Of a stretch of DNA of 64,000 nt, positions 1 to 64,000 are shown piece after piece. Within the stretch, counting starts at the first letter, position 1; each line of letters begins with the position of its first letter. The position numbers and the translations under genes are program-made. The stretch is taken from positions 72,135-136,134 of IMG/VR virus record IMGVR_UViG_2839026242_000001; one strand, 5' to 3'. This DNA is from a virus (taxonomy: Duplodnaviria > Caudoviricetes). Below the pieces are notes generated by a model. That model did not search any database, was not told the origin of the DNA, and worked only from the letters and a program-made list of their open reading frames with translations.

Positions 1-221
1 ATATACATGTCATTCAGCATATACTGTGCCGCCATGAGAGAGCTTGTCTGATCCTCAGTATCAATGTTATGAGCTACAACTGTTACTTTTATCGTCCCGT
101 TTGCAGTGGTTTTTGCATTGACATCAAACTTTCTACCCGTCCTTTTCTCGTGCATCTTTTTAGTTGCTAATTCAATCATTTGTATAGACTTGGCGAGTTG
201 TTTATTTAAGTTGTTACTCAT
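1..221 (-). CDS. Hypothetical protein directly downstream of aimP (position of aimX or the first lysis-lysogeny operon gene); runs off the window edge
   Basis: Manual translation MSNNLNKQLAKSIQMIELATKKMHEKRTGRKF... is open to position 1. AGGGGTG RBS and an extended -10 (TGgTAATAT, 258-266) lie upstream. Confidence 0.65.
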   Translation of the reverse strand, partial: MSNNLNKQLAKSIQMIELATKKMHEKRTGRKFDVNAKTTANGTIKVTVVAHNIDTEDQTSSLMAAQYMLNDMY

Positions 222-269
222 ATTAAAACACCCCTTGTCATTTATCTTTACATCTTTATATTACCATGT

Positions 270-307
270 GTTTACATAGAAATTACCATTCATTTTTTCA
301 TGTAAAC
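270..307. promoter_or_regulatory. Putative AimR operator (long-spacer inverted repeat)
   Basis: GTTTACAT-N22-ATGTAAAC lies just upstream of the -10 element. The geometry resembles the long-spacer palindrome bound by SPbeta AimR. Confidence 0.55.
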
Positions 308-330
308 TCCTCGACAATAATCGACATATG

Positions 331-372
331 AAAATAAAAAAAGAAGAGCAGAGAATTTCTCCACTCTTCTTT
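331..372 (-). terminator. Intrinsic terminator after aimP
   Basis: AAGAAGAG...CTCTTCTT stem (341-371) followed by a T-run on the minus strand. Confidence 0.75.
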
Positions 373-378
373 CGGTTA

Positions 379-492
379 TTAGCCTCTTTCACCATCATCT
401 GCAAGTTGTACAGATGGGGATACTGCGGTGTATGTAGCTACACCTAGCGTCAATACTGCGATAGCGAATGCAATAACTGCGACCTTCTTCAT
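379..492 (-). CDS. aimP: Arbitrium-like signalling pre-peptide (37 aa)
   Basis: MKKVAVIAFAIAVLTLGVATYTAVSPSVQLADDGERG*: basic N-terminus, hydrophobic signal sequence and an RG-containing C-terminus. Strong AAGGAGGTGA RBS; directly downstream of the HTH-TPR gene. Confidence 0.8.
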   Translation of the reverse strand: MKKVAVIAFAIAVLTLGVATYTAVSPSVQLADDGERG

Positions 493-572
493 TTATTTCA
501 CCTCCTTTCAAGAAGGTCGCACTAACAATCTTTAACTAGTATTAAATCCTTTCATGACACCATACCCCTTTC

Positions 573-1910
573 TCATAGACTGTCCTGAATAATTTTATTA
601 AATTTATTTAATTGCTCGATTGTAGCTTTGTTTGAGTTATTAGTAAAGATCAACCAGCATTTTTTAATCCGAGTTTCATTATTAAACAAATTAGCCATTT
701 CAAGTGCTTTCAATATATATTCAATTCCTATGTGATCTTGTCCTTTTTCAAGATGATACACTCCGAGATATTGATATGCTTTTAATTTATGTTTTAATCC
801 AACCGCTGAATTATCATTTTCCAATTGTTCCAAAACAGTACCGTTTTCTTCTAAAAACTTAGTTATCTGGTTGTGTTCGTTATGTTTAATCGCTGCTTCA
901 AGTAACACAGGGAATATTACATTCATTTTTTTAGAGTTTGTTGATGTCTTGAGATATTGTTCTAAGTGATTCCATTTCCCACTAAGAAGTTCAACTAAAT
1001 GCATATTGCCTATGGCATACTTAGCGTAATTGGAATCTATAGAAGCATACTGATTAATTATCTTCTTTGATAGTTCAAATTCTCCCATTCCTTTATATGC
1101 AAACCCCTTATACAATAGAGCTTCACAGTGGTAATAATTTAATTTAGAATAGTCTAATTTGTCTTGTCTTAAATTATTCATACGCCCGTTGACAATTTGT
1201 ACAAGTTTATCTGCATATTTCAATGTTCCATGATAGTCCTCAATCAAGTTTAGAAAAACAATTACTTCAAGATATGCATCAAGTATATATCTTTCTGGCA
1301 TTAATTCAAGATAGTCTATCAGTTGAGATAATGCTTTTTTACAGTCTTTGATTCCTTCATTATGAGTGAGCATAATACTTCTTCTAATCATAAATGTTCT
1401 ATAGTAACTCAATGAAAGGCGCTCATCTAACCTGTTATCGATTTTCGAAGTAATGAGCGAGTACAGTGGCAATATCTGCTTCAGATCGTTATTTTTATAT
1501 TTATCTTCTGCAATCTCAAATATGATTCCAATATAGTTTTTGTTTGTCTCTAAGATCTTCCCTGTTATTTCATTTATCAATGATTCATTATTTTCAATAC
1601 TCAAAGATTCACGTAATAACTTTTCGCACTTAATCAAACTCATTTTTCCTTGCTTATTGATACATTCACTTAAAGATTCCTTCTGAAGTTCTCCTTTATT
1701 AAGTCCTAAAACTTCTTCTAGTTTAGAGAGTTGCTCAATTGAAAAATTTCGACTACCTCTCATTATTTGGCTCATCGCTGTCTTATGTATCCCAGATGCC
1801 AATGCTAATTCGTTTTGCTTCATTCCTCTTGCACGTAAATAATATTGTATTTTATCTCTTAATGAAGCCTTTTCTAAATCAAAGTCATGTGGGATCATAA
1901 GACGTAGCAT
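573..1910 (-). CDS. aimR: AimR-like RRNPP peptide receptor (N-terminal XRE HTH plus TPR-like helical domain)
   Basis: HTH motif MKQNELALASGIHKTAMSQIMRG followed by a helical TPR-like body, then a secreted-peptide gene, in an SPbeta-like context. Start placed at ATG 1910 using the RBS at 1919-1926. Confidence 0.8.
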   Translation of the reverse strand: MLRLMIPHDFDLEKASLRDKIQYYLRARGMKQNELALASGIHKTAMSQIMRGSRNFSIEQLSKLEEVLGLNKGELQKESLSECINKQGKMSLIKCEKLLRESLSIENNESLINEITGKILETNKNYIGIIFEIAEDKYKNNDLKQILPLYSLITSKIDNRLDERLSLSYYRTFMIRRSIMLTHNEGIKDCKKALSQLIDYLELMPERYILDAYLEVIVFLNLIEDYHGTLKYADKLVQIVNGRMNNLRQDKLDYSKLNYYHCEALLYKGFAYKGMGEFELSKKIINQYASIDSNYAKYAIGNMHLVELLSGKWNHLEQYLKTSTNSKKMNVIFPVLLEAAIKHNEHNQITKFLEENGTVLEQLENDNSAVGLKHKLKAYQYLGVYHLEKGQDHIGIEYILKALEMANLFNNETRIKKCWLIFTNNSNKATIEQLNKFNKIIQDSL

Positions 1911-2017
1911 TTTTATTCCTCCCCTCAAATTTCCTTTTCTTGCTACATCTTTATAATAACACGGTTAACTAGATAATACAACATATTTTTAGTTATTATT
2001 TTCGTTCAAATTTCGTT

Positions 2018-2164
2018 TTATTCCAATTTCATATCTTTAAAAGTCTCATCAAATATTTCAATACATTGAGAACATGCCCATTTGCTCATTATGTAACTAT
2101 ACATCACCTCCAAATTATCTTTCTCGCAATCCTCGCAACGTCCATTTTTCCATCCATCAGTCAT
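2018..2164 (-). CDS. Small Cys-rich hypothetical protein (48 aa, two CxxC)
   Basis: Manual translation MTDGWKNGRCEDCEKD...WACSQC...; AAGGAGG RBS; stop codon lies inside the junction palindrome. Confidence 0.7.
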   Translation of the reverse strand: MTDGWKNGRCEDCEKDNLEVMYSYIMSKWACSQCIEIFDETFKDMKLE

Positions 2165-2196
2165 GAAGTTATCCTCCTTGTGAAATTTTCAATTTA

Positions 2197-2379
2197 TTAA
2201 TAGCATAGTCTACCAACTTCACATTCTCTAGTATCATATACTCCCTTAATGGAGCGTATTTCATAAAGTTCTTTATCGGTTGTCAATATGACAAAACTCA
2301 TTTTAATTTTTGGATAGTATACCTCACCAATCTCGTTAAGCCTCTCTGGTTCATGCGTGTAAACATAGTATTGTTTCAT
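2197..2379 (-). CDS. Hypothetical protein
   Basis: ORF track, GAGGAG RBS, bounded by palindromes. Confidence 0.7.
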   Translation of the reverse strand: MKQYYVYTHEPERLNEIGEVYYPKIKMSFVILTTDKELYEIRSIKGVYDTRECEVGRLCY

Positions 2380-2417
2380 TCATCATTCTCCTCATTTCGC
2401 ATGAAATGTTCATTTCA

Positions 2418-2645
2418 TTAGATTCTTTCATCACACAACTCGATTTTTCCATTGTCATTAATCACATAGTCCCACTCTGTCCCACACTCCAGACATTGTA
2501 TCCATTCAGGGACAGCATACGTAACATCCGCAACAAATCGTTTCCTTTTGCTCAATTTGCCGCTTTTCAAAACCTTTTGTTCATATTCAAATTGAGGCTG
2601 CCAACGTCTAACCATTTCCTCTTTTCCACAATTAGGACATTTCAA
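2418..2645 (-). CDS. Zinc-ribbon hypothetical protein
   Basis: CPNC and CLEC pairs; AAGGAGG RBS. Confidence 0.7.
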   Translation of the reverse strand: MKCPNCGKEEMVRRWQPQFEYEQKVLKSGKLSKRKRFVADVTYAVPEWIQCLECGTEWDYVINDNGKIELCDERI

Positions 2646-2678
2646 TTACATGTACCTCCTTTCAATAAAACTAAACTT

Positions 2679-3047
2679 TCATCTAGACTTCAATCTGAAT
2701 TTTATTCCCCTAAAGATATACTGGCCGTCATCATCCAATTCTTGAATAAAAAATTCAATTTTTTCAACGTCCTCTTTGCTGTATTTTGGCTTTTGGTTAA
2801 AATGGTATCCTACAGTATCCGTATTTTTTGTCTGATTATATACTTCTGTGGTTTTAACTCCAGATGGCTTTAACTTAAGGAATTCAGCAATTTGTTTAAT
2901 AAGTCTACCATTTGGATTATCATTCGTATGATTTAATACTCCGAGCTTAAGTGCGATTTCTTCACAAAAAAGTCCCTCTCCTTCTTCGTTAAATCCAAAT
3001 TCAGTTAACAAGTCTTCGCCGTACCTCTTTACCCGTTTACTCTTCAT
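2679..3047 (-). CDS. Hypothetical protein
   Basis: ORF track, RBS, stop codon inside palindrome arm. Confidence 0.7.
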   Translation of the reverse strand: MKSKRVKRYGEDLLTEFGFNEEGEGLFCEEIALKLGVLNHTNDNPNGRLIKQIAEFLKLKPSGVKTTEVYNQTKNTDTVGYHFNQKPKYSKEDVEKIEFFIQELDDDGQYIFRGIKFRLKSR

Positions 3048-3082
3048 ATCATACTCTCCTTAAAACCAGTCTTTCATTTGGT

Positions 3083-3838
3083 TTACTCTGTTGCCACGTC
3101 CTTTAATTTCTTATCAATAATATCTGGTTCTACATCGAGTTTTTCTAATAACCATGCTATATCATCTCTATCGCCAATGTGTCCTTCTCCCCATCCTCCA
3201 CCAGCGCTAATTTCGATTGCATATACTGCGATTGGTTCAAGTTTATACCCATACCATTCAGACATCTTTTCAGCTACATCAGCAGGATAAATATATTCAT
3301 CTTCTTCCCTTTGATTATGAATTCTAATAAGGGTGTTAGCCAGATCCTTCTTAAAATCTTCTTGATTTTTCCTATGATGTCTTAATCTAATTGTGATTAT
3401 TTCACTCCCAGTTCTTTCAATTAGTTCAAAACATTCATTTTTCTTTCTTTTCCAAGCTTCTTTTGCTGCTAATACTGCCTGTTCATCTCTATTGTACCTT
3501 CTGCCTAATCCAACTCTAATTAACTCTCTTGCAAATCGCTCATCTGAATCTCGCCAAGGTTGCCCTGTTGTATGCAAATACCAATGACATAATTCGTGCA
3601 AGAGAATTCTTTTAATATGTCTCAAAGTATATCTTTCATTATTCTCATTATTGAGTACAACAGTCTTTATATCACTACAATAATATCCCGCATAATTATC
3701 CCAGTCGAGTTTGCATTCAATGGTTAATGGAGATTGTCTAGTTACTAAAAGAATCGTTGGTATTTCATTGATGCTCCAATGTTTTTTAGTCAATTGTTTT
3801 GCTTGTTTTTCAAGCCACTCTATAGTTACTTCTGGCAC
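3083..3838 (-). CDS. SprT-like zinc metalloprotease
   Basis: ILLHELCH (HExxH) followed by the typical D-F segment. GTG start chosen from the AGGAGG RBS. Confidence 0.75.
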   Translation of the reverse strand: MPEVTIEWLEKQAKQLTKKHWSINEIPTILLVTRQSPLTIECKLDWDNYAGYYCSDIKTVVLNNENNERYTLRHIKRILLHELCHWYLHTTGQPWRDSDERFARELIRVGLGRRYNRDEQAVLAAKEAWKRKKNECFELIERTGSEIITIRLRHHRKNQEDFKKDLANTLIRIHNQREEDEYIYPADVAEKMSEWYGYKLEPIAVYAIEISAGGGWGEGHIGDRDDIAWLLEKLDVEPDIIDKKLKDVATE

Positions 3839-4300
3839 TACCCAAATCCTCCTTCCTGATAAAACCAATTTACTTAAGGATTAAACAATCTAAATGAATC
3901 ATCAAAAAGCCTTACCTTTAATGTTGCCGAAACCCCTTTATTCTCCCATTTTGCATCAATGATAGTTCTAATCGGATATACTTCCTGTTCTGATTCAGCA
4001 ATAAATTTTATCCCCACCTTAATGTTTGGGAGCAAATAGATATAAGCCTCACCGTACTTCGTATATCTAACAAAATCCGCAACACCATAATCAACTTGTA
4101 CTTTAGAATAATACTCCCGCTGCCATTCCCTTAATTCAATAATCCACTCTTCTTGTGTTTGTATAGAACCATTTTTCTTCTCAGAATCTTGAACCTCTCA
4201 TGGCTAAAGCCACGAGATTCTTGGGTAGTCCGCTCTACTGAGCAGAATTAGTACATGATGTACCACCAAGCTATCCCCGCAGTTCCTGCGGTTACTGCGA

Positions 4301-5404
4301 TTATGCAGATAGTAGTCTTTTGCCTTCGGCAAGAATATTCAAACTTGCGTTTACATCCCTATCCCATTCACTATAGCAAGAAGGACACTTCCATTGTCGC
4401 AAGTTAAGATCTTTAACCTCTTTGTTTTGGTATCCACAACACGAACAGAGTTGAGAGGAAGCGAACGTTTTGCCTACGACAACGACAGTACGTCCATGCC
4501 ACTTTGCCTTGTATTCAAGCATCGTTCTGAATTGATACCAGGACACTTCGCTAATTGCTTTGGCAAGTTTGTGGTTCTTCATCATGTTAGACACTTGCAA
4601 ATCTTCAATCGCAATGATGTCGTGGTTTTTGACAATATGCGTTGAAATTTTTTGCAAGTAGTCTGTTCGGGCATTTGCAATGCGTTCATGGATTCTGGCA
4701 ACCTTAACTCGTTGTTTATTCCAGTTTGAAGAACCTTTCACACGTCTGGAAAGGATACGTTGTTCACGAATGAGTTTTTGTTCCATATTCCGTAGGAATT
4801 TCGGATTCTCGAACACTTCACCGTTAGATAGAATAGCGAAATCCTTTAACCCAACGTCAATACCGACTTCTTTGTTTGTTTTTGGCAATGGTTGCACGTC
4901 TGTTTCTACTAACAACGAAACAAAGTATTTGCCAGAGGGATTGCGTCTAATCGTAGCATTTAAAATACGACCTTCTACTTCTTTTGATTTCGCAAAACGA
5001 ACAAGTCCAAGTTTAGGGAGTTTAATCTTATCTCCTTCTATCGCAATATTTCCGTTTGTGTGTTTCGTTGTGTACGACTGAACTTTATTCCTTTTTGACT
5101 TGAAACGTGGTGCATCATTCTGCTTCTTGAAGAATCGTGAATATGCGTCTGCGAGGTTCTTTATTGATGATTGAATAGCGATGCTATCTACTTCTTTTAG
5201 CCAAGGTAATTCTTTTTTCAGATTCGGCAGTTCGGAAGAACATACTCCGTATGATAATCCTTTACCTGTTTCTTTGTATGTTTCGTTCCACTTCGCCAAG
5301 AAGTGGTTGAACACAAATCGACTGCAACCAATCGTTTTAACAATTAATACTTCCTGCTCTTTGGTTGGATAGATACGGAATTTGTATGCTTTATTTGCTA
5401 ACAT
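4301..5404 (-). CDS. tnpB: TnpB RNA-guided nuclease
   Basis: N-terminal [10 protein letters not shown]; RuvC residues GIDVG, IEDL, DRDVNA; zinc ribbon CSCCG/CPSC. Confidence 0.95.
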
Positions 5405-5410
5405 TGCTTT

Positions 5411-5821
5411 TCACCTCACTTTCTGATTTTGGATGTATTGTCGTATTTGCGCTTCCGTGTGTTCACTTACGGTTGCCACAAAGTAAGAAGGATTCCAAAG
5501 ATTCCCTCCCCATAGCTTCTTTTTTAGCTGGGGGAACTCTTTAAATAGCAACCTTGCCGAAACACCCTTTAACGCTTTGATGATATTTGGAATTGAATGT
5601 TGCGGATTACAATCAATTAGGAGATGAACATGGTCACAATCACTTTCAATTTCTGAAATCGTGAAACCATTATCTGTAGCAATTTGATTGAGTATTTCCT
5701 TTAGCTTTTTATCTATATCACCAAGCAACACTTTATGGCGATATTTCACACACCATACAATATGGTATTGGATAGAGTACACATATTCTCTACCATGTTT
5801 AACTTCTGCCATGTTATCCAC
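5411..5821 (-). CDS. tnpA: Y1 HUH transposase TnpA
   Basis: YHIVWCVKYR, DHVHLL (HUH), LWNPSYF, YIQNQ. Confidence 0.95.
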   Translation of the reverse strand: MDNMAEVKHGREYVYSIQYHIVWCVKYRHKVLLGDIDKKLKEILNQIATDNGFTISEIESDCDHVHLLIDCNPQHSIPNIIKALKGVSARLLFKEFPQLKKKLWGGNLWNPSYFVATVSEHTEAQIRQYIQNQKVR

Positions 5822-6118
5822 ATCAATTATAGGATAACATATGTAAAATGTTTTTCAATTTATTACCTCTAAATATTAGCGTTTTTGCCAATCACCAAAT
5901 TAACATATGTCGGACAATTGACGTGTCAAAAGACACACCTTGTCCGAAGCCGATTCATCTCATGACTGAAGTCACGAGTGTTCTCGGCTAATTCATAAAT
6001 GGCTTTTAGCAGAGTTTTTTCGGTTGTATCATGTCCTACAATCACAGTAAAACCAGCAGCTTCAAGATTGGCTACAATTGCATCGACATTAAACATAAGC
6101 ATTACCTCTTTTCTGTAT

Positions 6119-6694
6119 TTAACTTAACTTCCAATCAAAGTAATCTCCGGCTCTGAAAAAGTTATTGTGCGTGTCTGCATTAGGGAGTCCATCTGGATGG
6201 GCTGGAGAAACAGGCATTGCCATTCCACATGAATGACACTTTATTTCTGTTGAATTTTCATAAATATAATGATTTGCTCTATAATTACATATTACACAAT
6301 GATACCTGCATCTATAACGTTTTCGCCCATCTGGATCTACCTTAATGCCTGTCCTAATCCATTCGGGTTGATCATCTGTTGTCTGATATACTTCCTTTAA
6401 CTCCTCTGTATTTTGCAATCCTTCGATTAGACTTTGTTTGATTTCTTCACTCTTATGTACAATATCTTCTTTAGTTACATTTTCGATTGGATTTAGTTTC
6501 TCAAAGAAACTGCTACATGCTTTGCCTACCTGTTCAAATGTCTTAACCATCTCAAAAATATCTTTATCTATGCTGAATAAGTTAAATACATTTTGTATGA
6601 TGACAAGTTTGGATAAGTTATCTGCCTCCTTAAGTTCAAGTTCCACCTCTTTGCCTTTATCATCTTTGATATTGATTTTTACTGTTAAAGACAT
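6119..6694 (-). CDS. Hypothetical phage protein with C-terminal zinc ribbon
   Basis: ORF track; CVIC and CHSC motifs. Confidence 0.7.
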   Translation of the reverse strand: MSLTVKINIKDDKGKEVELELKEADNLSKLVIIQNVFNLFSIDKDIFEMVKTFEQVGKACSSFFEKLNPIENVTKEDIVHKSEEIKQSLIEGLQNTEELKEVYQTTDDQPEWIRTGIKVDPDGRKRYRCRYHCVICNYRANHYIYENSTEIKCHSCGMAMPVSPAHPDGLPNADTHNNFFRAGDYFDWKLS

Positions 6695-6755
6695 GCTATC
6701 ACCTCAATGATGATTATAAGGCAAAGGGCAGCCAAAACCAAATACAACTTACATT

Positions 6756-6995
6756 TTATCCTAACTGTAAAATCTTGAACTTAACATCTGTACCCTCTAA
6801 TAATTCACCAACATTGTAATTATGTCGATAATATCCCTTTTCATCTTTGGGATAATTCCAAAAACGTGAAAAATTACTTTTATCTATTGTATGAAATAAT
6901 CTACTATTACTGTCCCATGTTAGCATTACTTCATAGCGTTCCCCAACATTCCAAAATCCATATGCATCTTCAAGGCATTCTATTATAGCCTTCAT
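6756..6995 (-). CDS. Hypothetical protein, paralog of 8499-8738
   Basis: Shared LTWDSNSRL...RFWNYPKD.KGYYRH.Y motif. Confidence 0.8.
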   Translation of the reverse strand: MKAIIECLEDAYGFWNVGERYEVMLTWDSNSRLFHTIDKSNFSRFWNYPKDEKGYYRHNYNVGELLEGTDVKFKILQLG

Positions 6996-7030
6996 TAAAT
7001 TCCCTCCTTTCTAATCAAACCCTCATTTGA

Positions 7031-7249
7031 TTAAAATTGATATTCTTCCCATTCTTCCATATCTACTTGTTCATCACATTTTCCACAATAAATAACATCT
7101 TCATAAAATCCATCTATGTTTTCAGGTTCAATGTCATAAACTATACCATGTCTTGATCCTTCTTTTAAGTCAATTCTTTGTTTTGCTGCAACCGACACCG
7201 TAACATAGAAAAATCTAGACTCTCCACATTTTTTGCAAGTGTATTTCAT
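7031..7249 (-). CDS. Zinc-ribbon hypothetical protein
   Basis: CKKC and CGKC motifs. Confidence 0.7.
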   Translation of the reverse strand: MKYTCKKCGESRFFYVTVSVAAKQRIDLKEGSRHGIVYDIEPENIDGFYEDVIYCGKCDEQVDMEEWEEYQF

Positions 7250-7270
7250 ACTATCTCCAACTTTCCTGAT

Positions 7271-7525
7271 TCATCCACTTACCACGTTCTTATAAGCCTT
7301 TTCGTAGCCCTTAACATCGCCTCTTTTGCTCCATTCATCATAGCAAGCATCAACTTGCCAATGATAATCAGATCTTGGATTGTTAGCGGCATAAGCAGAT
7401 AGCCAGATTTTATCTTCTGTTTCCTTAAGAAGAGATTCGTAATCCATGTTACTTAACTTTTCAAGGTATTCACTTTTTGGTCTACCGTAATTATCTTTAC
7501 CTTCATAATTTCTGAGCATCAACAA
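7271..7525 (-). CDS. Hypothetical protein, paralog of 13057-13305
   Basis: Shared KIWLSA.AANNPRSDYHWQ.DACYDEW motif. Confidence 0.8.
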   Translation of the reverse strand: MLMLRNYEGKDNYGRPKSEYLEKLSNMDYESLLKETEDKIWLSAYAANNPRSDYHWQVDACYDEWSKRGDVKGYEKAYKNVVSG

Positions 7526-7552
7526 ATCCTCCTTTTCCTATCAAATCCACTT

Positions 7553-7915
7553 TTATTGCAAACCATCTAATGACGATGATTGGTCACAAAAATAGGCAGT
7601 TTCAATTAATGTAAATCTAATATAAACATCTGAGCCTCTTGTCCCTTGGTAAGCTCCATTAAAATCGGCATCAACAAATATTTTTCCTGTAATAGAACCT
7701 CCAATAACCTGATTCTCAAAATTCATATAATAATCTTCAGAAATAATCTCTAACTCATCTCCAAAAACTAATTGCAATATAAATTTTAATTCTTTTAAAT
7801 TACGCTTCCCTTTATAATAAACTAACTCCCCTTCATCATTTTCTTTCCATTTCTCTCTATTCCTGAAATACTGGCTTAAATTACGCTTTCTTTGTTCAAA
7901 TTCTTTTGTATTCAA
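7553..7915 (-). CDS. Hypothetical protein
   Basis: ORF track; stop codon in palindrome. Confidence 0.65.
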   Translation of the reverse strand: MNTKEFEQRKRNLSQYFRNREKWKENDEGELVYYKGKRNLKELKFILQLVFGDELEIISEDYYMNFENQVIGGSITGKIFVDADFNGAYQGTRGSDVYIRFTLIETAYFCDQSSSLDGLQ

Positions 7916-8032
7916 TGAACTATAACCCCCTTTTCGTTATTTCTCTAATGCTCCCATTTTATTATATCATCATTATTCCCTATTTTCTTTCTGAAACGCT
8001 CATTTTATCAAACTTTTCCTAACAAACTCATT

Positions 8033-8470
8033 TTATTCACTTAAAATACATTCATGCCATCTAGTTTCAGAATACATACCTACATTAATACATGCTTTAT
8101 CAATTTCTTTAAAATTATTTTGAAACCAATTAAGAAAGGATTTAACCTCTTTTGGATTAGCCACCTTTTTTGCCGATTCTATAGCTAAGAGTTTCATTTT
8201 ATAATAAGAATTTCGATGCTTAAGCTTCTTGGGATCAGTTATAATTCTTTGCTCACTATCCCTGTATTCAAATGCAAATATAGTGTTTGCAACCCATCCA
8301 TGTCTCCCTTGATCAGAATAGTGAAAAAGGTTGCTTTCAAAATGGGTATTAAAATAAGATGCAATCATATTAGATATGGTGTGGCACTTATTATTCATAT
8401 TGGGATCGAAAATTTTAATAATATTAATTAAGCCAATTTCTACTTGTCGTAAAAATTCTAAATCCTTCAT
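8033..8470 (-). CDS. Hypothetical protein
   Basis: ORF track; bounded by palindromes. Confidence 0.65.
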   Translation of the reverse strand: MKDLEFLRQVEIGLINIIKIFDPNMNNKCHTISNMIASYFNTHFESNLFHYSDQGRHGWVANTIFAFEYRDSEQRIITDPKKLKHRNSYYKMKLLAIESAKKVANPKEVKSFLNWFQNNFKEIDKACINVGMYSETRWHECILSE

Positions 8471-8498
8471 ATTTTCACTTCCTCATTAAATTAACATT

Positions 8499-8738
8499 TC
8501 ATCCTAATTGTATAATCTTAAATAATACCCCTGCTCCCTCAATTAATTCTCCAGTCTTATAATCATGTCGATAATAACCCTTTTTATCTTTTGGATAATT
8601 CCAAAAGCGCTCAAATTTGTCCCTATCTGTTGTATGTAATAATCTACTATTGCTGTCCCATGTTAAAATTACTTCGTACTGTTCTCCAACTTTCCAGAGT
8701 TCATATTTAGTTTCAAGACATTCAATTACCGCATTCAT
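8499..8738 (-). CDS. Hypothetical protein, paralog of 6756-6995
   Basis: Sequence similarity to 6756-6995; bounded by palindromes. Confidence 0.8.
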   Translation of the reverse strand: MNAVIECLETKYELWKVGEQYEVILTWDSNSRLLHTTDRDKFERFWNYPKDKKGYYRHDYKTGELIEGAGVLFKIIQLG

Positions 8739-8769
8739 TCATAACCATCCTTCCTATAAAATCCCCATT

Positions 8770-9003
8770 TTATCGAATTATCTCTATATACTTTTCAAAT
8801 GTATCATGGTCTAATTCAAAATAAGGAAACTCTAAATCAAAATTATAAAGTTTAATTGAATAAAAATTCTTGCCTCCACCAAGAGGGAAGACTATTGCCT
8901 CTCCTTCGTATCCAACTTCTGCTCTCAATACTGAATCCTTGCTGGTCAAATTTTTAAGCGAGAATGACTTAATAACTCTTACTTTAACTGTTTGCTTTTC
9001 CAT
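8770..9003 (-). CDS. Hypothetical protein
   Basis: ORF track, RBS, palindrome boundaries. Confidence 0.7.
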   Translation of the reverse strand: MEKQTVKVRVIKSFSLKNLTSKDSVLRAEVGYEGEAIVFPLGGGKNFYSIKLYNFDLEFPYFELDHDTFEKYIEIIR

Positions 9004-9038
9004 GATAAATCACTCCTATATTCTTATGAAATACCATT

Positions 9039-9200
9039 TTAAAAGGATATATATTGTAATTCATCATCAGTAAATCCAGCATATTCTCCATCAATAAATT
9101 CAAGTAGATTTAGCTTAATTCCATCAAGTGTTACTTGACCGTATTTTTTACCCACTTGGTTAAAATAATTTGAGTCTCGGTTAATAACTTTGAATTTCAT
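9039..9200 (-). CDS. Small hypothetical protein (53 aa)
   Basis: Manual translation MKFKVINRDSNYF...; AAGGAG RBS; stop codon in palindrome. Confidence 0.65.
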   Translation of the reverse strand: MKFKVINRDSNYFNQVGKKYGQVTLDGIKLNLLEFIDGEYAGFTDDELQYISF

Positions 9201-9248
9201 ATAACATTCTCCTTTAGCTATGTTTTTTTCGATGAAATGCCAATTTGA

Positions 9249-9392
9249 TTAAATTTCCTTCAATAGATTCTCTATATATTGAATTCGTTCATCAACTAGA
9301 ACTGCAACATAGCCATTCATTGTTTTATACTCTTTTAAACTTTCTAACTCCTTTCTTAAATCCTCTTCAAATAGTTTAACAATTTGATTCAT
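9249..9392 (-). CDS. Small helical hypothetical protein (47 aa)
   Basis: Manual translation MNQIVKLFEEDLRKEL...; GGAGG RBS; palindrome boundaries. Confidence 0.65.
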   Translation of the reverse strand: MNQIVKLFEEDLRKELESLKEYKTMNGYVAVLVDERIQYIENLLKEI

Positions 9393-9428
9393 GCCCACAT
9401 CCCCTCCATTTTCAATCAAAACGATATT

Positions 9429-9614
9429 TCATTTACATTCTTCTGGTGATTTACCAACGCATTCCTCTTTAAAAGGAACACGAATTTGTTCACCAATCTT
9501 AATATTATCCAAGTAGTCTTTTTCATAAACTCCATTTCTCAATACAAGGATTGGTTGTCTTTCTGTCATTTTTAGTTCTCCAACTATTTCCCACTTTATT
9601 TCTTTGTCCCTCAT
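9429..9614 (-). CDS. Hypothetical protein
   Basis: ORF track, AGGAGG RBS. Confidence 0.7.
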   Translation of the reverse strand: MRDKEIKWEIVGELKMTERQPILVLRNGVYEKDYLDNIKIGEQIRVPFKEECVGKSPEECK

Positions 9615-10110
9615 AAATTAACCTCCTATTTTCCATAAGCCGATATTTGATTATTATACTGGATCATTTTCTTTATCTCGAAGAGTGTGAATTTGCTCAT
9701 TCAGATCACTTTATATTTGTTTTAAATCAAAAATCACATCATTGCTTTTATTGTGAGTCAATTTCTTTAATGAGCAAACTTGCTTCGCTTAAATAATCTG
9801 CTGCCGCTCTTCTTGCCTCAACAGCCTCTGTAATATCTCGTTTCTTTTGACTTTGGTTTAACATTGGATTCACCTCGCTAAAAAATAATCAACTCGCGTT
9901 TATTAATGATCATTTATTCATCGTTAACTGCCCAAAATGTCCACAATTCAAGCATAGACATGATGCAACCACTTCATAAAACTTTTCAACTTCGTATTCA
10001 CCTGTCCAACGTGAATGAATAATGCGGTTAATATTCTGAGAATCGCATTTTTCACATTTCATTACAACACTATGATTAGACATAAATTGAACCCCATCTT
10101 CCTAATCAAA

Positions 10111-10506
10111 TTACCTTTTCATTTGTTTTTCTTCTATCTCTTTGATTGCTTCTTCTTCGCGTTTAATCATTTGTTTTGCAAGTTTAAGCATGCGTTTGCG
10201 GTTTTCAATACTTGTTGAATCATTACCCCATCCGATAATATTTAGTGAATTTTGATAAGCAATGAACATTCGTGGATCGTCAGCATGATGCGCTTTCGCA
10301 ACCAATACATTATTGCAATGATTACCAATACCAAATGAATTAATGTTGTTTTGTTCAACACGCCCCAGATATCTTCTATATCCATTCATTCCCTCGTCAA
10401 TTGCTTCAATAAATTCTTTAGGGTACTTTTCAATTTGATCCCATCCATCGTTCAGAATAGTAATTGTAGTCATATATCCCATATTCAAACTCTCCATTTT
10501 AATCAA
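10111..10506 (-). CDS. Hypothetical protein (true start probably downstream, at MGYMTT)
   Basis: ORF track. Confidence 0.7.
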   Translation of the reverse strand: MIKMESLNMGYMTTITILNDGWDQIEKYPKEFIEAIDEGMNGYRRYLGRVEQNNINSFGIGNHCNNVLVAKAHHADDPRMFIAYQNSLNIIGWGNDSTSIENRKRMLKLAKQMIKREEEAIKEIEEKQMKR

Positions 10507-10515
10507 ATCTTGTTT

Positions 10516-10749
10516 TCATTTATTGTTTTTAAAGCGCTGTAATTCTTCTTGTTCCTGACGAATCAATTCCTTACTTACCTTGCCTATTTCGCTATCAGAG
10601 ATGTCGCGTTCATTCATGAATGCCTCGTGTTGCAATCTCCAGTATTTTTCTCGAATTTTTCTTATCTCTGAATTTTGAATACGACTTATTTCATCTTGGT
10701 TCAATACTTCTTTAAATTGCTTTTCTTCGCTCAAATAATTCATTTTCAA
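10516..10749 (-). CDS. Hypothetical protein
   Basis: ORF track, AAGGAGG RBS. Confidence 0.7.
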   Translation of the reverse strand: MKMNYLSEEKQFKEVLNQDEISRIQNSEIRKIREKYWRLQHEAFMNERDISDSEIGKVSKELIRQEQEELQRFKNNK

Positions 10750-10774
10750 AAAACCTCCTTATGAAATCACCGTT

Positions 10775-11023
10775 TTATGCTGTTGCAGTTTTTACTTCAA
10801 TAGCACAATTCTTACATATCAGCTTGCCTTTAAAATAAATTGTGTCATCTGCATTACCGCAAAACAAACAAGATGGCTGATATTTCTTCAGAATGATCTG
10901 CTCCCCATCCACATAAATCTCTAGAGCGTCTTTGATGTTGATATCAAAGGTGTCCCTTAGTTCTTTTGGTAGAACAATACGTCCCAATTCATCCACTTTT
11001 CTAACTATACCAGTTGCTTTCAT
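10775..11023 (-). CDS. AbrB-family transition-state regulator
   Basis: MKATGIVRKVDELGRIVLPKELR...LEIYVDGEQIILKKY is the AbrB signature; C-terminal CxxC pairs. Confidence 0.92.
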   Translation of the reverse strand: MKATGIVRKVDELGRIVLPKELRDTFDINIKDALEIYVDGEQIILKKYQPSCLFCGNADDTIYFKGKLICKNCAIEVKTATA

Positions 11024-11043
11024 TGCATCATCCCCTTTTCAAA

Positions 11044-11235
11044 TTAACTATTGTAATAAGACCCCTTTATCTCAGACGAGATAGTTTGCAAACGCTCAAT
11101 GAAAACATCCAATTGGGAAACCGTTGAAAATCTCAGAATCGTTGTTCCGATATGAACAAGTACACATTCATCAACAACGTCTCCATCTTTGTCGTATTGA
11201 TTCACGCTGAAAGTTGCATCACTATATACACTCAT
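11044..11235 (-). CDS. Hypothetical protein
   Basis: ORF track, GGGAGG RBS. Confidence 0.65.
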   Translation of the reverse strand: MSVYSDATFSVNQYDKDGDVVDECVLVHIGTTILRFSTVSQLDVFIERLQTISSEIKGSYYNS

Positions 11236-11269
11236 AAAGTTCCTCCCTATTTACTTAATACACAGTTTG

Positions 11270-11707
11270 TTAAGACCGCCATAACCCGAGTTCTTTCAAC
11301 GTGTTGCGGGCAAGTTCCCAATCACTCAATCCGATCTCTCTTCCGTCACTAGCGTACCACCGTAAAGCATGGACAAGTTTCTCGTATCCGGCGTCAGCTG
11401 CGGCAACCACCCTGACATTCTCTGCTTTCAACCGTTCGATCTCCGCTTTCAATCGCTTGACTACATCCCGATAAAGTTTGCAGTCGTCTTCCAAGTCTTT
11501 TTCGATCCGCATATAGAATTCAATCACTCTTGCCCGGGCTTCGTTCAGCTCGTTTGCTGCCTTCTCAGCGCACAGTAACCGCATCAACGCCCTGTGTACT
11601 GAGCCATGCGGATTGTGATACTGCAAAAGAGTCTCGATATCCTTACGTTCCTCTTCTTTGAGCGGTCGATCCCATCCAAATGCCTTTCCTTCAGTGTAGA
11701 TGCTCAT
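11270..11707 (-). CDS. Coiled-coil hypothetical protein, visibly GC-richer than neighbours
   Basis: ORF track, RBS. Confidence 0.7.
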   Translation of the reverse strand: MSIYTEGKAFGWDRPLKEEERKDIETLLQYHNPHGSVHRALMRLLCAEKAANELNEARARVIEFYMRIEKDLEDDCKLYRDVVKRLKAEIERLKAENVRVVAAADAGYEKLVHALRWYASDGREIGLSDWELARNTLKELGLWRS

Positions 11708-11758
11708 ACTTTCCCCTCCCGATTATCAAACTGAGCATTTTGTAAAATTACTTATCAC

Positions 11759-12094
11759 TCAGTGAAGAAGCACAGTATCACTGGTAGACGTATCTGCATA
11801 TTGAATGATTACTCCATACTTTCTTAGATCCGATTCGATCCTTGATAGTTCATTGGTGTCACGAGAAAACCGAGAAGGCTCAACCGCGATCACTCTTTCT
11901 AGTGCATTGTGCCTTGCGACTTCAAACATGGCAGCAATTCCATCTCTATCATTTTCTAATCCTGATACCCCATTGTCAGTGAAGAAAATGACTTTCCTAC
12001 CTTTTTCAATTAGCATTAGACATTTCTCTTTTTGGAGTTTAATTGCTTCTTCGTCTTTTGTTGCAGTTCTTGAGTATACTCCGATCATTTTCAT
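11759..12094 (-). CDS. Stand-alone serine-recombinase (resolvase) catalytic-like domain, probably inactive
   Basis: YSRTAT (canonical YxRVST), D-G-VSG, and SRFSR motifs; no DNA-binding domain. Confidence 0.75.
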   Translation of the reverse strand: MKMIGVYSRTATKDEEAIKLQKEKCLMLIEKGRKVIFFTDNGVSGLENDRDGIAAMFEVARHNALERVIAVEPSRFSRDTNELSRIESDLRKYGVIIQYADTSTSDTVLLH

Positions 12095-12118
12095 AATCCC
12101 ATCTCCCCCTTCAAATCT

Positions 12119-12481
12119 TCATTTTATGGCAAAATTATGCGTCCAAATCATTAACATTATTCCTACAAATGCCGCAACAGCACAAAACCCAATAACTGAA
12201 AAATAAAATATACTTAACTTAGCTATCTCCTCTTCCGTCATTGACTTGACATCAAAAGATCCTTTGATAAGCACCTGTAGAGGATAAGCAATTAATAAAG
12301 TAAGAAACACTGCTCCAAATACCGCACCCACTGACAACAAGATTTTCAACCCGATTTGGTTCGCAATTTCACTGTAAGTATTAATAATTGTAAAAACAGC
12401 AACTGCTGAAACGCCAAATATTGAGCATAGTGCAGCAACGATATTTAATACTCTTTCAAAAAAAGCAAACTTTGCTTTCAT
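12119..12481 (-). CDS. Membrane protein (about 3 TM segments)
   Basis: Three hydrophobic stretches. Confidence 0.7.
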   Translation of the reverse strand: MKAKFAFFERVLNIVAALCSIFGVSAVAVFTIINTYSEIANQIGLKILLSVGAVFGAVFLTLLIAYPLQVLIKGSFDVKSMTEEEIAKLSIFYFSVIGFCAVAAFVGIMLMIWTHNFAIK

Positions 12482-12510
12482 ACTCTCACCTTTTGTTTAA
12501 AAACCATCTT

Positions 12511-12702
12511 TCATTCGGTTTCTTGTTGTCCATATGACCATCTATCATCAATAAATTGTTTCAGTCGTTTCAACTCTTGTGCTCTGTTATTTGCATTTTC
12601 AAATCCATGTTGATTCCCTTGCTTCTTAAAATCTTCGGCAAAATGCTCCAACTGAGCAATACGTACAACAATCTCTTCAATAATATCTTCAATTTTCAAC
12701 AT
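12511..12702 (-). CDS. Hypothetical protein
   Basis: ORF track, RBS, palindrome boundaries. Confidence 0.7.
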   Translation of the reverse strand: MLKIEDIIEEIVVRIAQLEHFAEDFKKQGNQHGFENANNRAQELKRLKQFIDDRWSYGQQETE

Positions 12703-12734
12703 ATAAACCGCTCCTTTCTGATGAAAATCTTCTT

Positions 12735-13013
12735 TTATCGAATTACTATTTGAAATTCACCTGTATCTTGATTTTTCTCTAAAGTATATTTCTGTTGATC
12801 ACTGTAAAACACCAGTTGTCTCATATTGCTGTTTTGTCGATCTATTTCGTATGGCTTTTGCCAAGTGTGCTGTAAATATGACTCCGACTTAGCGAGAAAA
12901 TCTGCTTCTTCATGTCGTTTTTCAAGTGGGAAAATAACCAACCCAAGTAGTAAAGCAATCGAAACAGGAAAATATATTGGGAACCAACTGATTAGCTGAT
13001 TTTTAATCTGCAT
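12735..13013 (-). CDS. Membrane-anchored hypothetical protein
   Basis: N-terminal hydrophobic segment. Confidence 0.65.
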   Translation of the reverse strand: MQIKNQLISWFPIYFPVSIALLLGLVIFPLEKRHEEADFLAKSESYLQHTWQKPYEIDRQNSNMRQLVFYSDQQKYTLEKNQDTGEFQIVIR

Positions 13014-13056
13014 TAGTTCCTACCTCAAATCTTGATAAATTTCTCCTTTTATCGTG

Positions 13057-13305
13057 TTATTGATTGGCTGCACGTTTCCACGCTTTTTCATAACCACCCA
13101 CATCATTACGTTTAACCCATTCATCATAACAAGCATCACATTGCCAATGATAATCTGATCTGGGGTTGTTTGCTGCGAATGCTGATAACCAAATTTTTTG
13201 TTCAGTTTCCTCTAGTAATTCTTCTCTGCTCATACCTGCTATTTTACTCAAATATTCGCTCTTCGGTTTTCCATAGTTATCATTACCTTCATACTTTCTC
13301 AACAC
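13057..13305 (-). CDS. Hypothetical protein, paralog of 7271-7525
   Basis: Sequence similarity to 7271-7525. Confidence 0.8.
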   Translation of the reverse strand: MLRKYEGNDNYGKPKSEYLSKIAGMSREELLEETEQKIWLSAFAANNPRSDYHWQCDACYDEWVKRNDVGGYEKAWKRAANQ

Positions 13306-13348
13306 TTTAAATCACTCCCAATCAAATATTGAATTTATAGAATTTGAT

Positions 13349-13564
13349 TTATAGATCCATCAATGTTCGTTTTCCTTCATCCGTCAATCGTATTGCTCCA
13401 TGTAAGAACCTGTTATAGTGATATTCTTCAATTAACTTAAGTTTAACCAAGGATTCAACTGTTCTTGTGTTATAAGCATCTTTGGGATGATGTTTCTCGC
13501 CATCATGATATGGTTTTGAAAGTTGAAACAACAACAATTGCTGCGCATTAGTCAATTTATACAA
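13349..13564 (-). CDS. Small winged-helix-like protein
   Basis: RTVESLVKLKLIE...RLTDEG pattern. Confidence 0.6.
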   Translation of the reverse strand: MYKLTNAQQLLLFQLSKPYHDGEKHHPKDAYNTRTVESLVKLKLIEEYHYNRFLHGAIRLTDEGKRTLMDL

Positions 13565-13941
13565 ACTGAATGTCTCCTTCTCAATCGAATATTAATTTTT
13601 AAATAGAATCAGCAATTAACGATCTTACCGATTTGAACAGCGTAAAAAACATTTTCGCCCTCTTTTTGCTTCAAAAACAATGGACATTCAGGAACCCTTA
13701 CCACATCATTCTCGTGCAAAACAATATCAGATTTAATCTTGAATTCGTGCATATCAGTATAAATTATATATTCCATTTTCTCCACTTCCTTTTTAAATTA
13801 GCTATCGTGCTAAGCACTCCTTAGCGCAGGTTTCGCAAAGACGGAGTACATCTTCCTCAGTTACCCCTCCTATTGGCATTACCGACACGGTTTCAATCTG
13901 CTTTTCGCAATAGTCGCACATACTCTTTCCTCTCTATGCAA

Positions 13942-14598
13942 TCAATCAAAATCCTCATATTCATCTTCAAGCCACCACTCCCACCAAGATTCTTCCTCCT
14001 CTTCATCTTCTTCCCACCAGCACTTTCGCACAGGCACTGGCTTTCTAGAGTCCATAATTTTCTTGCACCTATCTCTAAAGTCATTCTCATCCAGAGACGT
14101 TTTGATAAACTCAACCAATAACTCCTGCTTTTTGTAAAAGTGTAAAGCAAGATTTAGGATGTAATCGGAAGGTTCATCCCAGCCATGTGAAATAAAAAGT
14201 TTAATGATCTCTTGTTTTCTCTCCTCCATAATTTCGAAGTATCTCTGGCGATTTCTTTCGTCCCTAAGTCGTTTTCTTTCCTCGTGCAGTTCTTTGATCT
14301 TTTTTCGCCAAGCTTTATACGCTTTCTTTTTTTCAGCATCCATAGACTGCCAAACTTTTGGACTGACTGGATCTAACACCTTTTTAAGATAAAACGTCCT
14401 CCCGTCAGTGGTGGACAGAAAAGGCCCTCGCTTTGAATAACTAAGAGTGCAGTGTTCGCCGCGTTCATCAAAAAACTCATAAGTACCTTCACTTTTTGGT
14501 CTTGCATCAAAGTTATCTGGTACGACATAAAACACACCACTTTCAGCAATTTGATAGTTTTCACACATTTTCAAAACTATAACTTGCAGCATATGCAC
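13942..14598 (-). CDS. Hypothetical protein with acidic, Trp-rich C-terminus
   Basis: ORF track; start uncertain. Confidence 0.6.
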   Translation of the reverse strand: MHMLQVIVLKMCENYQIAESGVFYVVPDNFDARPKSEGTYEFFDERGEHCTLSYSKRGPFLSTTDGRTFYLKKVLDPVSPKVWQSMDAEKKKAYKAWRKKIKELHEERKRLRDERNRQRYFEIMEERKQEIIKLFISHGWDEPSDYILNLALHFYKKQELLVEFIKTSLDENDFRDRCKKIMDSRKPVPVRKCWWEEDEEEEESWWEWWLEDEYEDFD

Positions 14599-14670
14599 AC
14601 ACCCTTAAACCATATTTCACTCAAAACACAAATAAAAATTGTCTAACACGTTCCATATTAGTCTTCCTTT

Positions 14671-14961
14671 CTAACAATCAAAGTGATTGACTGTCAGTAA
14701 TCCATCCTTGTAAAGCTTCTCCAATAACCTAACTTTACTCTCCATACTTACACATTCGAGCGACAAAGGAGCATTTACAAGTACATTTGTTTTTGTGTTC
14801 ATCAATCGTTCCACTTCATTTTTCTCGTACAGATATGTTCCGCAAAATTGCTCCATCCACTCGGGCATTGCCCACTTCATTAAGATCTCTTGGCCGTTAA
14901 TATCCTTGTAACCTGTTGGCTTCATAAAATTTCTTCCTTTCTTCAACTTTTTGTAACTCAT
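14671..14961 (-). CDS. Hypothetical protein
   Basis: ORF track; start uncertain. Confidence 0.55.
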   Translation of the reverse strand: MSYKKLKKGRNFMKPTGYKDINGQEILMKWAMPEWMEQFCGTYLYEKNEVERLMNTKTNVLVNAPLSLECVSMESKVRLLEKLYKDGLLTVNHFDC

Positions 14962-15182
14962 TTATTTCGATGTTTCTCAATCATTCTTTGAATCTCAATC
15001 AATAATTTCGGATCATCAGGCAACTCAATTTTGTTTACTTTTCTCACTACAATTTCATCTCCGTTAACCTCAACAGATACAGTATCTCCCTGTTCAATTC
15101 CTATTTCCCTTAGTTGCTCTGTCATGGACACCCCTAAGCTGTTTCCAATCTTGATGACTTTACGTTCCAATGTATGTATCAC
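14958..15182 (-). CDS. AbrB/MazE/SpoVT-fold antitoxin-like protein
   Basis: RKVIKIGNSLGVSM...GIEQGDTVSVEV motif; own promoter TTGCGT-N17-TATAAT (15205-15233). Confidence 0.8.
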   Translation of the reverse strand: MIHTLERKVIKIGNSLGVSMTEQLREIGIEQGDTVSVEVNGDEIVVRKVNKIELPDDPKLLIEIQRMIEKHRNK

Positions 15183-15372
15183 CTCTCTCTTTCTTTATGA
15201 TTCCATTATAACCGTTATGACGTTATAACGCAAGTGTTTTACTTGTAGTTTTTTATTTTATTACATTAACTACAAATGGGATGCTAACACAACATCCCAT
15301 TTAATAACTTGCCCTATTTTTTAGGCTTCCTCTTGTTTATTCATGATAGCCACCATCCGATACAATAAGTCT

Positions 15373-15711
15373 TTAATCGTGATCCCAACCTCGTTTTTGT
15401 GCCTCCGCTTTAATTTCCTCTAAATCTTGTTCGGTTGGTACATCCATATTTTCACTTTCGTCCTCCTCGTAATACAATCCGATTTTGTGAGGAGATTCTT
15501 GTATTCCAAATTGAAAAGCTTTCGTATATACTAATTCAACTGCATGAAACAGTGTAGATTCCAAATATGTTGTGGAAATAACTCCATCCGTATTTCCCCG
15601 AAACTTTCCCATAGCCTTATTCTCTTCATTGTCTTGTGTTTCCAACCAAAACAGCTTTGCTGCCCATTTTCCATCAAGTTTCTTTACCTTAATTGTATGC
15701 ATGTATGTCAT
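15373..15711 (-). CDS. Hypothetical protein
   Basis: ORF track. Confidence 0.7.
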   Translation of the reverse strand: MTYMHTIKVKKLDGKWAAKLFWLETQDNEENKAMGKFRGNTDGVISTTYLESTLFHAVELVYTKAFQFGIQESPHKIGLYYEEDESENMDVPTEQDLEEIKAEAQKRGWDHD

Positions 15712-15747
15712 AGCAAAGTCTTCCCCCTAACAAAATTTGACTTTCAT

Positions 15748-15966
15748 TCAAATATTTGAAACGAATCGTCTTGCCATTTCGTAAAGCAGTGCGTCTTCAG
15801 TCACACGCAAATTGTTCTCTCCAAACTTTTCTTCAAATTTCACTTGTATCTCCCTGACAATCCCTTTTGGCAGAACACCGCTGTTATACTTCCATTCGGT
15901 GATTTCTTCAAATGCTTGTTTTAATTGTTCATCAGTAAGCGACTATACTAATTCTTTCAGAAACAT
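15748..15966 (-). pseudogene. Small gene with a premature TAG at codon 8
   Basis: MFLKELV*SLTDEQLKQAFEEI...; good RBS; bounded by palindromes. Confidence 0.6.
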
Positions 15967-16008
15967 ATAATATCCCTCCAGTTAAAGTCACATTTTTAAA
16001 GTGACTTT

Positions 16009-16284
16009 TTAAAAATTATTAATCCAAAAATGATTTCCCGGCATATAGTAGCAAAGTTGTTTTGTTATCCCTTTATCTTTTAAGAAGCTCTCCAACATTT
16101 GTATAAATTTTTCGTTAACATGAACCCAAATTTTATTATCTACAAATGGATCATGAAAAACATTCTTTACCTGAATTTCATTTTCTTTTACCAGAACTAA
16201 GCGAATAATACTTCCTTTCTCAATTAATAGTTGATTAAATTCATCTACCATTTGTTTTGTCATAAGTTGCTCCATAATTATCAT
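16009..16284 (-). CDS. Hypothetical protein
   Basis: ORF track. Confidence 0.65.
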   Translation of the reverse strand: MIIMEQLMTKQMVDEFNQLLIEKGSIIRLVLVKENEIQVKNVFHDPFVDNKIWVHVNEKFIQMLESFLKDKGITKQLCYYMPGNHFWINNF

Positions 16285-16451
16285 CTCCCTATGAAATCAA
16301 AGTTTTAACTAACCTAATTATACTTAGTGTCCATAGCTTATGTACTGTTTAATAAGTATTTCTCTCTCAATGCCGAAAATCCCTTCACGCTCTAGTTTTT
16401 TAATAAATTTTTTAATTTTCATTATTACTATCCGCCCTCTCAGAAATTCAA

Positions 16452-16856
16452 TTAGACTTCGATCAATTCTTCTTTATTTTTATTTTTAACGGCAAAAAAT
16501 TCACTTGGTGATACCAAACCAAAACTAATTTTCAATGCCTCATTTACTTTTTGCATAGTTTTCTCATCCAATCTGCTAACTTTATCAGTCAATCTTAGCT
16601 TGTCAATGGTTCGTATCTGTTCCGATAAAACAACAGAGTCTCGCTCAAGTCCGAATGTTTTTGCATCCAATTCCACATGCGTAGGCAATTTTGCTTTTGA
16701 AATCTGTGAGGTAATTGCTGCGACGATGACCGTTGGACTAAATCGATTTCCAATGTCGTTCTGAATGACTAAAACAGGTCGCACGCCTCCTTGCTCAGAG
16801 CCAATGACAGGTGATAGATCAGCCAAATAAATTTCTCCCCTACATACTCTTCTCAA
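16452..16856 (-). CDS. mazF: MazF/NdoA (PemK family) endoribonuclease
   Basis: [37 protein letters not shown]...AAITSQ...KLPTHVE...EQIRTIDK is closely similar to Bacillus NdoA. Confidence 0.93.
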
Positions 16857-17091
16857 TAATCTTCACTCCCTATGGTTTCGTTAATGCCACTAATATATAT
16901 CGCTTTGCAATTTACTTTTATATCTTATATCTATATATTACCACGCAGACGAGATTATTACAACTAAAAATAATAAATTCAACAAAACAAAATCACGTCT
17001 AATAATTGTGCAATTCGAACATTTCTTCATTTAAATTAAAAAAGAAAAAGACTTTACATCTTTGCAAAGTCTTCAACAAGTTATTAATTGT

Positions 17092-17763
17092 TCAAAAAAA
17101 CCTGCTCATATCTAGTTTCCCTGGTTCGTAATAAATATCAAATGCTCGGTTTAACAAAAAAACATCATTCAAGCTTTCTTTGCCAAACATTATTTGGGCA
17201 ATTTGTTCTTTGGTAGGCTCGTTAATCATTTTTAACTCGAAATAACGCTTTATGTGACCATGCATTTGTTTCACATCTCTTGCCCAAGGATATAGCACTT
17301 TCATACCAGCAGATAAAGCTCGAATTTCCGAAAGAGTGTATGTCTCATCCACTATTCTTTGAACAGCAGATTTCCCAGAAGCCATATCTTTGGCTCCCAC
17401 ACCAAATCTAATTACACACGTAGTTCCTACATGCAGCTTATTACCGTTTATTTTATTCTGAATGATAAGGTTATATCGAAGATTTTCTTGTCCGCATAGC
17501 TGACAAGTTGAATAAAATTCAACAGGAGGCTTCTCAGAAAAATACGACATATTATCTAATGTATTTTGATCGATCCAGTCTACATATTCCCATTCACTTT
17601 TTGCTTCGTCGAAATTTTGACTTACACTTAGTCTCAAAAGATTATCAACTACTATTTTACGTGGTTTTGTGCTAATCTCCCCGTCCTTGTACTTCGCTAA
17701 CATAGCCAAAATATTAGGCTTTTTTGATCGTCTACCTTTGACTTTTCTTTTCGTGTATCGCAA
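17092..17763 (-). CDS. Hypothetical protein with putative Zn-binding motif
   Basis: CQLCG...VGTTC; ORF track. Confidence 0.65.
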   Translation of the reverse strand: MRYTKRKVKGRRSKKPNILAMLAKYKDGEISTKPRKIVVDNLLRLSVSQNFDEAKSEWEYVDWIDQNTLDNMSYFSEKPPVEFYSTCQLCGQENLRYNLIIQNKINGNKLHVGTTCVIRFGVGAKDMASGKSAVQRIVDETYTLSEIRALSAGMKVLYPWARDVKQMHGHIKRYFELKMINEPTKEQIAQIMFGKESLNDVFLLNRAFDIYYEPGKLDMSRFF

Positions 17764-18224
17764 GTCAATTCACACCTTTGCATAATAGATAAGGTGTTTT
17801 CTACGATGACTGTTATAGTTATTGCGCACCATTAACTCTATTATACCATAAGACGCAAGCATATGTTCGATAAATCTGTCTTCTTGCAAAGGAAATGTTG
17901 ATTTTTTGAATATGGCTAATTGATTTGCAATATCTAAAAAACGGGACGACTTGCAGCAATTAATCCAAATGTTAAATGATGAGAATATCCATCACTTGCA
18001 ACTATTAAAAAAATACTTTATATCAAATAACGATTTGAACGAATTTTATTTACTTGCGCATGTACGACACAAAGCATGTTCGCCAATAGGTACACCATCT
18101 GCGAAAACTGTATATGCACATTCTTCTGGGTGATCTACTTCTATTAACTTATCGCAATCCTCACATATAACTGTAATCATATTACACCCTCCCTAAATTT
18201 GAATAAATTCAGACTTTGCTTGGT

Positions 18225-18434
18225 TTATGAGCAAATATACTTTAGCGTTTCTTTATAGCATTGTAGACAAAGCTCTTCATCTACTCCGATAATATTCAAT
18301 ATTCTTATTAAATTTTTATTGCTATACATACCACAACTGGTACACATTCGTAATTCTTCTCTGTATTCCTTGTTATTTATTTTCATTTCCGCCTCCCATG
18401 AAACTATGCTTTTGTGCCGTTTTCTTCTATCCAC
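18225..18434 (-). CDS. Small CxxC hypothetical protein
   Basis: ORF track; start uncertain. Confidence 0.5.
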   Translation of the reverse strand: MDRRKRHKSIVSWEAEMKINNKEYREELRMCTSCGMYSNKNLIRILNIIGVDEELCLQCYKETLKYICS

Positions 18435-18697
18435 TCAGGAAAGTTTTCACGCATGAACCCATTATAACGTTCTTTGACTGGTTCAAATTTTTCTTCTAGA
18501 TAAGCAAATGACAATACACAATGTTTTGCGTAGAAGTCCATAGCCTCTTCGATATTTTTTATATCTCGTTTTAGCAATTCTGGTGTCGTTGGCGAAGCGT
18601 TACGCTCATGCATATCCATACATAAAATAACAAATTTAATTCTTTCCGAAATGCCTGTATATAAGCAGCTTGCAACACCAGCAGGAACAATTTCCAT
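18404..18697 (-). CDS. Hypothetical protein
   Basis: ORF track. Confidence 0.6.
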   Translation of the reverse strand: MEIVPAGVASCLYTGISERIKFVILCMDMHERNASPTTPELLKRDIKNIEEAMDFYAKHCVLSFAYLEEKFEPVKERYNGFMRENFPEWIEENGTKA

Positions 18698-18926
18698 ATG
18701 TTATCCTATCCCTATGGATTTATTTTATTAATCCAACATCGTCTGGCTTAATTTCTCCATTAAGAAGCTTTGTAAGTCGTTCTCTGGTTTCATCGATGAG
18801 AGCTTTTAAGCCTTCAACAGTATTGTATCCATCATAACCGATCAAAATATCTCTTGTGTCTTCAAGAAACAGACGCTCGTGCTTTTCCATTAATCGATAC
18901 CCTCCTTTTCAGTTTGAAATATCATA

Positions 18927-19002
18927 TGGCGTCCCAGACAGGATTCGAACCTGTGCATGATCGCTTAGAAGACAATTGCCTTATCCGCTTGGCTACTGGG
19001 AC
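18927..19002 (-). tRNA. tRNA-Arg (UCU)
   Basis: GTCCCAG acceptor stem, anticodon loop CTTCTAA, GGTTCGAATCC T-arm, encoded CCA. Confidence 0.9.
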
Positions 19003-19003
19003 A

Positions 19004-19079
19004 TGGTGGATCTGACAGGGTATGATCCTGCAACCTCGCTGTTATGAGCAGCTTGCTCTGCCAATTGAGCTACAGATCC
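19004..19079 (-). tRNA. tRNA with CAU anticodon, probably Ile2 (alternatively Met); atypical T-loop
   Basis: GGATCTG/CAGATCC acceptor stem, loop CTCATAA, T-loop ATCATAC, encoded CCA. Confidence 0.8.
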
Positions 19080-19466
19080 AAGATAGGAGCCAGTATGTAC
19101 TGGTTGTTACTCTTCTTCTTGACGCAATCCAGCCTCTTCAATGCTACATTGCCATTTTTCATTGTAGAAATAATTCAACCGTTTACACCTGCAATACCAA
19201 ACATGGGCAAATCGGTTTCAGGATCATTGTAGCGATCATCTCTTATAATTTGCATTGTTTTAGACGATTCAATGATTATACGATCCTTTTTGCTGAGATT
19301 CATTGTCCTCATCTCCTATAAATATGTATTTAACTTTGCCATTCTTGATAATATTGCTCTATGCTGTCAGAAAACTGATACTTATACTCCCTTAATTCGC
19401 GCCATGTTAGTTCATTGTTTACCCATTTTTCGAGAAGTGCAATAAACCTACGAATTTCTACTTTGT

Positions 19467-19979
19467 TCATTGACAGATCACCTCCCTTTGCTTATCTAGA
19501 ATAATACTGATTAATTGCTCTAAATCTGTCTCGAAAATATCTGTATTTGAAAAGTGATTACATGTAGGGAATACCGTTATTTTGTTACCTTTTACCCTGA
19601 AACTAAAGATTGTTACTCCATTCAGTTGCACGTGGTTATAATTTTTAATTACTTTATTTTTGACTACCTTTGCGCTAGTGTCGTATTCAATTTGTTCAAT
19701 TACATCATCAGTTGTCATTTCAATTTCATTTTCAATCGTAAAGGATTTACCTTCAAAATAATCTTCAATTGGCATTTCAATTTCAAACTTCTCACCTGCA
19801 ATGAATCCAACCAATGTAACTTTGTCTTCCGTAACAATTTCTTCGCAATTTTCTGCATAAATGAAGTTTGTTGTTGCCCAATCGCTGAACATTTGAAAAT
19901 CATCTTCTTTTACAATCTGGCTTGTTACTGGATGCATGATCATTCTCCCAATGTATTCGATAGTCGCAGCATTTTGCAT
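19467..19979 (-). CDS. Hypothetical protein
   Basis: ORF track, RBS. Confidence 0.7.
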   Translation of the reverse strand: MQNAATIEYIGRMIMHPVTSQIVKEDDFQMFSDWATTNFIYAENCEEIVTEDKVTLVGFIAGEKFEIEMPIEDYFEGKSFTIENEIEMTTDDVIEQIEYDTSAKVVKNKVIKNYNHVQLNGVTIFSFRVKGNKITVFPTCNHFSNTDIFETDLEQLISIILDKQREVICQ

Positions 19980-20140
19980 ATGTATTACCTCTCCTTCATT
20001 TATTTTATATTCTTATTGTACTATTCTACGACCTTTTAAGCAATATGTTTTTTATTAATTTTATATTATAAAAGCCACCTTTTTCGGTGACTTTTGAATC
20101 AAACCAGACTTTGATTACCTTCTTTAGTTGTTACGTAAAA

Positions 20141-20716
20141 TCACGGGCTTTCTACCGATTTCAGAATAATACTTCGGCCATTGCAAGTTGGGCATAACCA
20201 GATTGGAATTCCCTTTTCTAATTTATAACTGTTTCCTTTGCAATCTGGACACGTATCCCTAACTGCAACCTTAAAATCGTGTTTTCTACCTTTGCGATCT
20301 CTAAAAGATAGCTTTTTACCTTTCAAAGCCTCCCTGATCTTCTCCTCTGTCACATGTGTATATCCAAGTAGTTTATCACGTTCCCACAAATCAGTTCGCC
20401 CCTCGATATATCTAAACGCTTCACACGTTATTATAGAGCAACCATTCACCTTGTCGTATTTCAAATTGCAATCCTCTGATCGACTACATACATAATCGCA
20501 AAGTTTACCCATAACCTCCCATTCACGACCACCAGAAAGCTTTTCCCTGTCTACTTTAAAAACCCCGCGACAGGATTTCGGCACTTTTTTGAAGGGGAAC
20601 GCTTTCAAATTCCCCATGTTCGGTTTTGCAGTACATTCGTACCATGTGCCGTAACAAGTTCCATATTCTCCATACTCTGATTCTTCATGATAATTTGCGC
20701 AATTTTCACATCCCAT
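20141..20716 (-). CDS. Cys-rich hypothetical protein
   Basis: Multiple CxxC motifs. Confidence 0.65.
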   Translation of the reverse strand: MGCENCANYHEESEYGEYGTCYGTWYECTAKPNMGNLKAFPFKKVPKSCRGVFKVDREKLSGGREWEVMGKLCDYVCSRSEDCNLKYDKVNGCSIITCEAFRYIEGRTDLWERDKLLGYTHVTEEKIREALKGKKLSFRDRKGRKHDFKVAVRDTCPDCKGNSYKLEKGIPIWLCPTCNGRSIILKSVESP

Positions 20717-20891
20717 AATTTTAACACCTCACTTTACCCAACTATTGTCTCAAATCCCCTTTATGTAGGTATCAAACTCAGGCTTTGTCATGCCTGTTAT
20801 CTGCTTATATGCATCATCAAGCGTAACGGTATCCGATTCAAAACTGACTTGTTTATAATCAACCATATTCTTTACCTCACATTAATAACAT

Positions 20892-21119
20892 TTAATAAAC
20901 ATCCACATTAACCACTTCAACCTCGTCAAGTTGTTTCAAACCTTCTATGTAGTTACGCGCCTGTTCTCTGGTATTGAAATCTGTTTTTGTTAGCATACAA
21001 TCATCTTCCCATTTATTCTCTTCGCTGTCCCAATATTGAACAATAACTCTGGGCTGTGTGTTATCTGCAAAATAGTTAATTCTGATTTTCGTTTTCTCCA
21101 TTTGGATTCCTCCAATCAT
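20892..21119 (-). CDS. Hypothetical protein
   Basis: ORF track; likely start at MEKTK. Confidence 0.65.
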   Translation of the reverse strand: MIGGIQMEKTKIRINYFADNTQPRVIVQYWDSEENKWEDDCMLTKTDFNTREQARNYIEGLKQLDEVEVVNVDVY

Positions 21120-21359
21120 ATAACGCCCTGCTGTCTTAGTTTAATTAAATTTTACTTTTATTTAATTAGTTCTTCACCATCTTCTGTTACCTTATACAGT
21201 CTTACGTTGAAAACTTCACTATCATTTTTCCACTGATTGTATTTAGATTCTGCCTTGCTGTAATCGAATATTGGATCAGTAGCCAATGGTGCAATATCCA
21301 TATCTGCTACAACTATGTAATACATTTAACAACCCTCCATTTTCAATACAATTCCACTT

Positions 21360-21635
21360 TTATTGTATTTTCGATATGACAAATTCAGTTATTTTGTTTA
21401 AGTCTCTTGAATTAAAATTCTCCATCTCAATTATTTCACCGTTCACCTTTTTATAAATACATGTAGTGCGTTTGCCAACTGTAGCAAACCAGTCTAAATT
21501 TCTGAAACGCGCCCTACCTCCGATAACTGCAATTCTCCCCTGTTCTTTTGCAGTTTCTACTCCATGTAAAGCTAACTTTGTTTGACCGTCTTCAACAAAA
21601 CCATTTTCTAAGAGGAATTGGATTACTTTATCCAT
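21360..21635 (-). CDS. Hypothetical protein
   Basis: ORF track; palindrome boundaries. Confidence 0.7.
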   Translation of the reverse strand: MDKVIQFLLENGFVEDGQTKLALHGVETAKEQGRIAVIGGRARFRNLDWFATVGKRTTCIYKKVNGEIIEMENFNSRDLNKITEFVISKIQ

Positions 21636-21673
21636 TTCATTTCCCCCTGATAAAATTTCAATTTATTTGGTTT

Positions 21674-22093
21674 CTAAAAATAAGTTTCAACTTTTGAAGA
21701 TATGATTGTTTTCAGTCTTCTTACATTCTTGCTGTTGTGACCCATTACAAGGTCATAGAACGCATTCGCAAATAACTCTTCTTGATCTGTTTCGTTATAT
21801 TCTGTGACCAATCCAACATTGCTATTATCGAATAATACGTGATGCAAGAAATGACCAAACTCATGCAAGAAAATTTCTTCTATTTCTTCTTCTGAAAGTG
21901 AACTATCTAAGTAAATAGTTCTGTTATTTGGTAAGTAGCCACCCAATACCCAATCATCATCTTGCTTGAGAAGATTTGCTGGAATAAACTCAACTTTAGG
22001 CAAGAATGGGAGTTGATTAATGTTCAAAATGTCGGTATTAATGATTTCAAGATTATCTGCAATCAACTTCTTTTTATTCTTCATGATAGCCAC
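21674..22093 (-). CDS. ImmA/IrrE-like zinc metallopeptidase
   Basis: FLHEFGH (HExxH) and downstream EELFANAF. Confidence 0.7.
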   Translation of the reverse strand: MAIMKNKKKLIADNLEIINTDILNINQLPFLPKVEFIPANLLKQDDDWVLGGYLPNNRTIYLDSSLSEEEIEEIFLHEFGHFLHHVLFDNSNVGLVTEYNETDQEELFANAFYDLVMGHNSKNVRRLKTIISSKVETYF

Positions 22094-22150
22094 TCCTCAG
22101 CCTAATTTTATCATTTGAGTTATTCCAATCAAATCCACTTTTATTGAGAT

Positions 22151-22366
22151 TTATTGATTGGATGGCTCTTCTGTATCAACAATGTTATACGTCTTTATAA
22201 TTTTATGATTCTCAAAAGGCATTGTTATTTTAACTTCCCATCCATTCTTAGCATTTTTCTCAGCATATTTCATTGCACCCTTAAGCGTGTTATAATGTCC
22301 AAAAAATTGATGAGAGAAAGCAGTGTTTGCATTGCGAATTGTTACATGTACCATGTATTTTTTCAC
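22151..22366 (-). CDS. Hypothetical protein
   Basis: ORF track. Confidence 0.6.
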   Translation of the reverse strand: MKKYMVHVTIRNANTAFSHQFFGHYNTLKGAMKYAEKNAKNGWEVKITMPFENHKIIKTYNIVDTEEPSNQ

Positions 22367-22560
22367 AATACCACCCCTTATCTATAAGATAGATTCCCAT
22401 GAAATCTCAATTTGAATTGGTTTTGTTCTTTGGAGCACCATTTCTACAATTTACACAAACATAGCCATAAAATGCTTTTTTCCATCCATTCGGTAGAGTC
22501 ACTTCATCCTTAACTGAATGACAAACTGAGCATTTATATTCCATATCTATCTCTTCCTTA

Positions 22561-22767
22561 TTAATGTATTTTTACTTTACCACCAGCAATATGTAAGACA
22601 AATAATGCTTTATTACTTCTGTTCATTTCAATTCCTTCGATCTGCACTGTGTCCATGAGAAATTTTCCATCTTCCCCTGCTTTTGCCATACCTCTTTTGG
22701 ATACTCCGAGCCAATCAACAGTAAACTCAATCATGATTTCCCCTCCTTTTTTCTTTAAAAGGATCAA
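22561..22767 (-). CDS. Hypothetical protein
   Basis: ORF track; likely start at MIEFTV. Confidence 0.6.
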   Translation of the reverse strand: MILLKKKGGEIMIEFTVDWLGVSKRGMAKAGEDGKFLMDTVQIEGIEMNRSNKALFVLHIAGGKVKIH

Positions 22768-22771
22768 TTTA

Positions 22772-22999
22772 TTAGGATACTTGAATTAATTCATAGTTTC
22801 TATGCAGCCAATCAATCACATCATCTTCAGTTACATACTTGTTTTCAGTTCTATTGTTACCGATTTTCCATTGAATCGTTAGGTATAAACAGTCATTTTT
22901 GTTCTCTACCATAATTTCATTTACTCCAGCATCCAGTTTGAAAACCTCATATTTGTTTAATAATTCTTTTGCCATTTCTCTTGTCACTTTCATTTTCAT
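22772..22999 (-). CDS. Hypothetical protein
   Basis: ORF track. Confidence 0.65.
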   Translation of the reverse strand: MKMKVTREMAKELLNKYEVFKLDAGVNEIMVENKNDCLYLTIQWKIGNNRTENKYVTEDDVIDWLHRNYELIQVS

Positions 23000-23245
23000 T
23001 GCTTCCTCAATTTTGAATAAAAATATAGATTAATTCAGCTTTTTCTGCTATTAATTAGCGATGCTCCTTAGCTGTTATGACTATTTGATATATTTATTAT
23101 ACACCAAAGCTCTTAGATACTCAACCGAATCTTTTTATATTTTTATTTTATTTTCAAATAAAACACGCAGCAATAATAGCTATAAAAAGCAAAACTGGCA
23201 TAATGACTTCACCGAGAACATAATCTACTTTATCTTGACTCATTT

Positions 23246-23581
23246 TTAGCCCCTCTTATTTAGTGCTGTTTCTGTTCTTACACCTTCTGTTCTCTCTATA
23301 CCTATCAATCCATCAACCGTGTTATCAGGATCAAAATAAGCAATCACTATATCACCAACTGCTATCTCTTTATTGGTTATGTCTGAGAAAATGTTTTCTT
23401 CAACAAAGTATATGTTGCTGCTGTCAGATACACCACTTCCCCAATATTGTCCATTTTCGACTTTGGTGATTTTGTAGATAAATACTGCGTAATTACCACA
23501 TGCAGATGCAAAAGATGATGTACAAAATACAATTCCCACCACTAGTAGCATCGTTGTCAAGTATTTGAAAATAGTACTCAT
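23246..23581 (-). CDS. Secreted hypothetical protein
   Basis: Signal peptide ending in ASA. Confidence 0.65.
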   Translation of the reverse strand: MSTIFKYLTTMLLVVGIVFCTSSFASACGNYAVFIYKITKVENGQYWGSGVSDSSNIYFVEENIFSDITNKEIAVGDIVIAYFDPDNTVDGLIGIERTEGVRTETALNKRG

Positions 23582-23848
23582 TTATACACGCCACCTTTTA
23601 TTTAATTTAATTTATTTAATCCTCAATCATTTCCCCTGTTTTCGGGTTGTATAGATTGATCCAGCCCTTCTCCTTGTGTTCGTATATCTCTAGTCCGTCT
23701 CCTGTCTTGCCGTTATATGTCCACTGGTCTTTCCCTAGAATACCTCTCCTGTGTGCTATTCCAGTCATTTGAAACCCTCCCTGTTATTTTGGGTTATCCT
23801 GCCCTATCCTGATAAATCAAGACAAGGCTGGATGATTATTTTTACTTG

Positions 23849-24958
23849 CTATTTAAAAATATTAGTATTTTCCATAGTATTTATTCTTAGTTCTCGTAAT
23901 AAAACATCTTCAATAGTGTCATATTCCCAATAAGGTATTCGAATTAACTTCACATTGTTCTCTTTACAATAATTGTTTTTAATTTTATCCCTTTTTTGTG
24001 TTTCTTTTAGTAATTTTTTAGCCTCCTCTTTTGTTATTCCACCAAAAGTAGTTGGTTTATAGTGTTGTACCCCATCATATTCAATAAAAATCAGTTCATT
24101 ATTATAATAAATTACAAAATCAAATATTAGCGGTAATGTATCTCTGCAATCTTCAATCCTAATTTGTGGTATGTAAAAAATATTATGCTTTTTCAAAACT
24201 TCTACTACTTTCTTTTCACCTTTTGAACTTTTACACACTGGACAGCCTTGACCTAGCATAGTTCTATGGGCAATTGAAGTGTGCCATTCATAATCACATT
24301 CTTTACACTTCCACCATACATACTTCCCGCTTTTAGATGTATACTCAAAAGGACTTTCTTTATTTTTTACATAGTTCCACTCAGTCAATAGTTCAGGATG
24401 TAATATTGCAAAGCAATTATTCTCATATACTCGTTGCCCTGCACAATAAGGACAACCATTGTTGTTTGATGTTCTGTCGTTAATTCTAGCATTCCACTCA
24501 TGACCACAAGAGCCAATCCACGATGCGACTATTGATCCACTTGCATATACTTCATCTGGTGATTTACTGTTTTTGACTGGATGCCACTCTTTTGCTATCT
24601 CTGGGAATTTTTCTAACAAACTTTTCCCCTTTGGAACTTTTTTACTTTTACTCTCAACAATTTTTATAGACTTACATTCATCACAACAATCTTTTCCAGT
24701 TTCCCCTCTTTTTCTAATGACATTTTGGTATGTTTGGGGATTTTTTAATATCTTATTGCAATAATCACATATTTTATGTACTAAAATATGACTATTCTTT
24801 GGCAAATGATCCACATTTACATATATTTTTGCTCCCCTTCTATATCTACTTTCTCCCTGTTTATCGATATATTTAGGTATTATGTAATTTAACTTTTCAT
24901 AATATGCTATATTATTTGGTGTTATAGTAACCTCAACTATTTTTTCTAATATTGCCAT
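23849..24958 (-). CDS. Zinc-ribbon-repeat protein with C-terminal PD-(D/E)xK/Vsr-like endonuclease (homing-endonuclease-like)
   Basis: CGHEW...GCPYC repeats; SKGE...FDF...IEYDGVQHY...RDKIKNNYC...LIRIPYW. Confidence 0.8.
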   Translation of the reverse strand: MAILEKIVEVTITPNNIAYYEKLNYIIPKYIDKQGESRYRRGAKIYVNVDHLPKNSHILVHKICDYCNKILKNPQTYQNVIRKRGETGKDCCDECKSIKIVESKSKKVPKGKSLLEKFPEIAKEWHPVKNSKSPDEVYASGSIVASWIGSCGHEWNARINDRTSNNNGCPYCAGQRVYENNCFAILHPELLTEWNYVKNKESPFEYTSKSGKYVWWKCKECDYEWHTSIAHRTMLGQGCPVCKSSKGEKKVVEVLKKHNIFYIPQIRIEDCRDTLPLIFDFVIYYNNELIFIEYDGVQHYKPTTFGGITKEEAKKLLKETQKRDKIKNNYCKENNVKLIRIPYWEYDTIEDVLLRELRINTMENTNIFK

Positions 24959-24979
24959 ACTTTCTCCCCTCCCTCATAC

Positions 24980-27433
24980 TTATATCAATATTTTATCTTG
25001 CTCTTCCTCCTTACAGATCATAAATGCAACCATTTTCTTAGCATCGTCTAGGCGGTCTGAAGTCTTCATGCTGTGAACCTCTTGACCATTTTTGAAGATA
25101 CGGAAACAGCCGAATGATTTCGCAATCATGTATTCGCCATGAATGTATGCTCTGACTATTTCAGTATATCGTCCTACATTGATTTCCCGTTTCTCGGTCT
25201 GGAATGTGAGGCTGTTCTCGGTCTTGTTCAATTCCTGTTCAATGAATTGCTTCACTTGTTGTTCTTTGTCTCGTTTAATTTGCCATCTAAAATTACGCAT
25301 TTTCTTCTTGAACTCTTCGGATAGTTTGACAGCCTCCCCTAGATACTTGTCATATCTATCCTGCATTTTGTTATAGCGGCTGACGTTCAATCCCCCTCTA
25401 CCCGTAACCGCCCATGATGGATTTGATGCACGATGATTTAATATTTTTAGATACTGTTCATAATAACGCTTTTTAAAAGATTGTAGATATTTTTTGATGT
25501 AGTAAGTCATTCTAGGATCATCCGTTAACGCTAGTACTTCCAATGCTTCGTTCTGGAATTGCTGGAAGGTTACTGCACAATCCTTTTTATAATCAACTTC
25601 AAATAGCGAGGAAGAATGAACCATTCTTTGCAATTCATCGGAAACAGTGTATTTCTCTAGGTCATTAATATTTATCTCAGGATAAGAATAAGTTTGTTGT
25701 TCTTGTGCTGAATCTGTTATAGTGTCGCTGTTATTGAGCATTTGACCGGATAATGACTGTGCAAAGGCAAGCGCTTTTTCTGATTGTTTAGTGAACCAAA
25801 TTTTTTTAAACTTTGACCAGCGGAAACCGTTTGTTTTTAGTTGTTCGATGACTTCTTGCGATGGTTTTTCAGTGAAAGCAATCTCGATACCCTGCAATTG
25901 TTGATTGAGTGTAACTGTTATAGCGTTATCTGGTACTTGTTCCGTTTGCTGTTCTTGGTTCTCTTCATGTTCCATTGCCTCATGCTGTTCTGGTTGCTGT
26001 TCTGCTTCCAAAGGTGTAATTATATTCAAAATATCTACCTTTCTCCAGAGCATGTGTTTTAATTCACTGCCCGTAACTTCAATTTCATAAATACCAGCAG
26101 AACCGCCATCAGCAGGGAAGCAAGATACAACTTGATATAATTTATTATCATCAATCAATGATTCGTAGTTATCAGGCAGCGTTTGAGCGTATTTCATAGC
26201 CTGTTCTTGCAATTGCAAATGGTACTGTTTCAATAGTTCTTGTTCTTGCTTGGTAGCCTTATCATAAACAAATCTTTTCTCTAGTTCAGTGGCCTGTTCA
26301 TTAGTTAACACAATAAGCCCGTTGTCATCTATAGTGCCTGTTATTTCGGCTTGCTGTTCTTGTTCTACTTGTACTTGCGTAGGATGTTCTGTTCTCACTT
26401 CTTCAATTTTGACAGGTTCTTCACTAAGCACGTACCTAGTGAGGAAATCTCTGCCATGTTCATTTTGTTCATCTGTTCCCTGTTCGATCATGTAGCTGAT
26501 GTGTCTCATTACATGCCTTTCTAAGTCATAGCCACTAGTATGTTTGTATTGCAGGTCAATTCTACCTGTATAGGTGCTTCCATCTGTAAAGGTTATTACA
26601 AATTGCGTTTTGTCATATGAACCATCAGAAGGCGCTGACCATGCCATTTCCTGAATGACTTTGTTGGCTTCTACAATTGTGGAGACTGCGACCGTCTTAC
26701 AATCCCATTTATAACCCTCTAAACGTGTCACCTGCACAGATTGGATGTGATGCTTTTTCACTGGCTCTTCTTGCGTTTCTACTTGGTTGTCTGTTTGTTC
26801 TTCTTGTTCTGTAGCCTGTTCGACTGTTGACTGTTCTGTTTCTTGTTGTTGATTCATTTTTTTTCGTGTCTGCTGTACTTGTTCAACAATGACGATATAT
26901 CCTTCCGCAAGCAATCTTTCTACAGTCTTAGTGGAAAAACTGATGATATTAAATGCTCCAGAGTTACCGCTCAATATCTGTCCTTTTTTGCCGATACGCT
27001 TCCAAACATATTTATTAGCGTTTTGACCTTCACAAGCGGAAATAGTGTAAATAACTCCTATTGGGATTGCGTAAATACTGTTAAATGTCTGAATAGGTTT
27101 TACTACTTGGATATAATCACCTTTTTGCAGTTCTTTCCGGTCTGTCTCCTGATATGTATAGACTGTTTCGTTATCTTTACTTTCTTTAAGTGTCTTGTTA
27201 ACTTCAGAGATAGCGGAAGTCAATTCCTCCTTGGAAATGATTGTGCCGTATTTATCCATATGGGAGAATTTAAAGATGTTCAGGCCGTTTTTTGCTCGTG
27301 TGCCATCTTTCTTAAGTTTATAGACGAATGCGGTATCATTTTCAATCCAAATGCGGTCAATTTCAAACACCCCATTTTCCTTTTTAACTGGACATCCTTT
27401 CATTTTTACAATTGTGTCTGTTTGATATTTCAT
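24980..27433 (-). CDS. Large multidomain (polyvalent-type) phage protein
   Basis: Globular domains separated by Q/E-rich linkers; LKTNGFRWS...W and YDKT.F motifs. Start from AAGGAGG RBS. Confidence 0.7.
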   Translation of the reverse strand: MKYQTDTIVKMKGCPVKKENGVFEIDRIWIENDTAFVYKLKKDGTRAKNGLNIFKFSHMDKYGTIISKEELTSAISEVNKTLKESKDNETVYTYQETDRKELQKGDYIQVVKPIQTFNSIYAIPIGVIYTISACEGQNANKYVWKRIGKKGQILSGNSGAFNIISFSTKTVERLLAEGYIVIVEQVQQTRKKMNQQQETEQSTVEQATEQEEQTDNQVETQEEPVKKHHIQSVQVTRLEGYKWDCKTVAVSTIVEANKVIQEMAWSAPSDGSYDKTQFVITFTDGSTYTGRIDLQYKHTSGYDLERHVMRHISYMIEQGTDEQNEHGRDFLTRYVLSEEPVKIEEVRTEHPTQVQVEQEQQAEITGTIDDNGLIVLTNEQATELEKRFVYDKATKQEQELLKQYHLQLQEQAMKYAQTLPDNYESLIDDNKLYQVVSCFPADGGSAGIYEIEVTGSELKHMLWRKVDILNIITPLEAEQQPEQHEAMEHEENQEQQTEQVPDNAITVTLNQQLQGIEIAFTEKPSQEVIEQLKTNGFRWSKFKKIWFTKQSEKALAFAQSLSGQMLNNSDTITDSAQEQQTYSYPEININDLEKYTVSDELQRMVHSSSLFEVDYKKDCAVTFQQFQNEALEVLALTDDPRMTYYIKKYLQSFKKRYYEQYLKILNHRASNPSWAVTGRGGLNVSRYNKMQDRYDKYLGEAVKLSEEFKKKMRNFRWQIKRDKEQQVKQFIEQELNKTENSLTFQTEKREINVGRYTEIVRAYIHGEYMIAKSFGCFRIFKNGQEVHSMKTSDRLDDAKKMVAFMICKEEEQDKILI

Positions 27434-27539
27434 ATGCGACAACCTCCTTTTATACTTACCACCTGAGAAGGTATTCACCTTCTCAACGCTCAGAGCTTAA
27501 GGCGCTGTTTATACTGGCTCTGTCCAGTTGCTTTGTTCT

Positions 27540-27725
27540 TTACTTTTTCAGGAAACTTGAATAGTTTTTCTTATGCTTTTTCTCTCGGCGCAACTTAACG
27601 TTTATAGCTCTTTTGGCTTTCTTAAGTGTTGGAATGAATTTTCCGTTTGTGTCTTCCACTATGTAGCCACCTGGGTAATACCAGATGAAATATCCTTTGT
27701 AGAACCAGCTATCGAGACATTTCAT
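27540..27725 (-). CDS. Small hypothetical protein, paralog of 35068-35211
   Basis: Shared MKCL.SW.YK.YFIW.YP.GY.VEDTNG motif. Confidence 0.75.
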   Translation of the reverse strand: MKCLDSWFYKGYFIWYYPGGYIVEDTNGKFIPTLKKAKRAINVKLRREKKHKKNYSSFLKK

Positions 27726-27823
27726 ATTGTATTTCTCCTAATATTTTTATTTATTTTTGGGTGATTAAAAAATCTTCTCTGACCGATCTACTCCTTTGCG
27801 CTATACATTCTTTAACTATCTTT

Positions 27824-27852
27824 ATTATATCAATTATCAAATCTCTGGTCAA
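27824..27852 (-). promoter_or_regulatory. Sigma-A promoter
   Basis: TTGACC-N17-TATAAT with an A-rich UP tract. Confidence 0.75.
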
Positions 27853-27934
27853 TATTTTTAATTTTTATTTTATACTCATCTAAGAGTTTACAAAGAAGCA
27901 CATAAACTCTTAGATGAGTTATACACTATTTAAA

Positions 27935-28945
27935 CTACAATTGTCCAATATATTCAGCATACAAATTTGATAAAGCAGCCAGTCTCTTTTTGACATTATC
28001 CAATTTAACATTGCCTGCACCACAATATTTCCGGTAAGCATCTCCTTTTTTACTTGTCTGAGCATAATACTTCAAAAAGTCAATTGTCTTTTGGTCAAAA
28101 TTATGCTCAACAATAAACCCTGCAAATGATACTAGGTTGATCTTTGTGATAAACTTGTTATACTCGTTAAAACCGTCTACAAGCATATCAAACGCTTGCT
28201 TGGTCTTATTCATCACGCTGTCATCCAAATCTTTATTTTCTTTGAAAAAATCTTCAACATCTCTTGAAGCAAATGATTTAAAGTCCAATCCACTAGCCAA
28301 CATTATTGTTTGCAAAACTGCCATTTCTTTATCTGATTTTTTAACTCCTCCAGTTGTAAAATGCGAAACTTCTGTGAATAACTTATGAGTAGAAACAATT
28401 TCACTAACAAATTTTTGTACTTGCTTGCTTGCAGATACAAGGCAAAGATGCTGTCTAGCCATGCTAACACCATTGTTCAATCTGTAGAAAATCTTTTCAA
28501 TGATCTCCTCTTCATCTTCCCCTTCTTGAATTTCAATCGCTTTGATAGTGACAGTATAGCCATTAATCTCTTCTTGTACTTCTTCGGGCAGCTCCGAAAA
28601 TTTCAACCCAGAAATATCATATTCTTCACCAGTAGATTCCAAAACAATTGGAGGCAGGGTATCTAACGCCCACAAATCCTGCTTGTATTCATGGATACGA
28701 GTCAAACGTTGCTTCCCATCAATGATTGCGTATTTATTTACTTTCTTGCCGTCAACTTCTTCTGAGAGTTGCACAGCATAAACATCTGGGATAAACATGG
28801 TAAGCAATGAGTCAATAAGGAGTGTACTATTAGCAATAGTCCATTGATCTGCTGGGCGTTGCAGCGGATGGTCAAATGTGATTGTCCCTTTGTTAATCAT
28901 GGTGCAGATTTGCTTAACATTCCAGCTTACGGATTTTCTCAGCAT
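27935..28945 (-). CDS. DUF262 (ParB/Srx-like, GmrS-type) domain protein
   Basis: QR...W...LIDSL, IDGKQRLT and FYRLNNG motifs. Confidence 0.85.
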   Translation of the reverse strand: MLRKSVSWNVKQICTMINKGTITFDHPLQRPADQWTIANSTLLIDSLLTMFIPDVYAVQLSEEVDGKKVNKYAIIDGKQRLTRIHEYKQDLWALDTLPPIVLESTGEEYDISGLKFSELPEEVQEEINGYTVTIKAIEIQEGEDEEEIIEKIFYRLNNGVSMARQHLCLVSASKQVQKFVSEIVSTHKLFTEVSHFTTGGVKKSDKEMAVLQTIMLASGLDFKSFASRDVEDFFKENKDLDDSVMNKTKQAFDMLVDGFNEYNKFITKINLVSFAGFIVEHNFDQKTIDFLKYYAQTSKKGDAYRKYCGAGNVKLDNVKKRLAALSNLYAEYIGQL

Positions 28946-29194
28946 ATTACTCGTCTCCTTTTGGGTTTATATTCTTTCGTAAGTCCCTATACTCTTCAAT
29001 TTGTTCTCTTTTCCATATAGCCCCACTTGCTAGGTATTGTATTGGCTCGGGAAAAATATATCGGGGTAGAGATTTTCGCTTACCTTCTAGAAGCTCTTTT
29101 CGATATTTTTCCGCGCGTGTTTTGTAAATGTTTACCTGCTGCTTTGACCATCCGAGTAGTTCCGCAGCTTCCTCTACCCCAACAAGTGGGGGAA

Positions 29195-29554
29195 CTAGTT
29201 TCCCAAAATTACAAATGTTTCTGTACTATTTGGGATGTCTGATTCGTCTTCTACATCAATGTAGAAAAAGTGAGTATGTTTTGTTGGATCTTCCCCTAAG
29301 CGCATAGCCCACATCCATTCGAGCTTGATATGTACAAGCATTTTGTCTGAAATCAGATTACGATCTGGTGGAATAATAGTTACTGTCATTGGATAACTAA
29401 AAGGTTTACTATAATAAGCTGAAGCATCAAGAATTTCTTTAAAGTTTCTTTTAATAGCATCAATCAAATCCAAGCCAGTGAATTTCAAATACTTCCCTGC
29501 ATCCCCTGCTACATGCCCTTGATGATTTTGATTGCGCATTTTGAACGTTTTCAT
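29195..29554 (-). CDS. Hypothetical protein
   Basis: ORF track; upstream TTGACA promoter. Confidence 0.6.
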   Translation of the reverse strand: MKTFKMRNQNHQGHVAGDAGKYLKFTGLDLIDAIKRNFKEILDASAYYSKPFSYPMTVTIIPPDRNLISDKMLVHIKLEWMWAMRLGEDPTKHTHFFYIDVEDESDIPNSTETFVILGN

Positions 29555-29884
29555 AACCTATCACCCTTCGTTTTGTTTTGTTTTACTGTCTATAACAAAT
29601 ATACCATGAGTGTTATATGTTGTCAAACACTAAAATGAAAAAATAATAGATTTTTGATGATTAATAGTAGCAATCTCGCCCCCTTAGTTAATATCAGATC
29701 AATCGAGTAGGAGGGAGCGGCTAACTTCCGTTTGAGTTTTCCCCTAGAGTTGTGTCTATGTTAGGCGCATGGGAAACAAATAAGCCAGCATAAATGCTGG
29801 CTTATTCCCCTTGATGACTGCATGCTCGAATGAACACATTCTTTTAGCGGAAAATAAAAAGACCAGACTAATGATTAGACTGGT

Positions 29885-30100
29885 CTACAAATAATCCGAC
29901 TCATTCAATTTTACTCCAACTCCTCTAATCCATTTCTTCGCTGCGCTTATCGTCTCAAGTTGTGGCAATGTGTATTTTAACTTCTCTATTGCCTTTACAC
30001 TCCAGTTTTCAGGCTCTGCTATCCAATCCCTTTCCCCAGCGTTCCATATGATAAAACCTTTGTATTTATACTCGCCTTCCCACTTGCTTTTGTGTATCAT
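29885..30100 (-). CDS. Hypothetical protein
   Basis: ORF track. Confidence 0.65.
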   Translation of the reverse strand: MIHKSKWEGEYKYKGFIIWNAGERDWIAEPENWSVKAIEKLKYTLPQLETISAAKKWIRGVGVKLNESDYL

Positions 30101-30226
30101 TTTATTTCTGTCTCCATCGTTTTCTTAATTCCATTATAAGGGATTTTCCCTAAGTTGTAAATATAGTTTACACATTTTTTTGATTAATAAAAGACTGAAT
30201 GAAAAAAGACCAGTCATTAGCTGATC

Positions 30227-30481
30227 TTATCTAAATACACAATCAAGACTTGTATCGTTTCCATGACCTAGCTTTATTGCATCTTTCAACAGGTTATATA
30301 CCGTTAATTCAGCAGTGATATCATCTGAAGTCGCCTCAAATGCAGCGTGATTAAAAGATCTTCTATTATCTCCTACATATTTTTGTTCCATATAAAACTT
30401 CGCTTGCTGAATTGTTCTTTTCCCATTTAACACAGATGCAATAATTTCATTTACTCCGTTTTCCCAGTATTTCTTTTTCAT
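30227..30481 (-). CDS. Hypothetical protein
   Basis: ORF track, AGGAGG RBS. Confidence 0.7.
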   Translation of the reverse strand: MKKKYWENGVNEIIASVLNGKRTIQQAKFYMEQKYVGDNRRSFNHAAFEATSDDITAELTVYNLLKDAIKLGHGNDTSLDCVFR

Positions 30482-30610
30482 TTGAAATGCCTCCTATGTA
30501 TTTCCTTGTTGATTATATTATAACTGACATCATGACATATTACAACACCTATTTTATATATTTTTGTTTTTAAAAATCAAAAGAAAAAGCCAGCTTTTAA
30601 CTGGTAAATA

Positions 30611-30922
30611 TTACTCTTGATTATATTTTAGATATTCCAATTCTTCCTCGTATTCTCTTGCTTCCTGATCTGGTTCGCATCCTTCGGCTTCGATCACTAC
30701 AGTTTCTTTATCTTTTTCGTGTTTCAATTGGCTAATTTTCAAGCCCAGTTCGTACTCTCCAGTTAAAAATGCCTTATGTATTATAATATCTAATAGCTGT
30801 TCAAGAGTTAAGCCTTGGGCGACTTCCTTCATTTGTGATTCACTTAAAGTAAGTTTCAATTCCATTTTTACCGCCTCCAAATATGTATTTCCTTCTTGAT
30901 TACAATTATAAGGGGTTCGCAA
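30611..30922 (-). CDS. Hypothetical protein (likely start at MELKL)
   Basis: ORF track; GGAGG RBS precedes the internal ATG. Confidence 0.65.
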   Translation of the reverse strand: MRTPYNCNQEGNTYLEAVKMELKLTLSESQMKEVAQGLTLEQLLDIIIHKAFLTGEYELGLKISQLKHEKDKETVVIEAEGCEPDQEAREYEEELEYLKYNQE

Positions 30923-30933
30923 AATGATGTCAA
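30905..30933 (-). promoter_or_regulatory. Consensus sigma-A promoter
   Basis: TTGACA-N17-TATAAT, perfect consensus, with A-rich UP tract. Confidence 0.85.
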
Positions 30934-30974
30934 TGTTTTTATTTTATATTTTTATTTAAAAAACTAAAACCAGC

Positions 30975-31211
30975 CTAGTTTGCTGGTTTTAGTTGATTGA
31001 GTTTTTCTACAAGATCATCAATAGCTTTTTTCGCATCCTCTTCTGTGTCAAATGTCCTTCTAAGACCTTGCAGTTCGTCCCTTTCTAAGTAAGTTCGAAT
31101 CAATTTGCGTTCTTCTTTATTCTCAGGATAATCACCAAAAACATCAATCCAATAAACCTCTTCAGACAGTCCTTTTGTTATATCAAACAGAGTTTTATTA
31201 TACTTTTTCAA
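30975..31211 (-). CDS. Hypothetical protein
   Basis: ORF track; promoter TTGACT-N17-TATAAT at 31246-31274. Confidence 0.7.
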   Translation of the reverse strand: MKKYNKTLFDITKGLSEEVYWIDVFGDYPENKEERKLIRTYLERDELQGLRRTFDTEEDAKKAIDDLVEKLNQLKPAN

Positions 31212-31332
31212 TGTATATTCCTCCTATGTATTATCTTTTAAAGATATTATACCAACTGCCTACAATGAAGTCAATATATTTTTATTATTTTTATTTTGTA
31301 TTTTTCCGATGAAGACCGCTTTTATCTGCTCT

Positions 31333-31830
31333 TTAGATAACGCCTAATTCTTTATACATGCCCCTATAAACGTCCCAGCCTTTTTGGATTGATCCAATTT
31401 GACCAACTTTTAATACATGTCCTTTTGTCTTGCTTCTGTAAAGTCTAACGGTTACGGTATCATTGGTTTTAGCGTATACCGTTCCTTTATTTAAGACAGT
31501 GCCGAAAATGCTGTCTGTTTGGTACATTACTTTATCGCCAACTTGTAAAGGTTCAATTTGCGATTTATCAAGTATATTTTTAATTAAATCGACATCTAAA
31601 CTATATTTATTAGCGTATTCAATGGCTTTTTCGTATGGGATATTAGGCAAGCACCAATTTTCCCAATGTCCACGAAATTCGACGAATTTATTTAGATTTA
31701 TATCATATACTGGAACATTGTTTTGCTTCATGTCTGTATTGATTTCCTGTCTAATTTGCTTGTATTCCTCATCAGTTTTATTATATACGTTGATCCGCGC
31801 AATTTTATTGTACATATGTATTACCTCCAT
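31333..31830 (-). CDS. Hypothetical protein
   Basis: ORF track. Confidence 0.7.
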   Translation of the reverse strand: MEVIHMYNKIARINVYNKTDEEYKQIRQEINTDMKQNNVPVYDINLNKFVEFRGHWENWCLPNIPYEKAIEYANKYSLDVDLIKNILDKSQIEPLQVGDKVMYQTDSIFGTVLNKGTVYAKTNDTVTVRLYRSKTKGHVLKVGQIGSIQKGWDVYRGMYKELGVI

Positions 31831-31895
31831 TTATTCTTAATCGAATTAAAAATTCTTTTATTGGGGAAAAGAAAAGCCACAATTTTATGAGTGGC

Positions 31896-32180
31896 TCATT
31901 CAAACATATGTGCATATTCTTTATTTGTCCATTCCTTGGCCTCTTTTGCAGTGTCAAATTGAGCAACTACTTTTCTCTCATATCTTTGGTCAAAAGGTTT
32001 ATTATCGTCTTTTGTTGATTTTATTACAAGGTAAGCGTCAATTGTTTTTGAGGGTTCAATCCACATTGTAATATTTTCATTTACTGTTTCCCGATAGAAG
32101 GCATACTTTTTAACTTTGCTTACATTCCCTTTAAATTGTGAGCTACTTTGCATTTTATTCCATCCATATTTATCTGCCAT
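31896..32180 (-). CDS. Hypothetical protein
   Basis: ORF track; promoter TTGACA-N18-TATAAT at 32215-32244. Confidence 0.7.
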   Translation of the reverse strand: MADKYGWNKMQSSSQFKGNVSKVKKYAFYRETVNENITMWIEPSKTIDAYLVIKSTKDDNKPFDQRYERKVVAQFDTAKEAKEWTNKEYAHMFE

Positions 32181-32500
32181 TTTAACCGCCTCCTAAGTAT
32201 TTCCCTATGATTCTATTATAAAGGATAAATGCTATATATGTCAAGCTTTTTATTATTTTTATTTTTATTACATCCAATAAAAACCGATTTGATGAGAAAA
32301 AGGGAAGAGACTGCATAAAGCAGTCTCTTACAATTCGTCAAGTTGTCTGTAAAGCTCTTCAAGCCCTTTTTCCATGTTTGCCCTAATAACTTGATCTTGT
32401 GTTTCCCAGATGGCAGATTTCAAGTCTTTAATTTGTTTTATGATTTGAGATTTTTTGTTAATCATTTTGATTTCCTCCATTTCAATTATATGTTTTATGA

Positions 32501-32728
32501 TTAAGCTTTGTATTTCTTCAGGAATGTTTTACATTTCTTGAGTGTTGCTTTTCCTTCATCTTCATCATCATTGTAGCTGCTGCCGCCTGATTGGATCATG
32601 TCTATTATGTATTTTGCCTCTTCGATTGCTTCAGATAGTGTAAAGTTTTCGTTGCCCACTTCAATGAATCGACTTTCGATTTCATATGGTACATGCTTTT
32701 TCCATGTGTCAGTGTTTGTTTTTGCCAT
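32501..32728 (-). CDS. Hypothetical protein
   Basis: ORF track. Confidence 0.7.
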   Translation of the reverse strand: MAKTNTDTWKKHVPYEIESRFIEVGNENFTLSEAIEEAKYIIDMIQSGGSSYNDDEDEGKATLKKCKTFLKKYKA

Positions 32729-33404
32729 TTATCATTTCCCCCTTTAATTTATCTTTAATTATATTAAACCATGCCATTTTATAGTTGTCAACTATTTTTA
32801 TTATTTTTATTTTTAATACATCCAATAAAAACCGATTTCATGTCAAAAAGAAAAAGAGCAGTTTTTTCGCTGCTCTTTCCAGTTCCTTATTTACTTTCCA
32901 CAATATAAACCCTATTCCCTTTATCCTCCGTCTTTTCAATCGTAGAAAGCTGGATACCGTTACTGTAGGCGATAAGAACATCTGCATTCTGGTCACATTT
33001 CGAGAGTTGCTCAATCAATTCTGCAACTGTCATTTTAAATTCCTCCCTATGTTTTCATATCTTGTTTATTCGCTACTTATTACTTATTTCCTCTTGTTTA
33101 CATTATATACGATGTCTTTTCGTGTACGTAAGTTATTTATTATTTTTATTTTGTATTTTTCCGACGCTTTTATCTGGTTAGAATTAATACCTTTATGTCT
33201 GTAAATTAATTCTCTGTTGGGTGTCATTATTGTGTATCCCAATTTAACCATTTGTTTTTTATTACATTGCTCAATAAAACTTTGTACATCCTCTATATCA
33301 TGCTCACGTATTGAAACGGCACCGTTTGCTAAATCTACCGTAAGAATTACTTTCATCATTATCACTCCATTTATTTTAGTTTTATAAATCGAAATCAACC
33401 GCTT

Positions 33405-33587
33405 TTATCTGGTTTCCTTAAATCTATAACTTGTGTATTCTCCAAACTGTTTTATTCTTACACATTCATTTACTGTACCATTTGCTCTAAAAATATCGCC
33501 AACATTCCATTTTGTGCTACTAGGCATTACAACCTTTTTACCTTTAATAAAAACAGTCATTGCAGCATTCATTTTACATACCTCCAT
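33405..33587 (-). CDS. Hypothetical protein
   Basis: ORF track. Confidence 0.6.
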   Translation of the reverse strand: MEVCKMNAAMTVFIKGKKVVMPSSTKWNVGDIFRANGTVNECVRIKQFGEYTSYRFKETR

Positions 33588-33608
33588 TTATTTTATAAAA
33601 AACCGCCT

Positions 33609-33983
33609 TTAATTGTTTAGTGTATTAGTTGATAATTCCAACTTCAAAGCAAGATCAATAATTTTATTTTTGATTTCAGTATGGAAGTAATACTTTTGAA
33701 ACAATCTTTCCATATCTGATTTATTGTCGCTATAATTTGGATCACGTTTTACTACTTCATGCGCCCAATTGATTAATTTTTGTTCGGCCTCAATCATATT
33801 AGATAATGCTGAAGTATAGCCAAGACTATTTTCAATTTCTCGTAATTTCTCCCCATATTCTTTGCGACTGGCACAAGTTTCTTTTAACTTTCTTTCTGCT
33901 ACAATTCGTTTTACTTCATTGTCGATAGCGTCAAATTGTATTTTTGCTTGGATATAGTTGAATTGTTCTTGACTGTACTTCAT
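33609..33983 (-). CDS. Hypothetical protein, related to 36675-36932
   Basis: Shared AE..L.NWA and KII.LAL motifs. Confidence 0.7.
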   Translation of the reverse strand: MKYSQEQFNYIQAKIQFDAIDNEVKRIVAERKLKETCASRKEYGEKLREIENSLGYTSALSNMIEAEQKLINWAHEVVKRDPNYSDNKSDMERLFQKYYFHTEIKNKIIDLALKLELSTNTLNN

Positions 33984-34273
33984 ATGTATTCCTCCTCATT
34001 ATTTTAGATTAATGTCCAATCAACCTTTGATTTCCATTCAATTTCCAATGCTTTAGCAATCATATTAGCAAATGATTCTGCTTGCTGTTTATTGATGGCT
34101 GTAAGTGTTGTATAGATTCCTTTTGGATGTTCCTTGTTATCTTTAAAGTGTACTTGAAATTCTTTAAACATTTTATTCCTCCTTTCTTTGAATAAAATAG
34201 TCATTTGATGGGAAGAGTGATTACCCTTCCCAATCTATTTCTGTCGCATCTTCTAAAGAGCTTATAAGTCCAT

Positions 34274-34927
34274 TTAAGCATAGACATTCATGATGGATTG
34301 AATCTTATAAGCTGCCTCCTTTGCTTCTTCAAGCGTTTTAAAACGTTTTGGGGCTCCATATTCAGACAATGTAATTTCCCGTACTTCTTTAGCGTCTTCA
34401 TTGTCCAACATTGCGATGAATACAGGGTCAACCAGAAGTTCATTATTTTTTAAAACTTTTACACTTCCGAAATGATGGATTGTAATGTTAGCGTTGATTT
34501 TCTTTTCGCCAACTTTCCGGAAATCACCATCGTCATCTGTGCAGTATGTAACCTGCTCAATGATTGCTTTGCAGCACTTACACACTTTAAATTGCTCCAC
34601 AATGTCATAAGAAGATCCGAAATCTACATGGTCAAATGTAGTTGTATGTTTGTGAGGACACGAGCTGAACGTACTATGAACGTTTAGAATATCACCCACA
34701 AACCATTTATTCAGACTGATAAACATGGCAGGAAGTTCATACCAACCCAAAACTTGATAATCATCGCCAGAAAACAATTGAATGTCTGTAGTAGAGAAAG
34801 TTTCAACTTCCTCTGAAACATGACAGAAATGAGCAATCATTTGATCTCCTTCGACAGAAAGAGCAAATGGAGCAGTTTCTCCAGAAATTTCAATGTAACC
34901 ACGGGCAATGACATTATCAAGCTTCAT
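34274..34927 (-). CDS. Hypothetical protein
   Basis: ORF track. Confidence 0.7.
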   Translation of the reverse strand: MKLDNVIARGYIEISGETAPFALSVEGDQMIAHFCHVSEEVETFSTTDIQLFSGDDYQVLGWYELPAMFISLNKWFVGDILNVHSTFSSCPHKHTTTFDHVDFGSSYDIVEQFKVCKCCKAIIEQVTYCTDDDGDFRKVGEKKINANITIHHFGSVKVLKNNELLVDPVFIAMLDNEDAKEVREITLSEYGAPKRFKTLEEAKEAAYKIQSIMNVYA

Positions 34928-35067
34928 CGCATTTTACCTCCCATACATGTGTTTGCTAACTTCTTATTTATATTTTAATATAATACTTGTTATTTTTCAA
35001 TAGTTTTATTTTATTTTTTTATAACTGCCTCATTCAAATAAACGACTGTTAATCGCAGTGATTCATG

Positions 35068-35211
35068 TCACCCATCCCTTTTTTTATCTATTACTTGCTT
35101 TGCTTCCTCCATTGTACTGTAAAATTCTCCGTTTGTATCCTCTACTACATACCCTTTTGGATACAGCCAAATAAAGTAATCTTTATAAATCCAGCTATTC
35201 AAGCACTTCAT
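35068..35211 (-). CDS. Small hypothetical protein (47 aa), paralog of 27540-27725
   Basis: Manual translation MKCLNSWIYKDYFIWLYPKGYVVEDTNG... Confidence 0.7.
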   Translation of the reverse strand: MKCLNSWIYKDYFIWLYPKGYVVEDTNGEFYSTMEEAKQVIDKKRDG

Positions 35212-35260
35212 GGTAAAACTCTCCTTTTGTTGTACTTGATTTTATAATAAAGTTGAATAA

Positions 35261-35509
35261 TTATCTTTCTCGTCCAGTTTCTTTGTCAAAGTATTCCCAT
35301 GCCATTGCCCATCGTTCGACAGGAATATTCTTCAATGCATCTCGATCATGATAACCGTCATCAGTCAAGTGATCGATAACATGTTCGCCATCCTCAAGAA
35401 GTTTTTCAGATGGCGTTCCAACCCAATCGGCAAATCTTGCAACGAGCAGTTGACCAAGTTCTTTAGCGGAAATTTCAAAAGTTACATTGAACTCTTTCCA
35501 GGTTTTCAT
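35261..35509 (-). CDS. Hypothetical protein
   Basis: ORF track. Confidence 0.7.
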   Translation of the reverse strand: MKTWKEFNVTFEISAKELGQLLVARFADWVGTPSEKLLEDGEHVIDHLTDDGYHDRDALKNIPVERWAMAWEYFDKETGRER

Positions 35510-35553
35510 TATCGTTCTCCTATTCTTTTAAAGAATTTGGCAGTGATTATGTA

Positions 35554-36393
35554 TTAATCTACATTCAATTTTACAATCAGATTGCCTTTAATACAATTGA
35601 TTGCATCACGCATAAACTGGTTATCAAAACTGCCATATTTAGACTGTCTTACACTAATAAGATCATCACGCTTATTGAGGTTATACGTTAGGTTCTCAAC
35701 GTCAATATCGATCCATCCATCATAGATTAACAACTTATCTTTGGGTAAAATGATGTTAACATACTGATTACGCTTGCGTTTATGTTTGTGAACAATGTGC
35801 AATGACTCGCTATATTGAGCGTATGGCTTGACTGTGGCGCTATTAATAACTGTATTGATAACTACGGGAAATCCGAATTCCGAGAATTTTACAATGGTGA
35901 CTTTCCTACCCTCAGTAAGTTGCTCTAGTGCTTCTCTAAACTCACCATTGGTATAGTATTTATATTGCATGAGCAAACTTCCCAAATTGAGCATATTTTC
36001 CTTTTCAGCAGCGTCAATCAATTCATCAGTGGCTATAATTCTACATTCTTTCATTTTTTTAAAGAAAAACTCTTTTGCTTGTGCTTTTTGTTCACTTGTC
36101 ATCATTCCATATGTAATGCCGTTACCTACTTCAATACAAATCCCTGCAAGCATATCAGACAATTCATCCACTTGTTGATTCATGTCCATTCCTTCAAGGG
36201 ATGGTATCGCACTTTCACCCTCTTTTTGTGCTTGTTCATCAATAAATGCATTAGCTTCACCGATCAATGCAAATACCTTTTGTGGCTCACTTGCTTCCCC
36301 AAAAAACTCAAGTCCACCATCAATTTCAATGTAAACTTTGGTTACTGTTTGTTGGGTGATTTTATTGTATTGTTCTTCTTTGACGATTCTCAT
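35554..36393 (-). CDS. Hypothetical protein
   Basis: ORF track, RBS. Confidence 0.75.
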   Translation of the reverse strand: MRIVKEEQYNKITQQTVTKVYIEIDGGLEFFGEASEPQKVFALIGEANAFIDEQAQKEGESAIPSLEGMDMNQQVDELSDMLAGICIEVGNGITYGMMTSEQKAQAKEFFFKKMKECRIIATDELIDAAEKENMLNLGSLLMQYKYYTNGEFREALEQLTEGRKVTIVKFSEFGFPVVINTVINSATVKPYAQYSESLHIVHKHKRKRNQYVNIILPKDKLLIYDGWIDIDVENLTYNLNKRDDLISVRQSKYGSFDNQFMRDAINCIKGNLIVKLNVD

Positions 36394-36674
36394 TTGTAGC
36401 TCATCTCCTTTTAAGAATTGTTTATTTTATATCATCTTACAATCACTGCACCATAAACAATCAAATTTCTAAGTGCCATCATCCGCTGAATTTTAGACTT
36501 TGCAATAGCTAATTGTATTTGGGACATTTTCATTTCCTCCGTTCGTTCCTTTGTTACTTATATTATATCTGATGATAAGTAGATTATCAACTACTTTTTT
36601 GTAATTTCTTTTATTTTTATATTTAAAAAACCAGTCATGGCTGACTGGTTAAGTGAATCCATTGCTTTATTTAT

Positions 36675-36932
36675 TTAAGCACTCATCCTCAAAGCAAGAC
36701 TGATGATTTTATCCCTGTACGACTCTAATACCCAACGTGTACGCAGATTCTTTTCTTCTTCTTGACTCATCAACCCAGTGTTTACTGCCTGATCTATTGC
36801 CCAGTTTACAAGAGCGATTTCTGCCTCTATGTATTCATCTTCTAGCTGTTCAACCAAATCCCAATTTTCTGCTGCAAAAGCTTGGTTGTATGCAGCTTTC
36901 ATTTTAAGGTAAGCTGTTTGGATGTGATTCAT
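36675..36932 (-). CDS. Hypothetical protein
   Basis: ORF track. Confidence 0.7.
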   Translation of the reverse strand: MNHIQTAYLKMKAAYNQAFAAENWDLVEQLEDEYIEAEIALVNWAIDQAVNTGLMSQEEEKNLRTRWVLESYRDKIISLALRMSA

Positions 36933-36968
36933 TGTAGTTCCTCCGACCTCTTTTAGTTATATTTTTGT

Positions 36969-37340
36969 TTATACCAAATTTACGAATATTACATTTACGT
37001 TACAAGAAGAAAGGAATTTAACCTTTTCAAGTAATTTGTTTATCTCATCTGGATACCCATTGTTTGCTAACTCACAGGCTACTTTATGATGATTATTATC
37101 GATGAAATAATACAATGCATTGTCCATCCCTATATATAGATTGTCAGAGTAATTATTTAATTTTCCATTGTACTTTACATTCAATTCTGCTTTTTTGCTA
37201 AAGTGCAGACTTCTCACTGACCGAATATCGTTTATAACTGCTTTCGTTTTGTTGTTTGTTCCTTTGACGGTTATACTATTTGGATTAAGCTTAAAATAGG
37301 ATTCATTTAGATTGAGGTTGGATATTTCATGGATTTTCAT
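36969..37340 (-). CDS. Hypothetical protein
   Basis: ORF track, AGGAGG RBS. Confidence 0.7.
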   Translation of the reverse strand: MKIHEISNLNLNESYFKLNPNSITVKGTNNKTKAVINDIRSVRSLHFSKKAELNVKYNGKLNNYSDNLYIGMDNALYYFIDNNHHKVACELANNGYPDEINKLLEKVKFLSSCNVNVIFVNLV

Positions 37341-37532
37341 TTCGGATCCTCCTGCTTATTATCTTATGATTTCATTATAACGCATTCACTCTCAAATGTA
37401 TATATTTTAAATTAAATTTTTGTAAATAAAAAAGCCCTCAAGATGGGCTTTTAGATCGTTCTTTAGTTTTGATATTTAAATCCACGTATCTGTGTCAGCT
37501 TACTAAATACTATGGAGTCCCATCTTAAACAC

Positions 37533-37700
37533 CTATTTTGTCCTAGACTTTAACAGGTATTTGAAAACGAATAAAATAGCTGTGATTGCAAAGATCGTAT
37601 CAGTAATCCAGATCCATGATGGTGCTACATTAGACGTTACCCGTACAATGAGGTAAATCAGTGTGAGAAAAAGGAATGATGCATCTGTAAAGATTCGCAT
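37533..37700 (-). CDS. Small two-TM membrane protein (55 aa), YoyJ-like position
   Basis: MRIFTDASFLFLTLIYLIVRV...IFAITAILFVFKYLLKSRTK; GAGGTGACACT-ATG RBS. Confidence 0.65.
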   Translation of the reverse strand: MRIFTDASFLFLTLIYLIVRVTSNVAPSWIWITDTIFAITAILFVFKYLLKSRTK

Positions 37701-37756
37701 AGTGTCACCTCTTTACTAAATGTGATTAGTATGTTAGCCTATATGGTATACTTAAA

Positions 37757-37846
37757 AAGTAGGGAAGGATTTTCCTCCTTCCCTATGTAATTGGTGGACT
37801 CTTTAGCGTTCGTCTTGTGAGGACTTCGGCGCTATTGAGTCTTTTT
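37757..37846 (+). ncRNA. Putative antisense antitoxin RNA (SR6-like)
   Basis: Plus-strand extended -10 (TGgTATACT, about 37744-37752), 5' hairpin AGGGAAGG/CCTTCCCT, and terminator GACTC..TAGCG/CGCTA..GAGTC-TTTTT overlapping the toxin 3' end. Boundaries approximate. Confidence 0.55.
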
Positions 37847-37973
37847 GTTTGTCTTTCTGTTCCTCCTTTCGTTTCTTTCTCTCATAGAGCAGTTTTTCAA
37901 TTTCTAGCACCGTCTTGTAGGCTATAAGGATTACGGAGACTGTGCTAATGATGTAGAAAGTTGATGGCTCCAT
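37803..37973 (-). CDS. Putative type I toxin (56 aa, YonT-like architecture)
   Basis: MEPSTFYIISTVSVILIAYKTVLEIEKLLYERKKRK...: one TM segment plus a charged tail. AAGGAGGTG RBS; promoter TTGAAC-N17-TATAAT at 37997-38025. Confidence 0.65.
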   Translation of the reverse strand: MEPSTFYIISTVSVILIAYKTVLEIEKLLYERKKRKEEQKDKQKDSIAPKSSQDER

Positions 37974-38118
37974 AGTGTCACCTCCTTTCTATTTATATTA
38001 TAATATAAATCTTTGTTGTGTTCAATATTTTTATTTTATTTTTTAGTGCTATTTAATTTGATTGTGACTAGTGTGAATATGTGAAAAAGATGGGTGTTGC
38101 TAGAGAAGTTTTTATTTT

Positions 38119-38160
38119 TGTGGATATTGTGGATAAAGTTGTTGATAACTTTGTGGATAA
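38119..38160. promoter_or_regulatory. Cluster of four co-oriented DnaA boxes
   Basis: TGTGGATAT (38119), TGTGGATAA (38128), TGTTGATAA (38140), TGTGGATAA (38152); reverse complement of TTATCCACA. Confidence 0.75.
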
Positions 38161-38759
38161 GTTAAGGTAAGTGTTCAGACGCTGCTTGTATGTTACCCAT
38201 ACGATGGGAATTGAATATAGCCAAATTTCAATTGCAGAAGCCCTTTTAAACCCTAATGAATTGCCCTGTGTCAATCATAACAGGATGAGTTCATCATGCA
38301 TCCAAAAGGCAAAAAGTTATCATCAAACAGTAAAACCGTTGATAACTAACATTATCTTCAGCTTTTGGAATGCTTTATTATCAGGTATGGGGGGATATTT
38401 TACATCTAAAACAGGAACACTTGTTCGGATAATTGGCCTAGCACTTCCACTTCCACACTCAACTTATAAATCGTTTTCCTTATCGTATCGCTCATCGTAT
38501 AAACCCTTATCCCATCTACATTTTCCCCACTTCATCACATCCTACATTTCCACCCCAAATGACCTCAATTTCATCTTCTCACCCTATTAAATCCCTTGTC
38601 ACTTCTACTTTCTTACGATATTCACTCACCCACTCACCACACAGGGGGGTATATTTTACACCTAAAATCATCCAAAACCATTAATACACCTACACTTTCC
38701 CGATATAACCAAATTCCCTCACGATCACCTCATATCGTCAAATAAAAAAGAGACAGTTT

Positions 38760-40640
38760 TTATACTGTCCCTGATCTCAATATTACATTGGGAAACCCAT
38801 TAACCTCAATTCCCAGTTTATTTTTTAATTCTTTATTTAACCTAACCCTTTCTAGTCCATATTCATTTAACGCTTCTTGTAAACATCTTTTCAGAACTCT
38901 CGTATTCATTTCCTTACTGCCATCTGCCATTTCAATAACATCTTTCTCAAATGCATACCCATCTCGTTCAATCATATTCAGAATTAACTTTTTAACCTTC
39001 ATTGCTATCGTATTACTTGATTCTGAAATAGTTACATTCCGCTTCATGGGGTATACTCTATTGGCAACATCTTCTCCCATTGCACGTATAATCATTTCCC
39101 TACTAAAACCTTTTTTAGACATGTTGTTTGCCTTAAACTCATTCGCCATATTGTTAGCATTGGTTAAAACATTATCATCGTATGATGGTATGTAATAAAA
39201 GTTTGGGATATTGATTCTCTTATTCCCAGCTTGTTTTTGTAAAGCTGTGTACCTCAAAAACAGCTCTCTTGGAACTTCTGACACATGTAGTTTTTCAATC
39301 ACTCCTAATAAAGCAAACAGATTAATCCTCTTATTTAATTCCTTTAAGTCATGTGTAATCTTTTTATCCTTTTCTTCAATTTCCTTGATATCAACAATGA
39401 AATCAACAAACATTTCAATAATTTCATTTAATGGTTTAAACCATATAGCCTTTTTATTTCTTTGAATAGTTTCCGAACCAATACACATGATTGCAATTTG
39501 ATTAAGAATAACTAACAGTGGAATATGCTTTTTAATAAACTTGTATAGTTCTGGATGTTCATCTTCCATAAATCCACTTAGTAAATAATATATGTTTTGC
39601 TCATATATTCGCTTTTGTTTTACATACCATTCAGATTCAACAACTTCTGCATTATAAACCTGACACAGATAATCTATAGCATCCACATTATTCAGTCCGA
39701 ACAACCTTTCAGTAATCCTAAAAATATTACCACTAAATCCGCAGTGAGAGCTATGGCATTTATAGAAATAAAACCCTTTCTGATTTTTAACAATGCTCGC
39801 AGACGGATTTTTGTCATTGTGAAATATGCAACAGAAAGCAGCTCCTTTATTTTCAATTCCTAAGTAATGAAATAAATCTCTAGAAAGCAAATAACCCATC
39901 AAATCCAATTTATTTTCAAATGTCGCTTTTTCTTGCTTTTTCTCTGATATTACCTCATGGTGGGATTTTAGTACCCAAGTTATATTAGATAAATAATCTT
40001 TAGGGTAACCTAATATACTTTGGGTACTTTTTCTCCTATCATTGTTATTTTTACCTTTTATATCAGGTATTTTACTCTTTAATATATCATATGTATTAAC
40101 TCTATTATTAAAATTTATTTCTATAATTTCAATACCACCATAGAATAATCTAGCACGTTCATAGCATTGAGGATCTGAATTATGGTATTTATGTTTAAAC
40201 CAAGCAAGAATATGATCAATTTCAGTTGGTGATGTTATTTCCCTATCCAAACATAACACAACTCTGAACTTAGGATGTTCATCCTTATAGTTAAAGGATT
40301 TATAAATAAAAGTAGCCATACTCTGAAATTCTTTAATTGCATCATCTAGTGTCATTGTTATATGTTTATGAACCTTGCCATCTTTATCTTTATATTCATT
40401 ATCAAAATCAATGCAAACTAATTGTTGTGAAGTCCAGCAATCTTTTGTTCTACGCAACTCACCATCTTTATTTAATGTTTGTATATAAGCTGGAGTAAAT
40501 GTTTTCCCTTTTGCAATTTCTTCTGCAAGCTGTTCAATGCTAATGTCAACAGGATTTTGCATTAACCTCTCAGTGATGTATCTAACTTCACTTTTTGATG
40601 GTTTGTTTTTGTATTCAACAGGATCTAACATTAATTTCAC
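38760..40640 (-). CDS. Primase/replication protein (AEP/prim-pol-like N-terminus plus CHC2 zinc finger)
   Basis: CIDFDN and S.NY...HPKFRVV motifs; CCIFHNDKNPS...YKCHSSHC. Confidence 0.7.
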   Translation of the reverse strand: MKLMLDPVEYKNKPSKSEVRYITERLMQNPVDISIEQLAEEIAKGKTFTPAYIQTLNKDGELRRTKDCWTSQQLVCIDFDNEYKDKDGKVHKHITMTLDDAIKEFQSMATFIYKSFNYKDEHPKFRVVLCLDREITSPTEIDHILAWFKHKYHNSDPQCYERARLFYGGIEIIEINFNNRVNTYDILKSKIPDIKGKNNNDRRKSTQSILGYPKDYLSNITWVLKSHHEVISEKKQEKATFENKLDLMGYLLSRDLFHYLGIENKGAAFCCIFHNDKNPSASIVKNQKGFYFYKCHSSHCGFSGNIFRITERLFGLNNVDAIDYLCQVYNAEVVESEWYVKQKRIYEQNIYYLLSGFMEDEHPELYKFIKKHIPLLVILNQIAIMCIGSETIQRNKKAIWFKPLNEIIEMFVDFIVDIKEIEEKDKKITHDLKELNKRINLFALLGVIEKLHVSEVPRELFLRYTALQKQAGNKRINIPNFYYIPSYDDNVLTNANNMANEFKANNMSKKGFSREMIIRAMGEDVANRVYPMKRNVTISESSNTIAMKVKKLILNMIERDGYAFEKDVIEMADGSKEMNTRVLKRCLQEALNEYGLERVRLNKELKNKLGIEVNGFPNVILRSGTV

Positions 40641-40708
40641 TCAATCATCTCCTTGAAAAATGGATTTACCTGCACACATTTCTATGTATGCAGGTTTAAT
40701 GTTTTTAT

Positions 40709-42892
40709 TTATAATGCTTCCAAGAATCCTTTTAAAAACGTATTTCTTTTATTGGCATCATTTGTCCTAATTGCATGTGTCAATGCTCGATTTTCAGCAA
40801 TCATAATGCAATACTTAATTCCGCGAGTTAGTGCAGTATACACCCATTGACGGTTTAAAAGCATATAAGATGAGTAATCCAGCACGATAATTACATTTTT
40901 CCAGCCACTACCCTGTCCTCTGTGACATGTAATAGCATAAGCCAAGTCAACTTTATCTAGATCAGATTGCTCATATTCTACAATATCTTTGACATTATCA
41001 AATTTTATTTTCATGTATTTGTTCTTATCACGTACTTCAATATCGACAATTGTCCCAATCTGACCATTAAATACGTTTATCTCGTAGTTATTGCCATTAT
41101 GTATGATTTTGTCATTGACCCTGAATATGGTATCTCCACGATTCATCTCAATTGAATTGCTATTATTAGGATTAAAAATTTCCTGCATGTGTTTATTAAT
41201 ATTCTTTGCAGATAATTCACCTCTTGTTTTCATTGCTGTGATGACCTGTAGATCCATAATGTCGCCTTTATAGTTTTTGCATATCTCTAAGAGGTTTTCT
41301 AAGATGAAATCAGAACTATTCATAGGTATCAGATGAAAATCGTTTAACTCACCATAGACCTGTTTGGTGTAATTATTGGCACTGTTAATCTGCTCGCCTT
41401 CTCGAATTTTATTTGCACATGATAGGATGCCCGATTTCATTGCTTGACGTTGTACTTGCGTTAATTCGCAGACAGTAATTTTCCCACTGCTTATGATGTC
41501 TTTAAAGATATTTCCGGCTCCAATCGGGCTGAGTTGCCCAGTATCACCAACAATAATAAACTTCTTGCCTTTCTCGATTGCTGATACAAGGCTATAAAAC
41601 AAATATGAACCGACCATCCCAGCTTCATCTAAGATTACAATGTCATAAGGAAGTTTATTTGACGAGTTATATACAAATTTTCCTCGCTGGTCATATCCTA
41701 ACATGCGGTGAATCGTCTTTGAAGATAATCCGCTTTCTGTGATTCGCATAGCCGCCTTTCCAGAAAGAGCGCAAGTTTCATATGAATACTGATCTAATAC
41801 GGAGAGAATTCCTTTTAGCACTGTAGTTTTTCCTGTACCCGCCTTACCACTAATCACGACCACATTCTCATTAACAACTGTATGTATGACATTTTTCTGC
41901 TCGTTTGTAAATGTAAAACCTTGTTCTTGTTCAATCTTTTGAATTTTTTCTTCTAAATTTTCTACTCTACATTTACTTTCTGTCTGGCTTAGTTGGGTTA
42001 GTATCTCAGCAATTCGTTTCTCATAGTAGTAATTCTTATATAAAGCTACAATATCTTGTGTTATATAGAATTTATCTTGCTTTTTATCTTGCAAGGTTGC
42101 TAAGAATAACTCAATATGATGTCGGTCTATCTTAAGATATTCATTACTTTTATTTATTAACTGTTCAATTTCTAAGTAAGAATGACCCATATTTTCTTCT
42201 TGTTGAAGGGTATATTCGATTCCAGCTTCAATACGGTATTCACTTTCTTTTTCAATACCTTTTGCCAAAGCATATTGATCTACTTTTTTAAATCCAATTC
42301 CACTGACATCACATAAGGAATAAATATTTTCTTCTACCTTTTGCATGAGAATCCTTACATCGCCATAAAACTCGATTAGTCTGTGCAACATTTTAAAGGT
42401 AACGCCAAGCGGAGATAATTTAACAAGCGCTTCTTGAATGTCCAAATGGTTAAGCAGGAAGTATTTTATTTTTTGGTATGTTTTCTCACCAATCCCTGGT
42501 ATGTCCGAATAGTCAATTTCATCATTTTCAAACATTTTTAATAGGTCATGGTTTGGATATTTTGCAATAATGGCATTAGCATGATCTTCACGTAGCATGG
42601 TTTTGATATAGGCATGCTGCTCTTGAATTGTCTGTGGTCTGTCTTGTTTTATTTCTTTTACCTCGTATGTTACACCATACTTTTCACTATGCTTTTTTAC
42701 CAATTTGGATTTGTATGTTGTGTTTAACTGTAATTTGGGCATCTGACCATTAATGGTTATGTTGTTGTACTTATTGAACTCTACCTTTTCCCATTCATCA
42801 GTTTCACATGCATAAACTCCAAATGTACCGTTATAATACACCTCCCTCACTGGCACTAATTCGATTTCTACGACTTCGACTTCATTACTCAA
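40709..42892 (-). CDS. RecD2-like SF1B helicase
   Basis: HhH repeats (PGIGEKT, GIGFKKVD), Walker A GKAGTGKTT, DEAGM, GD..QL, AYAITCHRGQGS, YTALTR. Confidence 0.92.
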   Translation of the reverse strand: MSNEVEVVEIELVPVREVYYNGTFGVYACETDEWEKVEFNKYNNITINGQMPKLQLNTTYKSKLVKKHSEKYGVTYEVKEIKQDRPQTIQEQHAYIKTMLREDHANAIIAKYPNHDLLKMFENDEIDYSDIPGIGEKTYQKIKYFLLNHLDIQEALVKLSPLGVTFKMLHRLIEFYGDVRILMQKVEENIYSLCDVSGIGFKKVDQYALAKGIEKESEYRIEAGIEYTLQQEENMGHSYLEIEQLINKSNEYLKIDRHHIELFLATLQDKKQDKFYITQDIVALYKNYYYEKRIAEILTQLSQTESKCRVENLEEKIQKIEQEQGFTFTNEQKNVIHTVVNENVVVISGKAGTGKTTVLKGILSVLDQYSYETCALSGKAAMRITESGLSSKTIHRMLGYDQRGKFVYNSSNKLPYDIVILDEAGMVGSYLFYSLVSAIEKGKKFIIVGDTGQLSPIGAGNIFKDIISSGKITVCELTQVQRQAMKSGILSCANKIREGEQINSANNYTKQVYGELNDFHLIPMNSSDFILENLLEICKNYKGDIMDLQVITAMKTRGELSAKNINKHMQEIFNPNNSNSIEMNRGDTIFRVNDKIIHNGNNYEINVFNGQIGTIVDIEVRDKNKYMKIKFDNVKDIVEYEQSDLDKVDLAYAITCHRGQGSGWKNVIIVLDYSSYMLLNRQWVYTALTRGIKYCIMIAENRALTHAIRTNDANKRNTFLKGFLEAL

Positions 42893-42974
42893 ATAATCAT
42901 CCTCCCTTTTATTGGTATTACATACCTATAATACAATATATTTTTATTTATTACAACAAGAAAACAAGAGAATT

Positions 42975-43979
42975 TTATTTCTCTTGTTTCAGCAGAGAAA
43001 GCAATTCATTTTGTGCTGCTCGACTGCTACGCTTAATCAGTTCAATTAGCTCTTCCCTAGATAATACCTCAATTGGGCTAAGATCATTTTTCTTTCTCAC
43101 CATGAAAGCGGGTGTGTTTTCATAGTCAACGTTTTTGCTGAGGTAATGTTTATACATCACATCAAGTGAATGATTACCTTGCCAAGCTGCCAGCTTCACA
43201 TCTTTTGTTGTCTCTACCGTCCAATCAATAAGTACTTTTTTCAGACTATGTGGAGTAATATTTCGGTGTTCTGGAATTCCCATTTTCGCACATAGTTCCT
43301 TAATTGTGTCATATACGGTTGTATAAGACATTGTGAATACCCTTTCATCATTATCACGCTTTAACATCAAGAGCATTTGATATAACTCATCAGGAATACC
43401 TTTTACATTTTCCTTACCTTTATCCTTCAATCTGATTTCCCATTGTCCATTTTTTATAAATTTAATTTGTTTCCATTTAAGTGAAAGTAATGCAGATACA
43501 CGTATCGAGGTACTGTATGCAAGATCAATAAAGATGGATTTCTCTTCACCATTCGGCAATTCTTTCACAAGTTGAATCATTGTTTCTACTTCATGAACTG
43601 ACAATACACCACTTGAATCGGTGTCGTCAGTGTCCAAATCATCTACTTCAAATGCATGTGCATTGACATTGTAATTATTTTTAGCCAGATATTTGTATAG
43701 CTTTCTGAGCGAAGAAATTTTACGGTTTACAGATGATTTTTTACCCAGTTTATTACGAAGATGATTTCTATATCGTAGCACATCTTTATATTCAAACCAG
43801 AGATCCGTTAAGTGCAGTTGATTCAGGTGCTTATTCCTCATGTACTGAAAAAAATATTCGATGTCAGTTCTATATGCCCTTCTCGTATTATCTGTTTTCA
43901 ATTCCTCACTAAAAAATGTCTGAATGTCGTTATAAACATTATTCACATGTAACTCAGCAACATTTGCAATCATTTTCAT
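42975..43979 (-). CDS. Tyrosine recombinase family protein
   Basis: SAM-like core-binding domain (NTRRAYRTDI), IRVSAL (R), KGK (K), HSLKK, GNHS...HY. Confidence 0.85.
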   Translation of the reverse strand: MKMIANVAELHVNNVYNDIQTFFSEELKTDNTRRAYRTDIEYFFQYMRNKHLNQLHLTDLWFEYKDVLRYRNHLRNKLGKKSSVNRKISSLRKLYKYLAKNNYNVNAHAFEVDDLDTDDTDSSGVLSVHEVETMIQLVKELPNGEEKSIFIDLAYSTSIRVSALLSLKWKQIKFIKNGQWEIRLKDKGKENVKGIPDELYQMLLMLKRDNDERVFTMSYTTVYDTIKELCAKMGIPEHRNITPHSLKKVLIDWTVETTKDVKLAAWQGNHSLDVMYKHYLSKNVDYENTPAFMVRKKNDLSPIEVLSREELIELIKRSSRAAQNELLSLLKQEK

Positions 43980-44207
43980 TACCTCCTTAAATTTCTGTTG
44001 ATAATCAAATTATATTCAATTGGTAAGGGATGTCAATATTGCAACCAAAAATATATAGGGTTATTTTAAAGTTTTTTCTTAATGAGATATATTCACCCTC
44101 CCCCACCCTCTAAAAACGCTCAGACAGCCTCCTAGACGGTCTGAGAGGCATCTGTGAAGGGCGTATAATGTAGGAATAAGATTAAGTAATTAAAAATAAA
44201 TTGTGTA

Positions 44208-44236
44208 TTGACTTATAATAAGTAAAAATATACAAT
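44208..44236 (+). promoter_or_regulatory. Sigma-A promoter of the RNA-polymerase operon
   Basis: TTGACT-N17-TACAAT followed by an AAGGAGGTGA RBS. Confidence 0.75.
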
Positions 44237-44261
44237 AAAAACAGGACAAGGAGGTGAATAA

Positions 44262-44411
44262 ATGATCGAAGTTAAACAAAATAACATTGACAGAATCTTA
44301 TCAAGATTATACGGAAGATCCTCTTTTCGACTATACTTTGATAATGAGGTGGATGCCGAATATGAAGACTTTTATGATTATGTTGAATACATATCCGATA
44401 AACGTTTTTAA
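44262..44411 (+). CDS. Small hypothetical protein (49 aa)
   Basis: Manual translation MIEVKQNNIDRILSRLYGR...; perfect RBS. Confidence 0.65.
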   Translation: MIEVKQNNIDRILSRLYGRSSFRLYFDNEVDAEYEDFYDYVEYISDKRF

Positions 44412-44477
44412 AACACAAAAAAAACAAAATCACATAAATTTAAAATATCAAGGAGGTGTTGTCTGCTATGTTTTGTT

Positions 44478-44789
44478 GTGGTTTTGGTAGCAGTATTCTA
44501 TATGAAAAAGAAAGTAAAAATTATCAATTCAAGTGATATGTCAATGTTTAGTAACATTAATGAGTATCTTCTACATACATATGGTGAAAAGAAATTGGAA
44601 GAATCAAAACGGAATAGTGATCCTACTTTCCTTGATATAATTGGTTATACGTTGGATGGGCGCAGACTTGAAACTGTTGAAGGTGCTTATTATGAATTAG
44701 ATGAGATTGAGGATTTGATGTACTATTCTCCATTTGAGGAAGAATCTGAAGAAGAGAACGATGAACATGATGAGGAACTGGAGGGGTAG
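44478..44789 (+). CDS. Acidic hypothetical protein
   Basis: ORF track; start uncertain. Confidence 0.6.
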   Translation: MVLVAVFYMKKKVKIINSSDMSMFSNINEYLLHTYGEKKLEESKRNSDPTFLDIIGYTLDGRRLETVEGAYYELDEIEDLMYYSPFEEESEEENDEHDEELEG

Positions 44790-44798
44790 TTTATTAGT

Positions 44799-47372
44799 TT
44801 GGATAGACAAGTTCAGATTTATAGTGTAGATACAAGTTTTTTCTATAACGAAAAGGAAATGAAAATACATAACAGATTGAATCAAGTCTACCGCTACAGA
44901 AATAAACTAAAAGTTTATAGAGATAAATTCAAACAAGAACATATTGTCAACAGAGTCAATAAAAACCTTACAGACGCAAATAAAAGAATTAAGAAATTAA
45001 AAGATGATTTATATAAAGAATTTAAGTTAAATAACTCAATTAGAACATTAAACGAACAGGCATTAACACCAAGACGTATTATTTCAGTGTTTGACTCTGT
45101 ACTAACAAGAACATTGGGCATTCAAGAAAATACACTGTCTGAAGACCTAATAGTTGTCCAGACATATTTCTTTAATATTCTCGAAGACATTATTCTTAAG
45201 GGATTTCTATACAAAGGTGAAAAGTATGTCGTGTTCACAGCCAGCGCGGGTCAGATTCGTACAAAGAAAACAGTATTTATCAAAGAAAGTGTGTTGAAAC
45301 AACACCAAGATTCACTGACATGTGGATTGTCTATAGAAAGCATCAATACTCAGGGTGGGGTAAATATCAATAAATATCTCGCTTACCTAGCTCTCTGTAA
45401 CTCCGCTACAGACGAATGGAAGGATTTTGACATTAATAGGGTTATTGTTGTGGACGATATGGAGACTGCTGTACGTAGTGTGGTTGATTTTATTGATGAT
45501 AAGACGTATGAAATAACAAGAAAAGAAATGGACATCATGATCAATCATACAGATGGTTGTGGGATGATACTCCCCAGTGTGTCCAAGAAGTCGGCAATGA
45601 TTCGCTTGCCTTGGATTAAAGGTCTTTTAGTACCTTTCCCATTTGACAAATTTATTAGAGAGGCAAATAGAAAAGGAATCAAGTGTGGAATAGTAAAAGA
45701 TATTTACGGCAAAGAATATGACATTCTTAAGGATGGAATTGAAATCATCCTTACAAAAAGTCAATTTAAGATGTGGAAGTACTATAGAGATTGGCAACAT
45801 TACAAAGATAATTTTGTGAAATATAATTGCCAAGCTGCAAAATGCAATGAAGAAGAAGATATCATTGAGAACGCAAAGTTGAATTATCAAATGCTACAAA
45901 CACTTACAGATATGACAGATGAAGAATTAGAATCATTATGTCTAACGACACAAAAGCATATCAGGGATATTGGAAAAGACCGAAAGACAATGCTCAAGGT
46001 ATTGGGAGTAACAGATTCTAACCAAAACAAAAACTATATTCAACAGGCACTTGAATTGTATCCTGAGTTATTGGCAGATACGTATAGTAAAGAGATATTG
46101 AAATCAGTTAAAAAGAGTATGGTTAAAGAAGCAAGGGCGGGCAAAATTGATATTAACGGCAAATACACCTTCATTTGTCCTGACCTGTATGCATTTTGTG
46201 AATTCTTATTTCTTGGCGACACGGAACCAAAAGGATTGCTCAATGATGGAGAGGTTTACTGCAACTTATATAAAGATAAGCCTAAGTTAGATTGTTTACG
46301 CAGCCCTCACCTCTATCGTGAACACGCTGTTCGCAAAAATGTAGTTGATAAAGAAAAAGGTAGATGGTTTATAACAAAGGGACTTTATACAAGTTGTCAT
46401 GATCCAATCAGTAAAATCCTCATGTTCGATAATGATGGTGATAAGGCGCTTGTGTGTGCCGATCATGCATTGATTTCTGTTGCTGAGAGAAATATGCAAG
46501 GTATCGTGCCATTGCAGTATAATATGGCAAAAGCTGCCCCAGAGATTATAACCAATGAAAGTATCTATAAGGGAATGATAACTGCTTATACTGGTTCAAA
46601 TATAGGCATGATTAGTAACAATATCACTAAGATATGGAACAGTAACAATATCAATTTAGACGTGATTAAATGGCTTTGTCTCGAAAATAATTTCGTCATC
46701 GATTATGCTAAGACTTTATACAAGCCAACAAGACCTCCAGAAATAGGTAAGTTAATACATACTTACACGAAATCAAAAGTGCCTCATTTCTTTATCTATG
46801 CTAAAGACAAAAACGAGAGTAATGTAGAGAAAATTAATTACAGCGTTGTCAATAGATTAGAAAAGATGATAAAGAATCCTGTATTGAATTTCAGATATTC
46901 TAATGTGGGGAAATTTGATTATAGAATGCTGCTCAGTGATACAAATGAAAAGATTAATTTGGAAACTGCTATTATCCAAAAGTATGAAGAACTTGACCGT
47001 AAATCACATCTTATGATAAACAGAGAAGATCAAAAAAATAACAATATTCTTTTTGTATATAATCAGATTAAAAAAGATTTATTAAACATTAATAATGATG
47101 CGAAGCATGTTACTGATGTTTTAATTGAGTACTTATACAATCATAAGAGGTCCAGTTATAAGACGACATTGTGGGAATGCTTTGGAGATGTGATTGTAGA
47201 AAATATTAAGCGGAATTTGACTACTAAGTTTGATGATGGATACATTCAGTGTGATGGTTGCGGAGAACGAGTAGAAAAAATCGGCAAAAATCATAAGATG
47301 TGTCGTGATTGTTGGAAAGATCATCGTAGAAATTACAAAACAGAAAAACAAAGACAATATAGGCAAAAATAA
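44799..47372 (+). CDS. yonO: YonO-like single-subunit DNA-dependent RNA polymerase
   Basis: DGCG, RLPWIKG, RSPH and catalytic FDNDGD (DxDGD) motifs; syntenic upstream of HU as in SPbeta. Confidence 0.9.
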   Translation: MDRQVQIYSVDTSFFYNEKEMKIHNRLNQVYRYRNKLKVYRDKFKQEHIVNRVNKNLTDANKRIKKLKDDLYKEFKLNNSIRTLNEQALTPRRIISVFDSVLTRTLGIQENTLSEDLIVVQTYFFNILEDIILKGFLYKGEKYVVFTASAGQIRTKKTVFIKESVLKQHQDSLTCGLSIESINTQGGVNINKYLAYLALCNSATDEWKDFDINRVIVVDDMETAVRSVVDFIDDKTYEITRKEMDIMINHTDGCGMILPSVSKKSAMIRLPWIKGLLVPFPFDKFIREANRKGIKCGIVKDIYGKEYDILKDGIEIILTKSQFKMWKYYRDWQHYKDNFVKYNCQAAKCNEEEDIIENAKLNYQMLQTLTDMTDEELESLCLTTQKHIRDIGKDRKTMLKVLGVTDSNQNKNYIQQALELYPELLADTYSKEILKSVKKSMVKEARAGKIDINGKYTFICPDLYAFCEFLFLGDTEPKGLLNDGEVYCNLYKDKPKLDCLRSPHLYREHAVRKNVVDKEKGRWFITKGLYTSCHDPISKILMFDNDGDKALVCADHALISVAERNMQGIVPLQYNMAKAAPEIITNESIYKGMITAYTGSNIGMISNNITKIWNSNNINLDVIKWLCLENNFVIDYAKTLYKPTRPPEIGKLIHTYTKSKVPHFFIYAKDKNESNVEKINYSVVNRLEKMIKNPVLNFRYSNVGKFDYRMLLSDTNEKINLETAIIQKYEELDRKSHLMINREDQKNNNILFVYNQIKKDLLNINNDAKHVTDVLIEYLYNHKRSSYKTTLWECFGDVIVENIKRNLTTKFDDGYIQCDGCGERVEKIGKNHKMCRDCWKDHRRNYKTEKQRQYRQK

Positions 47373-47613
47373 TTTTGTGGACACTTTTAAAAAACTTTGT
47401 AAACCCTTGATACATAAGGATTTTTTAACCTTTTGATAATATAAATTAAAAAATACATATACAAAAAACATTGATAAATTAAGGTTTCTTTAGTTATACC
47501 GTTAAAAACGGACGGTCTCTAAGGGAAACATAATAATTTGAATGTCCAAAGTGAAGCAATTATTATGTCCCTACAAATAAAAAATATAATTTTAATTTGG
47601 GAGGAATTTTGTA

Positions 47614-47886
47614 ATGAATAAAACAGAATTGGTAAGTGTAGTGGCTCAAAAAGCGGAAATGACTAAAAAGGATTCCGCCGTTATCGTTGATGCAGTATTA
47701 GATGCTATCGCAGAAGGCTTGAAGGAACATGGCAAGGTTTCTCTACTTGGATTCGGAAACTTTGTGGTGCGTGAACGCGCTGCTCGTAAAGGTCGTAACC
47801 CACAAACAGGCGAAGAAATTGATATTGTGGCTACTAAGGTTCCTGCATGGAAGCCAAGTAAAACTCTCAAGGATTCATTAAAATAA
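47614..47886 (+). CDS. HU-family DNA-binding protein
   Basis: MNKTELV...GFGNF...[15 protein letters not shown]. Confidence 0.95.
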
Positions 47887-48029
47887 TACATATACATTAT
47901 TCATCCATTTCGTCATGGATACTTTCACAGAGGTGCATTGGTACGCTCTGGTTATTATCATATTAGCCGAAGGATACACGGGGATTGGTGATTGTTCGCC
48001 TATCCCCTATTTTAATATAAAAATCTACC

Positions 48030-49271
48030 TTGAAAGGTATGAGTCCAATGCGTAAATTTTTATTTGATACAAACGCATTACTCAGAAAGCCACATTTTTT
48101 AGATATGGCTGATGAGATATTCATCCCCTATGTTGTTCTCGAAGAATTGGATAAAATCAAGATTCGTAATGACGATTTGGGATTTCGAGCTAGATACGCA
48201 GTAAGACTATTGAAATCTAAGAATAATGTGGCGTTTGACAAAGATGCAATATCCTCAATACACAATATTAATGATAATGTGATTATTGAATCAGCAAAAC
48301 GAAATCAATGCATTCTTGTTACAGGAGATTATCTTGTACAACTAAAAGCAGAAAGTTATGGGATTGAAGCTTTTGACCTAGATGAGTCTGATAATATTGA
48401 CCATGACTATTCTGGAATTCATGAACTTTTCATTGATCCTAACCAGCAAGATTCATATGAATTACTTGCACAGTTATATCAAGGATTACCAATTAACAAC
48501 TTTAATTTAGTTAAAAATCAGTATCTTGTGATTTGGGACAAAACAAAACCTACTTATGATGAAAATAACATTCATACAGGATATGAAGTAATTGATAAAT
48601 TAAAATATAATGGCGAACGATTCGTAAAGTTGTCATACAAGCCAATTTATAATGCTTTTACTGGTAAGGTTAAGCCTTTAAATGTAAAGCAAGAATTGAT
48701 GTTTGATATGTTACAGGATAAATCAGTTACTTGTAAGGCTACTTTCGGTTCGTTCGGTGTTGGAAAAGACTTTGTTATGATTTCTCATGCGATTGATCTT
48801 ATTCAAAAAGGTAAGAAACTCGTATGGGTTAGAAATAACGTAGAAGTTAAGGATTCTAATCCAATTGGGTTCTTACCTTCTGACATGAATTCTAAACTTC
48901 TCCCCTATGCCATGCCCTTAGCGGATCACCTCGGTGGCGTTGAAGCATTAGAAGCTTATTTAGCAAGTGGAAAAATTGAAATCCAACATCTTGGATTCAT
49001 GCGTGGTAGGGATATCAAAGATTCTATTATCTATGTAACAGAGTGCGAAAATAACACGAAGGAACATATACAGTTGCTGCTTGGTCGCGTTTCAGATGGA
49101 AGTCAATTGTGGATGAATGGAGATATTCGTCAAATTGACCACGAGAAGTTTACTTACAACAATGGTGTTAATGCACTGAAACGTCTTAAAGGAAATAAAT
49201 TGTATTCACAAGTTACTTTGGATAAAGTTGAACGTTCAGAAACAGCTAAATTAGCTGATTTACTTGATTAA
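48030..49271 (+). CDS. PIN domain plus PhoH-like ATPase
   Basis: DTNALL, VLEELD, ND..I, TGD (PIN domain); G..GVGKD, MRGRDI, GD..QID (PhoH). Confidence 0.88.
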   Translation: MKGMSPMRKFLFDTNALLRKPHFLDMADEIFIPYVVLEELDKIKIRNDDLGFRARYAVRLLKSKNNVAFDKDAISSIHNINDNVIIESAKRNQCILVTGDYLVQLKAESYGIEAFDLDESDNIDHDYSGIHELFIDPNQQDSYELLAQLYQGLPINNFNLVKNQYLVIWDKTKPTYDENNIHTGYEVIDKLKYNGERFVKLSYKPIYNAFTGKVKPLNVKQELMFDMLQDKSVTCKATFGSFGVGKDFVMISHAIDLIQKGKKLVWVRNNVEVKDSNPIGFLPSDMNSKLLPYAMPLADHLGGVEALEAYLASGKIEIQHLGFMRGRDIKDSIIYVTECENNTKEHIQLLLGRVSDGSQLWMNGDIRQIDHEKFTYNNGVNALKRLKGNKLYSQVTLDKVERSETAKLADLLD

Positions 49272-49316
49272 TACATATAAAAAGAGTATTTCATTCAATT
49301 ATGGGAGGCAATTAGA

Positions 49317-49517
49317 ATGGCAAATTTCAACTCAAATTTTAGTGTGACAGGGCTATTGAATTTGGATATGATGCAAATTACAGAAGAGACAAAAAAGGAC
49401 ATCCAAATCTTTGACCTGCGAAAAATTCTTGGTAAGTACGATGGATACAAAGTAAAATTATCAGTTTCTATCGAAGCAGATGATTCCGAGTTCTTGGCAG
49501 ACGATAATAAGGGGTGA
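49317..49517 (+). CDS. YonK-like small protein
   Basis: Size, sequence pattern and SPbeta synteny. Confidence 0.65.
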   Translation: MANFNSNFSVTGLLNLDMMQITEETKKDIQIFDLRKILGKYDGYKVKLSVSIEADDSEFLADDNKG

Positions 49518-49521
49518 TTGA

Positions 49522-50703
49522 ATGAGTATTATCTCCCCTCACCTACGGCAGCAAAACGAAAGTCTTGAGCAGTATAAAGAACGGCTTGTAATGAATAAAG
49601 AATCTTACGGCTTGTACTGGTCAGACATTGCACAGTTATGGCTAGATCATACTGGTGAACGAAAAAGTGATGACTACTTTCGGAAGTTTAGAAAGCGACT
49701 TGTTAAAGATGAAAAGCAACAACATAAACAAGTCAGTTTAAAATTTGATGATGTTGAAGATAAAATTATTCAATTCCAAAAAGAAAAATACAAAATTCAA
49801 GATCAAAAACGTGAATACCGAAATTTGATTCGAAACGATGCTCGTTTCGAACACCTTAAAGAAGAAATAATCAAGGCTGTCCATGAAGTCGCTAAATTGA
49901 AGCCAATTAATTGGAACCAGCCTGTTAAAGCAACGGGCGACAAAGAGGCCGTTGTTCTCTTCTCTGACTGGCACTATGGGATTGTATCTGATAATTATTT
50001 CAACAAATTTAACCCTGATATATTTCATGAACGGATAAAAACTCTTGCACATAAGACTATTGAATATGGAAAATTACATGACGTAAAAACGCTTCATGTT
50101 TTTAATTTGGGCGACATTGTGAGCGGCAACTTGCATGTATCAGTTCGAGTTCAAAACTCTGAGGATATTATTTCTCAAGTTAAAGTAGTATCAGAGACAA
50201 TTAGCGAAGTGCTTGCAAAATTGTCCACTGAATTTGAAGAAGTCAAATTCTATAGTGTGCGTGGAAACCATGACAGGGTTACAGCAAATAAGCATGATGC
50301 TATTTCTAAAGAAAGTTTCGCTGACATTGTTCCGTGGTATGTCAAAGCGAGAACCTGTCATATTCCTAACTTACAAGTTATAGACAATACCTTTGATGAC
50401 GAAATGATTGTGGCTGATGTTGCTGGTCATACTGTCATCGGTGTTCATGGTCATAAAGATCGTGTATCTGAAGTGGCACAGAACTTGACAGTAATGCTCA
50501 AAATGTTTCCTGTGGCAATTTGTATGGGACATTACCACCATAACTGGGAAAAAGAATTTAACGGCATTGATGTTATTGTTAACCCATCTCTATCTGGAAC
50601 TGATGAATATGCAAGAGACATTCGCAAAGTAAGTAAACCAGCCCAAAAGATACTTATCTTCGATGAGACTGGTCAAATTTGTACATATAAAATTTTATTA
50701 TAA
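49522..50703 (+). CDS. Calcineurin-like metallophosphoesterase (YonJ-like)
   Basis: SDWHYG, LGDIV, GNHDR, HGH, GHYHH. Confidence 0.88.
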   Translation: MSIISPHLRQQNESLEQYKERLVMNKESYGLYWSDIAQLWLDHTGERKSDDYFRKFRKRLVKDEKQQHKQVSLKFDDVEDKIIQFQKEKYKIQDQKREYRNLIRNDARFEHLKEEIIKAVHEVAKLKPINWNQPVKATGDKEAVVLFSDWHYGIVSDNYFNKFNPDIFHERIKTLAHKTIEYGKLHDVKTLHVFNLGDIVSGNLHVSVRVQNSEDIISQVKVVSETISEVLAKLSTEFEEVKFYSVRGNHDRVTANKHDAISKESFADIVPWYVKARTCHIPNLQVIDNTFDDEMIVADVAGHTVIGVHGHKDRVSEVAQNLTVMLKMFPVAICMGHYHHNWEKEFNGIDVIVNPSLSGTDEYARDIRKVSKPAQKILIFDETGQICTYKILL

Positions 50704-51037
50704 GGGACGTGACCTTATGAGCTTTAAAGGATTTAATTTCAATAATAATCGTTTCAATCAAGAACATCATTATGATGTTGAAGATCAAAATATTGAAATC
50801 AATCTTCGAGATGCTGAGGATATTGTAGAAGAGTATCTTAATCTAATTAAAGGTGCTCAGTCAGAAAATGAATTACGTGTTTATTTGTTAGATTTCTATG
50901 ATGATGCATCAGTCAATGAAATTAAACACTACATTCATGAAGATATCACCCGTAAAATGGGAGATCTTTATGAAATTGAAATTGGTCGACTTGCTGGTGA
51001 TGAAGGCTGCGATTGTGGTTGTTGTGACATTGAATAA
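50663..51037 (+). CDS. Acidic hypothetical protein (likely start at MSFKG)
   Basis: ORF track. Confidence 0.65.
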   Translation: MRLVKFVHIKFYYKGRDLMSFKGFNFNNNRFNQEHHYDVEDQNIEINLRDAEDIVEEYLNLIKGAQSENELRVYLLDFYDDASVNEIKHYIHEDITRKMGDLYEIEIGRLAGDEGCDCGCCDIE

Positions 51038-51209
51038 TCTAATCAAATATTAATTTTATTCACCCCTTTTGTAGAGCCTTTTTAACAGCGTCCAATTATC
51101 ATCTGGACGTTGATTAAAGCGGCTCTTTTGTCGCTTTGAATAGGGATAGGAGCAATCCGAAAGGAGTAGCCCTCCCCTACTTCTTCCCTATTCCTTTTTT
51201 ATTGGAGGT

Positions 51210-52136
51210 ATGAAAATGAGTAAAATAAAATCAAACGCGAAACCAGATAAGATCACATGTTTGAAGTGCGAGAAAGCAAAGTCTAAAAGTAATTTTTATA
51301 TGAATACTAATCCTCTATTCTCTAAATCCTTTGAGCAGTTACCTATATGTAAGAGTTGCTTTCAAAATTATATAAACGAAGGAATAGATGAACAAGATTA
51401 TTTTTTCAGAGTAGTGCTGGTTCTTGCTTTACTTAACAGGCCAATGATTACTCAAGAATGGAATCAGATCAACCGAGTATGGGAGAAATATATCCCTCCT
51501 ATATCTTCACTCCCTCAACATAAAGGACTTCAGTTTAAAGATAGTGATTTTTTAACCTATGACAAGAATGTACAAGAGGATAGTCTCCAAGATAACATGC
51601 TTAATATGAATTTTGACGACTCTTTGGATATTAGAGAAATGGTAAAGTATTGGGGTAAAGGTTACAGTGCAGAAGAGTATTCTTATCTTGAAGAAGAAAA
51701 GTGTAAATTGATGTCAAGTTTCGAATGTCCAGACTATGGAATGGAAATGATTATGCGTGACATTTGTTTCATTAATCTTGATATCGAAAAAGCACGAAGC
51801 AATCCAAAATCCAGTACTACTTCAGAAATCAGTAAGTTAATTGAAACAAGAAGTAAATTGATGAACGATGCTAAAATGAAACCGATTCAAGCAACTGGTG
51901 CGGAAGCAAATGACCAAATTACTTTCGGTACTTTGATAAAAAAATGGGAAAATGATAAACCAGTTCCTCCTGTTCTGGATGATGAAATGAAAAGATATAT
52001 AGATACATTTATGGTTGGTCATCTTGCGAAAATGGAAGGTTTAAATAATGAGTTAACTGAGAAATACGATAAAGCCCTAGCCCCATATACAATTGATTTT
52101 AGAGAAATAAATAAAGATGTTGATGAGGAAGATTAA
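51210..52136 (+). CDS. Zinc-finger protein upstream of terminase, possible terminase small subunit
   Basis: CLKC...CKSC motifs; position immediately before terL. Confidence 0.6.
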   Translation: MKMSKIKSNAKPDKITCLKCEKAKSKSNFYMNTNPLFSKSFEQLPICKSCFQNYINEGIDEQDYFFRVVLVLALLNRPMITQEWNQINRVWEKYIPPISSLPQHKGLQFKDSDFLTYDKNVQEDSLQDNMLNMNFDDSLDIREMVKYWGKGYSAEEYSYLEEEKCKLMSSFECPDYGMEMIMRDICFINLDIEKARSNPKSSTTSEISKLIETRSKLMNDAKMKPIQATGAEANDQITFGTLIKKWENDKPVPPVLDDEMKRYIDTFMVGHLAKMEGLNNELTEKYDKALAPYTIDFREINKDVDEED

Positions 52137-52138
52137 GA

Positions 52139-53983
52139 ATGGCTGGGTATAAGAACTTCCAAGTCAATAGAAATAAAAACAAAAATGCAGTTGGTGTTTT
52201 CGATAAAGGGCGCAATTTAAACAAGAGCGCCGACAATTTAACAAAGTCTCAAAAGTTAATGAATGGTGTTGCAGCATGGGCTTCATTCTATCGTTCTCGT
52301 CCAGACATTTTCGCTGAAGAATATCTTGGCTTGACTTTAAAACCATTTCAAAAAATTTTACTTTATTGCATGATTATATACAACTACACGGCATTCTTTG
52401 CGAGTCGTGGACTTGGTAAAACATATTTAACGGCTTTGTATTGTGTAGTTAGATGTATTCTCTTCCCTGGTACAAAAATCATTATTGCTGCTGGTCAAAA
52501 GTCACAGGGTATGAAGGTTGTAACTGAAAAGATTCCAGAGTTAATCAACCAGTCTAAAACTGGAATGTTACGAAGGGAAATTAAAGGTTCTATTAGGACA
52601 AACATGAACACAGATGATCCTCATGTTGAGTTCGTAAATGGCTCATGGATTAAAGTTGTTGCAGCAACTCAAGGTGCTCGTTCAGCTCGCGCTAATCTGC
52701 TTGTTCTTGATGAGTTCCGTATGATTGACCCTTTGATTTACAAAAACGTACTGAGACGTTTTCTTGCTGCTTCAAGACAGCCGGGATTCTTAGAAAAACC
52801 AGAATATAAAAACAAACAAGAGTACCTAGAGAGAAACCAAGAAATCTTCTTAACATCTTGCTATTACAAATTTAATTGGTCTTATGAAAGATTTAAGGTT
52901 TTTATTAAAGCAATGTTAGATGGTAAAAAGTACTTTGTTTGTGGACTTCCATATCAGATTGCAATTAAAGAAAATCTCGTAAACCGCGAACAGTTGCTTG
53001 ATGAGATTTCTGAGGACGATTTAGATGAAATTGGTTGGACAATGGAGATGGAGTCGTTATTCTTCGGTGAAAGTGATAAGGCATATTTCAAGACCGAAGA
53101 AATAAAAGAAATTAAAACAGTTCAATTCCCTATTTACAAGAAAGAAGTTCAAGCATTAATTAAAAATAATAAAAATTTTATAAATAAGAAAAAAGAAGGC
53201 GAAATTAGAATCTTAAGTTGTGATATTGCATTGCTTGGTGGGGATGCAAATGACTCATCTGTTTATACATTAATTTCAGCAAAGAAAAATAGGACAGGCA
53301 CAAGATACAAAAGAGAAGTATTAAACATTGAAGCGCATCAGGGGTTGCATCCTGAGACACAATCACTCATCATCAGGAGACTTTTTGATGATTTTGAATG
53401 CGATTATATTGTTTTAGATCGACAAGGAAATGGTATTAGTGTTTATGGATATTTGTGCAGAAGACAATATGATGATGAGAGAAAGAAAGAGTATCCTGCT
53501 TTATATTCAATGAACGAGAAAGATGAACCTAAACTTGCTGCTTTCCATATAGAAGATGACTATGAAGAAAAAATTTATACGGTCTCCCCTTCAGAAGAAT
53601 TTAATCACAATATTGCACTTGACTTAAAAGATAAGATTGTAAATAAAAGAATATCATTCTTGATCTCAAAAAATGATATTCGAGAATTTTTTGTAAATGA
53701 GACGTGGTTTAATAAACTATCAACAGAAGAGCAGATTGAACTGTTAAATCCTTATCTTCAAACAATTTTGCTTGAAAATGAAATGGTCTTATTAGAACGA
53801 GTAGAACATCATAAATATGTAAAATTAAAAGAACAATCAGGGAAAAGAAAAGACCGTTATTCTTCGTTGGCTTATGGTAACTACTTCATTAGCTTATTGG
53901 AAAATGAACTTCAACACAAGAAAGAAGAAATAGACATATTTAGCATGCCCACTCTTGTTTCTACATTGGATATTAAATTGTGA
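52139..53983 (+). CDS. Terminase large subunit (YonF-like)
   Basis: SRGLGKT Walker A, LVLDE Walker B, nuclease motifs CDIA and KDRYSS. Confidence 0.9.
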   Translation: MAGYKNFQVNRNKNKNAVGVFDKGRNLNKSADNLTKSQKLMNGVAAWASFYRSRPDIFAEEYLGLTLKPFQKILLYCMIIYNYTAFFASRGLGKTYLTALYCVVRCILFPGTKIIIAAGQKSQGMKVVTEKIPELINQSKTGMLRREIKGSIRTNMNTDDPHVEFVNGSWIKVVAATQGARSARANLLVLDEFRMIDPLIYKNVLRRFLAASRQPGFLEKPEYKNKQEYLERNQEIFLTSCYYKFNWSYERFKVFIKAMLDGKKYFVCGLPYQIAIKENLVNREQLLDEISEDDLDEIGWTMEMESLFFGESDKAYFKTEEIKEIKTVQFPIYKKEVQALIKNNKNFINKKKEGEIRILSCDIALLGGDANDSSVYTLISAKKNRTGTRYKREVLNIEAHQGLHPETQSLIIRRLFDDFECDYIVLDRQGNGISVYGYLCRRQYDDERKKEYPALYSMNEKDEPKLAAFHIEDDYEEKIYTVSPSEEFNHNIALDLKDKIVNKRISFLISKNDIREFFVNETWFNKLSTEEQIELLNPYLQTILLENEMVLLERVEHHKYVKLKEQSGKRKDRYSSLAYGNYFISLLENELQHKKEEIDIFSMPTLVSTLDIKL

Positions 53984-54002
53984 AAAGAAATGAGGTGATG
54001 AC

Positions 54003-55583
54003 TTGTCCACTAAAGAATTCGTAGAACAATTAGATGAAGATACTTATCTCGTCACATCTGAAGCCATAGAACGACAAATGCTTGTTGAAGCCGTTCGTGA
54101 CTATCAAAATAAATCTGGTATTAAGTCAACTTATTTTAACGAAAATGGTCTGATTAACTTTAAAATTGATGATATTGATAAACTTGCGCTAAATGCACAA
54201 ACAAATTTACAAAATATAATAAAAATCAATAACATAGTGCGGTTTTTCGTAAACAAAAATGATATTCTAGGTAAAGTATATGAAGCCATCGAGACAAATG
54301 TTAACTCTGAATGGACGTTGAGTTACCCCAATTATAACGAATCAGAAAAAGAAACATTTGATGAAGTTGATCGGTTAATTAGAGACTTTAACCAAAAAAT
54401 AAATTTAAATCGCCTAATTACTGAATCAATACCGATGACTTACCTAGAAGGTAATTATCCTATGTATCTTAGAAATGATGGAAATGGCAATTATCAGGTA
54501 GACTACTACCCTCTTGGGGTATGTGAAGTAGCTGATTATACGGAAAATGGTGAGCCATATCTTCTAATCAATATCAGTGAGTTAAAAAGCAGACTTCAAA
54601 AGATATACAAAAAAGACAAGAAAAATAAAGCATTGTTCTACTCAAACATGGATGAAGAAATTAAGAGTACATACCCTGAAGAAGTGTTTAAAGCATATAA
54701 GAACAATGAACAATATGCGAAACTCAATATTGATTTTACTGGTATTCCGAGAGTAAACAATTTAAAGAGAAAATATGGTCTCTCCCCTATCTTCAAGGCA
54801 TTAAAGTCTGTTATTAGGCTTGAAAACATCGAATTGTCAGATGACAAGAATACTTTGGTTCGCGGTAAAAAAATTATATTTCAAAAGCTAAGTAAGGAAC
54901 TAATAACGAGCGACAAGCCAATTGCTAACATTACTTGGCATGCAGCTCAAGCAAAGGCTCACATGGATCTAATGGCTGCTTTAAACAGCCAAGGAACTAG
55001 TGTTTTTACTGGTACACCTTGGACTGAAAGTATTGAATACATTGAACCAAAATTAGAACTCACTAATGTTCAAACAAAAAATCAATATCGTCAAGAAATT
55101 ATGACTGCTGTAGGTATCTCATTCCTTAATGCTGGCGACAAAGCATATGGCAGTGCCAAGATTAGCATTGAGGAATTGATGAAAACTATCAACAAAATCG
55201 GAGAACAGCTCGAACACATTTTGCATAAATGGTACAAGTTTCTCCTTTTAGAAAATGGTTATGATGTAAAGTACTGCCCCAAGATCAAAGTCATCAATTC
55301 CGAAAAATTGAACATGGAATTGTCTATGGATTATGCAAAACTATTGCATAGTCAGTTGAACGCTTCTCTTCACACTGTTTATTCTGTTTTAGGACTTGAT
55401 GTAAAAACGGAAGCTAAACTTCGTCAAGAAGAAAAGGAAAATGGCTATGAAGAAATCTTCTCCCCTCGCCTTACTTCTTACACAACAAGCAAGGATGTAG
55501 ATGGTCAAGGTCGTCCAGCGAGTAATGAAGATTTGGACAAGCAAGGTTATGACCAAGATTACAATCAAAATGTAGGTAGGTAA
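54003..55583 (+). CDS. Portal protein (YonE-like)
   Basis: Position after terL, size, YGLSP motif and C-terminal GRP. Confidence 0.75.
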   Translation: MSTKEFVEQLDEDTYLVTSEAIERQMLVEAVRDYQNKSGIKSTYFNENGLINFKIDDIDKLALNAQTNLQNIIKINNIVRFFVNKNDILGKVYEAIETNVNSEWTLSYPNYNESEKETFDEVDRLIRDFNQKINLNRLITESIPMTYLEGNYPMYLRNDGNGNYQVDYYPLGVCEVADYTENGEPYLLINISELKSRLQKIYKKDKKNKALFYSNMDEEIKSTYPEEVFKAYKNNEQYAKLNIDFTGIPRVNNLKRKYGLSPIFKALKSVIRLENIELSDDKNTLVRGKKIIFQKLSKELITSDKPIANITWHAAQAKAHMDLMAALNSQGTSVFTGTPWTESIEYIEPKLELTNVQTKNQYRQEIMTAVGISFLNAGDKAYGSAKISIEELMKTINKIGEQLEHILHKWYKFLLLENGYDVKYCPKIKVINSEKLNMELSMDYAKLLHSQLNASLHTVYSVLGLDVKTEAKLRQEEKENGYEEIFSPRLTSYTTSKDVDGQGRPASNEDLDKQGYDQDYNQNVGR

Positions 55584-55589
55584 ATTTTT

Positions 55590-55739
55590 ATGGATTATAA
55601 AATTAAATGCCCTTGTTGTAATGAAAATTTAGTTGTATCGCTACAAGATACAACCATTTTTATTTCTTCTGCTGGTGATAATTCATCAGATATTGAAGTT
55701 AGTGAAATACTTTCTGGTATGAATATTGAATTTGGTTGA
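55590..55739 (+). CDS. Small hypothetical protein (49 aa)
   Basis: Manual translation MDYKIKCPCCNENL... Confidence 0.55.
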   Translation: MDYKIKCPCCNENLVVSLQDTTIFISSAGDNSSDIEVSEILSGMNIEFG

Positions 55740-55774
55740 TCCTTCTAGACATAGAAAGGTGGTGAGAAGAAATA

Positions 55775-57298
55775 ATGGGTGATACTGTTAAACTTTATAG
55801 CAATCAAGTTGTGCTTCTGAGTGAAGACAATGATGATAATGATAGCATAGATGCAAAATTTATTATATGTGATTTTAGTCCAAATGCAAACGATGTTTCT
55901 TTGAATAGAAGTACTATTGAAGATTGGCTTGATACTCTACTTAATAAACCAGTTGTAGGTAAAGTTGTCAAAAAATTTGATGGTAAGGAAGATTTCACTG
56001 GTCATAATGTAAAAGTAGTTGAAGAAGTTGATAGCAATGGAAACAAGTATAAAACTGTTGAGTTTGACACTCAGGCATTTGGTTCTTTTTATAATGTTGG
56101 TTTAGAGACTATTGACGGTGTTGAAAACATAGTTGCTACGGCGAAGATATGGAAAAGATTCAAGACTGCTTTTCGAGTTTTCAAGGAACGAGCAGAAAGC
56201 AAAAAAGGCTTGAAAACTTCTTGGGAGATCAGTGTTAAAGAATCTCATACCGAGAAAATAAAAAACAAAAAAATAAAGGTTATTGATGATGGTATTTTTA
56301 TTGGTCATGCAGTTCTAGGTGCTGATGTACAACCTGCGTACAAAAGTAGCGGCGTGATTAATGTTTCTTCTGAGGAAGAACATGATATGGAACTTGCAGA
56401 AGCACTCTCTCAAGATGTTTTGTCTTTATCTGAGGATGAAAATATCAGTGATGATAAAGATTCTATAAAAAATCAAGCAATAGCAAATTTAAATAAAGGA
56501 GGAAACGAATTCGTGGGAAGCAACAAAAACCCTGATACATCTGCTTTGACAGAAAATGATGTGTATCGCAAAGTGCGAAAAGCTATCAACAGCACTTCTG
56601 AGGATAAGTATTATTATTTGTCAATGATTTATCCATATGAATATAAAGCATACGCTTATACATGGGATCGAGAAAAAGATTCTGACTTTATTGAATTTAC
56701 TTATGTTGTAAATTCAGATGATACCATCAGTATTACCAGTCAAAAAGCAGTTGAAATGACATTCGTACTAAAAGAAACTATCGATTCTCAGGTTGCTCAG
56801 CTTCAAAAACAACTTGAAGATGCAGAAAAACAAATTGCTGAAGCTGGGAAATCTTTGACTGATTTGTCTAAAGAAAAGGAACAACTTGAAGCTACCATTG
56901 CTGAACTAACTCCCTTCAAGGAAAAAGTAGAAGAAATGATACAAGCTGAAAAAGAAAAAGAATTGGCTGAGAAAAAAGAACAGCTTAAATCACATGCCCT
57001 AGAAGATGATCTTATCACTTCCGAGGAATTGGAACAAGACGAACAGTTGGCTTCTATCTTTGCAGAACTAACTCTTGAAAACTTTGAAGCAAGCCAAGAA
57101 AAAATCGATGTAATTAAAGGGCGTAAAGCAATTGCTAAATTTAAGAGTGTAAAAAATAATAATCAAGATATGAGTAATGTTGATACAAGCTCTACAAATA
57201 AATTTGCATCAACGAAGACTGATCTTAACAATGGTGACTCTGATGCTATTTTGAGTGCTGTCGATATTATTAAATCAGTGCTAAATAAAAATAAATAA
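55775..57298 (+). CDS. Prohead protease/scaffold (YonD-like)
   Basis: TSWEI and QPAY motifs, C-terminal acidic coiled coil, synteny. Confidence 0.7.
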   Translation: MGDTVKLYSNQVVLLSEDNDDNDSIDAKFIICDFSPNANDVSLNRSTIEDWLDTLLNKPVVGKVVKKFDGKEDFTGHNVKVVEEVDSNGNKYKTVEFDTQAFGSFYNVGLETIDGVENIVATAKIWKRFKTAFRVFKERAESKKGLKTSWEISVKESHTEKIKNKKIKVIDDGIFIGHAVLGADVQPAYKSSGVINVSSEEEHDMELAEALSQDVLSLSEDENISDDKDSIKNQAIANLNKGGNEFVGSNKNPDTSALTENDVYRKVRKAINSTSEDKYYYLSMIYPYEYKAYAYTWDREKDSDFIEFTYVVNSDDTISITSQKAVEMTFVLKETIDSQVAQLQKQLEDAEKQIAEAGKSLTDLSKEKEQLEATIAELTPFKEKVEEMIQAEKEKELAEKKEQLKSHALEDDLITSEELEQDEQLASIFAELTLENFEASQEKIDVIKGRKAIAKFKSVKNNNQDMSNVDTSSTNKFASTKTDLNNGDSDAILSAVDIIKSVLNKNK

Positions 57299-57316
57299 TT
57301 TAGGAGGAATACATAA

Positions 57317-57766
57317 ATGCTTCGTAATATTATTACTGGGTCTAAAGTTGTTGAAATTTACAAAGTTGGCTCTGATCTACCTCGTGGTTCCGTTGTTGCC
57401 AAAAATCTAACTACCAAAGTTGCTGATAAGGCTACCACAGGCAGTGCCGAAACATACCTACTGGATTTTGATGCTCAACCAACTGGTTGTATGAGTGATG
57501 TAGAGATTTCTGCTTATGATTCTACTATGGATACCGTAAAAGCAGGCTCTCTTGCGATCCTCATTACTCCTGCTGTTGGTTCTCAATGGGCTTCTGACCA
57601 AGTGACGGCTACTGGTCTAACTGCTGGAGATTATCTGGTTGCAGATGATGGGAAGCTCGTTAAAGCAACTACGGGTCAAACCTCGACCTACCGTTATATT
57701 GGTGAATACATGGATGGTAATGTGAAGCTGCATCAATTTGAAGTTGTTTTCCCTCATACGGTTTAA
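57317..57766 (+). CDS. Head decoration/stabilisation protein (putative)
   Basis: Small beta-rich protein immediately before the capsid gene. Confidence 0.6.
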   Translation: MLRNIITGSKVVEIYKVGSDLPRGSVVAKNLTTKVADKATTGSAETYLLDFDAQPTGCMSDVEISAYDSTMDTVKAGSLAILITPAVGSQWASDQVTATGLTAGDYLVADDGKLVKATTGQTSTYRYIGEYMDGNVKLHQFEVVFPHTV

Positions 57767-57801
57767 TCTAAAATATTAAAGAAAGGAATTGAGAGTTAAT
57801 T

Positions 57802-58806
57802 ATGTCTAAACTATTTACTACAGAAATTGCTTCTGCTATGCAGGAGAAAAATATTATTGAAGTTTCTGAGCGTGCAAAGATGAATCAGTTAGACGCAAGC
57901 GACAAAGAAATGATTGAAGTGCTTGATGCATTTGCCAAAGAAGTTGGAAACTCTGGTCGTTCGCACGAAAATACATATATGGTTTCTGAGTTGATTAAAC
58001 GTACTGTTGAACCTCTTGTGTTCCAGCCAGATTCAAGCATCTTGTCTGATGTTTTTAATATGGGTAGTATTGGAGAGTTTGATGAAGCAGTATATACTGG
58101 TCTGCCAAAAAATACGCTTCAAGCACATGAAACACATCGCGGCGGCAACGTTCCTAAGAGTTATGTAGATCCAACTATTTTCAAACCTGTTCAACACAAA
58201 CTCCAAGTAGAAACAGAGTTGAACTATTCTGATCTTCGACGCAATGGTTGGAAGTCAATTGCAAAAATGACTGAATTGACTCGTGAAGCTTTTGAACAAG
58301 AAATGTTCTATATCCTGTTTGCTGGAATTGATTCAGCTCTAGACGCAGTATCTGGCGATCAAAATATTAATACAGGTTCAGCTCTCACTCCATCTAACGC
58401 TCAAGTATTTGCGCGTTATCTACGCGACATGTCTGAAGGCAATCCGTTCATGGTTGGACTTTCTAAATATGTCGATCAAGTCGCTTACATGACAGGATAT
58501 GAAACTTACCTAAGTAACGAAATGAAAAATGAACTAAATCGTCTTGGTCGTGTTGCTATGTATGATGGCGTAAAATTAACTTCTGTGCCAACTGCGAAGA
58601 AAACTGCCAAAGGTATGACTCTTCTCCCTGATAAACGTATCTTTGGTATTGCGGGTGTAATTGGTGACGCTCAAATGCGTGGCGAAATGCGTTTCTATGA
58701 AACTTATGATAATAACGCTGAAAAAGTTGAGCTAAAATTCACTGGCTATGACTTTGAGTATGCCATTTATTATCTGGATAAAATCGCTCGCGTTGTATTT
58801 GCCTAA
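57802..58806 (+). CDS. Major capsid protein (YonB-like)
   Basis: Size, synteny, followed by a terminator. Confidence 0.75.
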   Translation: MSKLFTTEIASAMQEKNIIEVSERAKMNQLDASDKEMIEVLDAFAKEVGNSGRSHENTYMVSELIKRTVEPLVFQPDSSILSDVFNMGSIGEFDEAVYTGLPKNTLQAHETHRGGNVPKSYVDPTIFKPVQHKLQVETELNYSDLRRNGWKSIAKMTELTREAFEQEMFYILFAGIDSALDAVSGDQNINTGSALTPSNAQVFARYLRDMSEGNPFMVGLSKYVDQVAYMTGYETYLSNEMKNELNRLGRVAMYDGVKLTSVPTAKKTAKGMTLLPDKRIFGIAGVIGDAQMRGEMRFYETYDNNAEKVELKFTGYDFEYAIYYLDKIARVVFA

Positions 58807-58818
58807 TCATAAAATTAG

Positions 58819-58854
58819 CAAGGCGTTGTTCCATCTGGTTCAACGCCTTTATTT
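58819..58854 (+). terminator. Intrinsic terminator after capsid gene
   Basis: AAGGCGTTG...CAACGCCTT followed by TATTT. Confidence 0.75.
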
Positions 58855-58895
58855 AAAATAATATTTAAGATAATAGATTTGGGAGGAATCTAAAC

Positions 58896-59666
58896 ATGCC
58901 TTTAGATAAAATTAATGGTAAAATTCGCGTTTATAACTATAGTACCTCACCAGTTGGGTTTCCAAGTCAACATAATCAGCAAGGCGTTTTCTTGCGTGGG
59001 CGCAGTGAAGATGAAGAGTATGTAGTTGAACGAGTAGCGTTTGATGATATTGAGGCGGAGAATTCTAAATCAGACTTATTTAAAGTGGGTCGTCTACGTT
59101 TTCATCCAGATGAAGAAAATGAGATTTATGAATTGCTTGGAATTGAAGATCGTGAAAACATTATGGATGATAAAGAATTAGCCCAAGTTCTTATGGATGA
59201 TTCTCTTGATAATCTTAAACGAATTAGCAAGATCAATTCAATGACTTTAATTACACGCATGAAGTCAATGTTGTTTGTGCTTGAGAGATCCGGTAAAAAT
59301 CCACCTCATAATACAGTTGAAGCAGTAACTGAACGATTAAATGAACTTAAAAATGGCGGCAAACGAATTCAAAATAGTGTAATTAATCGTATGCTTGAGG
59401 AAGATAAAAAGCGTCAAGAAGAAACTAAACTACAAGAAACAGTAAAAGACCTTGTTAAACAAGTTGAGATGCTTAAAAAGCAAAACGAGGAAAAAGATGA
59501 GATTATTGTGAAGTCTCAAACAGCCATCCATCAATTGCTTGACAAAGTTGAAACTTTGATTAGCGTTCCAAAAACTAAGCCAGATACTCTTTTAGAATCA
59601 AAAGAGACTAAAAATGAAACGAAGGATGAGAAAAAATCAAACAAAGCACCTAATAAAAGTAGGTGA
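58896..59666 (+). CDS. Virion-module protein (YonA-like position)
   Basis: ORF track, synteny. Confidence 0.6.
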   Translation: MPLDKINGKIRVYNYSTSPVGFPSQHNQQGVFLRGRSEDEEYVVERVAFDDIEAENSKSDLFKVGRLRFHPDEENEIYELLGIEDRENIMDDKELAQVLMDDSLDNLKRISKINSMTLITRMKSMLFVLERSGKNPPHNTVEAVTERLNELKNGGKRIQNSVINRMLEEDKKRQEETKLQETVKDLVKQVEMLKKQNEEKDEIIVKSQTAIHQLLDKVETLISVPKTKPDTLLESKETKNETKDEKKSNKAPNKSR

Positions 59667-60160
59667 ATAATTTGGCAACCTCTTATGGTTTGATCTTTGA
59701 TAAATTTATAAAAAAAATCAAAAATGATACCGATTTTTTTAACTATAGTGGCTTATCTGAATCAGATATTGAGTTACTTGTAAACGAACATTTAAATTCT
59801 TTGTTAGATAGGGCAGTTGATTTCATTTATCGGTATGGTGTTCCAGATGTTGATTTCCTTGATAGAGATGATTCATTGCAACAATTTAATGTCGAGCTGG
59901 TTAATCAAGAAATAACTCTATTGGCCGACATAATGTACTTTTCTTATGTAGAAGAGGAACGAAATAAAATCAAGTCATTTAGTATTACTTTTAGAAGTGA
60001 TGAACTTAATGTCTTCTCCCCTGCTAATGAAAGAAAAACTGTTTTGCGTATGATTGAATCACTAGAAGCATCTGTTGTAAATTCCATTCAAAATTACCTT
60101 GCAAGAGATCGGCACACATGGAAATACAAGAGTATTTATAACGGAGAAATCAATATATGA
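59663..60160 (+). CDS. Putative head-tail adaptor
   Basis: Synteny, size. Confidence 0.55.
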   Translation: MNNLATSYGLIFDKFIKKIKNDTDFFNYSGLSESDIELLVNEHLNSLLDRAVDFIYRYGVPDVDFLDRDDSLQQFNVELVNQEITLLADIMYFSYVEEERNKIKSFSITFRSDELNVFSPANERKTVLRMIESLEASVVNSIQNYLARDRHTWKYKSIYNGEINI

Positions 60161-61425
60161 ATATCTCAGATATTAACCGATACAGACGATTCGTGGAAAA
60201 TGGCGAATATCAAAACGGAGCAATACAGCGGTTAGCAGATATTTATTCTCAACAAAATTCTTCTGCCCTCTCTTCTATCGATATAATAATCAACTCAAAT
60301 CGAGCAAATGTAATTACTAAAGATGGAATTGAGTATAAGTGTGTAATTGATTTTGGTAAATTACCATCAAAAACAAATTTGACTAGTTATCAAATGAAAA
60401 ATTATCGTGTGGTTTGGACAAGACGAGTTGACGGTTTTAAGACTGGCGATATAGTTGAATACATTGACGCGGCACTATGTCGTAAATCTTATTTGTTTTT
60501 AAACACAGCTCCTACACGCGATAATTATGACATGAGTATCATGCAAGAGGCAGATGGATTCTTAAAATGGATTGATTTAGAAGGTATTGTAAGGACGACC
60601 CCTTTTACCCTGAAATCTTCTTACGGTCTTGGCTTACAAGAAGACAAAATTATGATTTTGTCCAAAGAGAGACGAGTAATCTTTATTCAGGCAAATGATG
60701 ATACCAAGCAAATAAAAAATGAACAAAGGTTTATTTTTGATGGACGTGCTTGGGAAGTTATCGCTTGGAATGGCCTGAAAGATGGACTCATTGAACTTAC
60801 ACTTGAAGAAACTCAATTTAATGATGCAAAAGACAATAGGGAATTGCAAATTGCAGATTACTACGGAAATGTTGCTCAGTACACAGTCAGCATTCTAAAT
60901 GGTACATCTGTGTCCATTTCGGACAAAGACACATTACAATTAAATGTTGCGGTAAGGAATAACGGGAGTCATATTGATAATCCAATTTTAACCTTTGTCT
61001 CTTCTGACGAAAATGTATTGACTGTCGATAAAAATGGACTGGTTATACCCGCTCAAGTTGGTTTTGCTAATATTACTGTATTGTATAAAAATGTTTCGTC
61101 AACTATACATGTCAATGTTACTCCATCGTTAGTAAATAATTATACTGCTGAGTTTATTGGTGCTACAGAAATTAAAATTAATCAAAGTGCAACTTATAAT
61201 GTGAAATTTTATAATAATGGAATTTCTATTCCCGACAAAGCAATCTTCTCTCTTGTGGCAGATGACGGTCTTTCAGCTACAAATCTTGCAAGCATTACTT
61301 CCTCAAATGATACTTCATGCACTGTAAAAGCAAACTCCACGATTGGATATATTCGCCTAAAAGTTATGAATCAAAATGGATTGATTAAAAATGAAATGAG
61401 AATAAAAATTAGGTCACTAATTTAG
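60157..61425 (+). CDS. Putative head-closure protein with C-terminal Ig-like (Big_2) domain
   Basis: FVSSDENVLTVDKNGLV...G.ANITV Ig-like motif. Confidence 0.65.
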   Translation: MNISDINRYRRFVENGEYQNGAIQRLADIYSQQNSSALSSIDIIINSNRANVITKDGIEYKCVIDFGKLPSKTNLTSYQMKNYRVVWTRRVDGFKTGDIVEYIDAALCRKSYLFLNTAPTRDNYDMSIMQEADGFLKWIDLEGIVRTTPFTLKSSYGLGLQEDKIMILSKERRVIFIQANDDTKQIKNEQRFIFDGRAWEVIAWNGLKDGLIELTLEETQFNDAKDNRELQIADYYGNVAQYTVSILNGTSVSISDKDTLQLNVAVRNNGSHIDNPILTFVSSDENVLTVDKNGLVIPAQVGFANITVLYKNVSSTIHVNVTPSLVNNYTAEFIGATEIKINQSATYNVKFYNNGISIPDKAIFSLVADDGLSATNLASITSSNDTSCTVKANSTIGYIRLKVMNQNGLIKNEMRIKIRSLI

Positions 61426-61439
61426 AAAGGATTGACTAT

Positions 61440-61958
61440 ATGGGACAAGCTATCATTCGTCTTTCTGAGCTATCTGTTGAAAGCTTTGTTACTAGTGGAG
61501 TTAATAATAATTATTTGGTTTTTAGTCCTCTCCCCTACTCTAAACAAAACAGTAGTGGAATTGATGGACATATTCAATTTAATGGTATTGTAGCTAATGA
61601 AATTGTGGAAGCTGATCTGGATGTTGCTCTTGCAAACCCAAGTACAGATTATGCTTTCTCAGTTGGGACAGACAATAAAATTAAACTAACATTTGACAAA
61701 TCTCTTCATGCAAGTAAGGCAGAAGCTTTGGTGGCGCTTAAGAATGTTGAGGTCGTTTATGAACTAGGTAATCTTAAACTAGATGGAGCGAATTACTCTT
61801 TGATTGCAAGAGACAGCACAGGCGAAGAAATTCACAGAACCACCCCTGTAACATTAGAACAAGCCACTCAAATTATCAGTACTTTAGATATGAGTCGTGA
61901 TTTCAATTCTGATGGATTTATTCGCTATGAACTAGTACATAACTTTATCGTTACTTAA
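61440..61958 (+). CDS. Hypothetical virion-module protein
   Basis: ORF track. Confidence 0.6.
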   Translation: MGQAIIRLSELSVESFVTSGVNNNYLVFSPLPYSKQNSSGIDGHIQFNGIVANEIVEADLDVALANPSTDYAFSVGTDNKIKLTFDKSLHASKAEALVALKNVEVVYELGNLKLDGANYSLIARDSTGEEIHRTTPVTLEQATQIISTLDMSRDFNSDGFIRYELVHNFIVT

Positions 61959-61972
61959 TTGGTGGTGATTTT

Positions 61973-62446
61973 TTGTCACGATTAAGAGATTTGAGTAAAG
62001 ACAAAATCACAATTATGGAAAGAATTATTAGCTCTCAAAATTTATGCAAAGCTCTAAAATATCCAAATAATAATTTTTTAGAACAGCCTGAACTTAGCGA
62101 TCCTAGTGAGTTGATTTATAAAAACATTTTTCCGTATCGCAAAGTTCCAAGCCAAAAAGATACAATTGGGAGTTTTATTGCATTATCTTTCGGTAGGTAT
62201 AAGCCTGTTCATAATGTATTCAAATCAGGACTTATTTATGTCTATGCTTTTACGAATATGGATTTAATTCAGACTGACTATGGAGTTTTAAGAACAGATT
62301 TCATTATTAGTGAAATTGATACAATTATGAATAGCAGTAAGGGTATTGGTATGGGGAAAGTTGAGTTTATTGATATGGATGAGGTTTATTTAAATGAACA
62401 GTATTTAGGTTATTACATTGCTTACAAGCTTTATGAGTTTAATTGA
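61973..62446 (+). CDS. Putative tail terminator/completion protein
   Basis: Synteny, size. Confidence 0.55.
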   Translation: MSRLRDLSKDKITIMERIISSQNLCKALKYPNNNFLEQPELSDPSELIYKNIFPYRKVPSQKDTIGSFIALSFGRYKPVHNVFKSGLIYVYAFTNMDLIQTDYGVLRTDFIISEIDTIMNSSKGIGMGKVEFIDMDEVYLNEQYLGYYIAYKLYEFN

Positions 62447-62463
62447 TGATGGAAGTGATTTGA

Positions 62464-63159
62464 GTGGATCGTTTAAGACAATTTATTGGTTTGCCACATG
62501 TCCTTCCTTCAGGTATTAAAATATACTCCCCTACAATTGACGCGATTGCCGAAATTGGCGAAGGAGTCTATAACCTTTATCTGTCCCTTGCAACCTTTAA
62601 TAAATACGATATAGTCACCAGTTTGTTCAAGCTAAGTCCAGAAGAATTGTCGGAAATTAATAAATTTGATGATTATGAATTTTTAATTTCAACTCCTCTT
62701 CTCCCTGAAATTGAAAATGCACTTTCCTTTTTTACTCAAAGTAAAGTTGTTTTTCGAGATTTTGCTTTTTATATAAGGGATAATATTTTTGTTAGTGTAG
62801 CAACGTATAACGAAATTTCAAATAAAATTAGAGAATTAAATGGATTATCAGAAAAAACCAAGTTAAAGTTTAGAAATGCAAGAGCAGAAAGAGATTACTA
62901 TCGCCTGCAAGAGTTGAGAAAAAAATATAATACAGACGATACTTTATCACTCAAAGATATGTGTTCTATCCTTTGTAATGCAGAAGGAAATGGGATCAAT
63001 ATATTCAATATTGGAAAGCTAACTATTTACCAAGTTTATGAACATTTTGAACGACTTTCTGTAAAAGAATCACATCGTAGAATGCTGAAAGTATGGGCAA
63101 ATGGACATCTAAAGGAAGATTTTAAATTGCAAGATTGGCTTGTAAAAACCAAACTTTAG
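62464..63159 (+). CDS. Tail-module hypothetical protein
   Basis: ORF track, synteny. Confidence 0.6.
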   Translation: MDRLRQFIGLPHVLPSGIKIYSPTIDAIAEIGEGVYNLYLSLATFNKYDIVTSLFKLSPEELSEINKFDDYEFLISTPLLPEIENALSFFTQSKVVFRDFAFYIRDNIFVSVATYNEISNKIRELNGLSEKTKLKFRNARAERDYYRLQELRKKYNTDDTLSLKDMCSILCNAEGNGINIFNIGKLTIYQVYEHFERLSVKESHRRMLKVWANGHLKEDFKLQDWLVKTKL

Positions 63160-63165
63160 TTAATT

Positions 63166-63190
63166 ACACAGCAATATGCTGTGTTTTTTT
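63166..63190 (+). terminator. Intrinsic terminator
   Basis: ACACAGCA-A-T-A-TGCTGTGT followed by a T-run. Confidence 0.75.
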
Positions 63191-63209
63191 ATTTTAAGGA
63201 GGATTATAA

Positions 63210-63974
63210 ATGGATTTAGGACGTTACGGATTGCGTGAAATATTAGATGCGGCTTTCATTGACTATGCAACTAATAAACCCTTTATGTACATGGATTATG
63301 CAAATGCTGCAACAAATGAATGGACTGCCGATGTAACTTATGCTACTGGTGGTTCAGGCGCTCCTCGGCGTATTAGTTTCTTTGGTAATAAACAGTCAAC
63401 TTTGACATTTGAAACTCAAATCTTCTCTATGAAACATCTAGCTATGATTGCTGGGCGTGATATTGAGTCAGCAACTCAAAATATTTTTAAACGTGAAGTC
63501 CTAACAGTAAAAGATGTTTCTGGTACAAAAACTATTACACTAGAAAAGACACCTTTAAACTTAACAAGCCTTACTGTTCTAAAATTTGAGAATGGCGTTG
63601 CTACAGAAGAGGTTACAGCAACTACAATTAATACTAAAGATGTAGAATTGTCTGGAACAAATGTAAATGTGGGAGATGAAGTTGAAGTATTTTACCAATG
63701 CACAACTGCTACAGAAGCACATAAGCTTAGCTTTACTGCTAAAGATTTCCCTAGGTATGTGAAAATTATTGGCAATACACAATTTGCTGATGAAGTTGCT
63801 GGTGAGTTAGTGTCGGCTCAACTTATTTATTACAAAGCACGACTTCAGCCAAACTTCACTCTTAATCTCTCCCCTACTGGAGATCCAACCAGTATCTCAA
63901 TGGTTTTTGATATTTTCCCACAAAAAGTAAACGGTGTAGATACACTTGCTGATTTGATTATTTATAATGATTAA
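63210..63974 (+). CDS. Putative major tail tube protein
   Basis: Synteny, strong RBS, beta-rich sequence with C-terminal GDP motif. Confidence 0.65.
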   Translation: MDLGRYGLREILDAAFIDYATNKPFMYMDYANAATNEWTADVTYATGGSGAPRRISFFGNKQSTLTFETQIFSMKHLAMIAGRDIESATQNIFKREVLTVKDVSGTKTITLEKTPLNLTSLTVLKFENGVATEEVTATTINTKDVELSGTNVNVGDEVEVFYQCTTATEAHKLSFTAKDFPRYVKIIGNTQFADEVAGELVSAQLIYYKARLQPNFTLNLSPTGDPTSISMVFDIFPQKVNGVDTLADLIIYND

Positions 63975-64000
63975 TAAAATGGGGCTGTCCAATAAGTCCC

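Follow-up and report, generated by a model that had tools for sequence, protein, structure and literature searches.

An SPbeta-like prophage carries short palindromes at most junctions of its small accessory genes. The six-base centre is individual to each copy, the order of the centres is kept between relatives, and the genes between them differ, so that the copies look like numbered joints for gene swapping. The 64,000-nt window analysed here is the early/accessory part of this prophage, where the genes lie on the minus strand. The palindromes recur throughout the phage family, and ends of homology coincide with their edges. We suggest that they are addressed joints, at which copies with the same centre recombine between related phages and thereby swap the gene or genes between two addresses, a proposal that we hold with about as much doubt as confidence. 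The original prediction had called the region 2005-23034 an integron-like cassette array, a term that is apt for the outcome and not for the mechanism.

A palindrome marks gene junctions

The junction palindromes described earlier are confirmed, with the quoted sequences present at all seven example coordinates. With one mismatch tolerated, ATNAAANNNNNNTTTNAT (ATNAAA-N6-TTTNAT) matches the window 55 times. One hundred dinucleotide-preserving shuffles averaged 26.01 matches (sd 5.57) with a maximum of 43, and 0/100 reached 55. Site starts fall between 1633 and 23017 for 37 of the 55 and inside 2005-23034 for 36 (Table 1). By a PWM or the one-mismatch rule there are 38 sites across 1600-23100, only three of them within a called gene and most of them 11-22 nt upstream of the following start codon (in mRNA sense, for minus-strand genes); nearly all copies lie after one gene's stop and before the following gene's ribosome-binding site. 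The 12 ORF ends said to place a stop codon inside the arm at a fixed register all exist, 13-14 nt from the plus-strand site start, so that, read as mRNA, the stop occupies motif positions 2-4; the register was seen directly for 10 of the 12, and deduced from the ORF list and site hits for 2018 and 21360.

A site is present at 25 of 49 co-oriented junctions in the first ~24 kb of the window and at 41 of 153 on the whole phage contig (approximate counts, as are the flank-homology counts below, with genes called by a crude custom script). On four host contigs the count is 0 of 434, a weak control because the host contigs are much more GC-rich (45-54% against 34% in the phage). The 44-64 kb region has nine one-mismatch matches, about the shuffle expectation, and the lone late-module copy noticed before (51042) is exact but is accompanied by a second exact copy at 49277. 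Promoter-like matches (68, against 77.8 +/- 8.8 in shuffles) are consistent with the description of the units as mostly promoterless; terminator-like matches number 4 against 7.7.

Across 15 related records, exact copies number 13-65 per phage, against 0-4 for a reversed-pattern control. The exact/reversed counts are 54/1, 39/1, 37/1, 65/0 and 34/3 in the first five relatives, 23/0, 23/1, 13/2 and 21/1 in further relatives, 14/2 in SPbeta, and 22/3, 17/3, 23/4, 24/2 and 17/3 in the last five.

Table 1. Junction palindromes in 2005-23034 and two genes discussed in the text. "Shared", six-base centre identical and in order in the relative G061; X1, X4, X5 and X7, metagenome contigs; MS, motif search; CA, contig alignment; GC, G061 comparison.
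Position	Strand	Feature	G061 centre	Adjoining events and remarks	Basis
2005..2022		palindrome, 5-nt centre variant		overlaps stop of ORF 2018-2164	PWM match, ORF
2401..2418		exact palindrome	shared	single-gene contig deletion 2420-2658 adjoins	MS, CA
2665..2682		exact palindrome		arm holds stop codon	MS
3060..3077		1-mismatch palindrome		contig homology stops at 3074	MS, CA
6742..6759		1-mismatch palindrome		X5 390-nt insertion ends precisely at 6742	MS, CA
7014..7031		exact palindrome	shared	X5 509-nt insertion between 7028 and 7030	MS, CA
7540..7557		palindrome, 5-nt centre			MS
7991..8008		1-mismatch palindrome			MS
8485..8502		exact palindrome	shared		MS, GC
8756..8773		exact palindrome	shared	X5 swaps 7271-8758 for 198 nt, resumes 8759	MS, CA
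9026..9043		1-mismatch palindrome			MS
9232..9249		exact palindrome	shared		MS, GC
9415..9432		exact palindrome	shared	contig piece begins at 9418	MS, CA
10105..10122		exact palindrome		X4 one-gene deletion 10124-10492 adjoins	MS, CA
10502..10519		exact palindrome		X1 and X4 begin at 10493, 9 nt away	MS, CA
10761..10778		exact palindrome			MS
11727..11744		degenerate copy, 7-nt centre		98.6%-identical single-gene homology to another species' genome stops at edge	
12110..12127		1-mismatch palindrome	shared	X4 and X7 stop at 12124	MS, CA
12497..12514		1-mismatch palindrome	shared		MS, GC
12721..12738		exact palindrome	shared		MS, GC
13035..13052		1-mismatch palindrome	shared		MS, GC
13321..13338		1-mismatch palindrome			MS
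15360..15377		weak copy, 1 mismatch	shared		MS, GC
15730..15747		1-mismatch palindrome			MS
16291..16308		1-mismatch palindrome			MS
18022..18039		palindrome copy, 1 mismatch			MS
18398..18415		1-mismatch palindrome	shared		MS, GC
20098..20115		exact palindrome			MS
21144..21161		exact palindrome	shared	contig joint at 21140	MS, CA
21346..21363		1-mismatch palindrome	shared		MS, GC
21650..21667		1-mismatch palindrome			MS
22128..22145		palindrome, 5-nt centre		19-mer identical to that at 7540	MS
22399..22416		1-mismatch palindrome	shared		MS, GC
23017..23034		weak copy, 1 mismatch	shared		MS, GC
42975..43979	-	YopP-type, Xer-like tyrosine recombinase		conserved R-K-H-(R/K)-H-Y; candidate enzyme	
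47614..47886	+	HU-family DNA-binding protein		kept in 8/8 compared relatives; possible accessory or alternative binder	

Centres are conserved in order between relatives

The relative G061 has an RNA polymerase 65% identical to that of this phage. The two phages share 37 identical six-base centres where a shuffle null gives 3.4, and 36 of the 37 are collinear; an identical-centre partner exists for 16 of the 34 junction sites in 2005-23034. Flank identity is 0.35 and 0.38 (background 0.31 and 0.34), and arm positions 3 and 16 match no better than background. At 31 of 36 shared addresses blastp found no homology between the two phages for the genes on either side, and 23 of 34 intervals between shared addresses are without a homologous gene, gene calls again being approximate. 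Identical 18-mers common to relatives are likewise all collinear (19/19, 7/7, 7/7 and 15/15), with several non-homologous intervals between them. Because a plain tally of identical 6-mers next to the sites may likewise be high (17 and 58 for two pseudo-centres), the weight of the centre evidence lies on the column-shuffle null and on collinearity.

Within a genome, centres are repeated no more often than chance predicts: 2 identical centres were counted where 1.7 were expected, and 0 in any of four genomes where the expectation was ~1.6. The core that had been called variable does differ from copy to copy, but it is not free to vary, being conserved and ordered between relatives.

Homology boundaries fall at the sites

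When metagenome contigs were aligned to the window, 13 of 17 homology boundaries fell in a site or no more than 9 nt from one (p=2.6e-13 against 6% by area; p=0.03 against the 51% of junctions that have a site), and 4 of 17 lay away from any site. The events include single-gene deletions, insertions and the replacement of a block, across which the sites at 6742, 7014 and 8756 retain their order (Table 1). The sites thus bound units that are gained, lost and replaced singly. Several boundaries lie 4-9 nt past the 3´ arm, within the ribosome-binding site, and these fit a crossover driven by homology no less than a cut at a fixed point.

Related phages also have homology that starts or stops exactly at motif edges. 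Of 92 block ends between G067 and G069, 15 and 19 have a site no more than 15 bp away, where random junctions would give 4.3 +/- 2. Among "downstream" ends 12 of 26 lie at motif position 0-2, and among "upstream" ends 10 of 23 at position 17-18; about three quarters of the junction-located block ends are off the exact motif edges. The SPbeta lineage has the same pattern (15/40 and 10/60 unique ends). If the homology covers just one flank, the centre goes with that flank (identity 0.83-1.0 in 29 pairs and 0.77-0.94 in 31 pairs). Breakpoints therefore coincide with the sites in the window and in relatives, as predicted, but at the outer arm edges and not visibly in the core.

A proposed exchange and its candidate enzyme

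We suggest that each palindrome is a two-fold symmetric double-stranded DNA site in which a six-base centre is flanked by two protein-binding arms of 6-7 bp. Most small accessory genes have one such site ahead of their ribosome-binding site. The centre of each copy would serve as its address. In a cell shared by two related phages, copies with matching centres could recombine, and the gene or block between two addresses would be replaced, gained or lost with its neighbours undisturbed. Copies with unlike centres in the same genome would not recombine together, so that arrays would stay intact. Such exchange would be site-specific and would need identical centres, as does the overlap region for tyrosine recombinases. 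A literature search found no paper that describes such addressed joints.

The window does encode a tyrosine recombinase whose active site is intact (Table 1) and which is 29% identical to SPbeta YopP (E=1e-33). Among YopP homologues, R160, K187, H244, H270 and Y279 are invariant in eight sequences, and the second catalytic Arg is R in 5/10 and K in 5/10, with Lys in this phage. The profile of the recombinase matches XerA (1.8e-15) and XerD (6.4e-11) with the catalytic motifs aligned, and IntI4 at E=1.4e-5. Judged by sequence, this conserved Xer-like protein is the favoured candidate enzyme, perhaps acting with help from the HU-like protein. Lactococcus phage 949 has a YopP-like gene, yet only three exact sites. 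Arms of known tyrosine-recombinase sites are 11-13 bp, longer than the 6-7 bp conserved per arm here.

Alternative explanations

A competing account, which we consider possible though rather improbable, follows the promoter-early stem-loop (PeSL) cassettes of T4-type phages (PMC2839356; PMC4122927). The palindrome would primarily be a regulatory or architectural site of a conserved phage DNA-binding protein, such as the HU-like one, and exchange a by-product of short-homology general recombination by phage or host, without a dedicated recombinase. Boundaries are indeed spread from the 5´ arm as far as the ribosome-binding site with no single fixed bond, an identical 18-mer supplies 18-20 bp of perfect homology, and T4-type phages shuffle small genes by recombining between conserved regulatory cassettes (PMC2839356). 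Tsamsa (23 sites) and KKP_3916 (12 sites), moreover, have the HU-like gene, which was not found in phage 949 (three sites). General homologous recombination, however, gives no ground for keeping just the centre while the variable arm positions and flanks are at background, as against G061, whereas a spacer-matching recombinase does; nor does homology alone need conserved palindromic arms. We think it unlikely that the copies are regulatory only, that is, operators or roadblocks of a silencing protein like the L5 stoperators, with boundaries at the sites since only motif-intact recombinants survive. About 35 intergenic copies in long, co-oriented, promoter-poor arrays, with arms overlapping stop codons, would suit such a role, and the phage family has a multi-site repressor of recombinase fold, MrpR/SroF (PMC10516654; bioRxiv 10.1101/2025.11.27.690993). 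But the ten MrpR ChAP-seq peaks are every one at an SPBRE promoter (PMC10516654), SPbeta SPBRE is a different sequence, and the box of phi3T, asymmetric and 26 bp long, is bound by a monomer (bioRxiv 10.1101/2025.11.27.690993). The arms are constant across phages with differing immunity repressors and boxes, and an operator leaves unexplained why 36 differing centres retain their order in genomes whose genes are unrelated.

We put very little weight on a small intercistronic hairpin in the polycistronic mRNA, serving translational coupling, processing or stability. The sites do lie between a stop codon and the following Shine-Dalgarno, and four of eight tested fold better than nearly all shuffles (7014: -9.6 kcal/mol, z=-6.0), but the other four do no better than shuffles (-0.1 to -1.7 kcal/mol), and an Rfam search of the sites matched no family. 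Among 380 sites, Watson-Crick pairs number 157 at positions 3/16 (149.3 expected, p=0.18) and 112 at positions 7/12 (121.7 expected). The variable symmetric positions thus show no covariation, and on that ground an RNA hairpin is rejected. Conserved centres and DNA homology boundaries would both be left unexplained. Scarcely credible, finally, is a functionless by-product of AT-richness, stop codons and ribosome-binding-site context: a stop codon is frequently within the 5´ arm and the GC difference weakens the host comparison, but the dinucleotide shuffles and the reversed pattern of equal composition fall far short of the observed counts, the stop in G064 is mostly outside the motif, and the centres are conserved and collinear.

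Comparison with known systems

The integron attC site works as a folded single strand. The cassette capture and shuffling originally proposed holds as far as gain, loss and replacement at the sites and an encoded recombinase go; integron-type mechanics find no support, as an attC-like fold is missing (no covariation, and four of eight sites that fold no better than shuffles) and excised circles were not observed. Like integrons, the arrays are co-oriented and consist of mostly promoterless single ORFs, each with a site, and a tyrosine recombinase is the presumed agent. Unlike attC, the sites are 5´ of the ribosome-binding site and their centres are conserved addresses, and the recombinase profile is closer to Xer than to IntI4. 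The proposed behaviour is also that of heterospecific lox/FRT sites in recombinase-mediated cassette exchange, which are engineered, with 13-bp arms and 8-bp spacers: spacer identity picks the partner, and two unlike flanking sites allow a clean swap without intramolecular deletion. The system here, by contrast, would be a natural one in which each genome carries dozens of addresses, and its enzyme is as yet a candidate. Mycobacteriophage L5 stoperators are similar: some 30 short sites occupy narrow intergenic gaps among the early genes of a temperate phage and often overlap stop codons. They are asymmetric, oriented and immunity-repressor-specific and vary with immunity group, whereas the sites here are palindromic, with arms constant across distant relatives and centres that look like addresses.

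Like Xer sites, the palindromes have two inverted arms around a six-base spacer, the spacer length of dif. Each copy here has its own centre in an order fixed across relatives, and we know of no such ordered addressing for pdif sites. In the dif modules of Acinetobacter plasmids, these Xer-type sites flank discrete adaptive modules that move between replicons (PMC6449649), Xer action there being itself largely deduced. In both systems a single replicon has many sites within its accessory regions, and an Xer-like protein is the candidate enzyme of the present one; the replicon here is a phage, which encodes that candidate, and only 6-7 bp are conserved per arm.

Within the same phage family, the SPBRE of SPbeta, at about ten promoters, is bound by the catalytically dead repressor MrpR (PMC10516654), and SPBRE/SroF boxes are likewise multi-copy sites read by a protein of tyrosine-recombinase fold. 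The junction palindrome is a different sequence, its identification as an SPBRE/MrpR operator was rejected, and the passages covered from PMC10516654 and bioRxiv 10.1101/2025.11.27.690993 make no mention of it. PeSLs, like the sites described here, are short conserved motifs that separate small non-essential ORFs where the genome of a large phage is hyperplastic, and they bound insertions, deletions and replacements between close relatives (PMC2839356). They differ in combining a strong promoter with a terminator stem-loop and in recombining by homology (PMC2839356), whereas the 18-bp motif here has no promoter or terminator signal, lacks a stable stem-loop in half of the tested copies, and carries position-specific centres.

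A palindrome at the junctions of accessory genes

All seven palindromes quoted in the original prediction lie exactly where it had placed them, and the motif they exemplify, ATNAAA-N6-TTTNAT, is enriched in the window: 55 copies with at most one mismatch, compared with 26.0 ± 5.6 when the sequence is shuffled 100 times with dinucleotides preserved; no shuffle reached 55. Thirty-seven of these copies fall within 1633-23034. The sites had been described as sitting between the end of one gene and the ribosome-binding site of the next. Indeed, only 3 of the 38 sites in the accessory array (found by a PWM or the one-mismatch rule) are inside called genes, and most of the others leave 11-22 nt to the start codon that follows. 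The genes from ~2 to 44 kb are oriented on the minus strand, so the mRNA reads the plus-strand-listed sites in reverse. A stop codon at a fixed register within the arm had also been noted, and all 12 of the listed ORF ends exist, each 13-14 nt from the plus-strand start of its site, which places the stop codon at motif positions 2-4 in the mRNA sense. In the relative G064, the upstream stop is mostly outside the motif; thus, the overlap is frequent but not required.

By our own rough gene calls, a site is present at 25 of 49 co-oriented junctions in the first ~24 kb of the window and at 41 of 153 on the whole contig (C5), which has more arrays upstream of the window. None of the 434 co-oriented junctions on four host contigs has one, a weak control given the higher GC content of the host. 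The description of the units as mostly promoterless agrees with the counts: promoter-like matches (68 compared with 77.8 ± 8.8 in shuffles) and terminator-like matches in the arrays (4 compared with 7.7) are not in excess. Read in the direction of the genes, the consensus is R-ATAAAA-T-NNNN-A-TTTTAT-Y, with a Shine-Dalgarno sequence 0-8 nt after it. The spacer between the inverted arms is 6 bp long, in some copies 5 or 7. Each arm has just 6-7 conserved bp, beyond which positions are near background. The half-sites vary independently, as would be expected if a protein complex with two-fold symmetry bound the duplex DNA.

The junction palindrome is family-wide. Exact copies far outnumber those of a reversed, non-complemented control pattern, and ~90% of them lie outside called genes, even though coding sequence makes up ~78% of the DNA. 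In Bacillus subtilis, the phages SPbeta and phi3T both have the motif and a yopP gene. Three phages outside the YonO phages, Tsamsa, KKP_3916 and 949, also carry the motif; a search run without a positive control gave no YonO match in any of them.

Exact copies of the junction palindrome in phage genomes
Genome	Exact copies	Reversed control	Outside called genes
Window contig (C5)			32/35
G061	54	1	49/54
G062	39	1	
G063	37	1	
G064	65	0	61/65
G065	34	3	
G066	23	0	
G067	23	1	20/23
G068	13	2	
G069	21	1	19/21
SPbeta	14	2	
Five SPbeta-group proviruses	22, 17, 23, 24, 17	3, 3, 4, 2, 3	
Tsamsa	23	2	
Alicyclobacillus phage KKP_3916	12	0	
Lactococcus phage 949	3	0	

Prophage setting and gene content

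The window is part of an SPbeta-like prophage. It belongs to a 136-kb contig of 34% GC, and the remaining contigs of the same genome have 45-54% GC. Since the window stops at the end of this contig, another AT-rich contig of the genome (C51; 31.6 kb, 34.6% GC, 8 PWM matches) may be the remainder of the prophage. A search of the phage collection for near relatives matched only the IS element, in 11 records, and a search of 61 host-family genomes matched only the IS element, the mazF-like gene and two single genes.

Features of the window
Feature	Coordinates	Strand	Remarks
37-aa ORF after the HTH protein	379-492	-	
HTH receptor-like gene	573-1928	-	~445 aa
IS200/IS605-type element within the array	4185-6002	-	TnpB-like ORF 4301-5404 (367 aa); small transposase-like ORF 5411-5821
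Paralogues of 79 aa	6751-7028; 8494-8770		77% identical in DNA
Gene of high GC content	11270-11707		145 aa; ~49% GC inside 34% GC phage
Resolvase-domain protein	11759-12094	-	111 aa
MazF/PemK-like toxin	16452-16856	-	Pfam E=4e-38
Two tRNA genes within the array	18930-19002; 19007-19079	-	Rfam tRNA, 60.6 and 55.5 bits
Second repeated element	~29800-37400	-	upstream of genes starting at 30100, 30481, 30865, 31211, 32180, 37340; also 15170
Direct repeat, 56 bp	32247-32302; 32795-32850		93% identity; site-like copies 32276 and 32824
YopP-like gene followed by RecD2/exonuclease V-type helicase	40709-43979		
Tyrosine-recombinase-like gene (YopP homologue)	42975-43979	-	334 aa
YonO-type phage RNA polymerase homologue	44799-47372		857 aa; phrog_8308; 46-66% identity to 80 IMG/VR loci
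Late genes	downstream of the YonO homologue	+	
HU-family DNA-binding protein	47614-47886		
Primase-like protein	in window		

The HTH protein followed by the 37-aa ORF has the arrangement of an arbitrium receptor and its peptide. For the IS element, identity is 74-77% to the transposase genes of the 11 phage records and reaches 92% to copies from related host genomes. At the DNA level, the phage-encoded mazF-like gene is 87% identical to the copy that the host carries on contig C27; most host-family genomes have copies at 70-85% identity. One array slot holds a protein that consists of the N-terminal catalytic domain of a serine recombinase (Resolvase), without its DNA-binding domain. The two 79-aa paralogues show a duplicated unit that runs from site to site. 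The second repeated element combines a TATAAT box, a conserved run of ~10 nt and a similar leader ahead of the ribosome-binding site. These elements are probably real early promoters, perhaps with an operator of the phage's own repressor.

Exchange boundaries at the sites

Four public runs, each from its own study, have contigs that align to small pieces of the window, the uncovered parts being uninformative; no RNA run is listed for it. These contigs show what replaces what at individual sites. One metagenome contig (X5-13) has, in order, 6660-6725, 390 other bases, 6742-7028, 509 other bases, 7030-7270, 198 other bases in place of 7271-8758, and 8759-8890, so that the sites at 6742, 7014 and 8756 keep their order while the content between them differs. 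A second contig of this set lacks 2420-2658, one gene adjoining the site at 2401, and a contig of set X4 lacks 10124-10492, one gene adjoining the site at 10105. The resolvase-domain gene is found alone in sets X4 and X7, with homology ending at 11723 and 12124. Overall, 13 of 17 well-defined boundaries are in a site or at most 9 nt from one (6% expected by area, p=2.6e-13; p=0.03 when set against the share of site-bearing junctions, 51%), and the other four, at 11053, 6725, 7270 and 9865, are away from sites. Another segment, 11259-11743 (485 bp), is 98.6% identical in the genome of another species of the host genus, in an unrelated context; it spans gene 11270-11707 and no other, and stops at the border of a degenerate site. 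This match points to a recent single-gene transfer.

The genomes of two relatives, G067 and G069, divide into 46 mosaic blocks. Of the 92 block ends, 15 and 19 are at most 15 bp from a site, compared with 4.3 ± 2 for random junctions given the same jitter. Junctions with a block end are more frequent where there is a site (17 of 46 site-bearing and 12 of 71 site-less; OR 2.9, p=0.017), while for G069 junctions the counts are 17 of 39 and 18 of 69 (p=0.086). At base resolution, homology begins at motif position 0-2 in 12 of 26 downstream-running ends and stops at position 17-18 in 10 of 23 upstream-running ends; at these edges the two phages have the full 18-mer in common, base for base, and the sequence immediately past it is unrelated. 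The same edge pattern is found in the SPbeta lineage (15/40 and 10/60 unique ends). Where homology is present on one flank only, the centre goes with the homologous flank, with per-position identities of 0.83-1.0 (29 pairs) and 0.77-0.94 (31 pairs). The check proposed at the outset, whether breakpoints between related phages fall inside the palindrome core, comes out positive for the site as a whole; the apparent boundaries are at the outer edges of the arms, where shared arms would place them in any case. In 64 diverged orthologous site pairs, identity is 0.93 for arms, 0.89 for centres and 0.85-0.92 for flanks, a divergence too small to be informative.

Centres in a conserved order

Identical 18-mers shared by two relatives are all collinear (19/19, 7/7, 7/7 and 15/15), and 3/11, 2/3, 2/3 and 0/9 of the intervals between consecutive shared 18-mers are non-homologous (coverage ≤0.2). 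The most informative comparison is with G061, the closest relative (YonO 65% identical), which has almost no nucleotide match to the array in the window. The two phages share 37 identical centres (3.4 expected from column shuffles), 36 of which are collinear, and within 2005-23034 a same-centre partner in G061 exists for 16 of 34 junction sites. Around these centres, identity is at background both in the flanks (0.35 compared with 0.31 upstream, 0.38 compared with 0.34 downstream) and at the variable arm positions (0.41 compared with 0.31, and 0.30 compared with 0.30). By crude gene calls, the genes on both sides have no blastp homology at 31 of 36 shared centres, and 23 of 34 intervals have no homologous gene in common. 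More distant pairs still have more centres in common than chance predicts: G064 has 12 in common with G069 and 10 with G067 (null ~3.3), of which 8 and 7 are collinear.

Within a genome, identical centres are not in excess, with 2 compared with 1.7 expected, and 0 in four genomes compared with ~1.6 each, which argues against target-site or att-like duplicates. The 56-bp direct repeat holds one of only two same-centre pairs in the window contig. Raw counts of identical 6-mers beside the sites were 17, 58 and 2; with values up to 58, such raw counts are not a clean control.

A candidate recombinase

The YopP-like protein is homologous to SPbeta YopP (29% identity, E=1e-33), and not to the dead repressor YopR. 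Among eight YopP homologues (~30% identity), R160, K187, H244, H270 and Y279 are invariant; at the second catalytic Arg, ten sequences are split evenly between R and K (5 each), and the phage studied here has K. The single sequence had no match among solved structures, but a profile of the eight homologues matched XerA, XerC-like, XerD and XerH with the catalytic motifs aligned; its match to Xer (XerA, E=1.8e-15) is stronger than that to IntI4 (E=1.4e-5). The gene is 20 kb from the array. In the literature passages available, yopP is described as a core gene, expressed in lysogens, whose product has a XerC-type domain; no function is given. SPbeta integration is ascribed there to a serine recombinase, and no job has therefore been attributed to YopP. 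The same helicase/recombinase gene pair is present in Lactococcus phage 949 as ORF1-ORF2, and the YopP-like recombinase and the RecD2-type helicase may thus form one replication/recombination module.

A screen with our own gene calls and blastp, which misses genes and is a lead only, found four proteins common to all eight relatives: two sro-like proteins encoded outside the window, the YopP-like protein and the HU-like protein. Beyond the family, the YopP-like gene is present in all three records and the HU-like gene in Tsamsa and KKP_3916 and not in phage 949, too few records to choose between the two. The HU-family protein, conserved in 8/8 relatives, might itself be what binds the sites, or might assist as an accessory factor.

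Alternative readings of the palindrome

If the palindrome acted as an RNA or single-strand hairpin, its variable symmetric positions should covary. In 380 oriented junction sites from five phages they do not, with 157 Watson-Crick pairs at positions 3/16 (149.3 expected, p=0.18) and 112 at positions 7/12 (121.7 expected). Four of eight sites tested fold no better than shuffles, GC-rich stems are absent, and an Rfam scan found the two tRNAs and no other family. An artefact of base composition is at odds with the reversed control, at 0-4 copies compared with 13-65 for the motif.

Identity with a known repressor-bound operator, the SPBRE, was expected at the outset and is rejected. MrpR (YopR) of SPbeta binds the repeated element SPBRE at about ten promoters, according to the passages available (PMC10516654). 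Seven MrpR-bound SPbeta promoter regions have a common element, but its sequence differs from the junction palindrome, whose copies are found between cistrons. The phi3T SroF box, in the available text, spans 26 bp, is asymmetric and binds a monomer (bioRxiv 10.1101/2025.11.27.690993). Stoperators are asymmetric, occur in one orientation and are bound by an immunity repressor, whereas the junction sites are two-fold symmetric, with arms kept across phages that have different repressors. Exchange driven by homology is harder to set aside: boundaries a few bases past the 3' arm, as well as those away from sites, leave room for it.

A model of addressed exchange

Tyrosine recombinases such as Cre, Flp, Xer and lambda Int need their partner sites to match in the overlap region. 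A spacer that alone is kept, between arms that tolerate change, is the pattern such an enzyme needs. In the model we propose, same-centre copies in two co-resident phages would cross over and swap everything on one side, two such crossovers would replace one slot, and the different centres within one genome would protect the array from deletion. On the sequence comparisons, we put the chances at about even that the sites are addressed crossover joints, probably for the Xer-like phage recombinase. A broader proposal is more tentative, and we regard it as possible rather than probable: that SPbeta-like phages, and relatives such as the Tsamsa-like ones, carry a natural, genome-wide form of recombinase-mediated cassette exchange. 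In it, dozens of minimal Xer-type sites, each with a unique six-base spacer as its fixed address throughout the phage population, would let a YopP-family tyrosine recombinase exchange accessory genes between co-resident phages one slot at a time, with genome order left intact. Such a system would give ordered mosaicism a dedicated molecular cause.

Phage mosaicism with joints at gene borders is an old question, with conserved "linker" sequences on one side and random illegitimate recombination followed by selection on the other. Here, one phage family has an 18-bp punctuation mark at the exact joints, and its centres keep their order even where two genomes have no other sequence in common. Should the centres be addresses, they would explain how anti-defence and other accessory genes turn over fast in large temperate phages while gene order is kept.

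Comparison with known systems

Integron attC sites are imperfect palindromes that fold as single strands, with the pairing of the arms maintained. The cassette system first envisaged on the integron plan stands in one part, cassette exchange at the sites, and falls in the other, integron mechanics, since the covariation expected of attC is missing and half of the sites tested fold no better than shuffles. In an integron, an IntI-type integrase adjoins attI and a Pc promoter heads the array. Integron cassettes excise as circles and insert at attI; the assembled contigs analysed here show insertions and deletions at the sites and no circles. Xer/dif sites have two inverted ~11-bp arms around a spacer of 6-8 bp, at whose borders the recombinase binds and cuts, and their enzymes have the catalytic residues R-K-H-R-H-Y. 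The YopP-like protein, with its Xer profile matches and R-K-H-(R/K)-H-Y, has these residues. The junction sites have inverted arms and a 6-bp spacer, but 6-7 conserved bp per arm in place of ~11. The enzyme fold agrees with a Xer-type system and the site layout may do so, short of proof.

Among the nearest known systems, as far as the available text describes them, are the pdif modules of Acinetobacter plasmids, in which Xer sites surround accessory modules (PMC6449649), and the PeSL cassettes of T4-type phages (PMC2839356). Each PeSL has a strong sigma-70-type promoter and a terminator stem-loop, features that set it apart from the junctions described here. In the open-access main texts searched, no junction palindrome is described for SPbeta-like phages. 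We know of no other system in which a phage family keeps a series of six-base addresses, each of them unique, in a fixed order. The working analogy is the engineered exchange between heterospecific lox or FRT sites; if the centres are addresses, these phages would hold its natural counterpart.
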